A program made the translations under genes and the position numbers. A stretch of DNA of 31,542 nt from a virus. Lineage: Duplodnaviria > Heunggongvirae > Uroviricota > Caudoviricetes. The DNA lies in the IMG/VR virus record IMGVR_UViG_2711768060_000013, positions 1 to 31,542 of that record. The stretch is one strand, 5' to 3'. Numbering within the stretch: the stretch's first letter is position 1; the number at the start of each line of letters is the position of its first letter. Positions 1-31,542 of the stretch are shown here, one piece after another. Below the pieces are notes generated by a model. It was not told the origin of the DNA. It did not search any database and saw nothing but the letters and a program-made list of their open reading frames with translations.

Positions 1-147
1 CTCCTGCCATACCTGCTTCCCCGTTTTATCGCTGTCTGTCGGTGTCGCGGTATAGGGTACATATTCCTCCATATCGTCAAATAATATTTCGCAATTTATC
101 GCCCCGTGTTCAAGGCTGACAGGATTTTTTATATCTGTAATGTTCAT
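1..147 (-). CDS. 5'-partial ORF (49 codons, MNITDIKNPVSLEHGAINCEILFDDMEEYVPYTATPTDSDKTGKQVWQE, runs off window start); possible tail-fibre assembly chaperone or other distal tail gene
   Basis: ATG at 145-147 overlaps the TAA stop of the upstream fibre gene (TAATG on minus strand); frame open to position 1; position after a fibre gene suggests a chaperone but the sequence itself is not recognised. Confidence 0.4.
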   Translation of the reverse strand, partial: MNITDIKNPVSLEHGAINCEILFDDMEEYVPYTATPTDSDKTGKQVWQE

Positions 148-2318
148 TAACGATACCTTATAAATATTCCCAGAATATAATCACTCGTTTTCAGCCACGG
201 ATAGGAGGTCAGACTCCAGTAATATCCGGGAAACGTATGTTCCTCTTTAATATGAAGAGTCTGTTCGCCACTTTCATCGACTGTAATTATATATGGCTTC
301 AGAAGTGAACCACTTAAAGCATCACCTCGCTTCAGGGTGTATCCTCCGGGCTTATCCTGATAACGAAATGCCGCCTGAACAATACCGCCAGCCTCCGGTG
401 ATGCATTCAGCCCGTTGGAATAAACTGTACCGGACAAAAAATCAATTAATTCCTTATCAGTTCGTCTCCAGAGTTCCCATGCCGGGACACCAGAAGTGCC
501 ACGGGCGTAATAAACCTCTCCATTAACACCGTAAAAAAAATAAATCTTTTTTACGCCGTTAGTTGTACCTGCTAAATTTGAAGCCCAGATAATTTCAAGA
601 ATTCCACTGAATAGTACTTTTGGTATCACTATGTCGGGGTTTGCATAAACCAGATAACGCCCCGGTTTTGCGTCTCTTATCCAGGAATCAAATTCGGCTC
701 TGGTGTCAAAGCTAATCCTGTCATTAATATGAAAAATTTCACCAAAACCCAGTGCCCCCGGTATCGCCAGTCGGCCTTCTGTCCGGTCGTAAATATCACT
801 CTGTGGCTCCATTGTGGCGGCGCTTTTCAGCTCCAGTACTGTTCGCATGGCTTCCGGCGTTTCCTGCGCCAGCAGTGAGCGTCCCTTTTCTGACAGGGGC
901 GCAAGGGAGACGTATTCATCTGTGTCAAAGTACGGAAGCGTGTCAGCACGTTGTGTCAGGTTGCTGAGTGCCGTTAACACATCACTGAGTGGTTGTTTAC
1001 CCGCCAGCGCGTTAGTGACGGTTGTCGCAAAGTTCGGGTCATTGCCCAGCGCCGCCGCCAGTTCGTTCAGCGTGTCAAGGGCTTCGGGAGATGAATCCAC
1101 CAGTGCAGCGAGCAGTTTGCGGACAAACGCCGCATTAGCTATTTCAGTGCCTGCTGCATCATCTGGCGGTGTTGGCGCTGTCGGCGTTCCGGTCAGTGCC
1201 GGGCTGTTTAGTGGCGCGCGGGTTTCAATCAGTGCCCTGAGTGAAGCCTCGTTGACCTTCAGGTTCTCCCAACCAACCAGATAACCACCACTGGCAGTCC
1301 AGTAACGGTTGTAATAAACATGGCCGTTAATGCCATAGAAAATAATGATTTTAGGTATATATACCGGACTGGGATTGTGCTGATATTCTGGCCAGATAAT
1401 GTCAACAGTACCACTGAACAGCACACCCTGTATTACCACATTTGTACGTGCATAAACGGTATAGCGTCCGGGGTTTGCCCTTTTTACCCACAGTAGAAAA
1501 TCAGCCTCTGTTTCAAACTCTGTCCTGTCGTCATAGGAAAATATTTTCCCGAATCCGAACATGCCGGGAACCGCCAGTCGGCCTTCTGTCCGGTCATAAA
1601 TATCACTCTGTGGCTCCATTGTAGCGGCGCTTTTCAGTCCCAGATTATCGCGGGATTCCTGTTGCGCCTCTTCGCCTTCTGCCGCAATTTCTGACAGGTG
1701 GTTAGCCGTTTTGAGTGTCGCTGATAATGCGGTATCAATCTCATCCCTGGCCTGCTCCGCATCAGATGCGGCCTTTCTGGCAGCTTCAGCATCCTGCCTG
1801 ACCTCTTCGGCGGTATCCTCAATCTGAGAGGCCAGAATTTCGACCTGTTTTTTGTCTTCGGCAACGGCCTCTGCGTTCTGCTGTACGTTATCCGCCAGCG
1901 TCTCGCAGTCGCTCTTAATTTGTTGCGCATCAGCGACATGTTGCCCGGCCTGTCGTTCGCTTTCCGCTGCCGCTTCCGCGCTCTGCTGCGCCTGTTGAGC
2001 CAGTTCCTCGAATTTCTTCAGAGCTTCCGGGCGCAGGTCAATATCGGTTGCGCCCAGAAAATCATTCAGCGAACCGTCCGTTGAATCTTCATAAACGCGG
2101 ATGACACCGATTTCTGAAAGGCGCTGTGTGCTTTGTGTCAGGCGAACGCTGTACACACCCGGCAGAACGGGGAAGTCATATTCCCCGTTCTGTGTGGTGA
2201 CATGGCTGAAAACACTTTTCAGAATTCCTGCACGGTTGTGCAGGGAGGTCAGTGTAATGGTTGCGCCGCCCAGCGGTTCTCCCGTGGGCGTTTTAATCAC
2301 ACCTTTAAGCTGCGGCAT
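147..2318 (-). CDS. side tail fibre protein, 723 aa, lambdoid Stf-type N-terminal domain plus P2 gpH/Stf-like collar, internally duplicated module
   Basis: ORF track; N-terminus (VYEDS..GSLNDFLGA..RPEALKKFE) resembles the Stf-family N-terminal domain; Ala/Glu-rich coiled coil; APLNSPALTGTPT..ALVDSSPEALDTLNELAAALGNDPNF block typical of P2 H / Stf fibres; ATG at 2316-2318 with GGAG 8 nt upstream. Confidence 0.85.
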   Translation of the reverse strand: MPQLKGVIKTPTGEPLGGATITLTSLHNRAGILKSVFSHVTTQNGEYDFPVLPGVYSVRLTQSTQRLSEIGVIRVYEDSTDGSLNDFLGATDIDLRPEALKKFEELAQQAQQSAEAAAESERQAGQHVADAQQIKSDCETLADNVQQNAEAVAEDKKQVEILASQIEDTAEEVRQDAEAARKAASDAEQARDEIDTALSATLKTANHLSEIAAEGEEAQQESRDNLGLKSAATMEPQSDIYDRTEGRLAVPGMFGFGKIFSYDDRTEFETEADFLLWVKRANPGRYTVYARTNVVIQGVLFSGTVDIIWPEYQHNPSPVYIPKIIIFYGINGHVYYNRYWTASGGYLVGWENLKVNEASLRALIETRAPLNSPALTGTPTAPTPPDDAAGTEIANAAFVRKLLAALVDSSPEALDTLNELAAALGNDPNFATTVTNALAGKQPLSDVLTALSNLTQRADTLPYFDTDEYVSLAPLSEKGRSLLAQETPEAMRTVLELKSAATMEPQSDIYDRTEGRLAIPGALGFGEIFHINDRISFDTRAEFDSWIRDAKPGRYLVYANPDIVIPKVLFSGILEIIWASNLAGTTNGVKKIYFFYGVNGEVYYARGTSGVPAWELWRRTDKELIDFLSGTVYSNGLNASPEAGGIVQAAFRYQDKPGGYTLKRGDALSGSLLKPYIITVDESGEQTLHIKEEHTFPGYYWSLTSYPWLKTSDYILGIFIRYR

Positions 2319-2835
2319 CGGGACGCTCCGGCCAGTTGATGGAGTAAAAGGAGGCTTCGTCAGTAACGGTGCTTAAATCCAGTGCCTTTACCGCTTTGAT
2401 ATATGCCATCCACTGCGTAAGACGGGCTTTATCATCGTCGCTGATGGTGCCCAGCTCCAGCTCGGTTTTCCAGTCGGAGGTGATGTCCTTTGCTTCATTC
2501 AGCAGGCGCTGGCGTTGTTTTTCTGATAATCGTGGGTAATCAACAGGAACCGGCAGCACTTCGCCGTCTTTGTAATACCAGCTGGCTTCAATGCCAAAAC
2601 CTTCCGGCAGTTCATCCACTTCCACAATGGTAAAACCAACGGGATAAAGACGGGACACGTCTTCTGCCATTGAATAAATCACGCCGGATTCCGGGTGAAC
2701 ACACAATTTGTATTTCTTCGTGAATTTATCCAGTGATTCATAAAAATCCTGTCCGTCTTCACTGCGGAAATACTGAATGTTTTCACCATAAGGCATCTCT
2801 TCCAGGTAATAACGCGAGACGTTTCTGAGTTCCAT
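2305..2835 (-). CDS. tail fibre assembly protein (Tfa/U-like chaperone)
   Basis: C-terminal motif (ARLTQWMAYIKAVKALDLS...INWPERP) typical of Tfa family; start moved to ATG at 2833-2835, which has a perfect AAGGAG 7 nt upstream (the track start at 2871 overlaps the previous gene); follows a fibre gene. Confidence 0.8.
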   Translation of the reverse strand: MELRNVSRYYLEEMPYGENIQYFRSEDGQDFYESLDKFTKKYKLCVHPESGVIYSMAEDVSRLYPVGFTIVEVDELPEGFGIEASWYYKDGEVLPVPVDYPRLSEKQRQRLLNEAKDITSDWKTELELGTISDDDKARLTQWMAYIKAVKALDLSTVTDEASFYSINWPERPDAAA

Positions 2836-2849
2836 TATTTTCTCCTTAA

Positions 2850-3845
2850 TTAGCCGGATACCGTGCGCCATCCGCCATTGATATAAATCTGAGTTTGTTT
2901 GTAATACACGCCGCCGATGTTATCCGCAGAGCTCCTGCCAGTATCCTGAACGTTAATACCTGACAAAATACAACCTGAAGGCGCGCGAAATACCCAGGAA
3001 ATTTCGTTACCTCCGGGATTGTGAAACACTTCGCTGGTATATCTGAAATCACGCACAGCGCCGGAATCGGTGCTGCTGATGGTGATATCGCGGGTACCAT
3101 CAAATGCCGTACCGTTAATTTTGCGTGGGGTCTGTAGTTTGGTGGCGGTTGCTGCGTTGAAGCTGTCTTTTGATGTATACACCTGTGCCCATTCGGACCA
3201 GCTGGCATCTGCAGAATCACGTCTTGAACGGATATAAACCGGGGCATGCGCTCCACTCGTACCACTCCAGCCAATCAGCAGTTCACCTTCGCCTGATGCT
3301 GTCGCGCCTTTCAGGTGCAGAACATTGCCATAAGTGATGGGGTAGCCGTTGTTGTACGCTTCATACATCTGCAGCCCTGCATTGCCCTGTGCTGTGCCGC
3401 TTAATGCCGTCATCCGTCCTTTTGATAAAAGGGTGTCCGGTGACAGGCCAATTGCTTTAATAAATTCGCTGGCTGTGGTTTTCCCGAGAATACCGCGCAC
3501 AAAAGCACTGAGCGGCGTTAATGCCATTGTGTCTTCGCCCGTAAAATACGGGAACGTATTATTCTGACCGGTTAATCCGGCAATAGCTCCGGCTGAACCA
3601 CTGTTCGTAATAAACAGTTTTTTCAGCGCCGTCATAATCTGGTCGGTGGTGTTTTTATCCGGTTTGATATTTGCCTGCCGGAGAATTTCCAGCAGTTCGG
3701 ACTGAATAATATTAAACCAGTCCGGCCCCGGATAGGTGGGCGGAATACCATTCCCGCCTTCGGTGAAATAAAGCGTTGTTTTGCTTAATTCAGCCGCGAC
3801 AGGTGGCATTACCGGCACACCCGTCGGATTATCCACATGAAACAT
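2850..3845 (-). CDS. tail fibre protein (Mu S-like position), 331 aa
   Basis: ORF track; position directly after the baseplate genes; C-terminal ATKLQTPRKINGTAFDGTRDITIS and SWSEWAQVYTSKD motifs shared with Stf-type fibres. Confidence 0.8.
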   Translation of the reverse strand: MFHVDNPTGVPVMPPVAAELSKTTLYFTEGGNGIPPTYPGPDWFNIIQSELLEILRQANIKPDKNTTDQIMTALKKLFITNSGSAGAIAGLTGQNNTFPYFTGEDTMALTPLSAFVRGILGKTTASEFIKAIGLSPDTLLSKGRMTALSGTAQGNAGLQMYEAYNNGYPITYGNVLHLKGATASGEGELLIGWSGTSGAHAPVYIRSRRDSADASWSEWAQVYTSKDSFNAATATKLQTPRKINGTAFDGTRDITISSTDSGAVRDFRYTSEVFHNPGGNEISWVFRAPSGCILSGINVQDTGRSSADNIGGVYYKQTQIYINGGWRTVSG

Positions 3846-3848
3846 AAA

Positions 3849-4433
3849 TTATTCTCCGGTGTAATAATATTCATATTCCGTGCCCGCCAGTCGGTAATGC
3901 TTCAGCAGGCATTCCAGCTCGCGGGTCCGTTCGCTGATTAATGGCGTCATGACGTCATCAATACAGGTAAACCGTCCGGCATCTTTATCCGGGACTTCCA
4001 CTTTCAGCAGCCAGCGATACCGGGCCGGATACAGCGGATACATACAGTCACGCAGGCAGTGGTGCGGCAGAATGGCCGTCACCTTAATGGTGAAGCCCAG
4101 CGCCGCCGCTGCGGCTTCAATCTGCCAGGTTGCCAGCCCGCCTTTGCGGCGGTATTTCTCCACCACGGCCCGGCGGCGGGCTTCCGTTGTGGTGGCGGCA
4201 ATTCCGCATTCCGGCAGCGCCAGATATTGCTCCCACTCCGGCAGCAGCTGTAGCGTGGTTTCCGGGCGCATCTCCACATGCAGTCGCGAGGCGTCGTATT
4301 CAACGCGGGTTAAACGCTCTGCAAGCGCCCTTAAAAAACGGTTTAAATCTGCATCGTTATCACGCGGCCATGCCTTACCCCGTGGCATGACCTGTTGCAG
4401 TGCGGTCAGCCATTCCGTCACGCTGTGAGCCAT
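3849..4433 (-). CDS. baseplate/tail protein, Mu gp48-like (DUF2313, YmfQ-like)
   Basis: ORF track, 194 aa, synteny between the baseplate J-like gene and the fibre gene. Confidence 0.75.
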   Translation of the reverse strand: MAHSVTEWLTALQQVMPRGKAWPRDNDADLNRFLRALAERLTRVEYDASRLHVEMRPETTLQLLPEWEQYLALPECGIAATTTEARRRAVVEKYRRKGGLATWQIEAAAAALGFTIKVTAILPHHCLRDCMYPLYPARYRWLLKVEVPDKDAGRFTCIDDVMTPLISERTRELECLLKHYRLAGTEYEYYYTGE

Positions 4434-5494
4434 GTCACCTCCCCGATGGTAATAAGCTCATCCACATCACTGGTGGTGTCTTCCCCGATGTTCAGGAAGT
4501 AGTCCGCAATGCCGGACGTCATACCGATGGCCGTGCGCAGCGAGGACACCGGCAGCATCTGACCGGGGGCCAGCGTTTTCTGTAATGCGGTCAGGTTTGC
4601 CCGGACGGCGTTCCTGTTCGCCTGGCTGTCCGGTGTCAGACGGATGGACAGATCGACTTTCTTCAGCCTGACCTGTACCGGCCAGACCTCGATGCCGCCC
4701 GGTTTGCCCACCATCACGCCGGTGGCCGGGTGTTTGTGACAGAACAGATACTGCTCCATTGTCTTCAGGTCTTCGCGGGTCGGCACAATGTCTTCACGGT
4801 CATCATAAAGCCATGCCAGCCCGACCGTGCCGGGGCCGTGCCATGCATCCCACGCCCACGCGCGGCTGACGCCCGGCACTTCACGCGCCCATATCACGTA
4901 GTCATGCAGTGCACCGCCCACCGGGGGATTACGGCGCACATACAGCAGACGGTCCAGCAGCTCTGCGATGGATTCGATATCTGCGCCACCGGTGATGCCA
5001 CTTTCAGTCACCGCGCCGGTGCTGCCCGTTCCGGGTAGCGGGGACAACAGAGTGAGCACGGCACCGGCAGCAAGATTGCCCGCCACACCGGCTTCTTCAG
5101 CCTGCACGATGACGGTGACCTCGCCGTCCTGTACCTCGCCGGATGTGAGCACCTGATACACCTGATTCGTGTCGGACTGCATCCGGGTTTCTGCCGGGAG
5201 GGGAGACTGACTGGTGAAGGTCACCGGCCCGCTGGCAAAGGTGGCCTGCTTGCGGATAACCCCTTCATACGTTGCCGTTTTAATAATGGTTTCATCATCA
5301 GACGCGGTGGACGGAATAATCTGGTCTTTAATCCAGCTCTGATGGTCGTATAAATCCCGAACCTGACTGCTGAATGACACGTTCAGCGCCTGCTCAACAC
5401 TGACAGGCGGCAGCTTTTGCAGGCCGAGTTCATACGCAATATCTTTTTCGCCGTCGGCAATCAGTTTGCCCAGCGTGGGGATTTCATACGGCAT
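4418..5494 (-). CDS. baseplate J-like protein, Mu gp47-like
   Basis: ORF track; start moved to ATG at 5492-5494 with GGGAGG 9 nt upstream (track start at 5527 overlaps the upstream gene by 44 nt); synteny. Confidence 0.8.
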   Translation of the reverse strand: MPYEIPTLGKLIADGEKDIAYELGLQKLPPVSVEQALNVSFSSQVRDLYDHQSWIKDQIIPSTASDDETIIKTATYEGVIRKQATFASGPVTFTSQSPLPAETRMQSDTNQVYQVLTSGEVQDGEVTVIVQAEEAGVAGNLAAGAVLTLLSPLPGTGSTGAVTESGITGGADIESIAELLDRLLYVRRNPPVGGALHDYVIWAREVPGVSRAWAWDAWHGPGTVGLAWLYDDREDIVPTREDLKTMEQYLFCHKHPATGVMVGKPGGIEVWPVQVRLKKVDLSIRLTPDSQANRNAVRANLTALQKTLAPGQMLPVSSLRTAIGMTSGIADYFLNIGEDTTSDVDELITIGEVTWLTA

Positions 5495-5936
5495 TAATGG
5501 TGGCCTCCCATCGGCGGGTGATTTCAATTGTGAGCGTGGTTTTGTCCGGGCGGGTTAACACCACCTGAAAGGCAATACGGTCAGGGACGATGATTCTGGC
5601 CGTGACGGTGGCGTTACGGGCGTAACCGGCCCGCAGCAGCGGTTGCATGGACAACCGCGCGTAATCTTCCACACGCAGGCGGACATCTTCCGTCAGCTTT
5701 TCACGCTCAAGCAGCCACAGGCGGGAACCCCACGAAAAATCGCTGTACGTGTCGCCCGGCCAGCCGCGCGGGTCGCCAGAGCCGTCAGGAATGACATCAT
5801 CGTCATCAGCACGGGCATCGGTGAAAAGGCAGATAAGAACCTGAGTGACCAGCCCCTCATCCAGTGAGAGGCCGTTATGGGTGACGGTGATGTCACCCCG
5901 TGAGAGCATGTTATTCCAGCGGATTCCTGTCGTCAT
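5484..5936 (-). CDS. baseplate protein, Mu gp46-like (GP46 / T4 gp25-like family)
   Basis: ORF track, 150 aa, ATGA overlap with the upstream gene, synteny. Confidence 0.8.
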   Translation of the reverse strand: MTTGIRWNNMLSRGDITVTHNGLSLDEGLVTQVLICLFTDARADDDDVIPDGSGDPRGWPGDTYSDFSWGSRLWLLEREKLTEDVRLRVEDYARLSMQPLLRAGYARNATVTARIIVPDRIAFQVVLTRPDKTTLTIEITRRWEATINAV

Positions 5937-6469
5937 ACGGGCGGTGATGTATTCTCATTGTCGCCGTCCCTATGAGTGTGTTTGATGAAAGATTTGCCGT
6001 TGATGGTGACATCTTCAGTAAATTCACAGGGACCGACGAATTTCATTTGTTTACCGATAATATTCAGCAATTCGTCGGCGGTGAGATTTACCGTTTTCCC
6101 TGAAACGTTTAATTGTTCTCCTGTGATTTCAATAATTCCGCCTTTCTTTAACGTGATATGTGATTTGCCGTCCTGGTGATACAGCCGGACGTCGCCGGGG
6201 GACAGACCTTTAGGGCGACATCGCTTGTCCTCCACCGCGATGGCAACCAGCCCGTCACGCCGTCCGCCAACGGCCAGCACAATAGCTTCAGAACCTTCCG
6301 GCGGAACGGAAGTAAACCCGTAGTTCTGGAAGCGTTCCACGTCGTCGTCAGTGGCATCTGCCAGCGTCTGGATTTGCAGGTTCTGCCGCTCCAGACTGTC
6401 AGACACCATGCGGACAATGGCACGGTCAACCAGCAGCCGCAGACGGCGGGCAATGGCGTTTAATCCCAT
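5933..6469 (-). CDS. baseplate spike/assembly protein, Mu gp45-like (gpV-like)
   Basis: ORF track, 178 aa, recognised gp45-family sequence, synteny. Confidence 0.8.
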   Translation of the reverse strand: MGLNAIARRLRLLVDRAIVRMVSDSLERQNLQIQTLADATDDDVERFQNYGFTSVPPEGSEAIVLAVGGRRDGLVAIAVEDKRCRPKGLSPGDVRLYHQDGKSHITLKKGGIIEITGEQLNVSGKTVNLTADELLNIIGKQMKFVGPCEFTEDVTINGKSFIKHTHRDGDNENTSPPV

Positions 6470-7533
6470 GTGGCCACCGTCTTTGCTGATTTCTTCGTCT
6501 TCGCTTTCATTTCCGGCATATCCAGAGATTCAGGCGGAACCAGCGCCAGAACCGTCATCCGCCCCTGTGCGCCATCCGTCCAGGTCACCCCGGATATCAG
6601 CCAGGTGGTTTTCAGGTTCTGAATGCTGTCGTCAATATCGACAAGGCGGTTGGTCTGCCACAGCGGGCCGCTGTCGCCCTGTTCGCGCCAGCCTGCCACC
6701 GTGATTTCCGTCGTGCGGGCCTCTCCCAGCATCCGGGCCTTGTACCATTCCCCGCGAATGCTGGCACCGCCCACGGTCAAACTGTCTTCATTGACCAGAA
6801 TGCGCGGGCGGTAACGGTTAATTTCCGGGTCTTCGGTGATGTACTGGCGACCACCCACCATCGAGGCAGGCTGGCTGTCCCACAGTTTGCCACCGGCACT
6901 GGTGGTGCCCTTGATGATGTACTGGCTGTTACGCTCCCGCCAGCTGAAGCGCCCACGGGCGGCGAGGATATTTTTTCCCAGCATCAGTGACACGCCCGCG
7001 CGAACGGAAGAGGCGCGGGTGATAATCAGGTTACCTGCACCGTCAGACGTCAGCAGAACACCGCGCTGTTTTGCCAGCCGGTCGAGCAGTTCAAACCCCG
7101 TTTCACCCTGTTCCAGAACGACAGACGCAAACGCCTCCCCGGTCGGGGTTTCCGTGATGACGGTTATCCCGAACGGGCGGCAGACATCAGCCGCCACCTG
7201 TTCAAGCCGCACGCCTTTCCATTTCCCGGACGAATGCACCACAGAGCAGTCCACCAGGTCGCCGGTTTTGTCGCGCCCCATGACGCGAATCTCCACGTTA
7301 TCTGCGTCATAGCTGGGGATAAAATCATCGATATACCCCGTCAGCACGGTATCCGCGCCCAGCCTGACCGTGCAGGGTTGCCCCTCACGAATCACGCGCG
7401 GTGCCGCTGCCGACCAGCGGGTTGTCACACTGAGATCAAACTCACCGGCAATCGCCTTCAGGGAACGGCTGATGGACATTTCCGTCCAGCCTTCCCACAG
7501 TTTGCCGTCAACGGTAAGAATCACGGATTCCAT
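6460..7533 (-). CDS. baseplate hub / tail protein, Mu gp44 (P)-like
   Basis: ORF track, 357 aa, synteny after the DNA circularisation protein. Confidence 0.8.
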   Translation of the reverse strand: MESVILTVDGKLWEGWTEMSISRSLKAIAGEFDLSVTTRWSAAAPRVIREGQPCTVRLGADTVLTGYIDDFIPSYDADNVEIRVMGRDKTGDLVDCSVVHSSGKWKGVRLEQVAADVCRPFGITVITETPTGEAFASVVLEQGETGFELLDRLAKQRGVLLTSDGAGNLIITRASSVRAGVSLMLGKNILAARGRFSWRERNSQYIIKGTTSAGGKLWDSQPASMVGGRQYITEDPEINRYRPRILVNEDSLTVGGASIRGEWYKARMLGEARTTEITVAGWREQGDSGPLWQTNRLVDIDDSIQNLKTTWLISGVTWTDGAQGRMTVLALVPPESLDMPEMKAKTKKSAKTVATWD

Positions 7534-8807
7534 CAGTCGGTAATCTCCACAGGTTGCGTTGGCAGTATGAATGACGGATGGCGCAGGCGGTTACGCTGCA
7601 CGATTTCATCCCGTCGGCTTGTGTCACCATGTTCGCGCCATGCCAGCAATGCGGCAGATGTGGTTGTGGTCAGCGTCACCTGCCGGGTTTCCGGCAGACG
7701 GGCGGCACGCTCGCGGGCATCCGTAATCACGGCCTGCCGTAAATCGCGCAGCGTTCGCCACAATGCCCGCTGGTTATTTTCCACCGCCGCCACCGCCTGC
7801 TCATGCAGTTCAGCCGCCAGCGTGTCACCGGCAGATAATGCCGCATCACTGGTATCGAACGTCATCGAGGCCACGGCATTTGCCTGTCCCAGCAGGGTTT
7901 CCAGCACAACCACCTGGCGGAAGTCGTCAATGTTCTTCTGCAGGCTGTCAGACACCGGCTGATAATCCGGTGACAGCCCGATGGCAAAGCCAATTTCGCC
8001 GTCTGCCACGCTGCCTGGCTTCACGGTGATATCTTCCGGCAGTGCGCCGGTGGCAACCTGTCGGGCGCGTTCTCCGGCCCACTGGTTGCGTAATGTCGTG
8101 TAAACCGCCAGTGCTTCGGGTGGTTCCGTCACCAGATCAACCACGCCGTCGATGAACGAGGACAACTCACTGACCAGACGTCCCGGCGTGGCAATAATGG
8201 TTCCGACCATCTCCTTAAAATGGTTCAGCCTGTCCATCCACTGATTCAGTGCTGCCGGTAGCGTGGGCAGGTTAGCCACAAAGTTTTCCATATCGGACAG
8301 AAAGCTGTCGGCCATCTCACCCAGCCCGTCAAGTGCGCCGAACCAGTCGCCACCGTCAATGGCCGCTTTTACCGCATCAATACCCGTCAGCACTTCCTGC
8401 TGCGTGTTATCCGCCGCAGACGGGAACAGGCGCTCGCCTGCCTCAAACACTTCAAAGGTGACATACGCAATGCCGTCTTCCTCCGTGCTGAGGCGATGGG
8501 TGACCTTGCCAACCTGTACGGTCTGTATCCCGAACCACGGGTGAATAAGCTCGCCGGGGCCGGGGGTATTAAGCGCGTCTAAAAGGGCGTTTAAATCAGC
8601 CTGGAAGTTTTTACCTGGCAGCTTTGCGTTAATCTGCTGTTGCCCCGGAACGGCCCCGTTATCATCCGTCCAGGCGGTTTCGCGCCGGGGATACGCACGG
8701 GGAATGGCACGACGGCCACCGGTGCCTTCCGTATCCACCAGAAAGAAGGGGACGCCACGAAACGAGGCGTCGCGCAGCCCGTCCCATTTGCCTTTGCTTG
8801 TTGTCAT
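7533..8807 (-). CDS. N: DNA circularisation protein N-like (Mu gp43)
   Basis: ORF track, 424 aa, N-terminus MTTSKGKWDGLRDASFRGVPFF recognised as this family; immediately follows the tape measure gene. Confidence 0.8.
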   Translation of the reverse strand: MTTSKGKWDGLRDASFRGVPFFLVDTEGTGGRRAIPRAYPRRETAWTDDNGAVPGQQQINAKLPGKNFQADLNALLDALNTPGPGELIHPWFGIQTVQVGKVTHRLSTEEDGIAYVTFEVFEAGERLFPSAADNTQQEVLTGIDAVKAAIDGGDWFGALDGLGEMADSFLSDMENFVANLPTLPAALNQWMDRLNHFKEMVGTIIATPGRLVSELSSFIDGVVDLVTEPPEALAVYTTLRNQWAGERARQVATGALPEDITVKPGSVADGEIGFAIGLSPDYQPVSDSLQKNIDDFRQVVVLETLLGQANAVASMTFDTSDAALSAGDTLAAELHEQAVAAVENNQRALWRTLRDLRQAVITDARERAARLPETRQVTLTTTTSAALLAWREHGDTSRRDEIVQRNRLRHPSFILPTQPVEITD

Positions 8808-17976: not shown

Positions 17977-19540
17977 GACCGGTGTCCCCCAGCGCACGCG
18001 CCTTAAAGCACACCTCCGCCAGTTGCAGGGCAAAGTCGTCCGCGTTCAGCGTTTCCTGAAGCTCAGGCAGGCGTTTCAGAAAGTCATCAAAACTGTCGCA
18101 TTCCTGCGCCAGTGTCAGCACCGGGTTCGTGAACGCTTCGCCGGTTTTCTGCCAGTCACGCAGGGCATCATCCACCATCAGCGCCAGTTCGTCGGAGTGT
18201 TCACGGTTCAGGGCGACGCGCTCGCGGTTCATCGCCATATCACCTGACATTCCGGCAGAAACCGGATGCAGAACATCAGCCCCTTCGTCCGGTTCAGCCA
18301 GGCCGAACCGGTCCCGCAGCTCCGATTCCTGAACACGCATCCCCCGGTCAATCAGCGGCACCAGGGCATCTGTCAGCGCCTTCAGATCTTCTGCTTCACT
18401 GATACGCAGAACAACACGGGGGTAGTGCGCCTGTGGCCCGTAGTTGGCCTCGATATAGGGACGCACCAGATATTCATTCAGCGTGTTAGCCAGTTGCCGC
18501 GCGTCCCAGCGCACAATGTCCATACGCACCTGATTGTGCACGTCCGCCTGTGAACGCGAACTGCCGTTATCCGTGGTCATGGTCTGCCCCAGCACAGCCT
18601 TACTGATTTGCGCATCGCACCATTCCGCCATTTCACGGAACAGTGCGCCGCCGTTATTCCGGCTGGCGGTTTCCTGCATCTCCAGTTGCATGGACTGCGG
18701 AATGGCACACCCGGCATCCGAGGCAATGGAGGCAATTGCATCAATCAGCACGCGGATTTGCTCCTCCGTGGCATTGGGGCCGTATTTCCCCACCGTGACC
18801 GGAATACCGAACTTCTCCGCGAACGCCCACCAGTCACGCACGGTATAGGATTTCAGCATGTACATCACCGCCACCAGACGGGCCAGACCGTTACGCAGCG
18901 GCAGACCGGATTTCAGACGCGGCTGGTGAACAATGAATTTTCCCGGTGTCAGCGGTACGCCATCCACCGGTTCATCGTCAGTCAGCAGGCGGAACTGGCG
19001 CAGCGTGGGTTTTTCGGCTTTCAGAAAACGGGGATCAACCCACTCATAATCACGGGGCATCCAGTGGTTGTTGCGGGTGTTCCACAGAATTTCACAGACC
19101 GCCACCCCTTTCCCCAGCCCGTCGAGCAGATCAAACAACAGCTCGGGGATTTGCGGGGCTTCCATCAGTGCACGGATGGCGTCCGCCAGTTGCACGTCAG
19201 CATCGTCATCACTGGCGGCCACCACCACCGGTTCGATACCCGCCACCGTCAGCTTGCGGGTGCGCAGCACCGAGGCGTAATGCAAATCGCGCTCTTCCAT
19301 CTCTTCAGCAAGGATAAAAAAATCACGCGTGATGCCGTCGGCGGCATTGCGCAGAATGCCTGCCAGCCTGCCGGGGTTCAGCCCGGAGGCGACGCTGATA
19401 CCCGGCGAGGCCGAACGCACACCGGCATGACGCGGACGGGCCTGTGCTTCGTTGAGCGCCTCTTTTTTCAGCGTGTCTTCCTCACCGGTTGCCGGGTTCA
19501 GCAGACGGCGAACGGCCCCGGCCAGTTGTTTCAGGTTCAC
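17969..19540 (-). CDS. H: portal protein (Mu H-like, gp29, DUF935)
   Basis: ORF track, 523 aa, ATGA overlap with the terminase gene, recognised family. Confidence 0.9.
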   Translation of the reverse strand: MNLKQLAGAVRRLLNPATGEEDTLKKEALNEAQARPRHAGVRSASPGISVASGLNPGRLAGILRNAADGITRDFFILAEEMEERDLHYASVLRTRKLTVAGIEPVVVAASDDDADVQLADAIRALMEAPQIPELLFDLLDGLGKGVAVCEILWNTRNNHWMPRDYEWVDPRFLKAEKPTLRQFRLLTDDEPVDGVPLTPGKFIVHQPRLKSGLPLRNGLARLVAVMYMLKSYTVRDWWAFAEKFGIPVTVGKYGPNATEEQIRVLIDAIASIASDAGCAIPQSMQLEMQETASRNNGGALFREMAEWCDAQISKAVLGQTMTTDNGSSRSQADVHNQVRMDIVRWDARQLANTLNEYLVRPYIEANYGPQAHYPRVVLRISEAEDLKALTDALVPLIDRGMRVQESELRDRFGLAEPDEGADVLHPVSAGMSGDMAMNRERVALNREHSDELALMVDDALRDWQKTGEAFTNPVLTLAQECDSFDDFLKRLPELQETLNADDFALQLAEVCFKARALGDTGHA

Positions 19541-21120
19541 AGTAAACCTCCCTCATTTTTCAGGCCGCGCGTCAGCTTCATCTGGCGGCGCGCGTTGCGT
19601 TCTTCCGGTTTCGCCGGGCGGTTCAGGCGGTGCAGCTCGTAACGGCGGCAGTCTTCTTTACTGGCAAGAAACGCCAGGAAGATGGCATAGGCGCTGTCAC
19701 CGTGACGTTTATGACCATCACTGCCAGTCTTCTCCCTGTCATCAATTCCGGGAGTACCGCGCAGGATGACGATCTGCCCGAGGTCACTAATGACATCTTC
19801 ATGTTTAGGCAGAATCAGCTCGTCATCCTCAAAGGCTGATTTAAATCGGGGCATATTCTCCCGATAGTGCCCGACAGAAGGCATAACCACTTCGACCTCA
19901 TCGCCATAACGTTCAGCAGCCTGTTCAGCCAGGTAGTTGCCGTTCCCACGTCCATCAAGTTTGATACCATCTCTGCGGGGAAGGCGATCACAGATAAAGA
20001 AAAGCGCCTGCTCCTGTTGCTTGTACGGTACGTTTGCAAGTTCGACTAAAAAGGGGACGGTGCGTGTGGTGTCATCGTTAACCGTCATCGGTGCAAAGAC
20101 GGTGAGGTGACCAGATCGGGCAAAGTCTTCTCCCAGACAGTGGCGAAGGTTTTGCGGCAACTTATTCAGTTCGGGGAGTACAACACGCTCAAGCCAGTCC
20201 CGCATATCCAGTGCCCTGATGCCTTCAGGTGTTGCATTGAATTCTGTCGAGCCGGTGAAGCGCAGGACAGGCCCGGAACCTCGCGCCGCTCGTTCACAAA
20301 TGGAACGAGCCAGATAAGTACCTCCGCCGTTCTTCGGCTCGCAGTAGTATTCCTCGCGGGCATCTTCTTCAGTCGCGGTGTCATTCAGCAGATTGTTCAG
20401 CCATTCAGCCTCGGCTGCTGACGACCATGTCTGTCGGGTGACCTGGCAGATTCGCTTATAAAGCCCCTCAGTGATAGCCAGTTCTATATCAATGCGGTGT
20501 ACCGAGTAACGGCGTTTTCCGGCGCGACTTTCAGTTATGAGCGTATTGAAGAGGTTCTCAATGCCGTTATGGGTGGAGATAATCCTGACTTTACTGCCCC
20601 ACATGGTCAGCGCCAGTGCCGCCTTCAGTAACGCGGCAAGGTCGACCTGAAAGGCCGCCTCATCAATAATGACGTTACCCTGCATACCACGCAGGTTGGA
20701 CGGATTAGAGGACAGCGCCTTAATTTTAAAACCGCTGGCAAAGTTAATGACATAAACCAGTATGTCCTTGTCTTCATCTTTGAGAACTTCTTCCCCAATA
20801 TCGGATGCTGCCCAGTCGTAAGCTTTGGCCCACATGGCGCAGGCATCAATAAACTCGCGCGCCATGTCTTTGGTCGTGCCGACATAGAAAGTATCGCAAC
20901 CGCCTGCCTCTCTCGACATTGAGCCATTCAGGGCAGCATCAGCAGCTTCTGCCCAGGTTAATCCAGTACGACGCGACTTTTCGCCGATTTTTATTTGGGC
21001 TGTATCAGCAATCCAGCGGCGCTGGTAGGGCAAAAGTACCTGGTCCTGATCAAACTCACCAGCAAGAATTGCCGCAGCGGATGCGCTGTTCAGTACACTG
21101 TTTTTAACCATATCAACCAT
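19537..21120 (-). CDS. terminase large subunit (Mu gp28-like)
   Basis: ORF track, 527 aa, TAATG overlap with the upstream gene, recognised family. Confidence 0.9.
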   Translation of the reverse strand: MVDMVKNSVLNSASAAAILAGEFDQDQVLLPYQRRWIADTAQIKIGEKSRRTGLTWAEAADAALNGSMSREAGGCDTFYVGTTKDMAREFIDACAMWAKAYDWAASDIGEEVLKDEDKDILVYVINFASGFKIKALSSNPSNLRGMQGNVIIDEAAFQVDLAALLKAALALTMWGSKVRIISTHNGIENLFNTLITESRAGKRRYSVHRIDIELAITEGLYKRICQVTRQTWSSAAEAEWLNNLLNDTATEEDAREEYYCEPKNGGGTYLARSICERAARGSGPVLRFTGSTEFNATPEGIRALDMRDWLERVVLPELNKLPQNLRHCLGEDFARSGHLTVFAPMTVNDDTTRTVPFLVELANVPYKQQEQALFFICDRLPRRDGIKLDGRGNGNYLAEQAAERYGDEVEVVMPSVGHYRENMPRFKSAFEDDELILPKHEDVISDLGQIVILRGTPGIDDREKTGSDGHKRHGDSAYAIFLAFLASKEDCRRYELHRLNRPAKPEERNARRQMKLTRGLKNEGGLL

Positions 21121-21698
21121 TACGCTATACCCAAGATCTGGCGGCGGATATCAGCTGCGGTTTCCGCGGAAAGCCCCGCCTGTTTGGTAATTTTCTCCAG
21201 TTGTGCAGCCGCCTCTTCAGCAAAGGCCTGGCGAATCTCTTTCTCCCGCTTATGGCTGGTCATGGCTGCCGCTTCCAGACGCTGGGCAACCAGCGCCAGT
21301 TGCCCCAGCGCCTTCGGTGCAACGGGCTTGTCGTCTTCTGCCATCGACATGGACGTTTCAAAAGCCAGCGTTTTTACAAACTCCATCAGCAGCTTGCCAA
21401 CGTCTGACGTCGGCGCGGAACCCAGCTTTGCCGCCCAGACTTCGGCCATTTCGCGGGAGGCACGGATTTTTGCCCCGACTTTTTCCATGCGGATGGCATA
21501 GCGGTTTAAGCCCGTCCGGCTTAACTGCATCTCTTCCGGCAGGTTGTGTTCGTCAATCAGGGCGTTGATGGCTTCGCGGATTTCTTCCTGCGTGTGCCGC
21601 TTTTCCCGCAGCATCTGATGCAACTGCTCCCGGATGCTGTCAGGGAGTAAATCCACTTTGGAAAGACGGCCACGGGTGGGGCGTTGTTCATTTTCCAT
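21120..21698 (-). CDS. Mu gp27-like protein (DUF3486), putative terminase small subunit
   Basis: ORF track; start moved to ATG at 21696-21698 with AGGAGGG 6 nt upstream. Confidence 0.7.
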   Translation of the reverse strand: MENEQRPTRGRLSKVDLLPDSIREQLHQMLREKRHTQEEIREAINALIDEHNLPEEMQLSRTGLNRYAIRMEKVGAKIRASREMAEVWAAKLGSAPTSDVGKLLMEFVKTLAFETSMSMAEDDKPVAPKALGQLALVAQRLEAAAMTSHKREKEIRQAFAEEAAAQLEKITKQAGLSAETAADIRRQILGIA

Positions 21699-21835
21699 GT
21701 GTGCCCTCCTGTTGCTCACTACGCTGTAAACTTTCGTATGCAGATTTCAGTGCGCCGCTCTGGATTTCCCGCCATGTCAGGTTGTGCGCCAGACGGCGGA
21801 GTTCATCACGGGACGCTTTACTTATCGGATTCTTT

Positions 21836-22135
21836 TTACGGTTCACGACGGCCCCCGTCTTCAGTTCCCGGTGTTTTCAGACCGGCGTATATTTCTTCGC
21901 GAACGGAGCGGATATCCTTACCCAGCAGCTTCCACAGCCGCGCACATGCCGGTGATGAACGCAGGGCACGTTTCATGGGGGTATCCGGTGCATCCGGGTT
22001 CCAGGGCTTTCCGGTCTGTTGTTCGTATGCACGGACAATGGCGTTTTGCTCAATATCTGCCAGCACAAGGCAGTACGCCAGTTGCCGCACGACGGCCCGT
22101 TCTCCGCGACTTAACGGCTTCAGTTTTCGGGCCAT
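21836..22135 (-). CDS. hypothetical protein (99 aa)
   Basis: ORF track; GAGGGA Shine-Dalgarno; start 2 nt after the upstream stop. Confidence 0.5.
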   Translation of the reverse strand: MARKLKPLSRGERAVVRQLAYCLVLADIEQNAIVRAYEQQTGKPWNPDAPDTPMKRALRSSPACARLWKLLGKDIRSVREEIYAGLKTPGTEDGGRREP

Positions 22136-22137
22136 GC

Positions 22138-22431
22138 TCAGTCCCTCGCACGGGGTTTTTTAACGCCCGGAACGCTGGACAGGCCGTTTGCCACATCCTC
22201 ACCGCTGCCGGTGATTTCAGCCACGTAACAGCCGCCCACATCAGACAGACGAACCAGCCCCTGCTCGCGAAGCCATGCAAGCTGGGTGCGCACCACATCA
22301 CGGGATACCTTATGACCGTAGGCCTGAAGGCAGGTCTGCAACACGGATTCATTCGCGCTGTCGCCACAGTCCAGCAGGGAACGCAGCAACACCAGACGAC
22401 GGTCTTCAGTGAGGATCTCTTTCATCGCCAT
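22138..22431 (-). CDS. hypothetical protein (97 aa), possible winged-helix DNA-binding protein
   Basis: ORF track; TAATG coupling to the upstream gene. Confidence 0.5.
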   Translation of the reverse strand: MAMKEILTEDRRLVLLRSLLDCGDSANESVLQTCLQAYGHKVSRDVVRTQLAWLREQGLVRLSDVGGCYVAEITGSGEDVANGLSSVPGVKKPRARD

Positions 22432-22736
22432 TAATTTTTTTCCTTTAACTCATTCTCTAATAACAAATCGCTGATGCGGGATACCTGGCGGATGGATGGC
22501 CCCAGTTCCTTGATTTCTCCCCTCAGGTTGCTGATATCCAGTTGCAGGCGGTGGAACTCATCACGATCAGGTAGCTGATGCACCTGGCTTTCCATCACCG
22601 ATACACGGGAACGCAACAAATCAAACTCTTCGCGTTTGACGTAGGTCTTCGCCAGAATCAACTGAAGCAGGTTTATTCCTGTCATCAGCAATGCCCACAG
22701 AATGGGCCAGTTGGCTCTGATCATTTCCCAGGACAC
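22431..22736 (-). CDS. membrane-anchored coiled-coil protein (N-terminal TM helix, DUF2730-like)
   Basis: ORF track, 101 aa, hydrophobic N-terminus followed by a heptad-like region. Confidence 0.55.
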   Translation of the reverse strand: MSWEMIRANWPILWALLMTGINLLQLILAKTYVKREEFDLLRSRVSVMESQVHQLPDRDEFHRLQLDISNLRGEIKELGPSIRQVSRISDLLLENELKEKN

Positions 22737-22948
22737 GATTTCCTCCTGTGTTCCCGTATCTGCTGACAGTCAATACAGGTCACCACATCCGGCAGCGCCG
22801 CAAGGCGCTGTGCCGGAATAACGTTCCCGCAGTCATTGCAGAAGCCCCGGCTGTGGGGCGCTTCTTTTGTCCGCGTCTGCCAGGCTTTAACGACGCTCTG
22901 ACGTTCGTTCAGAACCACTTCACTGATGCGGTCGATTTCGTCGGTCAT
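22721..22948 (-). CDS. TraR/DksA-family C4 zinc-finger protein
   Basis: ORF track, 75 aa, CxxC-(N17)-CxxC motif (CNDCG...CIDCQ). Confidence 0.7.
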   Translation of the reverse strand: MTDEIDRISEVVLNERQSVVKAWQTRTKEAPHSRGFCNDCGNVIPAQRLAALPDVVTCIDCQQIREHRRKSCPGK

Positions 22949-23553
22949 TTCGGCCCCGCAGACATTTTGTGACGGCTTGATTTGCTGTAACGGGCAAAAC
23001 CGTCAAGGGTTCTTACGCCGAGATAGCCCAGCGCCGGGGTAAGCAACATCAGCGTGATATCCCAGTCCGGTGACGGCATATGCAGCGAGATACCTTTGGC
23101 ACCGGCAATGGCTCCGGCAATCTGACCGCAGGAGAGCAACAGCACATAGGCCAGACTGCTGTAACAGGAAAGGCGGGCCAGCAGCGGGCGCGTCTGGCGC
23201 ACATAGCTGTCCGTGGCGTTGTCACCATTGCGGATGGTTTCCTGCTGTTCGTGGTGTGCGGCCTGCTGGTCAGCCAGCACCAGCTTCTGCCGTTCCACCT
23301 CCAGCTGTTGCAGCTGAATTTTCAGAGTTTCCAGCTGCATCAGTTGCTCCGGTGACAACATCACCAGCTTTTGTTCCAGAATGCGTTGCTGTTCAGCCAC
23401 CGGCAGGCTTTCCCGGACGCTTTCCACCATACCGGCCACCGAGTCAGCGGCGGCAGATGTGCTACCACCAAACCAGCGCCCGACGGAACGAATCAGCCCC
23501 GGCCCGGCTTTCAGCAGAACAGAGGCGATGCCTGAAAGGGTTAACGGATCCAC
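22945..23553 (-). CDS. putative holin-like membrane protein (N-terminal coiled coil, C-terminal TM segments)
   Basis: ORF track frame; start moved to GTG at 23551-23553 with a perfect GGAGG 7 nt upstream, which removes the 162-nt overlap with the upstream gene. Confidence 0.5.
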   Translation of the reverse strand: MDPLTLSGIASVLLKAGPGLIRSVGRWFGGSTSAAADSVAGMVESVRESLPVAEQQRILEQKLVMLSPEQLMQLETLKIQLQQLEVERQKLVLADQQAAHHEQQETIRNGDNATDSYVRQTRPLLARLSCYSSLAYVLLLSCGQIAGAIAGAKGISLHMPSPDWDITLMLLTPALGYLGVRTLDGFARYSKSSRHKMSAGPK

Positions 23554-23966
23554 GGGAAACCTCCATACAGATAACGCTGAAAACAGAGCAGACCGCCGCA
23601 ACTGCCACCACACAGCCAGAACACCGGATGCACCGGTGACATCATCATCAGCGTGCTGAAGACGCAGCAGAAATATCCCAGCGCCCAGACCACCCATGAC
23701 CACACGATGATGTGGCGACCAAAAGCCCGGTAACGGACCTCAGGCAGCAGGCGAAATGGCACATTCCCGAGGCTTGCGCTGTATGAAAACAACACCACCC
23801 CGGCAAAGGACAACAACATCAACACGAACGATCGCCAGCCACATAACATGCTGATGATGAACATGCAGAGTGTCAGTCCGGCCAGTGGCCATGGCGTTCT
23901 CATCAGTCGGGAACAAATCAGCCAGTCACACAGTTTTAAAATTTTGTTCATTACCTTTTTCCACAT
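23541..23966 (-). CDS. multi-pass membrane protein, Cys-rich; possible lysis-associated protein
   Basis: ORF track frame; start moved to ATG at 23964-23966 (MWKKVMNKIL...); hydrophobic segments throughout. Confidence 0.45.
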   Translation of the reverse strand: MWKKVMNKILKLCDWLICSRLMRTPWPLAGLTLCMFIISMLCGWRSFVLMLLSFAGVVLFSYSASLGNVPFRLLPEVRYRAFGRHIIVWSWVVWALGYFCCVFSTLMMMSPVHPVFWLCGGSCGGLLCFQRYLYGGFPWIR

Positions 23967-24177
23967 TGAATTTTTCCCTGTACTTCTGGCACTGCCAGAA
24001 AATGTCCCGTGTATCCACGGAGTTCCAGCCACGCATGTAGTAGCTGGCGTGTGTGCCGTCATGGCCGGTGTAGTCCACCGGTTTCGGGGGCGGACCTCCG
24101 GCCATGCGGTGTAAAACCTCCTGGCGCAGGCGGTCACGCCGCCCGGCTTTCAGTGAGGCGTCCCAGCCTTTGCCCAT
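23926..24177 (-). CDS. hypothetical protein (83 aa) immediately after the endolysin
   Basis: ORF track; ATG directly downstream of a G8 tract; in the -1 frame relative to the endolysin. Confidence 0.45.
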   Translation of the reverse strand: MGKGWDASLKAGRRDRLRQEVLHRMAGGPPPKPVDYTGHDGTHASYYMRGWNSVDTRDIFWQCQKYREKFNVEKGNEQNFKTV

Positions 24178-24767
24178 ATCCCCCCCCGCGTGGTGGACGG
24201 CGCGTTGTCGATAATTTCCAGACAGGCGTCGGTCAGTTTTTCCATGCGGTTAAACCAGCCGTTCAGGTATTTACCCTGGGCGGGTTTTGACTTGATGATG
24301 TCGGCATAAAAGCGGGAACGACGGACAATGCAGCGGGTCAGCAACCAGTCCGGGGTGGACAGGCTCACGGCCTTACGGGTACACGGGCCGATGATGCCGT
24401 CAGCATCCACATCAGCGGCTTCCTGCAAAATTCTGATGGCTTTTTTAACGCCATGCTGAACCGCCGCATCGAACACAAACATCGCCACGCCATCAGGCCA
24501 CTGGTCACATCCGGCAGGCAGCCAGTAATCACGCAGGTAAATCTGTGCGGCCTGTTCGCGGGTTAAATCTTTGATGCGGGTATCCGGTTTACCGTCACCG
24601 TTGACATCGGTTTTGCCGTCAATCACACCGTCGCGGCGGTCAGAAATGCCGTATTTGGTTTCGCCGCCACGGTCAGTGGGGTCATTGACATAGACGCCTT
24701 CGATATCAGGACGCAGAATGAAATTCAGCGCATGTTCAAAGGCCGGGGAGAATTTTTGATTTTCCAT
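24150..24767 (-). CDS. endolysin, GH108-type N-terminal domain plus PG_binding_3-like domain; no SAR/TM segment
   Basis: ORF track, 205 aa; EGVYVNDPTDRGGETKYGI motif typical of GH108; AGGTG 6 nt upstream of the ATG. Confidence 0.8.
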   Translation of the reverse strand: MENQKFSPAFEHALNFILRPDIEGVYVNDPTDRGGETKYGISDRRDGVIDGKTDVNGDGKPDTRIKDLTREQAAQIYLRDYWLPAGCDQWPDGVAMFVFDAAVQHGVKKAIRILQEAADVDADGIIGPCTRKAVSLSTPDWLLTRCIVRRSRFYADIIKSKPAQGKYLNGWFNRMEKLTDACLEIIDNAPSTTRGGIWAKAGTPH

Positions 24768-24822
24768 AAAAGCACCTGTGAAGCAGATTTAAACGTGGTC
24801 TGCTTCATGGTGCCGGAGGCAT

Positions 24823-24848
24823 AAAAAAAGCCGGATTTACCGGCTTCA
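24823..24848 (-). terminator. intrinsic terminator 8 nt downstream of the mor stop (AAGCCGG-TAAAT-CCGGCTT then T7 on the minus strand); same element as 17047-17072
   Basis: hairpin and U-run read directly from sequence. Confidence 0.6.
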
Positions 24849-24852
24849 TTGA

Positions 24853-25302
24853 TTAAAGGCGTCGTGGCGGACGACGAACGGGGTGAGGCAGGTTCGGGGA
24901 GGGGTAAAACAAATCCGGCTGGTATTTATTACGCTCCAGACGTCGCATCCGTTTGATGGCCTTGTAGACGGTTTTATACGTCACTCCGTAACGCTGAACC
25001 AGTTCAGGAATATTATGGCCGTTAAAATCACGCCAGATACGCATATCCCGGACAAGATTCTCCAGAATATTCCCCCTCGGAACATAAACCTGCATCCCGC
25101 CGATATGGCGACAAATCGCCACAACCAGCTCAAGGGAATGAACAGGGTCTGCGCCAATCCGGGCCAGCTCTTTACGCAGCAGTGCGTTCAGTTCAGAAAG
25201 TAACGCCGGATAAGCGGTGTTTTCCTGGTAATCATGAAGATATTCCAGAACGCTGTCGTCCCGGAGGTCTTCGAATAAATCCTGCTCTTTCATCTGTTTC
25301 AT
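24853..25302 (-). CDS. mor: Mor/C-family transcriptional activator (Mor-like, 149 aa)
   Basis: ORF track; sequence recognised as Mor-like (DLF.DL.DD..L..L......PALL.EL..LLR.EL...G.DP.HSLE.VVAIC.H.GG.QVY.PRG...L.RD.RIW.DFNG.N..EL...YGVT..TVYKAI.RMRRL); follows gemA. Confidence 0.85.
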   Translation of the reverse strand: MKQMKEQDLFEDLRDDSVLEYLHDYQENTAYPALLSELNALLRKELARIGADPVHSLELVVAICRHIGGMQVYVPRGNILENLVRDMRIWRDFNGHNIPELVQRYGVTYKTVYKAIKRMRRLERNKYQPDLFYPSPNLPHPVRRPPRRL

Positions 25303-25847
25303 ACAGCAATTCTCCCGCTGTTTCGTGCGCGGGCATACGCACTGGTCAGTGCATCATAGCCGCGCAGTTCCCGCCCGGATGGGCTTACAGGTAAAGGCAC
25401 ACCATGTCGGGCAAAGGCTTCACGGATGCAGCGCATGTGCCACTGTTTGAGCGTTTCGAGCACAACCTGCAACGATTCCCCGTGACACCAGGCCAGTGTG
25501 GAAACACCCTGACCGCCATTACGTCTGGCCGTCAGGCGCTCAACGTATTTGTCCAGCGCGGCGTCGCTGATATCGGAAACGAAACCATCAAGGAACATCT
25601 GCTGCCAGATTTTGTAAATCTTCTCGCGTGGTGTGACATGCCCCTTAAAGCGACGGCGGGGATGTTTTTTCTGCTTCTTAAAACCGCGCTCTTTCATGGC
25701 ATCGAGCACACGTTCCAGTTGTGCAACGGACAGCTCGCGGCAACTGGTCTTGCCCGTGCACTGCACCAGAAAGGCGCGGTAAGTGTCATCGTCGAGTTGT
25801 AGATCACGACGAGCGACATGAATTAATTTAATAAGCGATGCGCGCAT
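25299..25847 (-). CDS. gemA: GemA-like protein (Mu gp16 family, DUF1018)
   Basis: ORF track; start moved to ATG at 25845-25847 (MRASLIKLIHVARR...) with GGAGA 8 nt upstream; recognised family. Confidence 0.8.
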   Translation of the reverse strand: MRASLIKLIHVARRDLQLDDDTYRAFLVQCTGKTSCRELSVAQLERVLDAMKERGFKKQKKHPRRRFKGHVTPREKIYKIWQQMFLDGFVSDISDAALDKYVERLTARRNGGQGVSTLAWCHGESLQVVLETLKQWHMRCIREAFARHGVPLPVSPSGRELRGYDALTSAYARARNSGRIAV

Positions 25848-25913
25848 GATGCGTATCTCCATTAAAGCGGTGTTGCAGCACCGCCATTACGTTAAACAAA
25901 AGGAATTACTGAA

Positions 25914-26156
25914 ATGTCTGAATCCACCAAAGATAAAAATTATGACTTTGCAGCATTTTCTCTTGCTGGTAATACCCTCATAAAACTCGTTGAAAAGGGC
26001 GTCATTGATATTCGCGATGCCAAAGATGTTATTGACCGAACACGGGCAACCAACAAATTCGGCAGTTCGCTCAAGTGCGATGTCATTGGCTCTCCTGCTG
26101 AGGACTGTATAGATTCTCTTTTTCTGAAACTTTGGGATTCAAAACCGTTGAAATAA
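25914..26156 (+). CDS. opposite-strand small ORF (80 aa) inside the early region; possible moron
   Basis: ORF track; ATG with AAGGA 9 nt upstream; sits in a gap with no minus-strand ORF; AT-rich by eye; 3' end overlaps the minus-strand ORF 26083-26448 by 74 nt. Confidence 0.35.
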   Translation: MSESTKDKNYDFAAFSLAGNTLIKLVEKGVIDIRDAKDVIDRTRATNKFGSSLKCDVIGSPAEDCIDSLFLKLWDSKPLK

Positions 26157-26448
26157 ACAAACAACGCTCATAATCAGCCGTTCTTATAATGGCTAAACCG
26201 TCTACACCAAGCTCACGGCGAACTAATTCGTCATGGGCTTTTTTTTCAAGAAACACAAATTCAGTTTGTAATAATGACAACTCTCGTTTGATAACACTCA
26301 TAATTTCTCCCACCCCCCATTGCTCCTCGATTGCTTTGAACACAATCTCACGCATTCTTAGGGGGACACCCTTTTGCTGACAAAAATCGTCAAATGTCAT
26401 GCCGAAATAATATTCATGATTTTTTTTATTTGTTGTCGTCTTACTCAT
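26083..26448 (-). CDS. hypothetical early protein (121 aa)
   Basis: ORF track; ATGAGTAA start/stop overlap with the upstream gene. Confidence 0.55.
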   Translation of the reverse strand: MSKTTTNKKNHEYYFGMTFDDFCQQKGVPLRMREIVFKAIEEQWGVGEIMSVIKRELSLLQTEFVFLEKKAHDELVRRELGVDGLAIIRTADYERCLFISTVLNPKVSEKENLYSPQQESQ

Positions 26449-26626
26449 TTCTTAATACCTCTTCACAATAAAAGATTTCACCGGGATAACGTTTTTGTAT
26501 GCGCTCCATCACCTGCATACATGCCTGCTCTGTGGGCCAGATTTTTTCCGTTACGGGTATGGCATCGCAGGCATCATTCCCGCAGGTGCTAACCAGCAGG
26601 ACAAAGCCAATTGACTTAATCACCAT
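26441..26626 (-). CDS. small Cys-containing protein with signal-peptide/lipobox-like N-terminus (MVIKSIGFVLLVSTC...)
   Basis: ORF track, 61 aa; hydrophobic N-terminus ending VSTC. Confidence 0.5.
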   Translation of the reverse strand: MVIKSIGFVLLVSTCGNDACDAIPVTEKIWPTEQACMQVMERIQKRYPGEIFYCEEVLRNE

Positions 26627-26852
26627 TCATCTCCATCTGTTCCAGGCGCTGTGCTTCGCGCATACACAGCTGCGCAATCATCATCTGGCGGGTAATGCCT
26701 GCACGAATAAACGAAGCTGCACGACGGAGATTTTTTGCATTCGCCTGTTGAATCAATGCAGGCACTGATGCCAGACATTCTGCGCTGTCTTTAATCAGCG
26801 TTGCAGCTGTTATTTCCGGTGCTTGTTGCTTATTCCTCGTCATCTTCGTCAT
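26616..26852 (-). CDS. hypothetical early protein (78 aa)
   Basis: ORF track, same strand, short overlaps with neighbours. Confidence 0.45.
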   Translation of the reverse strand: MTKMTRNKQQAPEITAATLIKDSAECLASVPALIQQANAKNLRRAASFIRAGITRQMMIAQLCMREAQRLEQMEMNGD

Positions 26853-27084
26853 CCTTTACATTCAGCGTTACAGGAAATTTTTCGAACATGAAAAGGGCAA
26901 GCCTTGCCCCAAGTCTCAGAAGGTTTGCTTCCTTTGAATGTGCAGGGATAACGCATTTCTCACCGTCATTGTCGAAGGTAATATCCGCATCTTTTTTATC
27001 GATAAAAAAACGACATTCCTCCACGCGTGCTTTATGCCATGCACATAAAGAGACAATGCATTCTTTCATTTCCTGATTCGTCAT
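26830..27084 (-). CDS. hypothetical acidic early protein (about 84 aa)
   Basis: ORF track frame; start moved to ATG at 27082-27084 (MTNQEMKEC...) with GGTGA upstream. Confidence 0.5.
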   Translation of the reverse strand: MTNQEMKECIVSLCAWHKARVEECRFFIDKKDADITFDNDGEKCVIPAHSKEANLLRLGARLALFMFEKFPVTLNVKDDEDDEE

Positions 27085-27178
27085 AAATATCACCATTTCA
27101 GATTTAGGCGCGAGCAATCCCCTGACGCATCGCGCCATAATTAAAAGAAAGTGAATTAATTAAATATTCGTAGTGGTA

Positions 27179-27703
27179 TTAAATACCGGCTTCCTGTTCA
27201 AACGGAATAATAGAAAAATCTTCAATGCCCGATTTAACTGTAATTCCGGCAACACCTGCGACCGCTTTCGGTTCCAGTAAAATCGCTTCCCTGTTGATTT
27301 CCTGTTTCGTGCGAATAAAACGTTGCAGGCCAAGACGCTCCAGCGTTTCCATCACCGCATCCACACCGCGAATACTTACCGATGGTGGGCGCTGACGCCA
27401 TGACACATCGCCGGTTACCAGGTTCGCCGTCTTCACCTTGCCGCCGTTCGTCAGTTCGTCGCGGTTCGCTTCACACCATCCCTGTACGCCTTTTGAAAGG
27501 GTTTCAATACTGGTTTTAAGGGGCGCAATCTGTGAGGCGTATTTCTCAGTAATTTCAGCGATAGCGTCATTCATTTCCGTTTCAAGTCGTGCCGCTTCGC
27601 GTTGCAGGTCACCAATCCGGCGAATATCACACACCACGGCATCGCGGGATTGAGGAACATAAGCTGCTGCGGCACTCTTGATTCGTTTTGCTGGTTTAGC
27701 CAT
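27179..27703 (-). CDS. gam: host-nuclease inhibitor protein Gam (Mu Gam family)
   Basis: ORF track, 174 aa, recognised Mu Gam sequence. Confidence 0.9.
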   Translation of the reverse strand: MAKPAKRIKSAAAAYVPQSRDAVVCDIRRIGDLQREAARLETEMNDAIAEITEKYASQIAPLKTSIETLSKGVQGWCEANRDELTNGGKVKTANLVTGDVSWRQRPPSVSIRGVDAVMETLERLGLQRFIRTKQEINREAILLEPKAVAGVAGITVKSGIEDFSIIPFEQEAGI

Positions 27704-27723
27704 ATAAATAAAGCTCCTGTTAA

Positions 27724-28014
27724 TTAATATTCGCTGTATACAATGCTGGATACAGCACGATTGCTTAATTCCATCTTTTGGGCAATAACATGAATAGCCA
27801 GCCCTTCTTTATAAAGTTCACGACACAAATATTTGTCGTGCTCACTGATTCGGTAAACACACAACGATATTCCGTGCCTTCTGGCATGTGCCCGGAGAGC
27901 GGTTGTGGCAACTTTCAGTTTTTTCGCCATTTCTTCGACGGTCATTTTTCCGACATTGGCTTCGATAAACTCCCGGTCTTCGCGTGACCATCTTTTGCGA
28001 GGGATTATCATCAT
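27724..28014 (-). CDS. small helix-turn-helix-like DNA-binding protein (96 aa)
   Basis: ORF track; basic segment TVEEMAKKLKVATTALRAHARRHGI resembles an HTH. Confidence 0.55.
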   Translation of the reverse strand: MMIIPRKRWSREDREFIEANVGKMTVEEMAKKLKVATTALRAHARRHGISLCVYRISEHDKYLCRELYKEGLAIHVIAQKMELSNRAVSSIVYSEY

Positions 28015-28025
28015 GCCTCCTGCAA

Positions 28026-28220
28026 TTAATGTTTAGCTGCATCCGGGTTATACCGGAATAACTCGCCTTCGGCTTCCAGCCCAAGTTCTCTGGCTGACTT
28101 CAACAACTCCTGGGTTGCTTTTTCAATAATTTCAGGAGCCATGCTCTTGATAATGCCTGCCATCACGTCATGCGGTCCTATTTGCGCCTCAGGTGACTGT
28201 TCTTCCAGTTGCACACTCAT
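28026..28220 (-). CDS. small acidic hypothetical protein (64 aa)
   Basis: ORF track; ATG at 28218-28220; AGGAGG upstream. Confidence 0.5.
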   Translation of the reverse strand: MSVQLEEQSPEAQIGPHDVMAGIIKSMAPEIIEKATQELLKSARELGLEAEGELFRYNPDAAKH

Positions 28221-28326
28221 CCCTACAAAGAAACCTCCTTTTTTTGAAACTCAACATCTTCCATGCGGTTAAATTCAAAGATTACTTTTGCCATTTTGTT
28301 ATTCCTCACAAATAAATAAGCCGTTA

Positions 28327-28554
28327 TTAACGCCAGATAATCTGGCAACCATTAAGGCGGGCCGTCCAGACTGAACGGGCAACCCCTGATTTATGCTCCA
28401 TAATCCTGACAGCGTTTCTGACCAGCTCCGGTGGTGGGCAGGTGATTTCAAGTACCGGGCGGGCTACGCCCAGCCAGGATTCGTTGACGTGGCTGCCGCG
28501 CTCCTGTAACCAGCTCTTTACTTCCGTTGCCATTTTGATATTCCGTGACATCAT
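28327..28554 (-). CDS. kil: Kil-like small protein (75 aa) in the Mu kil position directly after B
   Basis: ORF track frame; start moved to ATG at 28552-28554 ([12 protein letters not shown]...) with AAGGAGAG 7 nt upstream; position and size match Mu kil as I recall it. Confidence 0.6.
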
Positions 28555-28567
28555 GATTTCGCTCTCC

Positions 28568-29506
28568 TTACGTGCGCAGCAGGGTTGAAATATCAACGTC
28601 CAGGTCTAATTCACGGAAAGCCTGACGCAGATAATCTTCATTAACACGTTCACCTTTACCGTGGGCGGTCATGGCAGCAAGGCGCAGCGAGTGGTTCAGG
28701 ATGCGAAGCGCACCTGGCTTTTGTGCAATCTGCTGTAATAATTCCCGCTCGTTTTCGCCGGTAATTTGCCAGGCATCCGCAATGGCTTTTACATCATCAA
28801 TTTTGGTTTTATTGATTGCCGTCCGTTTGGCAATACGGGAAAACAGGCGGGCAAATTCAACCGTTCTGTTACCACCGGTCATGTTTGAATAAACACGGTG
28901 ATTCCCCATCAGAACAAGGCCAATACGGGCGGACTCCTGTAACAGGCGGAGTTCTTCCAGAACCTCAGCGCCAAGATGATCAGCTTCGTCGATAATGACC
29001 AGCCCCTGCGTACCTTCAAGACGGCGTCTCAAAGCGCGGGAGAGTGGCCCCTTACGGCGTGGTGCGTCATTCATTCCCAGTTCATAAGCCAGTTCAGTCA
29101 GGCATTCCAGAACACTGGCACAGGATGGGGTAATGGTGATCATCCAGACATTGTTATTGGTGCGACGAAATTCGCGGGCCGCTTCAGTTTTTCCCACACC
29201 TGGATTACCGCAGATAACAGAAATACTTTCAGTCAGGCTGGCAAAACGCATACTCGTCCAGATTTGGCGTGCTGTTCTGGTTTCCACAAAACGTGGTGGT
29301 TCTGGCAGCTCTGCGGCACGGTGATAGTTCTCCAGCCAGCGTTCCAGCGTCTGCGCAACACGTTCATTGTCGCCGTTGTACTTGTTATTCACGAATGCGC
29401 TTAACGTTCCTGCGGCCACGCCAGACTCGCGTGCAATTTGTGCATAAGTCGCTTTTTCACTTTCTACAAGCGTGCGCAGTCCTGCGCGAATATCGGAAAT
29501 ATTCAT
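28568..29506 (-). CDS. B: transposition ATPase / target DNA activator B (MuB)
   Basis: ORF track, 312 aa, recognised as near-identical to MuB ([15 protein letters not shown]..., Walker motifs [17 protein letters not shown]). Confidence 0.95.
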
Positions 29507-29544
29507 CTGAATAACCTCGTAATTAAATTTTGTTTAAACGTTAA

Positions 29545-31542
29545 TTAAATGGCTTTTTTACGTCTGTTCTGTTCCAGAATATCCAGCGAATGATTCAGAT
29601 ATTCATCACGATCAGTTTCATATTCATCATCGGGTTCCTGGTATTTCACCTGCACCGTGTTACCGGAAGGCCGGAAAATACCAACAACCCTTGATTCTGG
29701 CGCTGCTGGTTCGGCTATCTGCGGCAGCAGTTCAGCAACTTCCAGCGCGTCCATTTGCTTCTGCGCCTTAATGGCTGCTTTAGTTGCAGATTTCAGTTGT
29801 TTCTGGCGGCGGCGATATTCGCGGCCTGCCGCAGCATCATTAAATGCAACAGGTGCCAGACATTCCGCTTCACAGATAAACCGACCGTCCAGGGTGTAAC
29901 AATAAACCGTGCTGTGTAACTGCTGTGGATCAAACCTGACCACAACTTTTTTCACATTGGCATTCATTAACGCCATGTTGTAATAAACGTTTTTCGCGCC
30001 TTTAAGGGAGCCGCCAACTTTAAGCGTAAACTCGCCTTTGCGTGAAACGTTCACCGCCTCGGCAGGCAGTAACAGCATCCGTTTTTGTTCTTCGGTTGGC
30101 TTACGCACAATCGTTCTGGCGTATTCACGCTCGAAAACATCATCAAACGAGAGTTTGCCCCCGCACATTTCTGTTTCACGGCCTGTTCTGGCATTGAACA
30201 TCGCCACACCTTCGGCAAGGGTTTTCAGAAACAGCTCTGCATCAACAGCGCGGTCGCCATAGTTATCAGGTTTTGCCTGCGGATTTGGCCCCGTATATGC
30301 ACCAGCCAGTGCCGGATGCTTATCAACGTATTCCTCAAGCCCACCAACACCGAAAGCACGTTCAACAGGTTTTGCCTGGCCCCAGCCTTTACCGGCAACA
30401 ACGCTTGTCCAGTGCATTTTCGCGCCCATCAGTAAAAACAGCCCTTTTGGATCGTCCTCTTTTACCTTAAAGCGGTAGCGATTGGGCGCGCCTCCCGTCA
30501 GCCATTTATTCGCAGCACCACGGGTGTTATCAATGGTGATGTGAAAATCCTCCGGGATACCGTAGCGAGTCACAACATCCATGAACGAGAGGCGAATTGA
30601 ATCGATGTTCTCACTGACATCGCAGCGCCAGCCCAAAATTTTTCGGGTTTTCACATCCTGCCAGAACCATGTTTTCGGGCGGATCACATCACCGTTAAAC
30701 CAGCGTACAAAGACGTTATGCAGATAACCGTCGCCGTTGATCCACTGCATGGCGTCCAGGTGTTCCACAGTTCGCTGCTGTGCCGGTATCAGATGCATCA
30801 GAGCATGTTCACCTTCACGGCAGGCAACAACCATTGCCTCGTCCAGTTGCTGAATCCGGCGAAAGGCCGTGGCACGGGAGGGAATACTCCAGCCATGCTC
30901 GCGGGCTGCCAGTTCCAGACGCTCATAACATTTGCGAAAGGCGGGTTTTTCCGGTCGCAGATAATCTGCAATCAGAAACTGCCAGGCATCCTCGTCAAAT
31001 TCACTTTTGTGAATGTTGCGACGGGATGCACCACGTCCATCAACAAGCGCAGCCGCCCAGTCAGGCTTCGCAAACTTCTGTACCTGGTAATATTTGTCTC
31101 GCAAAGTGGATGCGCTGACCTGGTAATGTCCTGCAACGGTCGCAAATGCCGTTTTTGTTGAAATCCCCTGGTTCAGCATTTCGTCTGCGGCCTGAACCGC
31201 AGGCAACCATTTTTCAGCAAGTTTGCGCTGGGAATCGCTGGCTTTATCCCATTTGCTCCACAGTGCCTCGCGATCGTAATCGTGGGCTTCCAGCGTGGGG
31301 CGGGCGATTTCAAAATACCCCTGGCTTGTTTCTATTTGCTCAGATTTTAATAACAACTCAGCACGTGCTGCCGCTGGTAGAACTGATATATGAAATTCCA
31401 AAGCCTTTGAACCCGTACGCTTGCGACGTAGTTCTGGATGATTGGCTGCAAGCTTTTCAAGATTGCGGCGAATACTCACCTCATGTTTAGGAAAGCATGA
31501 CATTCCTACGCATTCTTGCGCTGTTACCCAATGGGTTAACAT
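29545..31542 (-). CDS. A: DDE transposase A (MuA), 665 codons; ATG at 31540-31542 is at the window edge so the true start may lie beyond the window
   Basis: ORF track; from about residue 77 onward the sequence is recognised as essentially MuA; the first ~75 residues differ from my recollection of Mu. Confidence 0.95.

Follow-up and report, generated by a model that had tools for sequence, protein, structure and literature searches.

A probable two-part hybrid Mu-like prophage in Escherichia coli, with Mu-group early genes and late genes of another Mu-like lineage

Results

A Mu-like prophage in ykgH

The analysed stretch of 31,542 nt (the window) very probably holds most of a two-part hybrid, a Mu-like transposable prophage with a Mu-group early part and a late part of other Mu-like origin. 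The window corresponds to bases 1–31542 of the E. coli contig CXYG01000018.1 and contains about 92% of the prophage, which agrees with an earlier note that had described a near-complete Mu-type transposable prophage. Every substantial ORF is on the minus strand, and together they make up a single unbroken phage gene array across the window. The prophage is inserted in the chromosomal gene ykgH; the host flank matched E. coli ykgF-ykgG-ykgH at 100% identity up to the base next to the phage end. The contig ends at window position 1, inside the gene after the second tail fibre, so the right end is out of view; neither com/mom nor a second copy of the target duplication is present on this contig. 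The whole element of about 34.4 kb would be a Mu-like transposable myovirus put into ykgH by transposition. It is apparently intact and presumably active. The element itself is of an ordinary kind, and its value is as an example of phage mosaicism.

Early genes and left end

The left 6–7 kb (attL, the C-terminal half of the repressor gene c, A from about residue 68, B, kil, gp9, gam and gemA) probably comes from the Mu/D108/SfMu pool. The early genes in the window are as follows.

29545..31542, minus: transposase A, 665 aa (Pfam HTH_Tnp_Mu_1, HTH_Tnp_Mu_2, DDE_2, Mu-transpos_C)
28568..29506, minus: transposition ATPase B, 312 aa (Pfam AAA_22, Phage-MuB_C)
27103..28554, minus: Mu-group early accessory genes, by protein and DNA identity to Mu/D108
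28327–28554, minus: kil, 85% identical to Mu Kil
28026–28220, minus: D108-gp7-like ORF, 64 aa, 83% identical to D108
27724–28011, minus: gp9-like gene, 93% identical to Mu gp9
27179–27703, minus: gam, 93% identical to Mu Gam
25914..27138, minus: accessory ORFs of 102, 75, 61 and 121 aa, no Mu counterpart
25914–26156, plus: 80-aa ORF occupying the Mu gp15 position
25299–25850, minus: gemA (Pfam GemA), one of the last two early genes
24853–25302, minus: mor (Pfam Mor), the last early gene

The A start codon forms the final three bases of the window. In blastp against Mu proteins, A aligned with MuA over 661 aa at 91.4% identity. Identity by domain was 37% in Iα, 98% in Iβ, 99% in Iγ, 326 of 327 residues in II and 93% in III, and the DDE triad was kept (D271, D338 and E394, aligned to Mu D269, D336 and E392). 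B was 89.7% identical to MuB (blastp), with an identical Walker A sequence (GNPGVGKT). Both proteins had been called near-identical to those of Mu; given these values, the description is fair for A past residue 76 and a bit generous for B. The transposase core and end-binding domains appear to be essentially those of Mu, with Mu-type ends as the predicted substrate.

DNA identity to Mu was about 90% in the kil-to-gam region (27103..28554), and the Mu match of the early block was about 91% over 3.9 kb; identity of at least 90% was limited to 28327–31335 and 27103–27990. GemA was 80% identical to Mu versus 39–51% to the relatives outside E. coli, and Mor was 62% identical to Mu versus 66–71% to these relatives. 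The accessory ORFs at 25914..27138 had no match, or only a weak gp14 match, among Mu proteins (blastp), no match in PADLOC or NCBIfam, and PHROG matches exclusively of unknown function. Mu gp6–8 and gp11–13 also had no counterpart in the window (blastp). The view of the earlier note that much of the early accessory block is non-Mu is confirmed.

The Mu-type left end, TGTATTGATTCACTTGAAGTACGAAAA, begins 1,336 bp past window position 31542. Its attL was 95% identical to Mu bases 1–457 and contained three MuA site matches (L1–L3), versus 0.13 expected. The genes c and ner are placed between this end and A. The left end, c and ner thus lie outside the window as had been predicted; the same prediction for the right end did not hold in this contig. 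The N-terminal half of the repressor is of the Xre-type HTH, and its Mu counterpart is a winged-helix domain. This half, the operators, ner and A domain Iα probably form an immunity cassette of separate specificity, embedded within the Mu/D108/SfMu-type left block. Immunity exchange between Mu and D108 has the same boundaries (one within c, the other near residue 68 of A). A Muvirus prophage of E. coli SE11 carries the same cassette (99.6% identical over 1,586 bp), which was found in 2 of 5,426 complete genomes. The life cycle would start with loss of the repressor and transcription of the early operon, ner through mor, after which MuA and MuB would perform replicative transposition.

Late genes of a separate Mu-like lineage

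The approximately 26 kb of late genes from mor rightward seems to represent a separate Enterobacterales Mu-like lineage. This lineage is known only from prophages, such as Klebsiella Kp4866-3, a predicted prophage (OK490420; PMC8617712), and its relatives from the genera Kluyvera, Raoultella, Pluralibacter and Brenneria. The proteins from mor on were 27–50% identical to Mu, versus 56–89% to Kp4866-3 and these relatives. No Mu DNA match of at least 300 nt was found beyond mor, where only scattered stretches of 84–232 nt aligned at 66–78%; weighted by identity, the share of the genome alignable to Mu was about 16%, as calculated from DNA block matches. The packaging, head, tail and baseplate genes are listed here with their identities to Mu.

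17212..22431, minus: packaging and portal genes (gp26-like, 99-aa ORF, 52-aa ORF, TerS-like, TerL, portal, F)
21120–21698, minus: gp27 TerS-like protein (Pfam Phage_Mu_Gp27), 50%
19537–21120, minus: TerL, 48%
17969–19540, minus: portal, 31%
17212–18033, minus: short F (Pfam Phage_Mu_F), 35%
12988..16998, minus: head and connector genes (Mu identities, PHROG/Pfam matches), with a 103-aa ORF between T and the gp36-like gene
16036–16998, minus: protease/scaffold I, 27%
15131–16036, minus: major head protein T, 38%
14304–14741, minus: gp36-like protein, 32%
13762–14307, minus: G-like morphogenesis protein
13154–13765, minus: protein in the gp37 position
12988–13188, minus: gp38-like protein
3849..12988, minus: tail and baseplate genes, by Pfam (sheath, tube, gp41 chaperone, tape measure, N, P, gp45, gp46, gp47, gp48), with a 45-aa ORF overlapping the gp41 chaperone gene
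8807–10663, minus: tape measure

TerS, TerL, portal and F were 69–89% identical to Kp4866-3, and the head and connector proteins 59–73%. The closest named relatives of the portal were Kp4866-3 (71%), Vibrio Mu-like phages (57%) and Mu (31%). The head and connector block matched PHROG tail completion/Neck1 and Pfam Phage_tail_S; the tail and baseplate proteins, 28–50% identical to Mu (blastp), matched Pfam Phage_sheath_1, Tail_tube, Gp41_Mu, DNA_circ_N, Phage_GPD, Phage_Mu_Gp45, GP46, Baseplate_J and Phage_Mu_Gp48.

The head, tail and baseplate genes had been said to follow Mu order. This was correct for the series TerS, TerL, portal, F, I, T, gp36, gp38, sheath, tube, gp41, tape measure, N, P, gp45–48, S and U-like, with three departures: the G-like gene comes after gp36 (after F in Mu), F has 273 aa (439 aa in Mu), and C is missing. 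The low identity of these syntenic proteins to Mu had escaped the earlier note. Its mosaic Mu/D108-group phage is indeed a mosaic, but the stretch from mor to the fibres belongs to the other Mu-like lineage. In nucleotide comparison, none of the described phages matched along the whole length; the best matches were Kp4866-3, which covered 22% of the first 25 kb (74.5% identity), and Mu/D108, which covered 37–40% of the last 10.5 kb (about 91% identity).

From mor as far as the baseplate genes, the window is collinear with Kp4866-3 and its Kluyvera, Raoultella, Pluralibacter, Klebsiella and Brenneria relatives (65–74% at the nucleotide level). Shared features are the GH108 endolysin, a 202-aa membrane protein, TraR, DUF2730, the short F and the G-like gene after gp36. 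The fibres of this group are unlike those in the window. In the relatives outside E. coli, late genes were 60–94% identical (aa) but A just 26–59%, and no Mu-type Gam was detected. The same late module was present in 45 of 5,426 complete E. coli genomes, and the same architecture also occurs in closed genomes. GC content changes in a step from the early to the late genes; this is also the case in Mu itself and gives no direction for module exchange.

Lysis cassette and tail fibres

The lysis cassette and both fibres had been described as non-Mu, and the following features support this.

22431..24767, minus: lysis cassette overall (Pfam, PHROG, hydropathy)
24150–24767, minus: GH108 endolysin without TMD (Pfam Glyco_hydro_108, PG_binding_3; PHROG endolysin)
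23926–24177, minus: gp18-like member of the cassette
23541–23951, minus: holin candidate, 136 aa, multiple TMDs (hydropathy)
22945–23553, minus: membrane protein, 202 aa (hydropathy)
22721–22948, minus: TraR/DksA zinc finger protein (Pfam zf-dskA_traR)
22431–22736, minus: gp25-like protein (Pfam DUF2730)
2305..3845, minus: fibre set 1 (PHROG tail fibre and fibre assembly families)
2850–3845, minus: S-like tail fibre, 331 aa; the first 127 aa alone align to Mu S (36%)
2305–2835, minus: set 1 chaperone (Pfam Caudo_TAP), 32% to Mu U'
1..2318, minus: fibre set 2, a fibre and the next gene, cut by the contig
147–2318, minus: lambda-Stf-like fibre, 723 aa (Pfam phage_tail_N, CarboxypepD_reg)
1–147, minus: the next gene, truncated after its first 49 codons where the contig stops

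Mu uses a holin-less system of SAR endolysin and releasin, and DUF2730 proteins are paired with cytoplasmic endolysins in other Mu-like phages (PMC9239132). Among the window proteins, blastp found no match to Mu lys or gp23; no spanin was found in the window, and the SAR endolysin is replaced by the cytoplasmic GH108 endolysin and holin candidates. The putative holin was assigned from hydropathy and a weak GTA_holin_3TM match (20.7 bits, under the cut-off). Lysis would proceed through a holin and the GH108 endolysin, not the SAR endolysin/releasin route of Mu.

The lambda-Stf-like fibre had no match among Mu proteins (blastp), and its DNA was similar to fibre genes of Rac, phiP27, P1 and P2. 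In relatives, the gene after this fibre encodes a DUF4376 chaperone and is followed by com and mom. The gin/G segment is absent, with two co-directional fibre/chaperone sets in its place. Virions may display both of these sets, encoded side by side with no invertible G segment.

A duplicated terminator-plus-Pm-like cassette

A 42-nt repeat is present in two copies that were 90% identical.

24811..24852, minus: copy 1 (TCAATGAAGCCGGTAAATCCGGCTTTTTTTATGCCTCCGGCA), a terminator-like hairpin between mor and the endolysin gene
17036..17077, minus: copy 2, in the F–I gap

Copy 1 could be aligned base for base with Mu 9170–9200 (the Pm region). Downstream of copy 2 come the –10-like hexamer CATACT and then the I start codon at 16998; the hexamer of the cassette has the same spacing as in Mu. 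The 21-mer core gave two matches in the window versus zero expected. The position of copy 2 is kept in E. coli 06-00048 and ETEC1703 and in Kluyvera, Pluralibacter, Brenneria and Raoultella, and stem changes among the cassettes of relatives are compensatory across genera. The Kp4866-3 group has the cassette after mor, and most members also have it before I; none was found there in Kp4866-3 at up to three mismatches. The copy before I was not found in Mu, D108 or SE11, and a search ahead of the tail genes and com/mom found no further Pm-like cassette. The duplicated cassette is a new detail.

We read the cassette against published Mor-site geometry (PMC4287176, PMC4390567). The window and a full-length relative each have one Mor/C-family gene, and C is absent from both. 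The conserved cassette, present twice, suggests a late cascade driven by Mor alone, although the hairpins could be plain terminators. A single Mor-type activator would switch on two Pm-like promoters, each directly behind a terminator hairpin, with promoter 1 serving the lysis and packaging genes and promoter 2 the head, tail and fibre genes; the result would be a two-tier cascade without C. Mor dependence of both promoters is a prediction from sequence. With Mor as sole activator, a single transcript of about 17 kb would have to run from I to the fibres, and some other control would be needed for mom.

Mobility, related prophages and alternative readings

Mu-like prophages with this late module in complete E. 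coli genomes, for example those of 06-00048 (CP015229) and ETEC1703 (CP122923), were 92–95% identical at the nucleotide level from A to the first fibre and share both promoter cassettes and the tandem fibre layout. Prophages of this type differ in their Mu/D108-type immunity with a MerR-family c, in attL (80% identical), TerL (73% identical), the second-fibre tip and the accessory ORFs between gam and gemA. Relatives occupy differing chromosomal positions. The ETEC1703 prophage (35,259 bp) is bounded by Mu-type L and R ends, with the 5-bp duplication AAGAG on either side. In 06-00048 the terminal ~94 bp of the Mu-type right end (the R1–R3 segment) is missing, so some members of the lineage are immobilised.

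This loss, the unseen right end, the unfound spanin, and an annotated frameshift in the Stf-like fibre and split S-like fibre of ETEC1703 are compatible with a grounded remnant that has lost its right end or an essential function and can neither transpose nor form particles. We consider this rather unlikely, because all of the ~45 genes have open frames, lie close together and are not shortened compared with those of relatives, IS insertions are absent, and the DDE triad, Walker A and L1–L3 are all in place. Fibre/chaperone sequence is an ordinary cause of assembly breaks: at this one we found 80–90% matches to other E. coli prophage fibre genes in 757 records, at up to eight places per genome.

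The reading of the earlier note amounts to a member of the Mu/D108 group proper (genus Muvirus, with Shigella phage SfMu) in which replacement is confined to the lysis and fibre modules and part of the early accessory ones. Much is indeed shared with Muvirus: the transposase core, MuB, kil, gp9 and gam (85–100% protein identity), a near-identical left end with L1–L3, the general gene order including the late genes, and gemA, mor, the DUF2730 protein and gp26/gp27; the prophage's relatives also have com/mom at the right end. The SE11 prophage (NC_011415.1, about 2,660.3–2,696.9 kb) is Mu-type and shares the left 4.5 kb (96.5% identical; attL, c, ner, A, B, kil) and a GH108 gene after mor. However, this genuine variant has a true Mu late region (93% nucleotide identity to Mu) with C, lys, the G segment and gin, whereas every head, tail and baseplate protein here is distant from Mu. 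C, gin and the G segment, the SAR endolysin gp22 and the gp23 spanins of Muvirus are all missing, and the cassette before I is extra. The per-gene identities refute the Muvirus reading, which we regard as very improbable. That two prophages of the strain, which may carry several, were joined at the early/late junction in this draft assembly is scarcely credible, since closed genomes have the same continuous arrangement of Mu-type A, B and gam followed by this mor, lysis and late region (92–95% nucleotide identity across the junction) and the late block recurs in 45 genomes.

The two-part hybrid was also compared with Sp18 (PMC7430833), which is likewise a transposable Mu-like myovirus prophage, found in E. 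coli O157:H7 Sakai, and has the same general order. Sp18 is at least as distant as Mu: A aligned over 139 residues only (34%), B was 48% identical, the late proteins 25–47% and the fibre/chaperone pair 55–59%, and Sp18 carries an invertase.

Gene order and protein identities relative to Mu

All large ORFs of the window were on the minus strand and tightly packed. A blastp comparison with the annotated proteins of Escherichia phage Mu (NC_000929) indicated a gene order like that of Mu. Departures were few: a G-like morphogenesis gene (Pfam Phage_tail_S, PHROG Neck1) follows gp36 and not F, and F is 273 aa long, versus 439 aa in Mu. The same comparison found no Mu counterpart in the window for C, lys, gp23, G, gp35, gp37, gp6-8 and gp11-13. 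The hallmarks of transposable phages gemA, mor, a DUF935 portal, F and a gpT-type major head protein were present. A Mu gene order with non-Mu lysis, fibre and accessory modules, as described in the earlier note, was therefore correct by blastp; absent from that description was that the syntenic late proteins themselves are very distant from Mu.

Protein identity to Mu (blastp)
Early: A 91%, B 90%, Kil 85%, gp9 93%, Gam 93%, GemA 80%, Mor 62%, gp18 69%
Packaging and head: gp26 61%, TerS 50%, TerL 48%, portal 31%, F 35%, I 27%, T 38%, gp36 32%
Tail: sheath 42%, tube 28%, gp41 50%, N 29%, P 38%
Baseplate: gp45-gp48 31-41%
Fibre set 1: first 127 residues of S 36%, U'-like chaperone 32%

Window features referred to in the text
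29545-31542, minus strand: transposase gene A
26441-26626, minus strand: 61-aa early ORF
25914-26156, plus strand: 80-aa ORF
24811-24852, minus strand: 42-nt repeat, copy 1
19537-21120, minus strand: TerL gene
17036-17077, minus strand: 42-nt repeat, copy 2
10650-11145, minus strand: 131-aa gp41-like tail chaperone overlapped by a 45-aa ORF
147-745, minus strand: distal ~600 nt of the Stf-like fibre gene
1-147, minus strand: truncated DUF4376-type chaperone gene

The overlap at the gp41-like gene, also seen in D108 (genes 41 and 41.5), is typical of frameshifted pairs of tail assembly chaperones.

Only ~5.5 kb-equivalents of 32.9 kb (~16%, weighted by identity) could be aligned to Mu; the ICTV guideline for a genus asks for ~70% nucleotide identity across most of the genome. 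The high genome-wide nucleotide identity to Mu expected of a Muvirus member was not found in the element, whereas the prophage of E. coli SE11 showed the pattern of a true member. The proposal of a mosaic transposable phage held in that the element is a genuine mosaic and Mu-like, but, on the distance of its late proteins, it is not a member of the Mu/D108 group in which a few modules are foreign. By rough arithmetic from the alignments, the similarity of the complete prophage would be under 20% to Muvirus, ~40% to Kp4866-3 and ~78% to the E. coli relative 06-00048.

The late genes come from a separate Mu-like lineage

Among 50,697 phage records, megablast with the first 25 kb returned only the predicted Klebsiella prophage Kp4866-3 (OK490420; 22% covered, 74.5% identity) and short fibre-gene matches. 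From mor to gp48, Kp4866-3 was collinear with the element and 56-89% identical in amino acid sequence gene by gene; its transposase A was 26% identical. For the portal, the next-best named relatives were Vibrio Mu-like phages (57%), with Mu at 31%. A TerL scan of species-representative genomes identified relatives outside E. coli, in Kluyvera, Pluralibacter, Klebsiella, Raoultella and Brenneria, whose late proteins were 60-94% identical and whose A proteins were 26-59% identical. Mu-type Gam was not detectable in the Kp4866-3-like members outside E. coli.

Within E. coli, the late block was present in 45 of 5,426 complete genomes (~0.8%) at 93-94% nucleotide identity and at least 80% coverage. 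Two of the 45 were examined; the A-B-gam module of the Mu type was present in both, which shows a real hybrid rather than an assembly error. GemA was 80% identical to Mu versus 39-51% to the relatives outside E. coli, and the pattern was reversed from the endolysin onward, indicating an old junction around gemA/mor, near window position 25300. In this element, a head of Mu-group transposition and immunity genes is fused to late genes from a separate, unnamed lineage of Enterobacterales Mu-like phages. This late module recurs among E. coli genomes, and none of the phages in the collection searched was a cultured representative.

The GC step between early (46.5%) and late (~57%) genes was dropped as a sign of chimerism, since Mu has the same step (47.2% versus 55.4%). 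Sp18 of E. coli Sakai, the best-known non-Mu Mu-like prophage of the species, was considered as an already described equivalent; on comparison it was as distant as Mu and belongs to a different lineage.

TerL was 94% identical to that of a Kluyvera intermedia prophage versus 73% to that of E. coli 06-00048 (CP015229), a relative with the same late module that is otherwise 92-99% similar. On these identities, the TerL region is a local mosaic patch within the late region.

Transposition proteins and immunity region

The A protein has the Mu domain architecture (Pfam HTH_Tnp_Mu_1/2, DDE_2 and Mu-transpos_C). Its catalytic triad is intact: D271, D338 and E394 aligned with D269, D336 and E392 of Mu. 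Its overall identity to MuA (91%) was unevenly distributed: 37% in domain I-alpha, 98% in I-beta, 99% in I-gamma, 326 of 327 residues in domain II and 93% in domain III. The DNA of the A region was only ~92% identical to Mu; a protein 98-100% identical in I-beta, I-gamma and II at this DNA identity indicates strong purifying selection on the core. The adjacent B is a MuB-type AAA+ target-capture ATPase (Pfam AAA_22 and Phage-MuB_C; Walker A GNPGVGKT), 89.7% identical to MuB. The impression that A and B are near-identical to Mu was borne out for A beyond I-alpha (93-100%), but not for I-alpha itself and less closely for B.

The interval between attL and A carries c, which encodes a 202-aa repressor and runs on the opposite strand, and a ner homologue, whose 75-aa product was 42% identical to that of Mu. 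The repressor is chimeric in its domains: residues 105-202 were 53-57% identical to Mu-group c, and N-terminally it has an HTH_3 domain of the Xre type, whose nearest phage relatives were Kp4866-3 (38%) and Pseudomonas transposable phages (46%). Among the phage records searched, none covered 80% of the repressor. Homology to Mu and D108 ended inside c and returned at about codon 68 of A, and the same boundaries divide Mu from D108. Since I-alpha is the enhancer/operator-binding domain, this pattern points to a swap of the enhancer-binding domain of A, which would have travelled together with c and ner. Of the 5,426 complete E. coli genomes, only SE11 and N1286 had the whole immunity cassette (99.6-99.7% identity). 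The SE11 copy stands at the head of a true Muvirus prophage, with late genes 93% identical to Mu at the nucleotide level.

Between c and ner and at the start of c (L004 9549-9705, 1.5-1.7 kb past window position 31542) there were at least four half-sites AAAAATGCGC(A) in inverted pairs, for example AAAAATGCGCA-N12-TGCGCATTTTT at L004 9672-9705. These pairs are candidate operators of the Xre-type repressor, and we take the half-sites to be unlike Mu operators.

Within E. coli, the Mu ends, A core, B, kil and gam circulate together as one exchangeable transposition module, which works with at least two unrelated late-gene sets and three or more immunity cassettes. Its points of exchange fall at domain boundaries of the proteins, one inside c and the other between I-alpha and I-beta in A. 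For annotation, a 91% match to MuA does not make a prophage 'Mu'.

Insertion site, ends and transposability

Exact protein matches of the first and last genes indicated that the window coordinates are those of contig CXYG01000018.1 (assembly GCA_001269325.1). Because the coordinates are identical, window position 1 is the physical end of this 87-kb contig, which runs on past 31542. The DNA beyond was 100% identical to ykgF-ykgG-ykgH in many E. coli genomes, and the match ended one base before the phage, indicating that the host is E. coli and that the element interrupts ykgH.

The left end, TGTATTGATTCACTTGAAGTACGAAAA, starts with 5'-TG at contig position 32878, 1,336 bp past the window, and its sequence (TGTATTGATTCACTTGAAGTACGAAAAAAACC...) was 95% identical to Mu bases 1-457. 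The MuA-site consensus matched it three times, at a spacing like that in Mu, versus 0.13 matches expected. The ends and immunity region had been placed just outside the window; this was right for the left end, with c and ner lying between it and A, but the right end is off the contig. The five host bases adjoining attL are TGGGC (GCCCA in contig orientation), and the right junction is on another contig.

The R end of Mu, read inward, is TGAAGCGGCGCACGAAAAACGCG. A complete E. coli relative with the same late module, ETEC1703 (CP122923; 35,259 bp), had Mu-type L and R sequences at its ends and AAGAG on both flanks. Insertion loci varied: ykgH for this copy, the ydcI/hglS interval in ETEC1703, a position beside ansP in 06-00048 and an rpn gene in SE11. 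The ETEC1703 ends with their AAGAG duplication, together with the varied loci, are sequence evidence of a lineage that moves by transposition. By analogy, the ~1.7 kb absent from this copy would hold the remainder of the DUF4376 chaperone gene, com, mom and attR.

E. coli 06-00048 was dropped as a model for the right end, since the terminal ~94 bp of a Mu-type R end is missing, and ETEC1703 was used instead. At L006 9540-9780 (06-00048), similarity to the Mu right end begins ~94 bp inside the terminus and no R1-R3 sites were seen, so that copy may be immobilised. It adjoins antirepressor and Icd-like genes of another element.

In ETEC1703, GATC sites (GATCGATAACATCATATCGATCG) are clustered upstream of com (L021 9442-9564), before the com/mom genes; we take this cluster to resemble the Dam/OxyR-controlled mom regulatory region of Mu.

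A duplicated Pm-like cassette

A 42-nt repeat occurred in two copies 90% identical to each other, each with the same terminator-like hairpin GAAGCCGGTAAATCCGGCTTC and a T-run. Copy 1 lies directly after mor, 60 nt before the endolysin start, and copy 2 lies between F and I, in a gap of 213 bp. Their 21-mer core gave two matches, versus none expected. Copy 1 aligned base for base with Mu 9170-9200, the Pm region. The Mu middle promoter Pm is bound by a Mor dimer on a 16-bp dyad at -51 to -36 (PMC4287176, PMC4390567). We placed the dyad from these published positions and an assumed transcript start, so that its register may be off by a few bases. At the spacing of the Mu TATCCT, copy 1 has CACCAT and copy 2 has CATACT.

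Mu, D108 and SE11 have one copy only, after mor. Both copies were found at the same two positions in both E. coli relatives (06-00048 and ETEC1703) and in Kluyvera, Pluralibacter, Brenneria and one Raoultella prophage. The stem showed compensatory changes (AAACCGG...CCGGTTT in Pluralibacter, AAGGCGG...CCGCCTT in B. salicis), and the -10-like hexamer was conserved.

Muvirus members use a three-tier cascade with Mor and C, whereas blastp found no C homologue in the window. The full-length ETEC1703 relative has a single Mor-family gene. With no C in the window and one Mor-family gene in the full-length relative, we propose one Mor-type activator for two promoters. It would drive the lysis and packaging genes from one and the head through fibre genes from the other. 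The cassette hairpins may, alternatively, act only as terminators. Neither the window nor the complete relative had a third Pm-like cassette in front of the tail genes or of com/mom. The 16-mer matched with three mismatches at 6086-6101 and 22109-22124, both inside genes and probably by chance. A sigma-70 promoter scan returned fewer sites than in shuffled sequence, and a literature search on Mor-only Mu-like phages returned nothing specific. The duplicated cassette offers an experimental handle on how late genes are switched on in Mu-like phages that lack C; together with the Xre-type repressor, it is the part most worth a bench test.

Lysis genes

Mu lyses its host with the SAR endolysin gp22, the spanins gp23/23.1 and the DUF2730 releasin gp25, and without a holin (PMC9239132). 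The element differs from this Muvirus set in keeping the DUF2730 protein alone; blastp against Mu found no match to gp22 or gp23 in the window. Its endolysin is of the GH108/PG_binding_3 type and lacks an N-terminal hydrophobic segment. Downstream are a gp18-like gene and genes for a 136-aa multi-span membrane protein, a second membrane protein of 202 aa that matched GTA_holin_3TM below threshold, a TraR/DksA zinc finger protein and the DUF2730 protein. We infer that lysis would follow a conventional holin-endolysin route. A search for an o-spanin lipoprotein yielded no candidate apart from one implausible ORF within the F gene. Pairings of DUF2730 proteins with cytoplasmic endolysins have already been noted for other Mu-like phages (PMC9239132), and the arrangement here is therefore not new.

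The SE11 Muvirus prophage has a GH108 gene (L008 32402-32962) directly after mor, ~70% identical in nucleotide sequence to the endolysin gene of the window, as well as a Mu-lys-like gene further on. The occurrence of GH108 in a true Mu-type prophage indicates that it is not foreign to the Mu group.

Tail fibres and the E. coli branch

Mu has an invertible G segment. Muvirus members carry this segment with gin, S/U and S'/U', whereas the element has two co-directional fibre/chaperone sets. Set 1 consists of an S-like fibre and a Caudo_TAP chaperone. Set 2 consists of a 723-aa fibre with a lambda Stf N-terminal domain (PF08400) and a DUF4376-type chaperone, whose gene is cut by the contig end after 147 nt. 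No invertase was found between the fibres and com/mom in 06-00048 and ETEC1703. The distal part of the Stf-like fibre gene had no megablast match in the 5,426 complete E. coli genomes.

It is possible, though on balance we doubt it, that the E. coli branch is a re-wired Mu, in which the Mu transposase core and ends would be placed under a repressor whose Xre-type DNA-binding domain is unrelated to I-alpha of the transposase, Mor alone would act on the duplicated cassette without C, and two fibre sets would be displayed at once, not alternated by G inversion, widening the host range. In Mu, repressor and transposase compete for the operator/enhancer through a shared fold; if the re-wired reading is true, they would no longer do so here. 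The known working of transposable phages is unchanged by any of these findings.

Small ORFs

Rfam and tRNA scans of the window returned nothing, and the small accessory ORFs, including the 80-aa plus-strand ORF, had no PADLOC or NCBIfam match. The 80-aa ORF, called in the source annotation, is the only convincing one on the plus strand and matched PHROGs of unknown function. It occupies the place of Mu's oppositely oriented gp15, where SE11 has a DUF2513 gene. In the 61-aa early ORF, a hydrophobic segment at the N-terminus ends in LVSTC and resembles a lipoprotein signal, although with an atypical residue before the cysteine.

Follow-up and report, generated by a model that had tools for sequence, protein, structure and literature searches.

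The window examined here, a stretch of 31,542 nt whose left edge coincides with a contig end, covers what is probably the terminal, host-recognition part of the late operon in a Mu-like transposable prophage, with homologs of MuA/MuB, gp47 and gp48 encoded in the same genome. Four minus-strand genes lie directly 3' of the gp47 and gp48 homologs, a position established by the presence of PF04865 and PF10076 on the two open reading frames upstream of the first fiber gene. The last of these upstream genes encodes a baseplate wedge protein of the Mu gp48/YmfQ family (3849..4433, minus strand, 194 aa; PF10076 Phage_Mu_Gp48, E 8e-32). It is followed by fiber 1, which has a Mu S-type anchor (2850..3845, 331 aa; phrog_1833, E 3e-113), a U/Tfa-type assembly chaperone (2305..2835, 176 aa from M13; PF02413 Caudo_TAP, E 2.6e-20; phrog_136, E 1e-54), fiber 2, an accessory fiber of the Stf-N type (147..2318 including the stop codon, 723 aa; PF08400 phage_tail_N, E 1.2e-28; phrog_2636, E 8e-198), and the first 49 codons of a putative fiber chaperone of the DUF4376 type (ORF 4, 1..147; phrog_1141, E 6.5e-17). 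The preliminary description of this locus as two co-directional fiber/chaperone cassettes is thus confirmed, with both cassettes located on the minus strand. The fiber region is strongly mosaic, with shuffled modules and a GC content varying from 41% to 60%.

The genes had also been described as chained by overlaps, which holds for the junctions between the chaperone and fiber 2, where the reading frames share 14 nt (2305-2318), and between fiber 2 and ORF 4, which have a TAATG at 145-149 in common. Both overlaps are real and support tight coupling. The junction of fiber 1 and its chaperone is different. The longest open reading frame for the chaperone (2305-2871, 188 aa) would overlap fiber 1 by 22 nt, but a strong Shine-Dalgarno motif, AGGAG, lies 6 nt 5' of the ATG at 2835 (M13), and translation from this start yields the 176-aa length annotated in relatives, so that the two genes are separated by a 14-nt spacer. 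Shine-Dalgarno motifs are found at all four starts, with GGAG or AAGG located 7-9 nt upstream of those other than the chaperone start (GGAG at 7 nt in the case of fiber 2). On the coding strand of window positions 1-6000, no promoter-like site was found, and terminator-like sites were not in excess.

The first cassette is of the Mu type. The N-terminal 81 residues of fiber 1 match the Mu S protein (PDB 5yvq/9ki1, E 1.5e-20 with phmmer), to which the fiber shows 36% identity in BLASTP (E 1e-23). This anchor is followed by a P1/P7 Sv-like shaft (residues ~127-260), whose residues 127-260 are 62-67% identical to the S proteins of P1 and P7, and by a C-terminal tip (residues 259-331) that is 77% identical to that of Rac-SA53 tail1. 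The ortholog of fiber 1 in one relative, L001, is 97.6% identical. The chaperone, in turn, shows 26% identity to Mu U (E 6e-20) and 67% identity to Rac-SA53 tail2. By its anchor, its position and its chaperone, the cassette is therefore, at the sequence level, a member of the class formed by Mu S (gp49)-type fibers and U-type chaperones, in line with the S-like character previously ascribed to it. In the cryo-EM structure of Mu, the N-terminus of gp49 is docked on a loop of gp48 (PMC11915804). By analogy, the gp48 homolog of the prophage, which is 31% identical to its Mu counterpart, is the expected docking platform for fiber 1.

The second fiber has a different architecture. It starts with an Ig-like collar/anchor domain, StfN (residues 1-90; 2049..2318), that matches the N-terminal domain of lambda Stf (PDB 9e7m, E 6e-9). 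This domain is followed by a rod rich in Ala, Glu and Gln (residues ~95-225; 1644..2036), presumed by homology to form a trimeric coiled coil. Residues 3-196 align to residues 4-191 of the collar spike chain gp40 of Vibrio phage XM1 (PDB 7kjk, E 3.5e-8), so that the match to the helical stalk of gp40 extends into the rod, up to residue 196; the rod also lies within a segment (residues 4-307) that is 58% identical to phiP27 L56. Self-comparison revealed a module of ~111 aa that occurs twice, with the first copy (X1, residues 228-338; 1305..1637) showing 59% identity to the second (X2, residues 497-606; E 1e-43), while the DNA of the two copies has diverged. Between them lies a conserved segment of the P2 H/P1 Sc/lambda Stf type (residues ~365-480; 879..1226), the "collar" of the preliminary description, which matches PDB 9d93 (E 5e-11), phrog_8713 and phrog_7032. 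At the DNA level, Megablast aligned window positions 988-1111 to P2 H (89%, 991-1073) and P1/P7 Sc (80-82%), and a tblastn comparison of fiber 2 with lambda stf covered residues 3-487. X2 and the distal tip (residues 497-723; 150..830) make up the presumed receptor-binding region. The tip has only a weak fold assignment. The earlier view of fiber 2 as combining a lambdoid Stf-type N-terminal domain with a P2 H/P1 S-type segment, distinct from Mu-type fibers, is borne out. Its designation as a chimera applies to the family as a whole, all of which is mosaic. The possibility that the gene is a pseudogene, which had also been raised, does not apply, as the 723-aa reading frame is intact and free of internal stops. 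An identical protein was found on one contig.

ORF 4 comprises only 49 codons because the contig ends at base 1. Over its full length, the encoded fragment shows 49-55% identity to the N-terminal parts of phiP27 L57, Rac-SA53 tail4 and the corresponding proteins of L001 and L002, and its positional orthologs in L001 and phiP27 (L57) carry PF14301 (DUF4376); its assignment to this class rests on the N-terminal 49 codons, with the DUF4376 domain itself lying beyond the window edge. Proteins of this type have been experimentally demonstrated to be required as fiber chaperones, and ORF 4 is located, via the TAATG, immediately downstream of fiber 2, the position expected of a DUF4376 chaperone. Moreover, divergence from all E. 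coli relatives is seen in parallel in the tip of fiber 2 and at the N-terminus of the chaperone, the pattern expected of a cognate pair. In a lambdoid siphovirus module (L009), the same combination of StfN fiber and DUF4376 protein follows J and lom, i.e. it occupies the stf position, and the pair as such is a lambdoid side-fiber cassette. Fiber 2 shares with the lambda Stf type both the StfN domain and the conserved internal segment; however, instead of following J and lom as in lambda-type siphoviruses, it follows Mu-type S and U genes in a contractile-tail module.

An invertase with crossover sites just left of the window, as considered in the preliminary description, would make the locus one orientation of an invertible segment. 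This region lies beyond the contig end, and neither element was detected in the window or in a relative prophage that is complete. A tblastn search with Mu Gin (E <= 10), with Mu as the positive control, found nothing in the window or in L001, L002, L004, L005 and L008; the single match, in L006, was at chance level (E 9.6). Nor do the annotations of four relatives include an invertase. Similarly, a 26-bp gix/cix/hix-like consensus that recovers both gix sites of Mu had no match in the 31.5-kb window or the 40-kb relative L008, and no long inverted repeats were found in window positions 1-4500. In the complete relative prophage, the genes are arranged in the order fiber 1-Tfa-fiber 2-DUF4376-com-mom-end, and complete relatives terminate in fiber 2-DUF4376-com-mom without gin. 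The locus thus shows neither hallmark of the invertible fiber switches associated with Din-family invertases (Mu G, P1 C and e14 P) and, judged by its sequence, would fall outside this class.

The novelty implied by the preliminary description does not stand. The same four-gene layout occurs in phiP27 (L54-L57), Rac-SA53 (tail1-4) and pPE4 (gp67-gp70), and about 50 (~1%) of 5,426 complete E. coli genomes carry it as well, so that it is already common and annotated; only the presumed receptor-binding tip of fiber 2 is a rare allele. Three different phage backbones, among them deposits as complete phage genomes, keep the layout, with the second cassette placed behind the primary one; so do the four relatives inspected from this lineage, two with an intact and two with a degraded fiber 2. 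In one E. coli clade, the RIVM clade, fiber 2 is reduced to a 113-aa remnant and the DUF4376 gene is missing, and in L002 it is a pseudogene, which indicates that fiber 2 is dispensable for prophage maintenance. Across its homologs, identity in the N-terminal anchor stays at 47-63% whereas the tips are variable, a pattern that would fit a fiber under diversifying host-range selection.

The identities, order and coupling of the genes, the lack of a detectable invertase or crossover site and the conservation of the layout are observations, on the basis of which we consider it probable (at roughly 60%) that a Mu-like prophage devoid of the G-segment switch encodes two fibers that have their own chaperones, are made together and are mounted at different sites. 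We infer from them that the two fibers would be co-expressed and co-assembled and that both would act in receptor binding. In this scenario, the gp48 wedge protein would serve as the docking site for the N-terminal 81 residues of fiber 1, as it does for Mu gp49. Fiber 2 belongs to a lambdoid side-fiber cassette located downstream, and its N-terminal Ig-like domain is unrelated to the gp48-binding anchor. The family of this domain forms collars on exposed tube-like rings, as resolved for the gpV/gpM junction in Ur-lambda (PMC12617516) and the neck proteins of the myophage XM1 (PMC10457771). Since its anchor is of another kind and belongs to this collar family, fiber 2 would probably occupy a second site and not compete with fiber 1, with the DUF4376 protein folding its tip. 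The virion would then present two receptor specificities at once, whereas Mu alternates between them by inversion. The structures of homologs suggest that fiber 2 bypasses the baseplate fiber socket entirely. On a sheathed tail, the most plausible second site would be the neck. Only tentatively, however, do we propose that in this lineage the second cassette has replaced the G switch, that its collar domain places fiber 2 at a Mu-type neck and that each particle carries two receptor specificities at two tail heights. Compared with the PDB, the four head-tail joining proteins encoded in the window gave matches to Mu gp36 and to a DUF1320 protein only, with no homologs of XM1 gp4 or gp5 found among them by sequence, so that attachment to the neck rests on analogy. 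Published cryo-EM models of Mu include no neck fiber, but Mu itself lacks fiber 2 (PMC11915804). The degradation of fiber 2 in two relatives, and hence its dispensability for prophage maintenance, speaks against the favored reading, as do the truncated DUF4376 gene in the window and the weakly assigned fold of the fiber 2 tip.

It is also conceivable, albeit rather unlikely, that fiber 2 is mounted at the baseplate end, either attached to the wedge periphery or sheath base or branching off fiber 1 or its retained chaperone, giving rise to a branched adsorption device. Its gene is part of the baseplate/fiber block and directly coupled to the fiber 1 chaperone, two fiber types are carried on the baseplates of phiTE and Sf14, and the failure to detect XM1-like neck proteins by sequence points in the same direction. 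However, the distal tube ring of contractile tails is hidden by the sheath and the wedges, and the only solved myophage homolog, XM1 gp40, binds the neck. Docking on fiber 1 is further disfavored by the comparison with phiP27, whose fiber 1 is unrelated except for a weak tip match, although the fiber 2 N-termini are 58% identical: a variable fiber 1 combined with a conserved fiber 2 N-terminus argues against an interaction of the two. Another, improbable explanation is that the DNA of fiber 2 and its chaperone is a mere passenger, acquired by recombination with a lambdoid prophage at shared conserved fiber segments, absent from Mu-like virions and decaying. The truncated and pseudogenized copies in the RIVM clade and L002, the mosaic make-up of the region and the internal duplication in fiber 2, suggestive of illegitimate recombination, would all be in keeping with such an origin. 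By contrast, the 723-aa reading frame has retained its Shine-Dalgarno motif and translational coupling, the cassette has a constant position in three backbones, its anchor is conserved while its tips vary, and variation of the tip is mirrored in the cognate chaperone.

That the fibers are used alternately under the control of a switch other than a linked invertase, for instance an invertase that another prophage supplies in trans, or translational regulation, appears highly improbable. Fiber switching does occur in Mu, P1 and e14, and the P1 Sc region, a homolog of the conserved segment of fiber 2, lies at the border of the invertible C segment. Nevertheless, since the cassettes are co-directional, inversion could not swap them, and crossover sites and long inverted repeats were not found in the sequences searched. 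In addition, because the two fibers have different anchors, they need not share one site.

Joint display of two fibers, if correct, would mean that close relatives have arrived at two solutions, with Mu varying its host range through inversion of one fiber cassette and this lineage carrying two adjacent cassettes with different anchors. The StfN fiber and its DUF4376 chaperone form a portable unit that occurs with both siphovirus and myovirus tails, and the boundaries between anchor, rod, conserved segment and tip with cognate chaperone are useful for fiber engineering. As the arrangement is common and annotated, it opens no new question by itself; interest centers on the docking site that an Stf-type collar domain would use on the contractile tail of a Mu-type phage. 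Mounting at the neck, if true, would have no described precedent among Mu-like phages.

Compared with known systems, the locus shares with the Mu G segment (S-U/U'-S', gin, gix) the genome type (MuA/MuB, gp47 and gp48, with com-mom in relatives), the S-type anchor of fiber 1 and a U-like chaperone. In contrast to Mu, it lacks gin, gix and an inverted alternative, and the space between U and com is filled by a co-directional Stf-type fiber and a DUF4376 gene. The closest parallels are phiP27, Rac-SA53 and pPE4, which have the identical order of fiber, Tfa, StfN fiber and DUF4376 protein, with 47-58% identical fiber 2 N-termini and DUF4376 proteins 75-91% identical among themselves. However, their backbones differ (an integrase in pPE4, an attB site in Rac-SA53 and two types of baseplate among them), as do their first fibers; fiber 2 varies in length from 490 to 1061 aa, and its tip in the window is a distinct allele. 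Ur-lambda Stf has a homologous N-terminal collar domain, followed likewise by a rod, a P2 H/Stf segment and a tip with a downstream chaperone. Its OmpC-binding, gp37-like tip is unrelated to that of fiber 2, whose tail context is contractile and whose chaperone is of the DUF4376 type, as in L009, rather than lambda Tfa. XM1 gp40 combines an Ig-like N-domain with a coiled coil of ~100 residues on a contractile-tailed phage, matching the N-domain and stalk of fiber 2, but it ends in a tailspike, its gene does not adjoin fiber genes, and its partners gp4 and gp5 are unmatched in the window. Two adjacent fiber genes with simultaneous display are known from Sf14 (gp52/gp53), which has a simple, Mu-like baseplate, and from phiTE (STF/LTF). 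In these phages, however, both fibers are located at the baseplate, and Sf14 lacks chaperones, whereas the present locus combines a collar-type second anchor with one chaperone per fiber. Finally, in Alteromonas phage V22 (gp26/gp27) and the H-fiber of Campylobacter CJIE1, a DUF4376 protein is likewise encoded directly downstream of the fiber that it matures, although the fibers themselves are unrelated.

Read along its minus strand, the window presents a Mu-like transposable prophage; a MuA-type transposase occupies 29545-31542, and a MuB protein 28568-29506. Its baseplate genes close with those for a baseplate J/gp47 protein (4418-5527; PF04865), the last but one, and a gp48/YmfQ protein (3849-4433; PF10076). 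Four further minus-strand ORFs follow: fibre 1 (2850-3845; 331 aa), the chaperone ORF of its cassette (2305-2871; 188 aa), fibre 2 (147-2318; 723 aa) and ORF 4, which starts at 147 and exits the window after 49 codons. We assign a probability of about 0.9 to the reading that these four genes encode two fibres and two chaperones. The ORF map, the junctions and the domain matches bear out the arrangement of two fibre cassettes in series that was noted in the preliminary description. The MuB protein is found with identical sequence in many assemblies that also bear Gam, Mor, a Mu-type portal and other Mu genes. An exact copy of the MuB-like sequence is present in 2,176 index blocks from public assemblies, and the three places inspected differ in insertion site. 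The transposable backbone is therefore conserved and very widely distributed, in contrast to the variable fibre end.

Residues 1-81 of fibre 1 resemble the N-terminus of S, the tail fibre of Mu (PDB 5yvq/9ki1, E 1.5e-20; 36% identity), and the next gene encodes a Caudo_TAP protein (PF02413) with 26% identity to Mu U. In the cryo-EM structure of Mu, a loop of the wedge protein gp48 holds the N-terminus of gp49 (PMC11915804), and the gp48 protein of the window is 31% identical to its Mu counterpart. The combination of an S-type N-terminus, a U-like chaperone and a gp48 homologue thus identifies cassette 1 as a Mu-type baseplate fibre with its chaperone. The middle of fibre 1 (residues ~127-260) shares 62-67% identity with the variable part of P1/P7 S, and its C-terminal ~90 residues align weakly to the Mu S tip and match the phiTE short tail fibre with an E value of 7e-14.

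At its N-terminus, fibre 2 has a phage_tail_N domain (PF08400, E 1.2e-28). Residues 3-90 of the fibre resemble the N-terminal domain of lambda Stf in its solved structure (9e7m, E 6e-9), and residues 3-196 are similar to the collar spike gp40 of the Vibrio myophage XM1 (7kjk, E 3.5e-8). This region is followed by an Ala/Glu/Gln-rich rod, a ~111-aa module (residues 228-338; window 1305-1637), a conserved segment, a second copy of the module (residues 497-606; window 501-830) and the tip. The two module copies have 59% protein identity (E 1e-43) but diverged DNA, and the P2 H-type segment between them, which is common to P2 H, P1 Sc and lambda Stf, reaches 89% DNA identity to P2 H at window 991-1073. 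Fibre 2 thus indeed joins a lambdoid Stf-type N-terminus to a P2 H-type segment, as previously proposed. Its homologue L56 in phiP27 shares the first 225 residues and continues with a single module copy and a tip, without the conserved segment, and tail3 of Rac-SA53 also shows the module-segment-module order. These varied arrangements, with which the GC profile of the fibre region (41-60%) agrees, mark fibre 2 as one product of a very mosaic family. Over its last 239 residues, fibre 2 shares 32-44% identity with the C-termini of E. coli fibres of 404-416 aa whose N-terminus is of the P2 H type (PF12571), so that the tip module is common to different anchor types. Partial homologues of this module (P0008, P0013, P0035, P0042, P0045) are named 'shikimate transporter' in NCBI/nr, apparently a misannotation of tail-fibre fragments that has spread.

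The 49 residues of ORF 4 match phrog_1141 (E 6.5e-17) and, over their full length, are 49-55% identical to the N-termini of phiP27 L57, Rac-SA53 tail4 and two E. coli prophage proteins at the same position. Both orthologues scanned, phiP27 L57 and the protein of the E. coli prophage L001, contain the DUF4376 domain (PF14301), and that of a second prophage, L002, is also labelled DUF4376 by PGAP. Proteins of this type encoded downstream of fibres are experimentally required chaperones in Alteromonas phage V22 and a Campylobacter prophage, and the related gp9 of Alteromonas phage A5 is annotated as a DUF4376 chaperone. The left end of the window is the end of its source contig (GCA_001269325.1, CXYG01000018.1), with the break falling inside the DUF4376 gene, 147 nt past its start. 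Since the C-terminal part of DUF4376 proteins is 75-91% identical among unrelated prophages, the break was likely caused by a collapsed repeat. Only one recorded contig encodes the exact fibre 2 sequence, and its end is where the window begins. Both the chaperone N-terminus and the fibre tip are more diverged in the window than among its relatives, a joint divergence that would fit a matched pair. Window positions 1-760, comprising the fibre 2 tip and the DUF4376 start, gave no DNA match in a search of 5,426 complete E. coli genomes that included the distant mode; their GC content is 41-46%, as against 56-65% in the baseplate genes. Elsewhere, the prophage shares 93-97% identity with E. coli prophages. 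From its sequence, the tip-plus-chaperone module looks like a recent import.

The genes had been described as chained by stop/start overlaps. This holds for the 14-nt overlap between the fibre 2 start and the chaperone stop (2305-2318) and for the TAATG common to the fibre 2 end and the ORF 4 start, but not for fibre 1 and its chaperone. At its full length, the chaperone ORF would reach 22 nt into the fibre 1 gene; an ATG at 2835, however, is preceded by AGGAG and yields a 176-aa product, as called in relatives, so that a 14-nt spacer separates the two genes. GGAG or AAGG lies 7-9 nt 5' of the fibre 1, fibre 2 and ORF 4 starts. Within positions 1-6000, no sigma-70-like promoter was found on the coding strand, and terminator-like sites showed no excess over the shuffled expectation. 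Overlaps and signals are consistent with, but do not prove, one late transcript with coupled translation. Mu late promoters need the C activator and are invisible to such a scan, which is thus no proof of a single transcript.

Two cassettes at this position might also represent one orientation of an invertible segment, or fibre 2 might be a pseudogene; both possibilities had been raised at the outset. A 26-bp consensus for Gin/Cin/Hin-type crossover sites, which recovers exactly both Mu gix sites at the G-segment boundaries, matches neither the window (31.5 kb) nor a 40-kb stretch that contains a complete relative prophage. This consensus was used in place of the P1 cix feature that M81956 annotates under the match, as that feature coincides with a 222-bp repeat element and was of no help in placing a site. 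By tblastn (E <= 10), Mu Gin matched nothing in the window; of the six related loci searched, five gave no match and the sixth, L006, a chance-level one (E 9.6). Long inverted repeats are absent from window 1-4500. The closest complete relative, a prophage inserted in fic (NZ_LR882057), has the order c, ner, A, B ... gp47, gp48, fibre 1, Tfa, fibre 2, DUF4376, com, mom, host DNA, and three other relatives share this prophage end and lack an invertase there. Such an end order places the fibre 2 cassette where Mu carries U', S' and gin. Lacking both crossover sites and a Gin homologue in the window and the relatives searched, the invertible-segment reading was rejected, and the absence of an inversion system is supported as far as the data allow. 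Decay of fibre 2 does occur in the lineage: one E. coli clade retains a 113-aa N-terminal remnant immediately 5' of com, and another relative has a truncated pseudogene. In the window, the 723-aa frame is intact and preceded by a Shine-Dalgarno motif, and the pseudogene reading was likewise rejected. In a member of the remnant clade (L014; NZ_CP086627, 4799-8577), which belongs to the same Mu-like lineage, the gp48/YmfQ homologue is lengthened to 324 aa, and an additional 352-aa hypothetical gene lies ahead of a shorter, 269-aa fibre 1.

Given that the anchors of the two fibres are unrelated, competition for the six gp48 sockets would not be expected. Both fibres are probably made and assembled together. 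Ur-lambda has a collar of twelve N-terminal domains at the gpV/gpM junction, bearing four trimeric fibres (PMC12617516), and in XM1 the neck bears eighteen such domains on its head-completion and terminator rings, with a coiled coil after them (PMC10457771). The tube-like rings that a sheathed tail leaves exposed are those at the neck, and on this ground we consider the neck the most plausible attachment site, if only tentatively. The window encodes a 203-aa protein at the terminator position (13154-13765) and a 145-aa adaptor (14304-14741). Among the head-tail proteins of the window, sequence comparison revealed no XM1-like neck partners and matched only Mu gp36 and a DUF1320 protein. A live rival is that fibre 2 may be baseplate-proximal or branched, as in phiTE or Sf14. 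The most novel of the readings that may hold is that of a Mu-type virion with an Stf-type fibre at its neck.

At >= 90% DNA identity, this lineage's gp47-gp48 region occurs in 49-54 of 5,426 complete E. coli genomes, and the genomes listed with it largely recur among those matching across the chaperone/fibre 2 junction. A search of genome contigs with the fibre 2 N-terminus returned a single locus, L009, rather than a broad sample: a lambdoid tail module in a soil MAG with the order L, K, I, J, Lom, StfN fibre, DUF4376 protein. The position of the last two genes after Lom identifies cassette 2 as a portable lambdoid side-fibre unit. At 8262-11159, this contig, binned as a soil proteobacterial MAG, encodes an enterobacterial-looking lambdoid module of J, an Ail/Lom protein (E 4e-119), the StfN fibre and the DUF4376 protein; its bin assignment may be wrong. 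Literature on the PF08400 domain, phiP27 fibres and Mu-like phages without gin yielded no functional study of the cassette pair. The layout itself is not new: phiP27 (L54-L57), Rac-SA53 (tail1-4) and pPE4 (gp67-70) have the same four-gene order, which public phage genomes have contained since phiP27 and which E. coli prophage annotations routinely show. These three phages differ in backbone and have two other baseplate types. What is particular to the window is a rare tip allele with a matching chaperone N-terminus.

Follow-up and report, generated by a model that had tools for sequence, protein, structure and literature searches.

Mosaic tail-fibre genes that recombine at conserved motifs, such as P2 H, Mu S, P1 S and lambda stf, were reportedly described by Haggard-Ljungquist in 1992 and by Sandmeier in 1992 and 1994, and Tetart is said to have recognised in 1998 the 'His boxes' or 'glycine islands' of the T-even gp37/38 as recombination motifs. 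Temperate phages are known to exchange DNA with defective prophages by relaxed homologous recombination, and exchange of stf/tfa has been obtained experimentally in E. coli (De Paepe et al. 2014, PMC3945230). With regard to the architecture of the protein, close known systems are the R-type pyocin fibres, in which Knob1 and Knob2 are arranged in tandem (PDB 6CL5/6CL6; Buth et al. 2018, PMC6116203), and the fibres T4 gp34, phage K gp144 and phi11 gp45 with their Knob-like domains; duplication of Knob domains in fibres is already established (PMC6116203). DUF4376 proteins, on the other hand, serve as fibre chaperones in Alteromonas phages (PMC7289586, PMC10579305).

Here we describe a fibre gene at one end of a 31,542-nucleotide stretch of phage DNA, called the window throughout. 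The locus is a new example of a known phenomenon, namely mosaic fibres recombining at conserved motifs, combined with a putative knob duplication. We consider it likely that the gene encodes a modular second fibre whose two linkers, hereafter necks, act as recombination joints that were recently homogenised and that allow units to be lost, gained or swapped in frame.

The second fibre gene and its surroundings

The window covers most of a Mu-like E. coli prophage, with the Mu A and B transposition proteins, the Mu portal, protease, gpT capsid and sheath and the baseplate proteins gp44-48, and the fibre gene under study lies downstream of baseplate J, gp48, the first fibre and Tfa. The same gene order is found in the sister Mu-like phage L003 and in L008, sometimes with com and mom after it. 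L001, an E. coli contig adjoining uspF-ompN, has the same gene order as the window and a non-identical neck 1. The features of the locus are as follows:

1..147, minus strand: DUF4376 gene downstream of the fibre, of which the window contains only the first 49 codons; these are 100% identical to the beginning of L001:6181-6744 (PF14301 DUF4376)
147..2318, minus strand: second tail-fibre gene, an open reading frame of 723 aa with PF08400 and CarboxypepD_reg at the N-terminus; PHROG 2636
1926..2318, minus strand: N-terminal virion-anchor domain PF08400, aa 1-131 (Pfam match at aa 4-131; the N-termini of PDB 9e7m and 7kjk match)
1638..1706, minus strand: conserved coil-end flank ANHLSEIAAEGEEAQQESRDNLG, directly 5' of neck 1, with low mismatch counts in relatives
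1572..1637, minus strand: neck (linker) copy 1, aa 228-249, LKSAATMEPQSDIYDRTEGRLA
1578..1633, minus strand: putative exchange patch within neck 1, coding nt 686-741, dividing window-type from L001-type alleles
1251..1571, minus strand: body of putative Knob-like module 1, aa 250-356
831..1250, minus strand: shaft/collar segment with the LDTLNELAAALGNDPNF motif, aa 357-496; matched by PDB 9d93 and tail-fibre PHROGs
765..830, minus strand: neck (linker) copy 2, aa 497-518
444..764, minus strand: body of putative Knob-like module 2, aa 519-625, which aligns to module 1 with the same order of secondary structures
150..443, minus strand: distal beta-rich tip, aa 626-723; PHROG 2636 positions 441-566, second copy only
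2850..3845: first fibre
2305..2871: Caudo_TAP chaperone of the first fibre

An exact-sequence look-up showed the 723-aa protein to be identical to WP_053289364.1 of E. coli. It matches the PHROG 2636 tail fibre profile over its full length (E=8e-198) and carries PF08400 at aa 4-131 with 100.2 bits, the gathering cut-off being 26.6; by this domain score, the full-length profile match, its position in a tail/baseplate cluster and the chaperone gene next to it, the gene belongs to the PF08400-anchored prophage tail fibres, which NCBI names 'prophage tail fiber N-terminal domain-containing protein'. The chaperone in question is the probable function of the downstream DUF4376 gene product. The anchor domain is only ~35% identical to that of L001, the remaining gene being 98-100% identical, and the N-terminal anchor is exchangeable between alleles. 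Behind it, aa ~95-225 form a helical rod rich in alanine and glutamine that resembles the rod of PDB 7kjk. The shaft/collar segment is matched by the 'tail collar fibers' of PDB 9d93 at aa 394-459 (E=5e-11) and by many tail-fibre PHROGs, and its LDTLNELAAALGNDPNF motif is widespread.

For the repeated module, in turn, Pfam holds no model and NCBIfam gave nothing useful, and a PDB sequence search with the fibre matched the anchor and the collar and not the module. Its relation to the distal end of the protein is revealed by PHROG 2636, a 568-position profile of single-module fibres, to which module 2 plus tip align at positions 321-566 and module 1 at 321-440 only, so that module 1 duplicates the first half of the distal region. 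The tip of ~98 aa, presumed to be the receptor-binding end, follows module 2 and is missing from module 1; besides near-identical alleles, its relatives are three weak sequence matches.

The body of the module after the neck is predicted with high confidence to be an alpha+beta domain of ~107 aa, whose model finds its best structural matches in phage fibre Knob-like domains, those of R2 pyocin, T4 gp34 and phage K gp144. Knob1 and Knob2 of the R-pyocins are defined by a compact fold on an antiparallel beta-sheet of 5-6 strands, joined by loops or a helix, and by trimers whose sheets are buried at the three-fold axis; the modules described here are candidates for such domains. Prediction of both modules had been proposed in the earlier note, and the two were indeed modelled confidently: in an AF2 monomer model of aa 215-723 the bodies reach a pLDDT of ~90 (81-91 being given for module 2), and each consists of a helix and four strands in the same order, with an offset of exactly +269 residues. 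The necks have low confidence in this model and the tip is built of beta strands (pLDDT ~80); module 1 alone was also predicted confidently (pLDDT 85, pTM 0.76). The second fibre is presumably trimeric, and we infer that either the knobs or the tip bind the receptor.

An in-frame repeat at the head of each module

The observation from which this study started, a near-identical 66-bp direct repeat in the reading frame of the fibre, is borne out by direct comparison and by a pattern search, both of which detect the pair missed by an automated repeat search of the window: the stretches at 765-830 and 1572-1637 share 64 of 66 bases, and dinucleotide-preserving shuffles of the window gave zero matches, even with up to 3 mismatches allowed. 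Both copies (aa 228-249 and aa 497-518) are in frame in the 723-aa ORF 147..2318(-) and encode the same 22 residues, LKSAATMEPQSDIYDRTEGRLA. Coordinates and frame likewise agree with the spacing that had been claimed, the copies being 807 nt, or 269 codons, apart. The two differences between them are synonymous (GCT/GCC for Ala, TAT/TAC for Tyr) and leave runs of perfect identity of 14, 26 and 24 nt. In the coding direction, homology persists 3' of the repeat for ~105-125 aa at ~50% aa and ~57% nt identity, much as expected from the diverged domain of about 125 aa that had been noticed after each copy, and 5' of the repeat it ends abruptly at a Leu codon. The earlier description of the repeats as flanking a duplicated module is thus right as to the duplication and has to be amended as to the flanking, since each repeat heads one copy of the module.

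Probable recent homogenisation of the necks

Two sources of the near-identity had been put forward in the earlier note, a conserved recombination linker and gene conversion, and both are supported in substance. With regard to the former, the role of the neck as a joint is treated below; it is the peptide motif that is conserved in every module copy across the family, and the 66-bp DNA is not. The latter is supported on several counts. Only 2 nt distinguish the two necks of the window gene, whereas orthologous necks differ from the window's by 10-14 of 66 nt and the necks of the ~1035-aa fibre family by 19-30 of 66. At degenerate identical residues the two copies share the codon in 19 of 21 cases within the neck, as compared with 19 of 41 within the bodies of the modules (Fisher p=8e-4). 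The putative conversion tract has sharp borders, namely the edge of the homology, at coding nt 682, on one side and the onset of module-specific sequence, at nt 748, on the other. Paralogous necks that are closer than orthologous ones, synonymous sites included, and that end at such borders show the pattern by which gene conversion or concerted evolution is recognised. Together with the patch in neck 1 described below, the codon identity and the counts of 2 versus 10-30 nt argue in favour of homogenisation. The module bodies do not lend themselves to the same comparison: their pairwise identities of ~60-70% in all pairings, unstable with free end gaps, are too saturated for grouping by position versus gene.

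A similar situation is met in the lineage of L002 and L007, in which the units around the necks are 60-90% identical and copies 1 and 2 of the neck differ by 3-4 nt. The sister phage L003, in turn, has the same two-knob layout and the same flank with unlike necks, so that the layout must be old and the identity of the necks recent, a combination that we read as the signature of short-tract, non-reciprocal recombination. The near-identity of the necks would accordingly stem from recent recombination rather than from conservation.

The comparison with L001 points in the same direction. From aa ~113 to the stop the DNA of the two genes is 98-100% identical (~99%), except at coding nt 686-741, a 56-nt patch within neck 1 (LTVTATMEPQDGTHDRTAGRLA) that contains 22 differences and has identical sequence on both flanks; 22 of the 45 differences between the window and L001 hence fall within 66 of 1842 nt (binomial P~3e-20). 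Both neck-1 alleles occur in E. coli assemblies, the window type in 9 and the L001 type in 4, on different N-termini, and L009 and L010 have intermediate neck alleles (GCC...TAT). Because neck 1 is window-like in the outgroups L002 and L003, the L001 patch may be the derived allele; no donor of an L001-type patch was found among the sequences compared. Nevertheless, the two window necks resemble each other much more than either resembles an orthologue, and homogenisation between them is therefore still required.

The neck as a probable joint and the number of units

The ~1035-aa E. coli fibres of L006 and L008 share with the window gene a block of homology that starts at coding nt 716, halfway through neck 1, and breaks off at nt 1553, where neck 2 ends. 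Upstream of neck 1, the coil-end flank differs from the window, per 69 nt, by 1 mismatch in L001, 0 in L005, 2 in L009 and 4 in L010. This flank (ANHLSEIAAEG..AQ..SR..LG) and the neck are also present together on PF12571 anchors, of the P2-type collar, with various distal ends, and thus on two unrelated N-terminal anchors, PF08400 and PF12571; the earlier suggestion to look for the linker in other fibre genes was in this way rewarded.

One of the PF12571-anchored proteins is a natural one-knob fibre, P0189 (WP_001275090.1), of 398 aa and encoded on a 5.19-Mb contig. The DNA of the one-knob allele was read solely from its frameshifted cluster-mate L010, P0189 being the intact protein. The 5' part of L010/P0189 is L011-like until ~12 nt into the coil-end flank; the flank is from there on of the window/L001 clade type, with one mismatch in the next ~57 nt, and is followed by a single neck identical to either window copy at 64/66 positions, by knob 2 and tip at 96% identity and by DUF4376. 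When the window protein is shortened by a hypothetical 807-nt deletion, P0189 aligns to the product without gaps and agrees with it at 241 of 262 residues across the joint. The in-frame 807-bp deletion joint anticipated in the earlier note consequently has a natural counterpart in WP_001275090.1, on another anchor and in another prophage. As far as sequence comparison goes, the one-unit form proves that the joint exists, and it does not imply an origin by intragenic deletion in this phage.

The opposite outcome is represented by L002 and L007, which are three-unit genes. The module family has 88 representatives among 1.84 billion representative proteins, most of them with one copy of the module and some with 2-3, and two weak matches contain six matched stretches. 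None of the 14 members of the window protein's 90% cluster joins a PF08400 anchor to a single neck and knob 2, and E. coli KTE48 carries a two-knob gene and a fragment that clusters with the one-knob form. Exact-pattern scans with the flank upstream of neck 1, the start of module 1 and the 48-nt core of the neck together retrieved two IMG/VR contigs only; the exact 48-nt core occurs in L005 and L009 but in no contig of the genome and metagenome collections, four scans of which returned nothing. The specific DNA is thus rare, and none of 5,426 complete RefSeq E. coli genomes contains knob 2 with the tip.

A probable modular fibre with recombining necks, and its alternatives

The fibre that we envisage would be composed, in this order, of the PF08400 anchor, an alpha-helical rod, neck 1 with knob 1, the collar/shaft, neck 2 with knob 2 and the tip, with the DUF4376 chaperone gene next to it. 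The 22-residue neck would be a strongly conserved peptide that introduces each knob copy in the family, and, since no other part of the unit is as well conserved, diverged genes, or the two units of one gene, should still be identical enough there to recombine. In this lineage the necks would have been homogenised recently by a short, non-reciprocal exchange, 56-66 nt long at most, either as gene conversion between the necks or through patches from a closely related fibre gene; the direction of conversion and the recombination pathway are points that we infer. As a direct repeat, the pair could support unequal homologous exchange, by which a knob-plus-shaft unit of 269 codons would be removed or added in frame, and exchange at a neck could also replace whatever lies 3' of it. 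The longest perfect run, of 26 nt, is near the lower limit for RecA-dependent exchange, and such events may therefore be rare.

Among the alternatives, two separate module swaps with the same type of donor, each leaving a donor-type neck at the crossover and involving no conversion between the necks, retain some plausibility, although we hold them to be rather unlikely. They would fit the blocks of homology with the 1035-aa family, which begin and stop inside the necks, as well as the presence of flank and neck on unrelated anchors and the intermediate neck alleles of L009 and L010. Against them, the two-knob layout and the flank already exist in the diverged sister L003, the architecture thus being older than the homogenisation, and two independent crossovers with near-identical donors would be needed instead of one intragenic conversion. 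In practice, such swaps are a variant of the same recombinational explanation.

It can also be imagined that the paired necks form a built-in, recurrent copy-number switch that continually yields virion sub-populations whose fibres have one, two or three knobs, an idea that we judge improbable. Fibres would then differ in length or receptor reach as a result of exchange in the prophage or during replication, and selection would keep the necks homogenised because this variability broadens the host range.

Very little credit can be given to a recent duplication of the whole unit, followed by fast divergence of the bodies through diversifying selection and by continued constraint on the neck. In its favour, fast evolution is indeed a trait of receptor-binding domains, and strong purifying selection acts on the neck peptide throughout the family; yet the synonymous sites of the bodies are near saturation (19/41 codons, 57% nt), there is zero homology upstream of the necks, the identity of knob 1 is 80% with the middle knob of other genes and only ~50% with knob 2, and L003 and L001 share the layout with unlike necks.

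Slightly less credible still is that the 66 bases are a functional nucleic-acid element, be it an RNA structure or the target of a site-specific recombinase of the Gin/Cin type acting on direct repeats. The idea draws on Mu, P1 and e14, in which invertase crossover sites lie inside the fibre genes, at the boundary between constant and variable parts, the P1 site being annotated as cix, but the nucleotide sequence is not kept in other genes that code for the same peptide. As candidates of this kind, RNA folding was tried with and without flanks, and neither copy folds stably (z = +0.2 to +1.0); a gix/cix-like site was also sought, and no core beyond chance, and none in the fibre gene, was obtained. 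Next to the fibre no invertase gene is present in L003, L008 or L001, and DUF4376, Com and Mom follow in the relatives. With no site beyond chance, no serine invertase gene next to the fibre in these relatives and repeats that are direct, the locus is not an invertible or excisable segment of the Gin/Cin/Pin type.

Finally, a mis-assembly behind the repeat or the order of the two modules, which the earlier note had kept in mind, has a practically negligible probability: two IMG/VR contigs do end exactly at the repeat, which disturbs short-read assembly, but a collapse or duplication artefact could not have made two downstream modules of only ~50% identity, L001 shows this order with a neck 1 that is not repeated, and full-length alleles with both necks are found in several independent E. 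coli assemblies, eight of them being full-length 726-aa alleles from independent assemblies with contigs of up to 881 kb.

Under the favoured explanation, a modular fibre with necks as joints, the locus offers a small-scale view of how fibre genes are rebuilt, with a patch polymorphism, the borders of exchanged blocks and one-, two- and three-unit alleles in a single family. The neck together with the flank ANHLSEIAAEG...LG would be a natural splice point for the construction of chimeric fibres on PF08400 or PF12571 anchors. The repeat also explains why these fibre genes are frequently broken in short-read assemblies and their proteins recorded as 'partial'.

Comparison with known systems

The locus resembles the mosaic fibre genes (P2 H, Mu S, P1 S, lambda stf and those of the T-even phages) in that short conserved stretches form the borders of the exchanged blocks and in that the same distal modules are found on unrelated anchors and in unrelated types of phage, the outcome being the shuffling of host-range modules. 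It departs from them in its motif, which is a different one, and in its setting, the PF08400/PF12571 second fibres of Mu-like and P2/HP1-like prophages with DUF4376 chaperones. A further difference is that a single gene contains the joint twice, which also allows changes of copy number in frame.

In common with the system of De Paepe and co-workers, an experimental route exists for the exchange of fibre regions with resident prophages, and E. coli KTE48, with its two-knob gene and its one-knob-like fragment, is reminiscent of such a situation; their system differs in that it involves longer homologies and lambda Red. The invertible G, C and P segments of Mu, P1 and e14 (Gin/Cin/Pin) share with the locus a repeat at the border between the constant and variable parts of the fibre and alternative distal ends. 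Their repeats are inverted, whereas those described here are direct, with no gix-like core and, in relatives, no invertase gene adjacent, and any exchange at the necks would be general homologous recombination and non-reversible.

Overall, the locus illustrates mosaic fibre evolution in a clear but ordinary form and reveals no new mechanism. What is specific to it is the neck motif in PF08400/PF12571 second fibres with DUF4376 and an unusually explicit series of alleles, comprising a patch, a deletion joint and an expansion, within the long-known practice of phages of recombining their fibres at conserved motifs.

Anchor exchange and the distal end of the second fibre

Comparison with the related E. 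coli contig L001 divides the second fibre gene into two very unequal parts. Whereas the remaining 1.8 kb of the gene is 98-100% identical between the window and L001, the first ~100 residues, comprising the PF08400 anchor (window 2020-2318, minus strand, versus L001:4001-4320), retain only ~35% identity, a disparity that points to a second mosaic joint at approximately coding nucleotides 300-330. On this sequence comparison, the anchor would have been swapped at that joint to suit a different phage. At the opposite end, knob 2 plus the tip (window 150-764, minus strand) found no match among 5,426 complete RefSeq E. coli genomes, despite the E. coli origin of the second fibre gene itself; it is a rare, presumed receptor-binding end.

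One-knob genes and possibly co-resident fibre genes

The one-knob gene of the Logan contig L010 is frameshifted within knob 2 (L010:4760-4900). Since its cluster-mate WP_001275090.1 is intact at 398 aa, either the L010 copy contains a sequencing error or it has recently become a pseudogene. In E. coli KTE48 (proteins P0179, P0181 and P0190) a two-knob gene has been cut to 601 aa by a frameshift, and the same strain also carries a fragment that clusters with the one-knob form. These sequences suggest that separate prophages of one cell may hold the two kinds of fibre gene, and such co-residence would offer a chance of exchange from one prophage to another.

Assembly and annotation of the fibre family

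Two IMG/VR contigs end precisely at the necks, L005 at the end of neck 1 (L005:11781-11846) and L009 at the start of neck 2 (L009:1-10); the 66-bp repeat therefore interrupts short-read assemblies, and breaks of this kind probably account for the large number of 'partial' proteins in the fibre family. Many NCBI records of the family (P0013, P0017, P0023 and others) bear the name 'shikimate transporter', evidently a propagated misannotation. In P0188, a 680-aa protein from a Logan contig, the fibre rod is fused behind a terminase-like N-terminus; this is probably a chimeric assembly rather than a real protein.

Paired fibre and chaperone genes

The fibre region and the edge of the window comprise the following features:
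147-3845, minus strand: two tandem fibre-plus-chaperone sets, the first pairing a 331-aa fibre and Caudo_TAP, the second the 723-aa fibre and DUF4376
1-147, minus strand: DUF4376 gene, first 49 codons, truncated by the window end

The ATG of the DUF4376 gene overlaps the stop codon of the second fibre (TAATG), and its 49-codon fragment matches the L001 DUF4376 gene at 100% identity; the gene probably encodes a chaperone for the second fibre. No gix-like site beyond chance expectation was detected within the window, nor any invertase gene 3' of the fibre in relatives. Phage Mu carries an invertible G segment, whereas this Mu-like phage has the two tandem fibre-plus-chaperone sets in its place.

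Follow-up and report, generated by a model that had tools for sequence, protein, structure and literature searches.

The Mu-like (transposable) Escherichia coli prophage described here probably lyses its host by the canonical holin-endolysin route and not by the SAR-endolysin/releasin route of Mu, a reading to which we give a probability of about 0.6 from sequence comparison. In the window (the whole stretch of viral DNA that was analysed, 31,542 nucleotides), a lysis-packaging gene block at 22431-24767 on the minus strand combines a soluble GH108 endolysin with a membrane protein, orf202, which is the best holin candidate in the cassette and putatively forms a divergent branch of the PF11351/TeaA superfamily. 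All features described beforehand for this block were present, including the TM, coiled-coil and zinc-finger ORFs downstream of the endolysin, each on the minus strand. The original prediction had called the cassette unlike canonical Mu, which holds for the enzyme and its export and does not hold for the gene framework, where five neighbours have Mu counterparts. Its further suggestion of a different lysis strategy was not borne out, as the cassette reads as a canonical holin plus soluble endolysin and the same string of genes occurs in plaque-forming marine phages.

Gene order and regulatory sites

Of 5426 complete E. coli genomes, 53 contain prophages that match the cassette region at 93-97% identity. 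Among the 16 gene-by-relative comparisons, synonymous codon differences were at least as many as non-synonymous ones in 14, and fewer only for lys and traR, both against KFu019. We consider the cassette genes to be real because these close relatives carry the same ORFs, as called by PGAP, and because of this substitution pattern. Upstream of the cassette lies the gene for a Mor-family transcription activator (24853..25302, minus strand; PF08765, E 8.8e-30), whose product has 63% identity to the Mor protein of Mu and 32% to its C protein. After mor and a hairpin with a T-run follow the GH108 endolysin, orf83, orf136, orf202, TraR, DUF2730, the gp26 homolog and the terminase genes. The hairpin, GAAGCCGGTAAATCCGGCTTTTTTT (24827..24847, minus strand), was picked up in a scan for terminator-like structures between mor and the endolysin gene. 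It can be aligned with AAGCCGGTTAATCCGGCTTTTTTT, the Pm element of Mu, which AF083977 labels "middle promoter, activated by Mor"; the two agree at 18 of 19 core hairpin bases, differ at one loop position and have the same T-run. We regard it as the presumptive counterpart of the Mu early terminator/Mor-dependent middle promoter Pm, and infer that the operon is transcribed from this Pm-like site. A second copy (17052..17072, minus strand), upstream of the protease/scaffold gene, is identical to the first (0.01 matches expected by chance), lies where Mu has its late promoter P_I and delimits the lysis-packaging operon on its 3' side. Searching the window by tblastn with Mu Mor and Mu C retrieved the mor locus alone and no C gene.

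Counterparts of Mu genes occur in Mu order, with orf83 corresponding to gp18, orf136 weakly to gp19, the TraR protein to gp24, the DUF2730 protein to the gp25 family and the next gene to gp26. The first of these, orf83 (23926..24177, minus strand; soluble, 83 aa), had been overlooked in the original prediction; it shares 69% identity with Mu gp18 (E18) over 72 aa (E 5e-38), and in Mu-like phages of Klebsiella, Vibrio, Shewanella and Pseudoalteromonas a gene of this type comes right behind that of the endolysin. The TraR/DksA-type C4 zinc finger (22721..22948, minus strand; 75 aa) matches PF01258 (E 1.2e-11) and TIGR02419 (62.8 bits vs. a cut-off of 59.7), and its four cysteines (CxxC-x17-CxxC) are invariant across Mu gp24 and the Vibrio and Shewanella proteins; it is probably a transcription factor and not a lysis effector. 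The winged-helix gp26 homolog (22138..22431, minus strand; VpaChn25_0724 family, NF050184 at 122 bits, 61% identity to gp26) closes the block held in common with Mu, after which the terminase genes begin.

The likeness to Mu thus covers genome type, the gp18-gp19-...-gp24-gp25-gp26-gp27 framework, gp28, Mor and the Pm hairpin. The lysis functions differ: Mu uses the SAR endolysin gp22, the spanins gp23/gp23.1 and the releasin gp25, whereas the enzyme in the window is a soluble GH108 protein, encoded first after the Mor-type promoter, while that of Mu follows the C-dependent Plys. The window also has a PF11351/TeaA-type holin candidate, which Mu does not, and lacks the spanins, gp20 and C activator that are all features of Mu. 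The earlier statement that Mu pairs a SAR endolysin with a releasin agrees with Chamblee et al. 2022 (PMC9239132).

A soluble endolysin and a putative holin

The endolysin (24150..24767, minus strand; 205 aa) had been described as a soluble GH108-type enzyme with a peptidoglycan-binding-like domain, and both parts were recovered above the gathering score (GA), namely PF05838, Glyco_hydro_108 (E 2.4e-24, 86.1 bits, GA 21.2, residues 22-106), and PF09374, PG_binding_3 (E 2.7e-16, 59.9 bits, GA 24.6, residues 110-175). It also matches PHROG 315 (endolysin, 9.8e-55) and PDB entries 2IKB (6e-21), 2IS5 and 7DNP (E from 6e-21 to 3e-14), and its sole NCBIfam match, below the cut-off, is NF040573 "holin-associated N-acetylmuramidase". 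Residue E23, in the "EGxY" motif "DIEGVYVNDPTDRGGETKYGI", aligns with the HEGGY motif "HEGGYANHPKDPGGETNWGI" of 2IKB; this conserved EGGY glutamate is the putative catalytic acidic residue. The highest 19-residue Kyte-Doolittle mean in the protein is 0.91, with no peak within the first 40 residues, and therefore no TMD or SAR segment is called; for comparison, the SAR segment of Mu gp22 (residues 7-24) scores 1.46 in a 17-residue window. A SAR signal had been named beforehand as a possible refutation, and the hydropathy search found none in the endolysin. By this measure the enzyme does not belong with SAR endolysins of the Mu gp22 type, as its N-terminus has no hydrophobic segment.

The putative holin, orf202 (22945..23553, minus strand; 202 aa), starts at a GTG placed 6 nt after GGAGG, in line with the earlier description of a coiled-coil plus TM protein with that start, and an ATG at the identical position in the Klebsiella homolog backs the choice. 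At its N-terminus it has a conserved helix, GPxLIRxxGxWFGG, and its further elements are a coiled coil, the motif ETIRNGDNATDSYVRQTRP, a pair of TMDs and a basic tail; the AF2 model is all helical (pLDDT 73), with a long coiled-coil helix and the TMDs C-terminal. The C-terminal tail is net positive in 106 of the 107 full-length family members and the N-terminal motif holds a conserved arginine, so orf202 fits an N-in/C-in topology with two TMDs. Against PF11351 (GTA_holin_3TM) it scored 20.5-20.7 bits (E 6-7e-4), under the gathering score of 24.8, and is therefore filed as a divergent relative and not as a Pfam member. Its family forms 153 representative clusters; of 150 representatives, 40 have a PF11351 match at E <= 1e-3, with 4.7e-10 as the lowest E, and no second family turns up repeatedly.

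The family profile aligns over 142 columns with ICP1 ORF137 (hhalign probability 95.5%, E 1.5e-8), which is TeaA, as the teaA cloning primers fit the ends of ORF137; collapse of the PMF and triggering by DNP have been shown for TeaA (Hays & Seed 2020, PMC7182436). TeaA has the same architecture as orf202, with homology at the profile level. TeaA itself gave no direct Pfam match, so the link from orf202 to holins rests on profile methods and synteny. Regarding synteny, the Pseudoalteromonas Mu-like phage HS6 has a bona fide PF11351 protein in the orf202 slot (43.5 bits vs. GA 24.8), with which the orf202 family profile aligns at an hhalign probability of 50%, covering the RxxRP motif alone. More broadly, homologs of orf202 adjoin endolysin genes in at least seven phage lineages, and four types of enzyme have a family member 0-1 genes downstream of them. 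The enzyme is of the GH108 type in Shewanella MuM16-2 and in the Vibrio phages 1.028.O and LP.1; Vibrio ZX4290 has a DUF5675 enzyme there, Vibrio D65 an amidase and Janthinobacterium Donnerlittchen an LD-endopeptidase. The orf202 homolog is the only multi-TMD protein beside the soluble endolysin in the Vibrio and Shewanella cassettes. PF11351 is also the holin family of RcGTA, where the endolysin rcc00555 is the partner of the holin rcc00556. We assume that rcc00555 is a GH108-type muramidase like the window enzyme, which the name of NF040573 also hints at. Lysis and release in RcGTA depend on the rcc00555/rcc00556 pair.

Holin, antiholin and spanin roles had all been left unassigned beforehand, which remains apt in that no database names a holin or a spanin here, and no longer applies to orf202, which can be placed in the PF11351/TeaA superfamily. 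Matches to non-lysis families, which would have spoken against the membrane proteins, were not obtained. With this assignment, PHROG 1544, a widespread family of "hypothetical proteins" present in Klebsiella, Citrobacter, Yersinia, Vibrio and others, would gain a function.

Proposed lysis route and its alternatives

In the canonical route that we favour, Mor would turn on the lysis-packaging operon and the muramidase would build up in the cytoplasm, folded but harmless. The holin candidate orf202, its N-terminal ~120 residues and basic tail cytoplasmic and its two TMDs in the inner membrane, would accumulate there and trigger at a set time, opening holes through which the 23-kDa enzyme could reach the murein. 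The products of orf136 and the gp18 homolog (cytoplasmic), together with the cytoplasmic domain of the DUF2730 protein, may act on the timing of the holin and not on the endolysin, these roles being guesses from position and topology. Rupture of the outer membrane would proceed without a classical spanin. Mu would then be a derived relative that kept gp18, gp19, gp24, gp25 and gp26, and in which a SAR lysozyme, spanins and C replaced the GH108 enzyme and the holin.

A more far-reaching version, which we consider unlikely although worth stating, takes gp18 - (4-TMD) - PF11351/TeaA-type holin - gp24 - DUF2730 to be an ancestral lysis-control module, in which the releasin-family protein and gp18 would act on the holin from the cytoplasmic face as trigger or antiholin, rupture would need no spanin, and the SAR system of Mu would be a secondary rewiring. 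Such a rewiring would explain why Mu retains the otherwise functionless gp18 and gp19, and the comparison suggests that the Mu middle genes 18 and 19 may be relics of a lysis module.

The small membrane protein between the endolysin and orf202 offers a different holin. Encoded in the gp19 slot (23541..23951, minus strand; PHROG 12596), orf136 has 136 aa, 9 cysteines and four hydrophobic peaks, hence four predicted TMDs (as throughout the cassette, called from hydropathy alone). It is 30% identical to the protein that fills the same slot in Klebsiella phage Kp4866-3 and weakly related to Mu gp19 (hhalign probability 19%, E 1e-3). Were orf136 the true holin, orf202 would be an antiholin or regulator, or unrelated to membrane permeabilisation, and the proposal by Samanta et al., in the account given of it in PMC9239132, that Mu gp19/gp20 form a holin-antiholin pair would fit. 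Yet Mu gp19, alone or with gp20, was neither lethal nor DNP-triggerable, and inactivation of gene 19 caused no lysis defect (PMC9239132); moreover, orf136 gave no holin-family match in Pfam, PHROG and NCBIfam searches, has a narrow distribution, and has no counterpart in the Vibrio, Shewanella, ZX4290 and HS6 cassettes, all with soluble endolysins. We therefore hold this reading to be improbable and treat orf136 as a candidate antiholin or accessory membrane protein. ICP1 offers a parallel, with a multi-TMD gene (the antiholin arrA) directly upstream of the holin gene teaA, as orf136 precedes and overlaps orf202, although the setting here is a transposable E. coli prophage; homology between orf136 and ArrA, or between the DUF2730 protein and ICP1 ORF139, was looked for and none was detected.

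Little credence is given to orf202 as an envelope disruptor or spanin substitute, i.e., a coiled coil anchored in the inner membrane, with orf136 or the DUF2730 protein as holin. This reading draws on the long coiled-coil helix, on a weak BLAST hit to gp23, the i-spanin of Mu (E 0.04 in a 12-protein database), and on Donnerlittchen, where the orf202 homolog comes after the endolysin, at the usual spanin position, and a holin annotated as class-III-type lies upstream of the endolysin; since that phage already has a holin, the orf202 family may have another lysis role there. A lipobox spanin is also absent from every orf202-carrying cassette. The lipobox check proposed beforehand for the cassette, run as a six-frame scan of the window, returned no credible spanin, the only matches being antisense or out-of-frame ORFs without ribosome sites, while Mu gp23.1 was recovered as a control; the same scan found no spanin gene in the complete genomes of Klebsiella phage Kp4866-3 and Vibrio 1.028.O. 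Against the reading, the TMDs of orf202 are C-terminal and its tail and N-terminal domain are predicted to be cytoplasmic, which would keep the coiled coil out of the periplasm; it has no o-spanin partner, and it is homologous to TeaA/PF11351, for which holin-type behaviour is documented. These phages would add a clade of apparently spanin-less phages infecting Gram-negative hosts.

The DUF2730 protein (22431..22736, minus strand; 101 aa; PF10805, E 1.7e-30, 105.6 bits, residues 4-98) belongs to PHROG 736 together with its homolog, the Mu releasin gp25, to which it is 26% identical; identity to the Vibrio and Shewanella DUF2730 proteins is 39-40%. It has a TMD at residues 10-30, followed by Lys and Arg, and a cytoplasmic coiled coil. 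Its gene is the fifth downstream of the endolysin gene, as in all 34 of the 34 DUF2730 phages surveyed by Chamblee et al. (PMC9239132). Homology to the releasin, that position, and a releasin model among those proposed in which a hydrophilic channel forms (PMC9239132), would suit a role as endolysin gate, either as an export route for the cytoplasmic enzyme or as releaser of an enzyme exported by an unrecognised signal. We find this hard to credit, given that the endolysin has no hydrophobic or signal segment, that Mu gp25 alone showed no holin property (PMC9239132), and that in gp22 the dependence on releasin was traced to Lys residues beside a SAR domain (PMC9239132), a domain that is lacking here. 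Because its partner endolysin has no SAR domain, the protein is a member of the family for which "releasin" as a function is unsupported here.

Finally, it is very improbable that the cassette sits in a decaying, non-inducible prophage with some ORFs no longer functional: the window does come from a prophage-like context and not from a plaque-forming isolate, and a T-to-G change has removed the endolysin stop codon that its relatives use, the frame reading 30 nt further into orf83 with a C-terminal tail that differs from theirs, but the altered part lies beyond the PG_binding_3 domain, all ORFs are intact with the overlaps typical of translational coupling retained, substitutions relative to relatives are mostly synonymous, and the layout recurs in the genome of a related Klebsiella phage and in Vibrio and Shewanella phages that form plaques.

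Related phages and the DUF2730 question

Pairing of GH108 with DUF2730 was already catalogued for Vibrio phages by Chamblee et al. 2022 (Table S1; PMC9239132), who named no holin for Mu-like phages with cytoplasmic endolysins and called the role of DUF2730 in such phages "an important next step". The putative holin assignment made here, from sequence relationships, concerns a previously unlabelled membrane protein. The cassette provides an E. coli-native case, carried by ~1% of complete E. coli genomes, in which a soluble GH108 enzyme occurs with a credible TeaA/GTA-type holin and a releasin homolog, so that the DUF2730 question becomes open to standard E. coli genetics. It would be a convenient setting in which to study the part that releasin-family proteins play where the endolysin does not have to be released. 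Current models are extended by these findings and none is overturned.

The same arrangement as in the window, Mor - GH108/PG_binding_3 - gp18-like - (x) - PF11351-superfamily - TraR/DksA - DUF2730 - gp26-like - TerS, is found in the Vibrio 1.028.O group, Shewanella vB_SspM_MuM16-2 and HS6, where the order reads GH108 - gp18-like - x - HOLIN - Zn finger - DUF2730. Protein identities between these marine Mu-like phages and the window are only 30-45%, and the 4-TMD protein is absent from them. The HS6 holin is a typical PF11351 protein and not of the orf202 branch, and the Vibrio and Shewanella phages carry, between mor and lys, a secreted protein of 150 aa.

A Mu-like framework around the lysis cassette

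The window carries a Mu-like (transposable) prophage in which genes for transposase A/B, Gam, gp16/GemA and Mor are followed by terminase, portal, head and tail genes, with every gene on the minus strand. The cassette features that the original prediction had located at 22431-24767 were found there, and the coordinates proved accurate. In gene order, mor (24853-25302, 149 aa) is followed by a 21-nt hairpin with a T-run (24827-24847), the endolysin gene (24150-24767, 205 aa), three ORFs named by their length in amino acids, i.e., orf83 (23926-24177), orf136 (23541-23951) and orf202 (22945-23553, with a GTG start 6 nt after GGAGG), and genes for a TraR-like protein (22721-22948, 75 aa) and a DUF2730 protein (22431-22736, 101 aa, with a GTG start after AGGAGG). 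Further along lie a gp26-like gene (22138-22431, 97 aa), two small ORFs (21688-22135; 99 and 52 aa), and the terminase genes TerS (21120-21719, 199 aa) and TerL (19537-21120, 527 aa). Successive cassette genes overlap by 1-28 nt, which fits a translationally coupled operon. The four proteins predicted besides the endolysin (Cys-rich multi-TM, coiled-coil plus TM, TraR-like, and TM plus coiled-coil) were as described, while orf83 had been missed.

In 14 of 16 comparisons between window genes and two relatives, synonymous codon differences were at least as numerous as non-synonymous ones. A megablast search of 21800-25400 against the deposited phage collection gave no near match. Of 5426 complete E. 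coli genomes, 53 carry chromosomal prophages with 93-97% identity to this region; PGAP predicts identical ORFs in them and labels most as “hypothetical protein”.

Chamblee et al. (2022, PMC9239132) report that phage Mu has a signal-anchor-release (SAR) endolysin and spanins together with the releasin gp25, and lacks a holin; the SAR endolysin and releasin given for Mu in the original prediction are correct. In Mu (AF083977), the order is Mor, Pm, gp18, gp19 (four transmembrane domains, TMDs), gp20, C and then Plys, after which come the SAR endolysin gp22, the spanins gp23/gp23.1, gp24, gp25 (DUF2730), gp26, gp27 and gp28. Using BLAST, the window mor product was 63% identical to Mu Mor and only 32% identical to Mu C, whilst orf83 was 69% identical to gp18, the gp26-like protein 61% to gp26, and TerS 50% to gp27. 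The DUF2730 protein was 26% identical to gp25, with PF10805 and PHROG 736 common to both, all four Cys of the TraR-like proteins and Mu gp24 align with the same CxxC-x17-CxxC spacing, and orf136 matched gp19 weakly (25%; hhalign probability 19%). Given these counterparts, the Mu framework is common to the window, and the cassette is unlike canonical Mu only in part: a GH108 gene lies between the Pm-like element and gp18, orf202 replaces Mu's gp20, C, Plys, gp22 and gp23/23.1, and both spanins and a second Mor/C-family gene are absent. The recognition of Mu gp18, gp19 and gp24 as parts of this conserved block is new.

The Mu Pm/early-terminator element has a near-identical counterpart in the hairpin downstream of mor, and an exact second copy of this 21-nt hairpin and T-run is found on the minus strand at 17052-17072, upstream of the protease/scaffold gene, in the position of the Mu C-dependent late promoter P_I. 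No Mor/C-family gene besides mor was found in the whole window. This sequence arrangement suggests that the lysis-packaging operon and the head operon may each be driven by a Mor-type promoter, giving a two-tier cascade that involves neither C nor a separate late activator.

A soluble endolysin and a putative holin

The endolysin matched PF05838 (GH108, E 2.4e-24) and PF09374 (PG_binding_3, E 2.7e-16) as well as solved GH108 proteins (2IKB, E 6e-21), with the Glu of the EGxY motif conserved. Its hydropathy scan revealed no hydrophobic segment (maximum Kyte-Doolittle 0.91), whereas the SAR segment of Mu gp22 was evident in the same analysis, which bears out the prediction of a soluble GH108 enzyme with a peptidoglycan-binding domain. 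A match to the NCBIfam family “holin-associated N-acetylmuramidase” scored 76 bits, far under the cut-off of 240, and hence served as a lead only. Within the GH108 domain, residues 50-62 (24582-24620) form an Asp/Gly-rich insertion, DGKTDVNGDGKPD, which resembles a DxDxDG calcium-binding loop. The Klebsiella enzyme also has this insertion, and neither the Vibrio and Shewanella homologs nor PDB 2IKB contain it. In the E. coli relatives, the endolysin stop TGA sits one base ahead of the orf83 ATG; in the window this stop carries a T->G change within a run of eight G (24150-24190), and the ORF therefore runs 30 nt further and overlaps orf83 by 28 nt. The tail ahead of the lost stop is 8 nt shorter than in the relatives and differs in sequence.

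We assign orf202 as a putative holin with moderate confidence, on the basis of sequence comparisons and gene context. In phages, its homologs follow the endolysin gene immediately or with a single gene in between, and these endolysins are of several enzyme types. The enzyme is GH108 in Mu-like phages (the Vibrio 1.028.O type, Shewanella MuM16-2 and Klebsiella Kp4866-3) and in Vibrio LP.1, a non-Mu phage; Vibrio ZX4290 has a DUF5675 enzyme, Vibrio D65 an amidase, and Janthinobacterium phage Donnerlittchen an LD-endopeptidase. An exhaustive HMMER search collected 153 representative clusters for the family. The match of orf202 itself to PF11351 (GTA_holin_3TM) was sub-threshold (20.7 bits, GA 24.8); PF11351 was matched by 40 of 150 family representatives at E <= 1e-3 (best 4.7e-10), and no other family was recurrent. 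We accordingly place orf202 as a divergent relative of PF11351 and not as a Pfam member. The Mu-like Pseudoalteromonas phage HS6 has the order GH108, gp18-like, orf99-like, PF11351 holin (43.5 bits), DksA zinc finger and DUF2730, so the orf202 slot is filled there by a bona fide PF11351 member; the holin of the RcGTA endolysin-holin pair rcc00555/rcc00556 likewise belongs to PF11351.

A comparison of the orf202 family profile with ORF137 of phage ICP1 gave an hhalign probability of 95.5% (E 1.5e-8, 142 columns), and ORF137 is TeaA, the ICP1 holin, since its termini agree with the supplementary table and cloning primers for that protein; PMF collapse and DNP triggering have been reported for TeaA (Hays & Seed 2020, PMC7182436). 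From its N-terminus, orf202 consists of a conserved helix (GPxLIRxxGxLFGG), a long helix forming a coiled coil, the motif QxTIRxGDxAxDxYVRxTRP, which is near-invariant in the family, two hydrophobic helices, and a basic tail that is net positive in 106 of 107 members. This layout would fit an N-in/C-in protein that has two TMDs and keeps a large N-terminal domain in the cytoplasm. A Foldseek search of the predicted model against the PDB gave no match at E < 1. Close homologs (>=70% identity) are frequent in Klebsiella, Citrobacter, Raoultella, Yersinia, Pectobacterium and Edwardsiella, none of them named, and a second, profile-based search returned the same Enterobacterales matches and nothing further; the corresponding cluster, PHROG 1544, is labelled “unknown function”. 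With orf202 as putative holin, the different lysis strategy envisaged in the original prediction gives way to a canonical holin and soluble endolysin cassette, also seen in several isolated Mu-like phages.

A cassette apparently lacking spanins

Six-frame scans for signal peptide and lipobox ORFs, which recovered Mu gp23.1 as a control, found nothing credible in the window or any homologous cassette, nor in the complete Klebsiella Kp4866-3 and Vibrio 1.028.O genomes. Two embedded candidates were rejected. An in-frame internal GTG of orf202 at 23202 would give an 85-aa product (22945-23202) that combines a lipobox-like LLLSC with a TMD at the C-terminus, outlining a unimolecular spanin. This start lacks a ribosome site, the periplasmic part would amount to only ~23 residues, and the match was judged to be due to chance. 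A Pro/Cys-rich 59-aa ORF (23049-23228), considered as an o-spanin, likewise has no ribosome site and would have too short a periplasmic part, and is not conserved in Klebsiella. Spanins are reported to be missing from about 15% of phages (bioRxiv 10.1101/515445), and the window clade appears to be among these.

Additional genes occur in some relatives (positions in each locus' own numbering). In Vibrio phage D65, a 58-aa, extremely basic, Lys/Arg-rich protein directly follows the orf202 homolog (L008 2851-3027) and could be a disruptin-like outer-membrane factor in a spanin-less cassette. Between mor and the endolysin, Klebsiella Kp4866-3 has an AT-rich insert that encodes a membrane protein of 110 aa (L010 1378-1710), and the Vibrio and Shewanella phages encode 150-aa signal-peptide proteins (L004 1139-1591; L005 1122-1571); the window has none of these mor-endolysin genes.

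Accessory proteins and the releasin family

The DUF2730 protein clearly belongs to its family, shows the N-out/C-in topology expected of it and has no SAR partner here. Such proteins are present in 34 Mu-like phages, nine Vibrio myophages combine them with GH108 and PG_binding_3 enzymes, and the role of DUF2730 beside cytoplasmic endolysins was named as a next step (PMC9239132). The combination is already catalogued, with no holin identified there; the holin assignment, the pair of Mor-type promoters and the apparent lack of spanins are new, and the main value of the cassette is that it opens the releasin-family question to testing in E. coli. The reading of the orf202 N-terminal helix as a SAR-like TMD targeted by DUF2730 was considered, and down-weighted given the conserved Arg of this segment and a median uncharged run of 16 residues.

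Four hydrophobic segments and nine Cys characterize orf136. The Vibrio, Shewanella and HS6 cassettes lack this protein, and Klebsiella has a 30% identical counterpart in the identical slot. Its tblastn search against phages gave no match and a word-index search only four clusters, a count that understates the family, since the Klebsiella homolog exists. It overlaps the start of orf202, mirroring arrA-teaA (antiholin and holin) in ICP1, and we infer that it is a candidate antiholin or accessory protein; no sequence similarity to ArrA was found. Mu gp19, gp20 and gp25 were reported to have no holin properties (PMC9239132). The ICP1 teaA cluster (HQ641347, L011 541-2097) parallels the four architectures of the window in a different order: ORF139 (TMD and coiled coil), ArrA (multi-TMD), TeaA, and ORF136 (small, Cys-rich). 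ORF139 showed no homology to DUF2730 (hhalign 1%), and the alignment of ICP1 ORF136 depended on the Cys residues only. A homologous four-gene module was rejected, as homology was undetected for three of the four proteins.

The gp18 homolog orf83 occurs in Mu-like phages only, and wherever their endolysin is a GH108 enzyme it is encoded after that enzyme. AlphaFold of orf83 alone gave a pLDDT of 58, and phmmer against PDB sequences found nothing. In PHROG 2121 (284 positions), gp18-like proteins match 3-85 and orf202-like proteins 89-281, with orf136 also matching (window matches 23926-24177, 23541-24137 and 22945-23703), a pattern that hints either at mis-clustering of the family or at a phage in which gp18 and the holin are naturally fused. 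The TraR-like protein is most simply a transcription factor. The 99-aa product of orf99 (21836-22135) has no TMD or family match and a clear homolog in HS6 between the gp18-like gene and the holin (L013 3054-3335), and it may be part of the same conserved block as the cassette.

Follow-up and report, generated by a model that had tools for sequence, protein, structure and literature searches.

An eight-G tract at the endolysin–gp18 junction of a Mu-like prophage: a probable lineage-specific stop-loss form of a Shine-Dalgarno/stop/start boundary

Endolysin, gp18-like ORF and G8 tract

The DNA analysed here, a stretch of 31,542 nucleotides that we call the window, is a Mu-like prophage, and related prophages with 93–97% identity are present in E. 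coli genomes. The genes of the region under study all lie on the minus strand and code, from upstream to downstream, for GemA/gp16 (25299–25862), Mor (24853–25302), an endolysin (24150–24767), a gp18-like protein (23926–24177), a gp19-like membrane protein (23541–23951), a 202-aa ORF product (22945–23553), TraR/DksA (22721–22948), and a DUF2730 protein (22431–22736). At the far end of the window, a 665-aa ORF (29545–31542, minus strand), probably a MuA-type transposase, has its ATG in the last bases, and the terminal stretch of about 205 nt (31337–31542) fell outside the megablast matches to E. coli relatives.

The 205-aa endolysin combines GH108 and PG_binding_3 domains, both of which passed the Pfam gathering scores (PF05838: E = 2.4e-24, 86.1 bits, cut-off 21.2; PF09374: E = 2.7e-16, 59.9 bits, cut-off 24.6), matches phrog_315 (endolysin), and is identical to WP_053289383.1, which occurs on 3 contigs. 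The 83-aa ORF that follows it starts with its own ATG (24175–24177) and belongs to the Phage_Mu_gp18 family (PF26867) and to phrog_2121 (E = 2.3e-42). Our local Pfam copy is without the PF26867 model and left this ORF unmatched; the family was assigned through the precomputed Pfam match of the identical 83-aa product (E ≤ 1e-5) and through tblastn against phage Mu, where Mup18 gave 69% identity over 72 aa (E = 3e-27). The MGKGW start is conserved in nearly all gp18 homologues, whose lengths range from 51 to 90 aa. It was also observed that the protein collection places the 83-aa product (P0021) in one 90%-identity cluster of 520 members with the unrelated endolysin, and this joint clustering may point to a fusion sequence that bridges the two.

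Comparison with phage Mu places both genes in a recognizable operon. In the mor–endolysin intergenic gap (24768–24852), alignment with Mu and a terminator-like match revealed a hairpin followed by a T-run (24827–24847, minus strand), at the start of the operon that contains both genes; its sequence, GAAGCCGGTAAATCCGGCTTTTTTT, is 1 nt different from the dyad in the mor–gp18 (Pm) gap of Mu. PMC4390567 locates the Mor-dependent middle promoter Pm in that gap together with the dyad. The near-identical dyad 5' of the endolysin gene suggests that the endolysin and gp18-like genes head one operon, and that the GH108 endolysin would be the first gene of a Mor-dependent operon here. The arrangement resembles the Mu middle operon (Pm–gp18–gp19–gp20–C) in its mor-proximal dyad and in the succession of a gp18 homologue and a gp19-like membrane protein, the latter being in our case a 136-aa ORF (phrog_12596, also supported by gene calls in relatives) that follows as the next operon gene and shares 26 nt with the gp18-like ORF. 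It differs from Mu in that a GH108 endolysin gene is placed between the Pm-like element and gp18, in that a TraR/DksA gene occupies the place of Mu C, and in that the endolysin of Mu, gp22, is of another family and is a late gene (PMC9239132). In Mu, gp18 is a middle gene (PMC9239132) that comes first after the mor gap, with a GGGGA Shine-Dalgarno (SD) sequence and no endolysin gene upstream, indicating that the gp18 family occurs as an autonomous gene.

The tract under study lies at the boundary between the endolysin and gp18-like genes (24180–24187, minus strand). The plus strand reads CCCCCCCC at this position, and since the genes of the region are all on the minus strand, its C8 is a G8 on the coding strand, where it forms part of the endolysin Arg-Gly-Gly codons and, judging by the allele survey and the anti-SD duplexes described below, serves as the SD element of the gp18-like ORF. 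The endolysin gene ends in ACG CGG GGG GGG ATA TGG GCA AAG GCT GGG ACG CCT CAC TGA (...TTRGGIWAKAGTPH*), with the Arg-Gly-Gly from the tract 10–12 residues before the C-terminus, and the TGA in present use (24150–24152, minus strand) is located 25 nt 3' of the gp18-like ATG, giving a gene overlap of 28 nt. The ATG of the 83-aa ORF is 2 nt past the G8 and in the −1 frame relative to the endolysin, as determined by hand and from simulated tract lengths, and this frame is open for 24 codons 5' of the ATG (*PHGKTDRRLSGNYRQRAVHHAGGD-MGKGW). A preliminary description of the locus had reported Arg-Gly-Gly codons near the endolysin C-terminus, an ATG just past the tract in the −1 frame, and about 24 open codons ahead of it, all of which were confirmed.

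Quantification of homopolymers of at least 8 nt in the window revealed 5, compared to 3.0 expected under a first-order Markov model; for G/C runs of at least 8 nt the numbers were 1 and 1.08 (probability of at least one: 0.65), indicating that the length of the G8 by itself is not improbable in 31.5 kb. It is also the sole G/C run of at least 7 nt, where 4.1 are expected. The four other 8-nt homopolymers consist of A or T (533–540, 9882–9889, 26239–26246, and 26420–26427), and the one at 9882–9889 falls within a 618-aa ORF (8807–10663, minus strand).

The junction in related prophages and the origin of the G8 allele

We surveyed the endolysin–gp18 junction with regular expressions in 33 close loci, whose sources were E. 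coli genomes, IMG/VR, metagenomes, and assemblies in which the identical 83-aa ORF is present. In 30 of them the junction reads ACG CGG GGG TGA T ATG, that is, a G5 run, the endolysin stop codon, one nucleotide, and the gp18 start codon. One locus (L012) carries a G7 run produced by a T-to-G change only, and its endolysin ends in ...TRGGYG* at a close-by TAA. G8 was present in only two loci (L024 and L031), both with 100% identity to the window across the 901 nt compared. A widened pattern scan of viral contigs added a single locus, L048, with a GGGGA-TGA junction. The window therefore differs from the common junction at two points, a T-to-G substitution and an additional G, and its endolysin is a stop-loss form that is 10 C-terminal residues (GIWAKAGTPH) longer than the 195-aa type. 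The identical 83-aa ORF was found on at least 67 contigs, and in 8 of the 9 places shown it is preceded by a 198-aa endolysin whose gene stops 1 nt before the ATG.

A more distant set of 12 loci (Raoultella, Pluralibacter, Trabulsiella, Klebsiella, Kluyvera, Serratia, and Brenneria), obtained by protein-guided retrieval, had the endolysin stop codon (TGA or TAA) 1–4 nt before the gp18 ATG, with GGAG 5–7 nt upstream in most, and no homopolymer at the junction in any of the 12. The frame offset between endolysin and gp18 was +1 in the close relatives and either 1 or 2 in the distant loci. Homologues with two separate ORFs and without a homopolymer, which the preliminary description had regarded as evidence against a tract that joins the two genes, were thus what we found in 30 of the 33 close loci, in L048, and in the 12 distant loci. 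Three other searches gave no match: the junction region against a phage collection by megablast, the exact junction pattern across genome contigs with one genome per species, and an 86-nt junction query against E. coli genomes, this query being probably too short or masked. In L002 (E. coli UMNF18) the gp18-like gene (2224–2442) is annotated as a pseudogene without its C-terminus, and the simulated frame continues into the gp19-like membrane ORF.

Among relatives with a standard junction, L025 is the nearest; it is 99.1% identical to the window over 3.25 kb, and the differences between the two are clustered in a patch at 24181–24338 (minus strand), with none in 23243–24180 or in 24339–25490. 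The patch occupies the 3' part of the endolysin gene and contains a 9-nt indel (NAPSTT vs. TPLGIMSAT). Since the differences stop at the tract, the tract marks the downstream end of a short mosaic patch with 195-aa-type endolysin sequence, and on this distribution the T-to-GG change probably arose with, or at the end of, the recombination event that made the patch.

Long G/C runs are error-prone on several sequencing platforms, and the G8 allele is rare (3 contigs, compared to at least 67 with the identical downstream ORF), so it could be asked whether the G8 is a sequencing or assembly error for the common G5-TGA junction or a G7, an alternative that the preliminary description had also raised. 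Against this, the same G8 is present in L024, an independent Logan assembly of run ERR4368544 with 1 mismatch to the window in 6618 nt, and also in L031 (GCA_001269325.1), which is identical to the window over 3252 nt. The difference from the relatives is moreover a T-to-G substitution together with an insertion and not a pure change in length, and both the endolysin and the 83-aa ORFs are intact. The related G7 stop-loss allele, found on 16 contigs, indicates that the T-to-G change exists in nature. Since G8 was recovered independently, requires a substitution as well as an indel, and leaves both ORFs intact, we consider an error at this site highly unlikely.

Fusion, frameshifting and phase variation

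To describe what changes in tract length would do, we simulated tracts from G5 to G11. G9 produced a 280-aa and G6 a 279-aa in-frame fusion of the endolysin and gp18-like ORF, the remaining lengths altered only the endolysin tail (204–211 aa), and neither ORF was truncated at any length. On the common G5-TGA allele (L001/L025 type), loss of one G (G4) would skip the stop codon and yield a 282-aa in-frame fusion. Based on lengths and Pfam content, no tract-type fusion was present among the 120 endolysin homologue clusters listed (all 181–198 aa) or among 20 gp18 clusters (all 51–90 aa). Likewise, 17 simulated tract variants, including all predicted fusions, had no exact match in a collection of 15 billion proteins; the look-ups covered G5, G6, G7, G9, G10, and G11 on the window background, the G4 fusion on four common backgrounds, and G5, G6, G8, G9, G10, and a TGA-restored form on the G7 background. 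The G7 allele (201-aa endolysin) is unchanged on its 16 contigs and G8 has one length on all 3 contigs of the window lineage, and together with the look-ups this gives no sign of tract-length variation among isolates, although with 3 contigs the power for G8 is low and rare length variants inside populations may exist.

The sole sequence with parts of both proteins, P0020 (E. coli HNO00_08180), is a 90-aa chimera that derives from a deletion instead of a fusion through the tract. In it, endolysin residues 1–63 continue in frame, by way of a D-T-R common to both proteins, into the C-terminal 27 residues of the gp18-like ORF. The counterpart in the window is 24579–24767 joined to 23926–24009, and it looks as if a near-identical prophage lost DNA between short repeats.

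The geometry of the junction would allow a minor 280-aa endolysin–gp18 fusion to be made by programmed −1 ribosomal frameshifting or by transcriptional slippage on G_GGG_GGG: read in the endolysin frame, CG[G GGG GGG] conforms formally to X_XXZ_ZZN, and the −1 frame runs open into the gp18 ORF. In these two respects, a homopolymeric heptamer that can re-pair in −1 and an open −1 frame, the tract resembles the programmed sites of dnaX (A_AAA_AAG preceded by an SD and followed by a hairpin) and of IS911/IS3; it differs from them in its poor G-only motif, in having neither stimulatory structure nor conservation, and in that no fusion product is known. The motif is missing in 31 close and 12 distant loci, the frame relation is not conserved, and the 120 plus 20 clusters held no fused homologues. 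A 111-nt segment around the tract (24090–24200, minus strand) folds no better than its shuffles (z = 0.12), and the sole local (centroid) hairpin begins about 20 nt past the tract, outside the 5–9 nt at which a stimulatory structure is expected. Known transcriptional slippage sites in bacteria are mainly A/T runs, which counts against slippage at G8. As to the ribosome, G-only slippery motifs are reported to be weak in E. coli, where GGN codons are weaker −1 shifters than AAN or UUN (Sharma et al., PMC4066793); the lowest value reported was the 0.018% of G_GG.G_GG.U in the absence of a stimulator, and G-rich motifs are able to mimic SD sequences (PMC4066793). Taken together, lack of conservation, lack of fused homologues, a weak motif, and lack of structure make programmed frameshifting very unlikely, with next to no probability left for it in our estimate. 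A prfB-type +1 frameshift at the GGG-UGA of the common allele was likewise considered and rejected, as the searches gave no fusion and distant relatives do not share the junction.

The same two products could in principle be toggled at the DNA level, if slippage at a phase-variable (contingency) homopolymer switched lysogens from making endolysin and gp18 separately to making them fused, or back. The existence of both G7 and G8 alleles implies at least one length change at the site, and the genes would become fused at G9 or G6; a G8 run at a gene boundary is also a feature shared with the poly-G contingency loci of Neisseria, Haemophilus, and Campylobacter. Unlike those loci, the tract displays no length polymorphism among isolates (one length in all three G8 contigs, one in all 16 G7 contigs, and none of the G5, G6, G7, G9, G10, or G11 variants on either background in the collection), has no on/off outcome, and occurs in a host not known to use the mechanism; G8 phase variation is not known from E. 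coli with intact mismatch repair. G7 is found on the 198-aa type of endolysin and G8 on the 195-aa type, indicating that the two are not switching states of one clone, and on/off logic is lacking, since neither gene is inactivated at any length. Phase variation is therefore extremely improbable in our judgment. We assign an equally slight chance to the broader possibility that the G8 serves as a low-frequency decoding or mutational switch (a −1 slip or G8-to-G9) in the E. coli prophage lineage of the window; if it did, part of the cytoplasmic endolysin would become tethered to the gp18 module, with altered lysis or middle-gene function as a consequence. The proposal of the preliminary description that tract change or slippage could fuse the two proteins thus stands as geometry, in that a net gain of one G (G9), a net loss of two (G6), or a −1 slip joins the ORFs, while the searches for fusions and length variants gave no sign of its use.

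Ribosome binding and the stop-loss reading

We calculated the duplexes formed by the junction alleles with the 3' end of 16S rRNA, and all three G-run alleles paired strongly with the anti-SD sequence (G8: −10.6 kcal/mol; G7: −10.1 kcal/mol; G5TGA: −9.9 kcal/mol) when compared to the GGAG relatives (about −6 kcal/mol) and to Mu gp18 (GGGGA; −5.7 kcal/mol). This strength of pairing suggests that the G run is the ribosome-binding site of gp18, and its position at the expected SD site of gp18 implies that the endolysin's final Arg-Gly or Arg-Ser codons double as the SD. In the G8 allele the spacing between SD and ATG is 2 nt in the best duplex, which is short, or 5 nt if earlier G residues pair.

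The relatives have the layout of translationally coupled phage junctions in which the SD lies inside the upstream gene: stop and start codons are adjacent (1–4 nt gap), and the last upstream codons contain an SD-like G run or GGAG. The window shares with such junctions that its two genes belong to one operon 3' of a Mu Pm-like element. It departs from them in that its lineage lost the stop codon, with termination now 25 nt past the downstream start and a 28-nt overlap in place of a 1-nt gap. With the stop this far past the ATG, coupling may be weaker in the window, the SD and ATG being intact.

We conclude that the G8 is very probably a lineage-specific stop-loss form of an ordinary SD/stop/start junction between separately translated endolysin and gp18 genes, a reading that derives from comparison of alleles and predicted pairing. 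According to this scheme, in nearly all relatives the last endolysin codons CGG GGG TGA would present a G run for pairing with the 3' end of 16S rRNA, the TGA would stop the endolysin, and the gp18 ATG would follow one base on, a layout expected for termination–reinitiation coupling. In the window lineage the T of the TGA changed to G and one G was added, probably together with the short recombination patch that finishes there, generating the G8. Upon loss of the stop, the endolysin gained 10 residues up to the next TGA, overlapping the first 9 gp18 codons, and gp18 retained its own SD and ATG, such that two proteins should still be made separately. In line with this scheme, translation of endolysin and gp18 as separate proteins appears probable, translational coupling from endolysin to gp18 presumably operates, and the 10-residue extension of the endolysin is likely to be functionally neutral.

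The junction would accordingly matter little beyond annotation, since what appears to be a frameshift or phase-variation device would be a lineage-specific stop-loss mutation. WP_053289383.1 (205 aa) is best described as a 10-residue-extended allele of the common 195/198-aa endolysin, and the 83-aa ORF should be listed as a separate gene, a Mu gp18 homologue. The position of an endolysin gene at the head of what looks like a Mor-dependent operon, unlike in Mu, may be of interest for work on the timing of lysis in Mu-like phages.

Further along the minus strand, a longer, 252-aa reading of the 202-aa ORF (22945–23703, minus strand) gave a weak, sub-threshold match to GTA_holin_3TM (E = 7e-4, 20.5 bits, cut-off 24.8), and some RefSeq records call the homologue TatA/TatE; the ORF codes for a candidate holin for the cytoplasmic endolysin.

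What the first reader, a model, noticed from the sequence alone, without database searches (positions are those of the whole stretch)
24853..25302. Only one Mor/C-family activator is present; no C gene between mor and the lysis genes
In Mu, as I recall it, Mor activates the middle promoter for C, and C activates the four late promoters, with C encoded between mor and lys. Here the Mor-like gene is followed by a terminator and then the endolysin. No second Mor/C-family ORF is recognisable in the window. The Mor-like protein has a C-terminal extension (149 aa, against about 129 in Mu). The cascade may be shortened to one activator acting directly on late promoters.
Basis: partly seen in the sequence, partly recalled or inferred. 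Interest (0 to 1): 0.5.

Follow-up and report, generated by a model that had tools for sequence, protein, structure and literature searches.

The report
Mu-like prophage with one late activator
This E. coli Mu-like prophage has only the Mor activator and no C gene, and Mor-type binding sites sit in front of its lysis and head genes, so one activator probably does both jobs; this layout is normal for Mu relatives and has been noted before.

Summary
ORF 24853-25302 (minus strand) is a true Mor-family protein: Pfam Mor 8.8e-30, 62% identical to Mu Mor, 32% to Mu C. A 124-sequence Mor/C profile run on every six-frame ORF of 20 aa or more finds Mor and C in Mu. It finds only this one gene in the window, in the 8 kb beyond its right end, and in a full-length relative.

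The "terminator" after mor corresponds to Mu's middle promoter Pm. It carries the 16-bp Mor-binding element (AATGAAGCCGGTAAAT, 13/16 identical to Mu's). A second copy (AGTGAAGCCGGTAAAT, 14/16) lies upstream of the head protease gene I. There it occupies the position, to within 1 bp, of the C box in Mu's late promoter P_I, whose core is otherwise conserved.

Box, 22-23 bp spacing and a CAnAyT -10 recur at both positions in four diverged single-activator relatives. So one Mor probably drives the lysis and head operons directly. This is inferred, not shown.

The C-terminal extension contains QPDLF, identical to MuC's functional clamp-binding motif.

The layout is not rare. Only Mu's own genus has two activators, and mor-lys adjacency without C was published in 2015. 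Interest is modest.

The parts
24853..25302 (-). mor-like gene, the only Mor/C-family gene of the prophage (149 aa)
   Evidence: Pfam Mor 8.8e-30. 62% identical to Mu Mor and 32% to Mu C. PDB 1rr7 at 1.6e-51. Sole hit of the family HMM. The recognition helix VTYKTVYKAIKRMRRL is Mor-type, not C-type.
24907..24921 (-). codons for QPDLF (residues 128-132), a putative C-terminal beta-clamp-binding motif
   Evidence: Identical to the C-terminal motif of MuC shown to be needed for clamp binding and late transcription; Mu Mor has QPSLL (PMC12867686; alignment). QxxLF is present in 54/83 close and 82/121 diverse homologues.
24856..24906 (-). codons for the 17-residue Pro/Arg-rich C-terminal tail (YPSPNLPHPVRRPPRRL)
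   Evidence: Constant length in the full-length E. coli and Salmonella variants (one listed protein is a partial fragment), but variable sequence. Absent from Mu Mor and from relatives of 128-136 aa.
24835..24850 (-). Mor box S1 (AATGAAGCCGGTAAAT), predicted -51..-36 of the lysis-operon promoter
   Evidence: 13/16 identical to the Mu Pm Mor-binding element AGTAAAGCCGGTTAAT, with the same 5+6+5 layout and an identical AGCCGG spacer.
24821..24847 (-). hairpin GAAGCCGG-TAAAT-CCGGCTTT plus T7 run; terminator-like and overlapping the Mor box, as at Mu Pm
   Evidence: Terminator scan. The Mu counterpart is annotated both as a predicted terminator and as part of Pm.
24807..24812 (-). predicted -10 hexamer CACCAT of the lysis-operon promoter (predicted start near 24799)
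   Evidence: In register with the Mu Pm -10 TATCCT. The same register holds CAAAAT or CACACT in relatives. The Mu register was fixed from permanganate and mutant positions.
24150..24767 (-). endolysin, first gene downstream of the Pm-like promoter
   Evidence: Pfam Glyco_hydro_108 2.4e-24 and PG_binding_3 2.7e-16.
23926..24177 (-). homologue of Mu gp18, the first gene of Mu's middle operon, here placed after lys
   Evidence: 69% identical to Mu gp18 by tblastn, 4e-32. Pfam Phage_Mu_gp18 in identical relatives.
17060..17075 (-). Mor box S2 (AGTGAAGCCGGTAAAT), predicted -51..-36 of the head-operon (gene I) promoter
   Evidence: 14/16 identical to the Mu Mor site. 26 nt are identical to S1, and the 19-mer occurs twice against 0.01 expected. 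It lies, to within 1 bp, where Mu P_I has its C box in a gap-free alignment.
17032..17037 (-). predicted -10 hexamer CATACT of the gene I promoter (predicted start near 17024)
   Evidence: The core CCTTCCGCATACTGAC is 14/16 identical to the Mu P_I core CCTCCCGCAAACTGAC, which contains the P_I -10 CAAACT.
16036..16998 (-). head protease gene I, first gene downstream of S2
   Evidence: Pfam Mu-like_Pro_N in identical relatives. Annotated as phage protease in the full-length relative.
25299..25862 (-). gemA homologue, immediately upstream of and overlapping mor
   Evidence: Pfam GemA 9.2e-33. 80% identical to Mu GemA.

Best explanation
The window is a Mu-like prophage of E. coli, with genes on the minus strand, whose lytic programme runs on one Mor/C-family activator.

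Mor is made at the end of the early operon, after gemA. It is predicted to bind a 16-bp element (A-R-T-G-A AGCCGG T-A-A-A-T) centred about 43.5 bp upstream of two start sites that lack a -35 hexamer.

- The first site sits directly after mor. It is the counterpart of Mu's middle promoter Pm. It now drives a fused 'middle + lysis' operon running from the GH108 endolysin, gp18 and gp19-like genes on to the packaging and head genes.
- The second site sits in the F-I gap and drives the protease gene and probably the remaining head and tail genes. At this second promoter the core (-10 and flanks) is orthologous to Mu's C-dependent P_I, but the C box has been replaced, to within 1 bp of the same position, by a Mor box.

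The hairpin plus T-run that overlaps the first box probably also stops early transcripts, as at Mu Pm.

The QPDLF motif near the C-terminus may let this Mor use the beta sliding clamp, as MuC does. That would tie late expression to replication without a second activator.

Shown here: gene content, the sequence elements, their positions and their conservation. Inferred: binding, activation, start sites and clamp use.
For: One activator only: (the Mu control finds both Mor and C).

Mor-type DNA-reading residues.

The Mu Mor site is defined experimentally as a 16-bp element, 5-bp inverted repeats around a G/C-rich hexamer, centred at -43.5 (PMC4390567; PMC4287176). I placed it on the Mu sequence as AGTAAAGCCGGTTAAT. 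The basis was the permanganate-sensitive positions -12, -4, -1, +1, +3, +4 and the published bases -57G, -56T and -55 to -53 AAA, all of which fit only +1 = 9224.

The window has two copies, with 2 and 3 mismatches to that element. Three matches were found against 0.10 expected, and the 19-mer core is exact twice against 0.01 expected. Mu itself has one copy; beyond these copies the closest match has 3 mismatches in the window and 2 in Mu.

The -10 hexamers are in register with the Mu Pm -10.

A gap-free alignment of the F-I gap with Mu's G-I gap puts the Mor box, to within 1 bp, where the C box lies, next to a 14/16-identical core.

Four diverged relatives (Mor 64-75% identical; E. coli, an enterobacterial metagenome contig, Yersinia, Klebsiella phage Kp4866-3) each have one activator and the same box, spacing and -10 at the same two places. 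At two I sites the 3' arm of the hairpin is not conserved but the box is.

A distant single-activator Pasteurella phage likewise has one shared dyad upstream of both lys and I.

Mor and C are strictly promoter-specific in Mu (PMC4287176), so the type of box matters.
Against: There are no expression or binding data.

The lysis-operon -10 (CACCAT) is weak, at 3/6.

Only two boxes were found. Mu has four C-dependent promoters, and no box was found for the baseplate and tail genes.

The com-mom upstream region of a full-length relative has neither a Mor box nor a clear C box.

The half-sites differ from Mu's at two positions that pair with each other, and they are less symmetric.

The 26-nt identity of the two copies could partly reflect recent gene conversion rather than selection in this lineage. 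Diverged relatives argue against that as the whole story.
Confidence: 0.7

Rival explanations
1. The two identical hairpin-plus-T-run elements are only intrinsic terminators marking operon ends. Late genes are then expressed by read-through or from ordinary promoters, and Mor has some other target.
For: Both elements pass a terminator scan. Each lies at the end of a gene block. Mu's counterpart is also annotated as a predicted terminator.
Against: The conserved part is the 5' arm plus loop, which is the Mor element, and not the stem. At the I site of the Yersinia prophage and of Kp4866-3 the 3' arm and the T-run are lost while the box, spacing and -10 remain. The element matches an experimentally mapped Mor site at 13-14 of 16 positions. 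No sigma-70-like promoter was found in 21000-26500 on the coding strand apart from one far upstream.
Confidence: 0.1
2. A protein unrelated to Mor/C has taken over C's role. Candidates are the TraR/DksA-type zinc-finger protein (22721-22948), the gp26-like winged-helix protein (22138-22431) or an unannotated small ORF. The cascade would then still have two steps.
For: A DksA/TraR zinc finger (Pfam 1.2e-11) with no Mu homologue in the tblastn comparison is conserved in all relatives. It lies in the first Mor-box operon, so it would be made before the head genes. No box was found for tail genes or mom.
Against: The I promoter carries a Mor box, not a new motif. gp26 is also present in Mu, where it is not the late activator (and established knowledge that C is required). 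No other repeated motif was seen in the gaps.
Confidence: 0.12
3. The prophage is a defective remnant that lost C and Plys by deletion and can no longer express late genes.
For: It is a prophage in a draft assembly, not an isolated phage. The region between mor and gp18 differs from Mu.
Against: All late genes are intact ORFs. The same architecture is found with the identical Mor in 145 collection blocks and in 65 of 5426 complete E. coli genomes. It also occurs in other genera, in a record deposited as a phage genome (Kp4866-3, unverified and unannotated) and in induced Pasteurellaceae phages (PMC4553209). The promoter boxes have co-evolved with the gene loss.
Confidence: 0.05

Closest known systems
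Bacteriophage Mu Mor and its middle promoter Pm (Muvirus)
   Same: The position after gemA with overlapping stop and start. 62% identity and the same beta-linker and recognition helix. The 16-bp element with its AGCCGG spacer, embedded in a hairpin plus T-run right after mor, with a -10 22 bp downstream. gp18 lies in the operon it drives.
   Different: In Mu, Pm drives gp18-gp19-gp20-C, and C then activates Plys, P_I, P_P and Pmom. Here there is no C. An endolysin of another type (GH108, not the SAR endolysin) comes first after the promoter. A second Mor box stands at the I promoter. The protein has QPDLF plus a 17-aa tail where Mu Mor ends in QPSLL.
Bacteriophage Mu C and its late promoter P_I
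   Same: The I-promoter core is orthologous (14/16 identical, including the -10). The activator site is at the same distance, within 1 bp. The window protein shares C's C-terminal QPDLF clamp-binding motif.
   Different: The site is Mor-type (AGTGA AGCCGG TAAAT), not the C consensus TTAT-N5-6-ATAA with CATAACCCC. The protein is only 32% identical to C, and its recognition helix is Mor-like.
C-less Mu-like phages of Pasteurellaceae (Mannheimia 3927AP2 and phiMhaMu2, Haemophilus SuMu; Niu et al. 2015, PMC4553209)
   Same: lys (GH108 + PG_binding_3) immediately downstream of mor, with no C gene. [quoted passage not shown]
   Different: Those are distant relatives, and the paper reports no typical com-mom module for 3927AP2. 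A full-length relative of the window does have com-mom. The paper leaves the late activator open; here Mor boxes are identified at lys and I.
Other single-activator Mu-like phages (BcepMu, Vibrio martha 12B12, Shewanella MuM16, Pasteurella AFS-2018a, Klebsiella Kp4866-3)
   Same: One Mor/C-family gene per genome. In AFS-2018a and Kp4866-3 one shared box stands upstream of both lys and I.
   Different: Except for Kp4866-3 they are far more diverged from Mu. The window element is close enough to Mu (Gam 93%, GemA 80%) for promoter-by-promoter comparison.

Membership tests
[quoted passage not shown] | Match to the family profile above the curated threshold | tested here: met
   103.3 bits against a cut-off of 24.9, E 8.8e-30. 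PHROG 532 at 1.8e-40. Own 124-sequence HMM at 1.5e-43.
[quoted passage not shown] | Small protein (about 100-150 aa) with an acidic N-terminal half, a beta-strand linker with invariant G-G-x-x-x-Y-x-P-x-G, and a basic C-terminal helix-turn-helix | tested here: met
   149 aa. G68, G69, Y73, P75 and G77 are invariant in the alignment with Mor and C, matching the invariant residues listed in PMC2582627. HTH_28 and HTH_23 match at residues 94-121.
[quoted passage not shown] | Activates sigma-70 promoters that lack a -35 hexamer, from a dyad element centred at -43.5 | not testable with these tools
   Two candidate promoters with this geometry were found. Activation needs an experiment.
[quoted passage not shown] | Terminal beta-clamp-binding motifs (N-terminal Qx[DE][LM]F, C-terminal QPDLF; PMC12867686) | tested here: inconclusive
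   The C-terminal QPDLF is exact (residues 128-132). The N-terminus has EQDLF, which is only the DLF part, as in Mu Mor. Binding was not tested.
Orthologue of Mu Mor (middle operon regulator) | Closer to Mor than to C; located directly after gemA; Mor-type recognition helix | tested here: met
   62% against 32% identity. 1rr7 at 1.6e-51 against 9l0x at 4.7e-14. Overlaps the gemA stop. Helix alignment.
Orthologue of Mu Mor (middle operon regulator) | Its target operon encodes the late activator C | tested here: not met
   There is no C anywhere in the prophage or its flanks. The operon after the box starts with the endolysin.
Mu-type three-phase cascade (Mor then C then four late promoters) | Two paralogous activators with separate box types | tested here: not met
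   One activator. Both promoters identified carry the Mor-type box, and no CATAACCCC-type box occurs above chance (3 against 1.8 expected).
C-less Mu-like phages (as described in PMC4553209) | The late gene lys lies immediately downstream of mor, with no C | tested here: met
   85-nt gap between the mor stop and the lys start. The lys domains are the same as in that paper's table.

The most novel reading that the evidence does not exclude
This close relative of Mu is a natural rewiring experiment. The same core promoter (P_I) carries a Mor box here and a C box in Mu. Mu's middle promoter here drives the lysis genes directly. The single Mor keeps the C-type QPDLF clamp-binding motif that Mu Mor has lost.

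If this Mor activates both promoters and needs the beta clamp, then the three-tier Mu cascade arose (or collapsed) by insertion (or loss) of a C cassette plus operator swaps at conserved core promoters. In that case the coupling of late transcription to replication would be an ancestral property of the single activator, not of C alone.
Probability: 0.4. Interest if true: 0.5.

Novelty: new member of a known kind. Interest (0 to 1): 0.33.

Why it matters
Mu is the textbook case of a three-step phage transcription cascade, but the comparison here shows that the two-activator version is confined to Mu's own genus.

This prophage is close enough to Mu to line up individual promoters. It shows concretely what a one-activator version looks like: the middle promoter is fused to the lysis operon, and a Mor box stands where Mu has a C box. 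That gives simple, testable constructs for two questions. One is how activator specificity and promoter boxes co-evolve. The other is whether clamp dependence, recently shown for MuC, belongs to single Mor-type activators as well.

For genome annotation it also means that the lack of a C gene in a Mu-like prophage is not a sign of decay.

Tried and rejected
1. Megablast of 21000-27000 against phage records found only one short hit. The protein-level search was needed.

2. I first took the Mor site to be the whole hairpin centred on its loop. That put the box 7 bp too close to the -10 and seemed to conflict with the published -43.5. The conflict was resolved by anchoring the Mu numbering on published permanganate and mutant positions. 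The site is the 5' arm plus loop.

3. The 1996 promoter-mutation paper (PMID 8602357, PMC145667) is not held.

4. A third-box candidate at 6086-6101 (3 mismatches, followed by TATTAT at the right distance, conserved in Kp4866-3) lies inside the gp45 gene. Its conservation is explained by the conserved peptide GKTVN...IIGKQ, so it is not claimed.

5. Other near-matches are inside coding sequence without T-run or context and were treated as chance: 3567-3581, 22109-22124 and 25199-25214.

6. C-box-like sequences (CCATAACCCC with 1 mismatch) occur at chance level.

7. The accessory ORFs between mor and lys in relatives were checked as possible divergent C genes. They have hydrophobic, signal-peptide-like or membrane-like N-termini, give no HMM hit, and are absent from the window.

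8. Two literature searches for an explicit statement on single Mor/C activators failed: one was rejected on term syntax and one returned nothing. A later search led to the explicit statement in PMC4553209.

Full report
**What the window is.** All phage genes lie on the minus strand in Mu order: transposase A (29545-31542), B, kil, gam, gemA, mor, then lysis, packaging, head and tail genes.
- The window is the first 31,542 bases of contig CXYG01000018.1 of assembly GCA_001269325.1. Its left end is the contig end, and its right end is the start codon of A.
- Beyond A lie ner, the repressor gene and E. coli genes.
- The element is close to Mu in the early region: Gam 93%, GemA 80% and Kil 86% identity.

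**The observation.** ORF 24853-25302 encodes a 149-aa protein.
- It matches Pfam Mor (8.8e-30) and PHROG 532.
- Its closest solved structure is Mu Mor, 1rr7 at 1.6e-51, against 4.7e-14 for C.
- It is 62% identical to Mu Mor and 32% to Mu C.
- It is followed by a hairpin with a T7 run and, 85 nt after its stop, by a GH108 + PG_binding_3 endolysin.

**Search for a second family member.**
- tblastn with Mor, C and the window protein gave nothing else below E = 0.5.
- I then built a profile from 121 diverse family representatives plus Mu Mor, Mu C and the window protein. I ran it without filters on every stop-to-stop ORF of at least 20 aa in six frames.
- In Mu, the positive control, it finds Mor (6.6e-40) and C (3e-42).
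- It finds one hit only, with the next best E above 1, in the window, in six loci carrying the identical Mor, in a complete 96%-identical prophage in E. coli STEC383 including both ends and host flanks, and in the 8 kb beyond the window on the source contig.

The left flank is not assembled in this genome and was checked only in the relative.

**The 'terminator' is the counterpart of Mu's middle promoter.** The sequence after mor (GAAGCCGGTAAATCCGGCTTTTTTTA) is almost the same as the sequence after Mu mor (AAAGCCGGTTAATCCGGCTTTTTTTA). In the Mu record that sequence is annotated both as a predicted terminator and as part of Pm.

Published work defines the Mor site as a 16-bp element centred at -43.5: two 5-bp inverted repeats around a G/C-rich hexamer, spanning -51 to -36 (PMC4390567; PMC4287176). 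To place it on the sequence I used two published anchors:
- the permanganate-sensitive bottom-strand T residues at -12, -4, -1, +1, +3 and +4;
- the published identities -57G, -56T and A at -55 to -53.

Only one register fits all of them: +1 at Mu 9224, -10 TATCCT, and Mor site AGTAA-AGCCGG-TTAAT. The site is therefore the 5' arm and loop of the hairpin.

The window has AATGA-AGCCGG-TAAAT at 24835-24850, which is 13/16 identical. The hexamer CACCAT stands where Pm has TATCCT.

**A second Mor box in front of the head genes.** The 19-mer core of the element occurs exactly twice in the window, against 0.01 expected.
- The second copy is at 17053-17071, in the gap between the minor head protein gene and the protease gene I. 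That is where Mu has its C-dependent promoter P_I.
- The 16-bp element there (AGTGAAGCCGGTAAAT, 17060-17075) is 14/16 identical to Mu's Mor site.
- With Mu's own 16-mer and up to 3 mismatches, the window gives 3 matches against 0.10 expected. Two of them are these sites.
- Mu itself has one such site; beyond these copies the closest match has 3 mismatches in the window and 2 in Mu.

The F-I gap aligns with Mu's G-I gap. The core CCTTCCGCATACTGAC is 14/16 identical to Mu P_I's CCTCCCGCAAACTGAC, which contains the P_I -10. In the gap-free stretch upstream of it, the window's Mor box lies within 1 bp of where Mu has its C box. In Mu, Mor does not activate late promoters and C does not activate Pm (PMC4287176), so which box is present should decide which protein acts.

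**Comparative support.** Four diverged relatives each have a single family member and the same two elements at the same two places. They are an E. coli prophage with a 133-aa Mor, an enterobacterial metagenome contig, a Yersinia enterocolitica prophage, and Klebsiella phage Kp4866-3; their Mor is 64-75% identical to the window's.
- Aligned on the box, all ten sites keep the pattern A-R-K-R-A-A-R-S-C-G-G-T-W-A-A-T, a spacer of 22-23 bp of varying sequence, and a -10 of the form CAnAyT.
- At the I site of the Yersinia prophage and of Kp4866-3, the 3' arm of the hairpin and the T-run are gone but the box and the -10 remain. What is conserved is therefore the Mor element, not the terminator.
- In three relatives an extra gene lies between mor and the box. 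It encodes a protein with a hydrophobic N-terminus, signal-peptide-like or membrane-like. The box stays next to lys.
- A distant single-activator phage, Pasteurella AFS-2018a, also has one shared dyad (CTTTAAAsCACTTTAAAATC) followed at equal distance by TATACT or TATTCT upstream of both its lysis gene and its protease gene.

**Gene order.** The gene after the endolysin is a homologue of Mu gp18 (69% identical), the first gene of Mu's middle operon. Mu reads mor - Pm - gp18 - gp19 - gp20 - C - Plys - lys. This element reads mor - Pm-like promoter - lys - gp18 - gp19-like - further lysis genes - gp25, gp26, gp27. The middle and lysis operons are in effect one.

**The C-terminal extension.** The family core ends at RMRRLERNKY.
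- The window protein continues QPDLF-YPSPNLPHPVRRPPRRL. Mu Mor ends QPSLL, and Mu C ends QPDLFSPETPK.
- A 2026 study showed that MuC binds the beta sliding clamp through an N-terminal QHDLF and a C-terminal QPDLF. Both motifs are needed for clamp interaction; mutating them abrogated MuC-dependent transcription in vivo and reduced plaque yield. Mu Mor has only a partial N-terminal motif, and QPDLF is the family's C-terminal consensus (PMC12867686).
- The window Mor has the exact C-terminal motif and a Mor-like partial N-terminal one (EQDLF).
- QxxLF occurs near the C-terminus in 54 of 83 close and 82 of 121 diverse homologues.
- The 17 residues after it keep their length but vary in sequence among the full-length E. 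coli and Salmonella variants. I read them as a flexible tail of unknown value.
- Clamp use by this protein is a hypothesis only.

**How unusual is it?** Not very.
- Among phage records, only the 14 from Mu's own genus have two family loci: Mu, D108, SfMu, the Yersinia vB_YpM phages, PhiR68_1 and Mu_3F6. All other matching records have one.
- Niu et al. [quoted passage not shown] They left the late activator open (PMC4553209).
- The same prophage type is found in 65 of 5426 complete E. coli genomes.
- The part I did not find in the papers I read is the promoter-level picture: Mor boxes at lys and I, and the box swap at an orthologous core promoter.

**What remains open.**
- Only two boxes were found, whereas Mu has four C-dependent promoters.
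- From gene I to the tail fibre genes there are no strong terminators on the coding strand, so one long operon is possible but unproven.
- In the full-length relative, the region upstream of com-mom is homologous to Mu's Pmom region, including the GATC cluster, but carries neither box type clearly.
- Binding, start sites and activation are all inferred.

**Verdict.** The element is a typical single-activator Mu-like prophage, which is a known kind, and it is useful mainly because it is close enough to Mu for direct promoter comparison.

Noticed in passing
window 24768-24806 and 16999-17031 (minus strand); also L010, L011, L015 and Mu Pm and P_I: Every predicted Mor-dependent promoter, and Mu Pm and P_I, has an inverted repeat of 6-10 bp arms that begins right after the -10 hexamer and straddles the predicted start site. 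An example is GAAGCAGA...TCTGCTTC before lys. The sequences differ between promoters but the feature recurs. Folding energies are about 1-4.5 SD (mostly about 2) below shuffles. Its 5' arm would mostly lie upstream of +1, so it may act in DNA or only in read-through RNA. Unexplained.
   Followed up: partly
window about 17080-17160 (minus strand): The gap between the minor head protein gene and gene I aligns with Mu's G-I gap, which holds Mu's strong gyrase site. Repeated GTTTTTGAAG / TTTTGAAGGGG motifs stand opposite Mu's ATTTTTTAAAA / ATTTTTAAACC. A gyrase site may be conserved here.
   Followed up: no
L008 9893-10015 (complete relative in E. coli STEC383; outside the window): The com-mom module is present in a C-less prophage. 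Its upstream region is homologous to Mu's Pmom control region, including the GATC cluster. Where Mu has its C box it reads TTGTGATTAAATACCCCC, which is neither a clear C box nor a Mor box. How mom would be switched on is open.
   Followed up: partly
window 6086-6101 (minus strand), inside the gp45-like gene: AGGGAAAACGGTAAAT (3 mismatches to the Mor box) is followed 23 bp later by TATTAT. A similar pair occurs at the same place in Klebsiella phage Kp4866-3. Conservation can be explained by the encoded peptide (GKTVN...IIGKQ), so it is only a weak candidate for an internal tail promoter.
   Followed up: partly
window 1-146: The window starts at the end of an assembly contig, 146 nt after the stop of a 723-aa tail fibre gene. 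The break falls where relatives carry further tail fibre genes, a DUF4376 gene, and com-mom, so the prophage's right end is missing from this contig.
   Followed up: yes
window 21688-21846 and 21836-22135 (minus strand): The 52-aa ORF weakly matches the N-terminal 39 residues of the same PHROG (8988, unknown function) as the neighbouring 99-aa ORF. This suggests a partial tandem duplication. Neither has a Mu homologue.
   Followed up: no
window 25914-26156 (plus strand): An 80-aa ORF on the opposite strand sits in the gap upstream of gemA. It is called as a gene on the source contig, and a different opposite-strand gene sits there in the STEC383 relative. It looks like a variable cargo slot in the early region.
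   Followed up: no
L011 10398-10721, L013 10399-10878, L015 10409-10900 (relatives): Relatives carry unrelated genes between mor and the Mor box, encoding proteins with hydrophobic, signal-peptide-like or membrane-like N-termini. The window has none there, and its Mor instead has the 17-aa tail. The spot looks like an insertion hot-spot for accessory genes at the end of the early operon.
   Followed up: partly
window 22721-24767 (minus strand): The lysis cassette differs from Mu's. It has a GH108 endolysin with a peptidoglycan-binding domain instead of the SAR endolysin. It also has two unknown proteins, of which the 252-aa ORF 22945-23703 has a weak Pfam GTA_holin_3TM match, and a DksA/TraR-type zinc-finger protein with no Mu homologue in the tblastn comparison. 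The gp25 (DUF2730) homologue is kept.
   Followed up: partly
window 25199-25214 (plus strand, antisense inside mor): AGTAACGCCGGATAAG matches the Mu Mor site with 3 mismatches and is conserved in the STEC383 relative. It is probably chance, or a by-product of coding conservation.
   Followed up: no

Follow-up and report, generated by a model that had tools for sequence, protein, structure and literature searches.

The closest described relatives of the locus analysed here are found in the early region of bacteriophage Mu. Mu gene 14 (Mup14, NP_050618.1), a member of phrog_6075, is the last early gene before a gene on the opposite strand. This is gene 15 (Mup15, NP_050619.1; NC_000929, 7896-8162, complement; phrog_8747), which encodes a hypothetical protein of 88 aa, sits in the slot between gene 14 and gemA, runs against the operon and overlaps the 3' end of gene 14 by 62 nt. 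The annotations of this model phage are in conflict: RefSeq has gp15 on the reverse strand, whereas the current GenBank record (AF083977.1) has in its place a forward-strand ORF, Mu_54 (7960-8127), and annotates a 'semi-early promoter' just upstream of gemA. We found no paper on Mu gp15, its expression, or transcription running leftward through the early region of Mu. Phage D108 carries an ORF of 119 aa in the same slot and orientation (NC_013594, about 7857-8216, complement), which is listed as hypothetical in Mu_3F6 (LR595867). A second point of comparison is the phage moron, an autonomous promoter-gene-terminator unit expressed from prophages, as exemplified by HK97 gp15 and by lambda bor and lom. 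A third is the Mu-like Pseudomonas phage Fc02, in whose early operon olg1 and gene 10 overlap on opposite strands; lysogens transcribe the opposite-strand unit, which is switched off when the phage is induced, and both genes confer superinfection exclusion (PMC9936078).

The window, a stretch of 31,542 nt from a Caudoviricetes virus record (IMGVR_UViG_2711768060_000013), has its lowest GC content at 25870-26460, with 39.4% as compared to 54.5% for the whole; equally low values occur in 0.19% of all 591-nt segments, each of which overlaps this island. The best overall explanation, to which we assign a probability of roughly 0.7, is that the island is the gene 14/gene 15 cassette of a Mu-like (Muvirus-type) prophage, including a proposed transcription unit that opposes the early operon. 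It thus represents a known kind of gene already annotated as hypothetical in Mu and not a new insertion, and the finding itself is ordinary, namely a divergent copy of that gene. A preliminary description of this DNA had pointed out an AT-rich island holding a plus-strand ORF of 80 aa with an AAGGA motif 9 nt before its ATG, converging on a minus-strand early ORF and overlapping it by 74 nt. All of this is borne out: the island is compositionally distinct, the ORF spans 25914-26156 on the plus strand, its Shine-Dalgarno motif lies at 25900-25904 and the overlap covers 26083-26156. The view that this is the only plausible plus-strand gene is reasonable in that, among plus-strand ORFs of at least 50 aa, it has the smallest fraction (0.30) lying under long minus-strand ORFs. 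The statement that no minus-strand ORF lies opposite is not literally correct, as a TTG-initiated antisense ORF of 74 aa occupies 25940-26164; we read it as a shadow ORF that is interrupted by in-frame stops in most relatives.

The flanks of the island are those of a Mu-type early operon. Its downstream border on the early strand is gemA (25299-25847, minus strand; Pfam GemA, 9.2e-33), the head-to-head neighbour of the plus-strand gene. Translation of gemA probably starts at the ATG at 25847, which is preceded by GGAG, and not at 25862, judging from the spacing of that motif and from identical loci, in which the called gene measures 182 aa; with this start the spacer between the two genes measures 66 nt. 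The upstream border is formed by an early ORF of 61 aa (26441-26626, minus strand) that matches phrog_16556 (5.4e-29) and, weakly, DUF1482, and that is 93-97% identical in E. coli prophages without a cassette of the window type. The 121-aa minus-strand ORF between the two borders (26083-26448) had been proposed to be coupled to its upstream neighbour, and since its ATG overlaps the stop codon of the 61-aa ORF within 8 nt, ATGAGTAA, translational coupling is plausible.

The product of the 121-aa ORF matches phrog_6075 at 1.2e-14 over residues 17-98 (Mu gp14: 2.6e-54), is 37% identical to D108 gp14 (E 9e-14) and scores 4.7e-42 against a gp14 HMM of which it is itself one of the seeds. These matches identify the ORF as homologous to early gene 14 of Mu. 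It shares the ..MLER....I......KA[HQR]....RR.LG.. motifs with Mu gp14 and, as in Mu, no further early gene separates it from the opposite-strand gene; the two proteins differ in that identity is about 23% and that the C-terminal tail of the gp14-like protein is some 15-20 residues longer, which accounts for the 74-nt overlap. A single-sequence AF2 model of this protein reached a pLDDT of 52 and was set aside.

The plus-strand gene encodes a small protein, whose assignment draws on the ORF list, PHROG matches, homologues, pN/pS, profiles and an AF2 model. It matches phrog_38610 (1.8e-10) and phrog_32893 (2.1e-9), the latter also being matched by Mu gp15. A direct BLASTP comparison of the window protein with Mu gp15 gave no alignment. 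A profile of the window/D108 type aligned with one of the Mu and L054 types over 48 columns at a probability of 95.7% (E 9.1e-9), and the profile-versus-sequence match to Mu gp15 reached 75% (E 2.5e-5). On the evidence of these alignments, the homology to Mu gp15 holds at the profile level and is confined to the N-terminal 48 residues, a predicted two-helix core that follows the pattern [FY]D.A.[FY]....(..)..L[VI].[KN]..I...[DE][AG]..I. Overall identity to Mu gp15 is about 19% by local and 23% by multiple alignment, and the C-terminal halves are unrelated. Unlike Mu gp15, the window protein falls into a separate subfamily together with D108 and prophages of Klebsiella and Salmonella; the D108 ORF is 36% identical over 74 residues (E 7e-15) and differs by an acidic extension of 27 residues at the N-terminus and by a longer C-terminus. 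In D108 the overlap with gene 14 is 53 nt, and gene 14 differs in subtype from that of the window and most resembles the L054 type, a sign of recombination within the cassette. The plus ORF is not peculiar to this prophage. It belongs to the Mu gene 15 family as a divergent member of the window/D108 type, the counterpart of Mup15 in RefSeq NC_000929.

The family is small. Among 1.84 billion proteins it comprises 9 representative clusters, including that of the query itself; a profile search extended this to 21 clusters, the named members of which are all 'hypothetical' proteins from Klebsiella/Raoultella, E. coli/Escherichia or Salmonella, and a word-indexed protein search returned the identical cluster only. 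A scan of genome contigs confirmed at least one locus, and at least 103 contigs carry a call of the gene. Counterparts in the same slot and orientation occur in D108 and in nine IMG/VR viral contigs whose GemA proteins are only 44-50% identical, as well as in Mu-like prophages of Klebsiella, Salmonella and E. coli. Recurrence at the same place and in the same orientation in such diverged phages is far more than chance would give. The family is found only in Enterobacteriaceae Mu-like phages and splits into three subfamilies, with pairwise identities of 8-25%, that have kept the slot, the partner gene and a hairpin at the 5' end. Its members are small helical proteins; the AF2 model of the window protein has three helices at a pLDDT of 70. 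The LVEKGVID motif was considered as a helix-turn-helix and rejected on account of the acidic second helix and the AF2 topology.

The preliminary description found neither product recognisable. This stands in that no characterised family could be assigned to either: Pfam and NCBIfam gave no significant match for the gp15-like or the gp14-like protein, and sequence searches of the PDB turned up no useful match, the best being a CLOCK-interacting peptide (E 0.026) and SRA1 (E 1.2). The preliminary description had also envisaged, as an outcome against its own view, that the minus-strand ORF might be a conserved Mu early gene and the plus ORF absent from relatives; the former is the case (gene 14, phrog_6075), but relatives do carry the plus ORF.

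The conflicting Mu annotations raise the question of which strand of the slot codes. If Mu_54 were the true gene, the plus ORF would be its antisense shadow, and several features of the window speak for this reading: the 74-aa early-strand ORF sits in the Mu_54-equivalent frame, its third codon positions fall on those of the plus frame so that its pN/pS is nearly as low (0.27-0.65), and the searches for a sigma-70-like promoter of the plus ORF came back empty, both within 260 nt upstream of gp15 in nine lineages (bar isolated, non-conserved matches) and in 23000-25950 of the window. In one pair the values are barely apart, with a pN/pS of 0.24 in the sense and 0.27 in the third-position-aligned antisense frame. 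Since pN/pS by itself is nearly tied, the separation of sense from antisense rests on stop codons, start signals and the orientation of the terminator-like hairpin described below. All three favour the plus strand. The plus frame contains no stop in any lineage, whereas the Mu_54-equivalent frame is interrupted in the window and in L011, L012, L014 and L026, and the best antisense frame has stops in five of six lineages; early-strand ORFs in the slot vary in length, start and frame from one lineage to the next, and none is open and conserved across it. The aligned gp15 start codon is a conserved ATG, preceded in every lineage by AAGGA, GGAG or GAGG. The sense frame also has the lowest pN/pS in all eight pairs and yields a coherent protein family with conserved residues, and the terminator-like signal that follows on its strand carries compensatory changes and G.U pairs. 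The dN/dS of the gp15 frame is 0.07-0.18 in six of the seven pairs with estimable dS (0.31 for the window versus L014), substitutions are rich in third positions, and synonymous sites are saturated. Purifying selection, the lack of stops and the conserved start and Shine-Dalgarno motif mark the gp15-like ORF as protein-coding on evolutionary evidence. The opposite-strand gene within the early operon that the preliminary description proposed is real in the light of its recurrence and coding evidence, we regard the shadow reading as extremely improbable, and the comparative evidence favours the gp15 annotation of Mu over Mu_54.

Genes 14 and 15 behave as one accessory cassette, present or absent among otherwise close relatives. 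Both were found in 42 of the fetched loci and both were absent from 26, and not one of these 68 loci had either gene without the other; the loci include many near-duplicates, and the cassette is represented by about nine diverged lineages. In the window, the gp15-like gene is bordered by a match to the gp14 HMM and phrog_6075 on one side and by gemA on the other, in the same order as in Mu. The 3' overlap amounts to 36-74 nt in nine lineages, among them five other than the window, Mu and D108 with 36-71 nt. The identity matrices of gp14 and gp15 correlate with each other (Mantel r 0.73, p 2e-4). The two genes face each other, invariably share a 3' overlap and come and go jointly in the slot just upstream of gemA; this strict co-inheritance suggests that gp14 and gp15 have a common target or act on one another.

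Patchy distribution and distinct base composition are also what a classic moron would show, that is, a recently acquired, autonomous lysogenic-conversion gene with an exclusion, toxin or anti-defence function to which gene 14 is a mere neighbour. The island is the lowest-GC stretch of the window, its gene is oriented independently of the operon and carries its own terminator-like signal, and the exact window-type cassette is whole in none of 5426 complete E. coli genomes. In other Mu-like prophages, moreover, the same slot holds an unrelated opposite-strand gene (phrog_585, weak DUF2513). However, a recent one-off acquisition is hard to reconcile with a family that is old within Mu-like phages, as the divergence of its three subfamilies attests, and autonomy is at odds with a gene 15 that is always paired with an overlapping operon-strand partner and whose terminator-like signal is written into that partner. 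The promoter that defines a moron did not turn up in the searches described above; a non-consensus or activator-dependent one may exist. The role in exclusion, toxicity or anti-defence that the preliminary description proposed receives no direct support, PADLOC having no family for the gp15-like and gp14-like proteins, for Mu gp14 and gp15 or for the alternative cassette. We consider the moron reading unlikely.

Upstream of the gp15 start is a GC-rich hairpin or palindrome, aGCGGTG-TTGCAG-CACCGCc (25866-25885), that lies between the ribosome-binding sites of gemA and the gp15-like gene. Mu has its counterpart in the same position (GGCGGTG-CTGCAA-CACCGCC, that is, GGCGGTG-N6-CACCGCC), D108 likewise bears a hairpin there, and the loop is reverse-complemented in the window and in L014 relative to Mu. 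Across the alignment 98.6% of cells are paired, with compensatory changes in two of seven pairs, in one lineage only, and the folding energy is unexceptional in its context (z -0.7 and -0.9). Among the fetched loci the hairpin occurs only where gene 14/15 DNA is present, and it is part of the cassette. A degenerate remnant that fails both gene profiles (L064) bears it as well. A role as activator site of the Mor or C type was ruled out, as the element differs from Mu Pm and is too near both start codons.

Some 55-90 nt past the gp15-like stop codon, a terminator-like hairpin is embedded in gene 14 within the codons for ..EKKAHDELVRRELG.. and was identified by folding, covariation and a terminator scan. 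In the window its stem spans 26209-26240 and is followed by a run of T to 26246, read on the plus strand; Mu has a T-tailed hairpin downstream of gene 15 on that gene's own strand too, with its T run at about 7835. The hairpin segment folds in 11 of 11 lineages (-8.3 to -22.3 kcal/mol), each time with a T-rich tail. In the alignment 92.5% of cells are paired, as compared to 34-48% when the structure is slid along it, 5 of 12 pairs show compensatory changes, and none of 500 shuffles reached the covariation score. As the hairpin lies in conserved codons, part of its conservation is due to the coding constraint on gene 14. Its G.U pairs on the gp15-sense strand become C.A mismatches on the early strand, the U tail is present on the gp15-sense strand only, and the terminator scan called it in D108 and L014 on that same strand. 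The early strand gives the slightly more stable fold in 3 of the 11 lineages. Taken together, the hairpin looks like a one-way terminator of gp15-sense transcription. With the U tail on one strand only, it should stop transcripts that come from gp15 and yet let transcription of the early operon pass to gemA and mor. Co-inherited genes 14 and 15, with a direction-specific terminator within coding sequence, would be a compact instance of a gene that is placed against a long operon and leaves it unbroken.

In the reading that we prefer, gp15 would be a separate transcription unit running against the early operon, and given the outcome of the promoter searches, the case for its transcription comes solely from the selection acting on the protein and from the terminator. 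Transcription would begin at a non-consensus promoter that lies inside the 5' end of gemA or close to it. A CATGAT motif is present at the gemA start codon; it matches the key positions of a -10 element, has no -35 element, and is not claimed here as a promoter. The final stretch of the gene 14 message, roughly 165 nt, would be complementary to the gp15 mRNA. Strong early transcription after induction would shut gp15 off through collision and antisense pairing, so that gp15 would do its work mainly under a quiet early promoter and gp14 under an active one. The Fc02 pair matches this logic by analogy only, and it differs from the cassette in that it belongs to the immunity region beside ner, whereas the cassette lies upstream of gemA, and in that its overlap is extensive and not confined to the 3' ends.

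Counter-transcription of this kind could be the very purpose of the unit, with an RNA as the main product that serves as a roadblock or antisense transcript to tune gemA and mor and the timing of middle and late expression, the ORF being secondary. The position just upstream of gemA-mor and facing the early promoter would suit such a role. Any promoter must lie within gemA and would give the transcript a 5' leader antisense to the gemA ribosome-binding site; its 3' part is antisense to gene 14, the conserved 5' hairpin adjoins the gemA Shine-Dalgarno motif, and the semi-early promoter of Mu is annotated close by. Against this, selection acts on the amino acids while synonymous sites are saturated, the start codon and Shine-Dalgarno motif are conserved, and no promoter is known. 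Many close relatives, moreover, have the same gemA-mor arrangement without any cassette, so that timing does not need it. A search of Rfam gave no match in 25500-26800. We hold an RNA as main product to be quite unlikely, and the protein-coding gene 15 as part of an opposing unit remains our preferred reading.

Genes 14 and 15 come as a pair, and an unrelated second cassette built in the same way occupies this slot elsewhere; both observations hint that transposable phages carry gene pairs toggled between lysogeny and lysis. A doubtful but more far-reaching version is that the slot upstream of gemA is a hot spot of such 'toggle' cassettes, each made of an opposite-strand gene and an overlapping early partner. 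The opposite-strand gene with its one-way terminator would work under a repressed early promoter, and its partner would be made only after induction: gp15 and the phrog_585/DUF2513-like gene would be exclusion or defence factors expressed in the lysogen, and gp14 or phrog_1988 the early antidote that spares the phage's own lytic growth, with convergent transcription enforcing the switch. In current annotation the slot is left empty in the D108 RefSeq record and in the NCBI annotation of the E. coli prophage L002.

The early operon of this Mu-like prophage runs on the minus strand, with mor (24853-25302), gemA (longest ORF, 25299-25862) and gam (27179-27703) all recognised by Pfam on that strand, the start of the transposase gene at the right end of the window and, as in Mu, a hairpin and T run following mor (24847-24827). 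The early region has an accessory part; the gene pair considered here falls within it, with gemA on one side and gam on the other. The preliminary description had marked 25870-26460 as an AT-rich island, and at 39.4% GC against 54.5% for the whole window this is indeed the lowest GC content at its length; a second low-GC patch (41.5%) lies at ~26730-27320. The plus ORF (25914-26156, plus strand, 80 aa) starts with an ATG 9 nt behind AAGGA and converges on the minus ORF (26083-26448, minus strand, 121 aa); its reported start signals, the 74-nt overlap and the coupling junction of the minus ORF with an upstream 61-aa ORF at ATGAGTAA were all found as described. It had been called the only plausible plus-strand gene, and among plus-strand ORFs of at least 50 aa it is the one least covered by long minus-strand ORFs. 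The accompanying statement that no minus-strand ORF exists there does not hold literally, since a 74-aa ORF with a TTG start (25940-26164) lies antisense to it.

Neither protein matched a curated family in Pfam, NCBIfam or PADLOC, and the PHROG matches (phrog_38610 and phrog_32893 for the plus ORF, phrog_6075 for the minus ORF) are all of unknown function, in keeping with the initial impression that neither product is recognisable. Searching phage genomes with tblastn revealed an ORF in D108 and Mu_3F6 that is 36% identical to the plus ORF and, as in the window, is encoded between gene 14 and gemA, facing against the early operon; the D108 RefSeq record has an unannotated gap of 376 bp at that slot. 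In the Mu RefSeq genome the same slot is occupied by Mup15 (gp15), on the reverse strand and with a 62-nt overlap with gene 14. The minus ORF is 37% identical to D108 gp14 and has phrog_6075 in common with Mu gp14. Direct BLASTP of the plus-ORF protein against Mu gp15 gave no match, the profile of the window/D108 type matched Mu gp15 (75%, E 2.5e-5), and the two subfamily profiles matched one another across the 48 N-terminal columns at 95.7% (E 9e-9). Because of these profile matches, and because Mu gp15 also matches phrog_32893, the plus ORF is by sequence similarity a divergent member of the Mu gp15 family. What was already known, then, is that Mu has a gp15 and a partner gp14, both uncharacterised, and the pair in the window is a divergent member.

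The gp15 family comprises at least three subfamilies (window/D108, Mu and L054 types, the last named after a relative locus) and is small, with nine clusters at 50% identity, the query's own included, among 1.84 billion proteins, and 21 clusters in a profile search. Those with a named source are all 'hypothetical' and come from Klebsiella/Raoultella, E. coli/Escherichia or Salmonella. The AF2 model of the plus ORF is a three-helix bundle (pLDDT 70) with generic structural neighbours only, and that of the gp14-like protein was unusable; Rfam gave no match at the cassette region and a literature search for gp15 found no paper. Several database members (proteins P0005-P0008, P0022 and P0023) are truncated or frameshifted past the conserved N-terminal 43-58 residues, and the 43-aa version in locus L015 (3001-3132) ends at the same residue as cluster P0022 (43 aa, 64 contigs); function may need no more than the first two helices, or else the gene decays frequently.

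Coding was assessed with seven plus-ORF homologues from diverged phages, whose GemA proteins are 44-50% identical to that of the window. Substitutions in the plus frame pile up at third codon positions (window against L009: 25 at position 1, 18 at position 2 and 52 at position 3), dN/dS is 0.07-0.18 in six of the seven pairs with estimable dS and 0.31 for the window and L014, and in 8/8 pairs the plus frame has the lowest pN/pS of the six frames, with zero stops. If the true gene lay on the early strand and the plus ORF were its shadow, the sole rival frame would be the antisense one that shares its third positions with the plus frame and whose pN/pS is close behind; it is the frame of the 74-aa ORF and of Mu_54, a forward-strand ORF annotated in Mu. 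This frame is interrupted by stops in the window, L011, L012, L014 and L026, and neither its start nor its length is conserved, against a plus-frame ATG and Shine-Dalgarno site conserved in every lineage and an identical plus-ORF protein called by gene callers on at least 103 contigs. We consider a shadow ORF highly improbable, and put the joint reading of the plus ORF as a coding gene of the gp15 family at about 90%.

Mu annotations disagree on this point. The current GenBank record AF083977.1, an update of which is acknowledged in PMC9239132, has Mu_54 on the forward strand (7960-8127) where gp15 would be, and RefSeq NC_000929 has gp15 on the reverse strand (7896-8162); the comparative evidence favours gp15, and it is this evidence that goes beyond existing annotation. 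The slot is annotated as empty despite an intact gp15-type ORF in D108 RefSeq NC_013594 (~7857-8216) and, by PGAP, in a prophage of E. coli 06-00048 (L002 2726-2991, NZ_CP015229).

Also new is the strict co-inheritance of genes 14 and 15. HMMs for the two proteins both match in 42 of 68 fetched loci and neither matches in the other 26, with zero exceptions; many of these loci are near-duplicates, and the cassette occurs in about nine diverged lineages. The two genes always overlap convergently at their 3' ends (74, 62, 53, 39, 36, 45, 71 and 39 nt, with 74 nt in L002), the overlap consisting in the alignments of variable-length C-terminal tails of both proteins. Their pairwise identity matrices are correlated (Mantel r 0.73, p 2e-4), with D108 as one clear mosaic in which a window-type gp15 accompanies a gp14 near the L054 type. 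A moron acquired recently and standing alone has the low GC content on its side and this joint inheritance across diverged phages against it, and is improbable. The comparisons establish that gp15 is conserved, codes for protein, runs on the opposite strand, has a ribosome-binding site of its own and is tied to gene 14 by overlap and co-inheritance. On either side of the cassette the early region is mosaic: the interval towards gam (26616-27138) holds a 78-aa ORF (phrog_24376) and a 102-aa ORF (phrog_12368), which are replaced by a 179-180-aa Gp11_C-domain gene in loci whose gp15 and gp14 proteins are identical.

Downstream of the gp15 stop codon, at a distance of 50-85 nt on the gp15-sense strand, a stem-loop with a T-rich tail occurs in every lineage (stem 26209-26240 and T run to 26246 in the window, plus strand), folding at -8.3 to -22.3 kcal/mol and contained within gp14 codons (..KKA[HQR]....RR[EKR]LG..). 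When 10 lineages were aligned without gaps and anchored on codons, 92.5% of its cells were paired against 34-48% with the partner slid, 5 of 12 pairs had changed on both sides, and 0/500 shuffles reached its covariation score. Several pairs are G.U on the gp15-sense strand and hence C.A mismatches on the early strand, and the former gives the more stable fold in 8/11 lineages. An independent terminator scan called the hairpin in D108 and L014 on the gp15-sense strand; the TransTermHP 'terminator' in Mu gene 14 (7839-7873) is the same element, with its T tail on the leftward strand. Early transcription should pass through it, because on that strand the hairpin comes after an A run and lacks a U tail behind it. 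These observations show a direction-specific, terminator-like signal for gp15 inside gene 14, which, like the cassette-specific hairpin at the other end of gp15, goes beyond existing annotation.

That 5' hairpin (GGCGGTG-N6-CACCGCC; 25866-25885 in the window) lies between the ribosome-binding sites of gemA and gp15. With promoters upstream of it, it would be part of both 5' leaders. Its folding energy is unexceptional. It occurs in every cassette locus and in L064, which failed both gene profiles, and was not found in the remaining fetched loci. L064, a viral contig, retains at ~1400-1500 the hairpin and the first five gp15 codons (MENNV), followed by unrelated antisense sequence, and looks like a degenerate deletion remnant of the cassette. 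One lineage has two compensatory pairs (GGCGGCT...AGCCGCC). The window loop, TTGCAG, is the exact reverse complement of the CTGCAA loop in Mu (L006 2693-2715), D108 and L009, which looks like a flip between identical inverted arms. In L014 (2950-2969) the loop is TTACAG, and the terminator scan, reading in the gp15-sense direction, called this hairpin terminator-like although it precedes the gene; in L014 and L012 it is followed by ATATTTATTA.

The gemA start is most likely the ATG at 25847, 9 nt behind GGAG, rather than 25862: gene calls in identical loci give 182 aa, and 25847 aligns with the start in relatives (MSRTSLIKL/MRASLIKL). The first five codons of the longest ORF (MEIRIM...) are probably untranslated. 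The first ~20 gemA codons (25780-25845) look unusually conserved in DNA, synonymous sites included, among the aligned window, Mu, L009, L012 and L014. For example, the window, Mu, D108, L009 and L011 share CGGTAAGTGTCATCGTC exactly, and the L012 copy has one mismatch just inside each end, in phages whose GemA is only ~48-50% identical overall. The conserved DNA could be an embedded signal, for example the promoter not otherwise found for the opposite-strand gene, or a joint at which recombination exchanges cassettes.

No sigma-70-like gp15 promoter was found in the window, nor one conserved across nine lineages. Since the gemA and gp15 start codons are ~66 nt apart and the 5' hairpin takes part of the gap, any promoter must sit inside gemA, at its 5' end. 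The hexamer CATGAT, at the start codon of gemA, agrees with a -10 element at the key positions, is without a -35 element and is not claimed as a promoter. We envisage gp15 as its own transcription unit directed against the early operon. Its RNA would be antisense to roughly the final 165 nt of the gene 14 message and, with its 5' end, probably to the region where gemA translation starts. After induction, strong early transcription would suppress gp15 by collision and antisense pairing, gp15 being mainly active with the early promoter quiet and gp14 with it active; strict co-inheritance suggests that the two are partners or antagonists. As a whole this expression logic is tentative, the odds being against it. 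By analogy, in the Pseudomonas Mu-like phage Fc02 a unit on the opposite strand overlaps early genes and is transcribed in the lysogen until induction shuts it off, exclusion being conferred by both overlapping genes (PMC9936078). A regulator of gemA-mor that acts as RNA only would suit the complementarity to gemA and has the plus-frame codon constraint against it; we find it quite improbable. For the Mu specialist the gene 14/15 cassette offers neat anatomy and a useful annotation point, with expectations not overturned.

In close relatives the same slot holds same-strand ORFs only or a second, unrelated cassette (L027 796-1473; also L034, L044, L046, L047, L049, L050, L061-L063 and L067). 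The slot upstream of gemA resembles a hot spot where cargo on the opposite strand is paired with a partner on the early strand. Recurrence of the same architecture is also what suggests toggle cassettes for lysogeny and induction, each with an opposite-strand factor and an overlapped early antidote, an unlikely reading at present. In the second cassette a 100-aa early-strand ORF (phrog_1988) converges, with a 30-nt overlap, on an opposite-strand ORF of 134-138 aa (phrog_585; weak DUF2513 match, E 0.002) that lies head-to-head with gemA, 31 nt from its start, and is followed ~30 nt past its stop by a GC hairpin (GGCGGC..GCCGCC) and TTTAT.

Follow-up and report, generated by a model that had tools for sequence, protein, structure and literature searches.

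Why does a transposase that is almost identical to the A protein of phage Mu begin with a stretch of residues that is not? The question arises at the edge of the viral DNA analyzed here, a stretch of 31,542 nucleotides that we call the window. The window ends with the ATG of gene A, which lies on the reverse strand and has an open reading frame from 31542 to 29545. The 76 N-terminal residues quoted in the initial annotation are the exact reverse-strand translation of positions 31315–31542. That annotation read the first ~75 residues as different from Mu A and took the difference as a sign of a heteroimmune relative of Mu.

From Mu and D108 it is textbook knowledge that the immunity region can be exchanged as a module, along with the first ~70 codons of A. 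Immunity groups defined by variable sets of repressor and Ner are also recognised in other Mu-like phages (PMC4378225).

The divergence ends at a recurrent break point

Gene A and its neighborhood contain the following features.

29545–31542, minus strand: gene A, a 665-aa Mu-type DDE transposase (open reading frame, Pfam on the exact protein, DDE triad)
29545–31335, minus strand: A codons 70–665, domains I-beta/gamma, II and III (98% amino acid and 96.9% nucleotide identity to Mu)
31327–31338, minus strand: mosaic junction, A codons 69–72, I-E-T-S (DNA alignment, start of megablast matches)
31336–31542, minus strand: A codons 1–69, divergent I-alpha, winged-helix and putatively enhancer-binding (no Mu-group megablast match; PF02316; 1TNS)
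28568–29506, minus strand: gene B, which directly follows A and encodes MuB, an AAA+ transposition ATPase (open reading frame, DNA match to Mu B)

The MuA-type domain set is complete in A. The exact protein matches all four Pfam families, PF02316 (HTH_Tnp_Mu_1), PF09039 (HTH_Tnp_Mu_2), PF02914 (DDE_2) and PF09299 (Mu-transpos_C), covering I-alpha, I-beta, the DDE core and Mu-transpos_C. The catalytic triad D271/D338/E394 aligns to Mu D269/D336/E392. Gene B, examined in its copy in the source contig (L007, see below), carries the Pfam domains AAA_22 and Phage-MuB_C. The phage is organized like Mu; closeness to Mu at the DNA level is confined to the early region (approximately window positions 27100–31335), and the late genes are not Mu-like in DNA.

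Within A the divergence stops abruptly, and it is far larger than chance would produce. In a megablast search of 50,697 phage records, A aligns to Mu, D108, SfMu, PhiR68_1 and Mu_3F6 only from gene nucleotide 207/208 on. In window coordinates, the alignments to Mu-group phages begin at 31335 and run downward. The matched part of A shares 96.9% of its nucleotides with Mu, 96.2% with SfMu, 95.6% with PhiR68_1, 95.5% with Mu_3F6 and 95.4% with D108. For the first 207 nucleotides there is no megablast match among the same 50,697 records.

The proteins show the same step. Residues 70–665 are 98% identical to Mu and D108 and 97% identical to SfMu and PhiR68_1, and after residue 70 only 11 substitutions separate the protein from Mu A. 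This bears out the view that the rest of A is essentially Mu-like. Residues 1–70 are 29% identical to Mu, 35% to D108, 38% to SfMu and 31% to PhiR68_1, and the pairwise alignment proposed in the initial annotation confirms that the N-terminus is that of neither Mu nor D108. The divergence is real, and its length needs correction: the divergent stretch comprises ~69 rather than 75 residues, because residues 70–76 (IETSQGY) are already common to D108.

In a DNA alignment, five phages converge at the I-E-T-S codons and are near-identical from there on. The same break separates Mu, D108, SfMu and PhiR68_1 from each other. Prophages matching the remainder of the window are present in approximately 100 E. 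coli genomes, and there, too, the matches begin at nucleotides 207–211 of the gene. Hence, the junction is the recurrent break point known from Mu and D108.

The N-terminal domain keeps its fold

The N-terminus of MuA, domain I-alpha, binds the enhancer (PMC3362531). In our phage, PF02316 matches A residues 10–76 with 27.1 bits, just over the cut-off of 23.3, whereas the same stretch of Mu A scores 116 bits. When the A N-terminus was compared to PDB sequences with phmmer, the sole match was 1TNS, the NMR structure of MuA I-alpha (E = 1e-5, residues 4–76). An AlphaFold2 model was built from a shallow alignment of five near-identical sequences and is of moderate confidence (pLDDT 77, pTM 0.63). 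Its best PDB match is again 1TNS (TM 0.61–0.64), and the second is the Mu repressor DNA-binding domain, 1QPM. As modeled, the A N-terminus keeps the Mu-class winged-helix fold.

The divergent N-terminus could be a decaying, functionally irrelevant remnant, drifting after the interaction with the enhancer was lost. Mu transposition can do without I-alpha under some conditions, as can MuA activity in some assays (PMC3362531), the Pfam score is low compared to Mu (27 vs 116 bits), and there is no repressor paralogue left to constrain the domain (see below). The substitution pattern points the other way. Compared to its 79% identical counterpart in the Citrobacter-type locus L008, I-alpha has a pN of 0.118, far below its pS of 0.688 and comparable to the rest of A (pN 0.160, pS 0.731); these are proportions rather than dN/dS, since dS is saturated in most pairs. 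All relatives examined have an intact I-alpha, L011 among them, whose GTG start had been overlooked by the gene caller. The reading frame, the winged-helix fold and the motif set W.T.QEC.G..P...IRR.LE...RKR.GSKA.E[FY]..LP are retained in all loci with an XRE-type repressor. We consider a remnant very unlikely. Judged by these sequence comparisons, I-alpha is maintained under purifying selection and is not decaying.

The source contig carries an exchanged immunity cassette

An exact look-up of the 665-aa protein finds a single contig, GCA_001269325.1 CXYG01000018.1 (locus L007), which extends 6 kb beyond the window edge. The flanking DNA is 100% identical to the rclR-ykgEFG-ykgH region of the E. 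coli chromosome. The prophage is inserted in ykgH: its Mu-like left end (TGTATTGATTCACTTGAAGTACGAAA...) breaks the gene at approximately L007 4665. Extending the analysis beyond the window, as had been suggested, recovered the repressor gene, ner and the operator region.

L007 5002–5610, minus strand: repressor gene c, 202 aa, divergent from ner and A
L007 5780–6007, plus strand: ner, a 75-aa Ner-type gene whose stop overlaps the A start (ATGTTAA)
L007 6001–7998, plus strand: gene A, downstream of ner

The layout is that of Mu and D108, attL followed by a divergent c, then ner, then A, with a c–ner intergenic region of 169 bp. The whole immunity region, however, is unlike that of Mu and D108. 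Counted from the left end, the source locus matches Mu at positions 1–457 (95%) and 1544–3415 (97%), and positions 458–1543 are unmatched. PhiR68_1 matches positions 1–471 and 1481–3426 and leaves the stretch in between unmatched. The replaced block of 1,086 bp contains repressor codons 1 to ~163, the operators and promoters, ner, and A codons 1–69. All elements expected to contact operator DNA are inside the block. The parts that act on the Mu ends are outside and Mu-like, namely attL, with DNA 95% identical to Mu, and A from I-beta/gamma onward.

We checked whether the repressor gene beside A in the source genome is of the Mu-c or D108-c type; it is of neither. In a second explanation only the A N-terminus differs, as a private variant without regulatory meaning in a phage that keeps Mu or D108 immunity. 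Such a variant was possible from the window alone because the window stops at the ATG. The source contig and the prophage of E. coli SE11 refute it and leave the idea scarcely credible: both have a repressor DNA-binding domain and operator DNA unrelated to those of Mu and D108, and a Ner protein with only 38–39% identity to theirs.

We give practically no credence to an artefact, a mis-called start, a longer upstream protein or a chimeric assembly, as might be suspected from an ATG at the very edge of the window, because an in-frame stop lies 19 codons upstream of A in L007 and in the SE11 copy, a GGAG Shine-Dalgarno sequence stands 8 nt before the ATG, the SE11 RefSeq annotation has the same A start, the contig continues for 6 kb, and two complete E. 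coli chromosomes contain the initial 228 nt of A at 100% identity. The in-frame stop, the GGAG and the overlapping ner stop together exclude the upstream extension of A that the initial annotation had left possible.

The two chromosomes are those of SE11 and N1286, the only ones with this sequence among 5,426 complete E. coli genomes. The SE11 prophage, PP_SE11-7, has a left end near-identical to that of the window phage: counted from that end, 7 of the initial 1,596 nt differ (99.6% identity), but 80 do so in the 1,840 nt that come after (95.7%), with the I-alpha junction as the change point. Beyond the left end the two prophages differ. PP_SE11-7 is inserted in yfcI instead of ykgH, the rest of A together with B is only 95.7% identical, and further downstream the divergence increases and the genes differ. 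The drop in identity at the junction indicates that the left-end module was recently exchanged between two different backbones. In the literature we found PP_SE11-7 solely as a "Mu-like" table entry (PMC2608844), and we found no paper that analyzes this immunity type.

We consider it likely that a 1,086-bp immunity cassette was replaced in a Mu-like early backbone, that I-alpha was inherited together with it, and that the phage is heteroimmune to Mu and D108. On this view the edge of the window falls within the regulatory module at the left end of a Mu-like E. coli prophage in ykgH. The swap would have come about by homologous recombination at two conserved motifs in coding sequence, one in the repressor (...ALMP... 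to LPxxxRKEIL) and the other IETS in gene A. The cassette would bring all readers of the operator: the DNA-binding and central parts of the repressor, the c–ner operators and promoters, ner, and I-alpha. The parts that serve the Mu ends would stay Mu-type (attL with its L1–L3 sites, and A from I-beta/gamma through III). By analogy to Mu, I-alpha is expected to bind an enhancer in the co-inherited c–ner operator region, ~950–1,115 bp from the left end. Such a phage would transpose by Mu chemistry, under a different set of repressor, Ner and enhancer.

Heteroimmunity was already proposed in the initial annotation, and the comparison supports it. We strongly infer that the phage is heteroimmune to Mu and D108, because its repressor DNA-binding domain, Ner and operators are unrelated to or diverged from theirs; the N-terminal 100 residues of the repressor cannot even be aligned.

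The repressor has an unrelated DNA-binding fold

In Mu, D108, SfMu and PhiR68_1 the A N-terminus is a paralogue of the phage's own repressor (BLASTP: 41–65% identity, E = 6e-17 to 4e-26), so that the co-variation of the two, on which the initial annotation had drawn, holds as background. For Mu and D108 this similarity is supported by the title of a 1986 paper by Mizuuchi and colleagues (cited in PMC3820752). The same comparison yields nothing meaningful in the window phage, SE11 and six relatives; the best hit in the window phage has an E value of 0.35 over 12 aa.

Repressor residues 35–78 match PF01381 (HTH_3) with 30.8 bits, over the cut-off. PF02316 is matched only at profile positions 76–133, whereas Mu c and D108 c match the whole profile. 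Pfam did not find the Mu-type winged helix (PF02316 positions 1–75) in the DNA-binding domain of the repressor, and a comparison to PDB sequences gave no match to the Mu repressor. An AlphaFold model of the repressor family (15 members) shows a confident five-helix N-domain (pLDDT 84–90) that superposes on C.AhdI, SinR-N, 434 Cro and lambda cI at 1.3–2.4 Å. Among the 50 best PDB matches listed for this model there is no Mu-repressor structure.

In alignments the repressor divides into an XRE-type DNA-binding domain, a central helical segment and ~40 C-terminal residues. The central segment (...LIAIVELLEDKELHSAIELFRKKGFEALMP...) is common to XRE-type and Mu-type repressors. The C-terminal ~40 residues (...RKEILSKYGIYEQEGLVAPSQEPQDVKKAV) have no counterpart in other XRE-type repressors; their coding DNA is 95–97% identical to Mu and PhiR68_1, and they include a Mu-c-like regulatory tail (...SKYGI.EQE..V.PSQEPQ.VKKAV). 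Alignments and models together characterize the repressor as an XRE/Cro-type helix-turn-helix domain joined to a Mu-c-like C-terminus, and not as a paralogue of the transposase N-terminus. In the window phage the link between I-alpha and the repressor is one of co-inheritance and position alone, not of a shared domain.

Relatives and survey

How common is this pairing? The 76-aa N-terminus as a query retrieved only six short fragments, an under-count of the domain, since at 90% identity the complete A proteins fall into clusters represented by Mu-type sequences. Searching with the repressor was more informative. The repressor belongs to a cluster of 342 sequences from E. coli and Shigella, and more distant HTH_3 homologues (46–73% identity) occur in Citrobacter and other assemblies. 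The contexts of six homologues (L008–L015) all read XRE-type repressor, ner, A, B, kil; for the homologue from Yersinia similis (P0027), no contig was found to provide the context.

Compared to the window phage, the loci L008–L015 are 56–67% identical in the repressor N-terminus, 52–92% in Ner and 41–79% in I-alpha. They and many loci of the survey described below share its XRE helix-turn-helix repressor, its HTH_35 Ner and its RKR.GSKA.E[FY] subtype of I-alpha. The same XRE-repressor layout is present in Klebsiella phage Kp4866-3 and in the Yersinia phages vB_YpM_5 and vB_YpM_Tongde. These XRE-type loci and phages differ from the window phage in the body of A, which is only 27–75% identical, and in their repressors, which lack the Mu-type C-terminal ~40 residues. 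The accessible parts of the literature on SfMu and on Mu-like Yersinia phages describe c and ner in Mu/D108 terms only and leave the XRE arrangement unremarked.

For the survey we scanned one genome per species with a MuA alignment. This gave 61 loci, 34 of which have both an A N-terminus and a divergent upstream open reading frame. Repressor and transposase are paralogous in 8 of the 34 and not in the other 26. At least 20 of these 26 match an HMM built from XRE-type repressors. Hence, the arrangement known from Mu and D108 is the minority in this small sample.

Among the closest known phages, Mu has the same winged-helix fold of I-alpha and its operators lie at a similar distance from the left end, but I-alpha is 29% and Ner 38% identical, the operator DNA is unrelated and the repressor DNA-binding domain has another fold. 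D108, SfMu and PhiR68_1 follow the same principle as the window phage, with a left-end block including the first ~68 A codons swapped at IETS. Their I-alpha domains are 31–38% identical to that of the window phage. However, each of them has a winged-helix repressor paralogous to its A N-terminus (55–65%), whereas the repressor of the window phage is XRE-type.

Two prophages of Apirhabdus apintestini (L027 and L031) have the Ner type of the window phage and an I-alpha 54% identical to its own. Unlike the window phage, they pair it with a winged-helix repressor that is paralogous to I-alpha (51% identity, E = 2e-21). This is probably how the locus was arranged before the repressor acquired another DNA-binding domain, and it suggests that the original domain was exchanged for an XRE domain within this lineage.

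The operator region

The c–ner region of the source contig contains three inverted pairs of a AAAAATGC(G) half-site.

L007 5569–5589: inverted pair 1, inside repressor codons 8–14; the palindrome also encodes KNAERIF
L007 5636–5671: inverted pair 2, weaker
L007 5672–5705: inverted pair 3, with 11-nt arms and a 12-nt spacer; it brackets the -35 of the putative early promoter

The only promoter-like site is TTGAAA-17-TATCGT (L007 5689–5717). The operator-like 9-mer AAAAATGCG occurs three times in the 14-kb L007 locus, with all copies within 137 bp; the 31.5-kb window holds one copy, which is at chance level. Because they bracket the promoter, the AAAAATGCG-type repeats are provisionally assigned to the repressor as candidate sites. 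Between the -10 and ner there are sequences that resemble Ner sites, namely a palindrome, CGCTATCG-N7-CGATAGCG (L007 5709–5731), and repeats of the GGTA[AG]CCG type.

Relatives have the same operator architecture with half-site variants of their own. In L008–L015, Kp4866-3, vB_YpM_5 and vB_YpM_Tongde the repeats bracket the -35 of the early promoter, as in the window phage. In seven loci the third residue of the repressor motif S-D-x-V-I-R-N-Y appeared to covary with a half-site base (SDG with ATGCG, SDT with ATTCG, SEA with ATACG), but the pattern is broken by Kp4866-3, which combines SDT with AAAAAACCGA arms. We also looked for an IHF site between two operator pairs. The window phage has no exact WATCAANNNNTTR and one site with one mismatch, and the relatives are inconsistent.

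No binding sites for I-alpha were identifiable by sequence in the operator region. The Apirhabdus loci, with their related I-alpha and paralogous repressor, have different operator repeats, of the ACATACTTTTC type. Hence, no site motif is transferable: the L027 repeats (ACATACTTTTC / TTAAAAAACATA), tried as winged-helix sites, are absent from the operator region of the window phage.

In Mu the rule is that the repressor directly blocks the transpositional enhancer. Among the window phage, L008 and L010, whose I-alpha domains are 57–79% identical, c–ner DNA is conserved only at the repeats and the Ner-site region. This is a hint that I-alpha and the XRE-type repressor, in spite of their unrelated folds, might read the same or overlapping AAAAATGCG-type repeats, although we hold this to be rather doubtful. 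If true, the block of the enhancer by the repressor would be kept by convergent specificity and not by paralogy.

Discussion

The event described here is of a well-known type: an immunity module and the enhancer-binding domain of A are exchanged at a conserved junction. A further immunity type is found here on a transposase that is nearly that of Mu; as a case of modular recombination it is ordinary but instructive.

What lies outside the standard account of Mu is that the repressor and the transposase have unrelated DNA-binding folds. Among Mu-like prophages this pairing seems to be the commoner state. Competition between repressor and enhancer is usually presented as a feature of Mu regulation, and our results raise the question of whether it holds in the XRE-type majority.

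The phage is also a natural experiment. In it, a transposase that is 98% Mu A from residue 70 on is joined to an I-alpha of only 29% identity and accompanied by another operator/enhancer region, a combination that may show how portable enhancer specificity is.

Mosaicism of the late region

The mosaicism of the window phage extends well past the immunity region. By megablast, similarity to Mu, D108 or SfMu (about 91%) is limited to roughly 4.4 kb directly downstream of the junction, the right-hand border of the swapped immunity cassette; this stretch comprises A, B and kil to gam. In the late region (window 6600-27100), the head and tail genes match instead a group of prophages that is common in E. 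coli, at 93-95%, and Klebsiella phage Kp4866-3 at 74.5%. The window phage carries a candidate endolysin gene immediately downstream of mor.

Window 24150-24767 (12776-13393 of the source contig, L007): candidate endolysin, with precomputed Pfam hits to Glyco_hydro_108 and PG_binding_3

Immunity genes in relatives and other loci

The genes ner and A adjoin or overlap in every locus except L010 (a Logan ERR1715229 contig), the only one in which an ORF separates them.

L010 3142-3603, opposite strand, between ner and A: extra ORF of 153 aa, without a Pfam hit

Two further loci, L024 (Shigella flexneri SFBU1023) and L026 (E. coli ECMA0423), encode a truncated A of 544 aa, 90% identical across residues 2-547. 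They carry a different pair of enhancer-binding I-alpha domain and repressor: A starts with MREWISAIECMGLSGLPGSLMGVHKRAQREGW, and the repressor, a paralogue, shows 40% identity. The Mu group would thereby gain an additional immunity type, in this case residing in a degraded prophage. In the assembly of Streptomyces sp. E11-3, scaffold167 (1,496 bp) codes for residues 240-659 of A, 98% identical to those of the window; the most likely source of this contig is contamination with enterobacterial or Mu-derived DNA.

Features of the repressor gene

Beyond the window, the source contig contains a palindrome within the repressor gene.

L007 5569-5589, inside the repressor ORF: operator-like palindrome AAAAATGCGCTCTGCATTTTT

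The palindrome encodes the peptide KNAERIF. Relatives retain both peptide and palindrome, and changes in the two arms compensate each other, for example in L013, a relative with an XRE-type repressor (AAAAATTCG...CGAATTTT). The segment appears to play a double role, as repressor coding sequence and as putative operator.

At the other end of the protein, the alignment of the repressor family (A5) shows a short basic C-terminal tail, KKA[GV], common to XRE-type and Mu-type repressors, with variants such as VKKAV, QKKAG and KSKKAG. In Mu, the C-terminus of the repressor governs its sensitivity to ClpXP. The tail may be a degradation or induction signal that repressors share across DNA-binding domain types.
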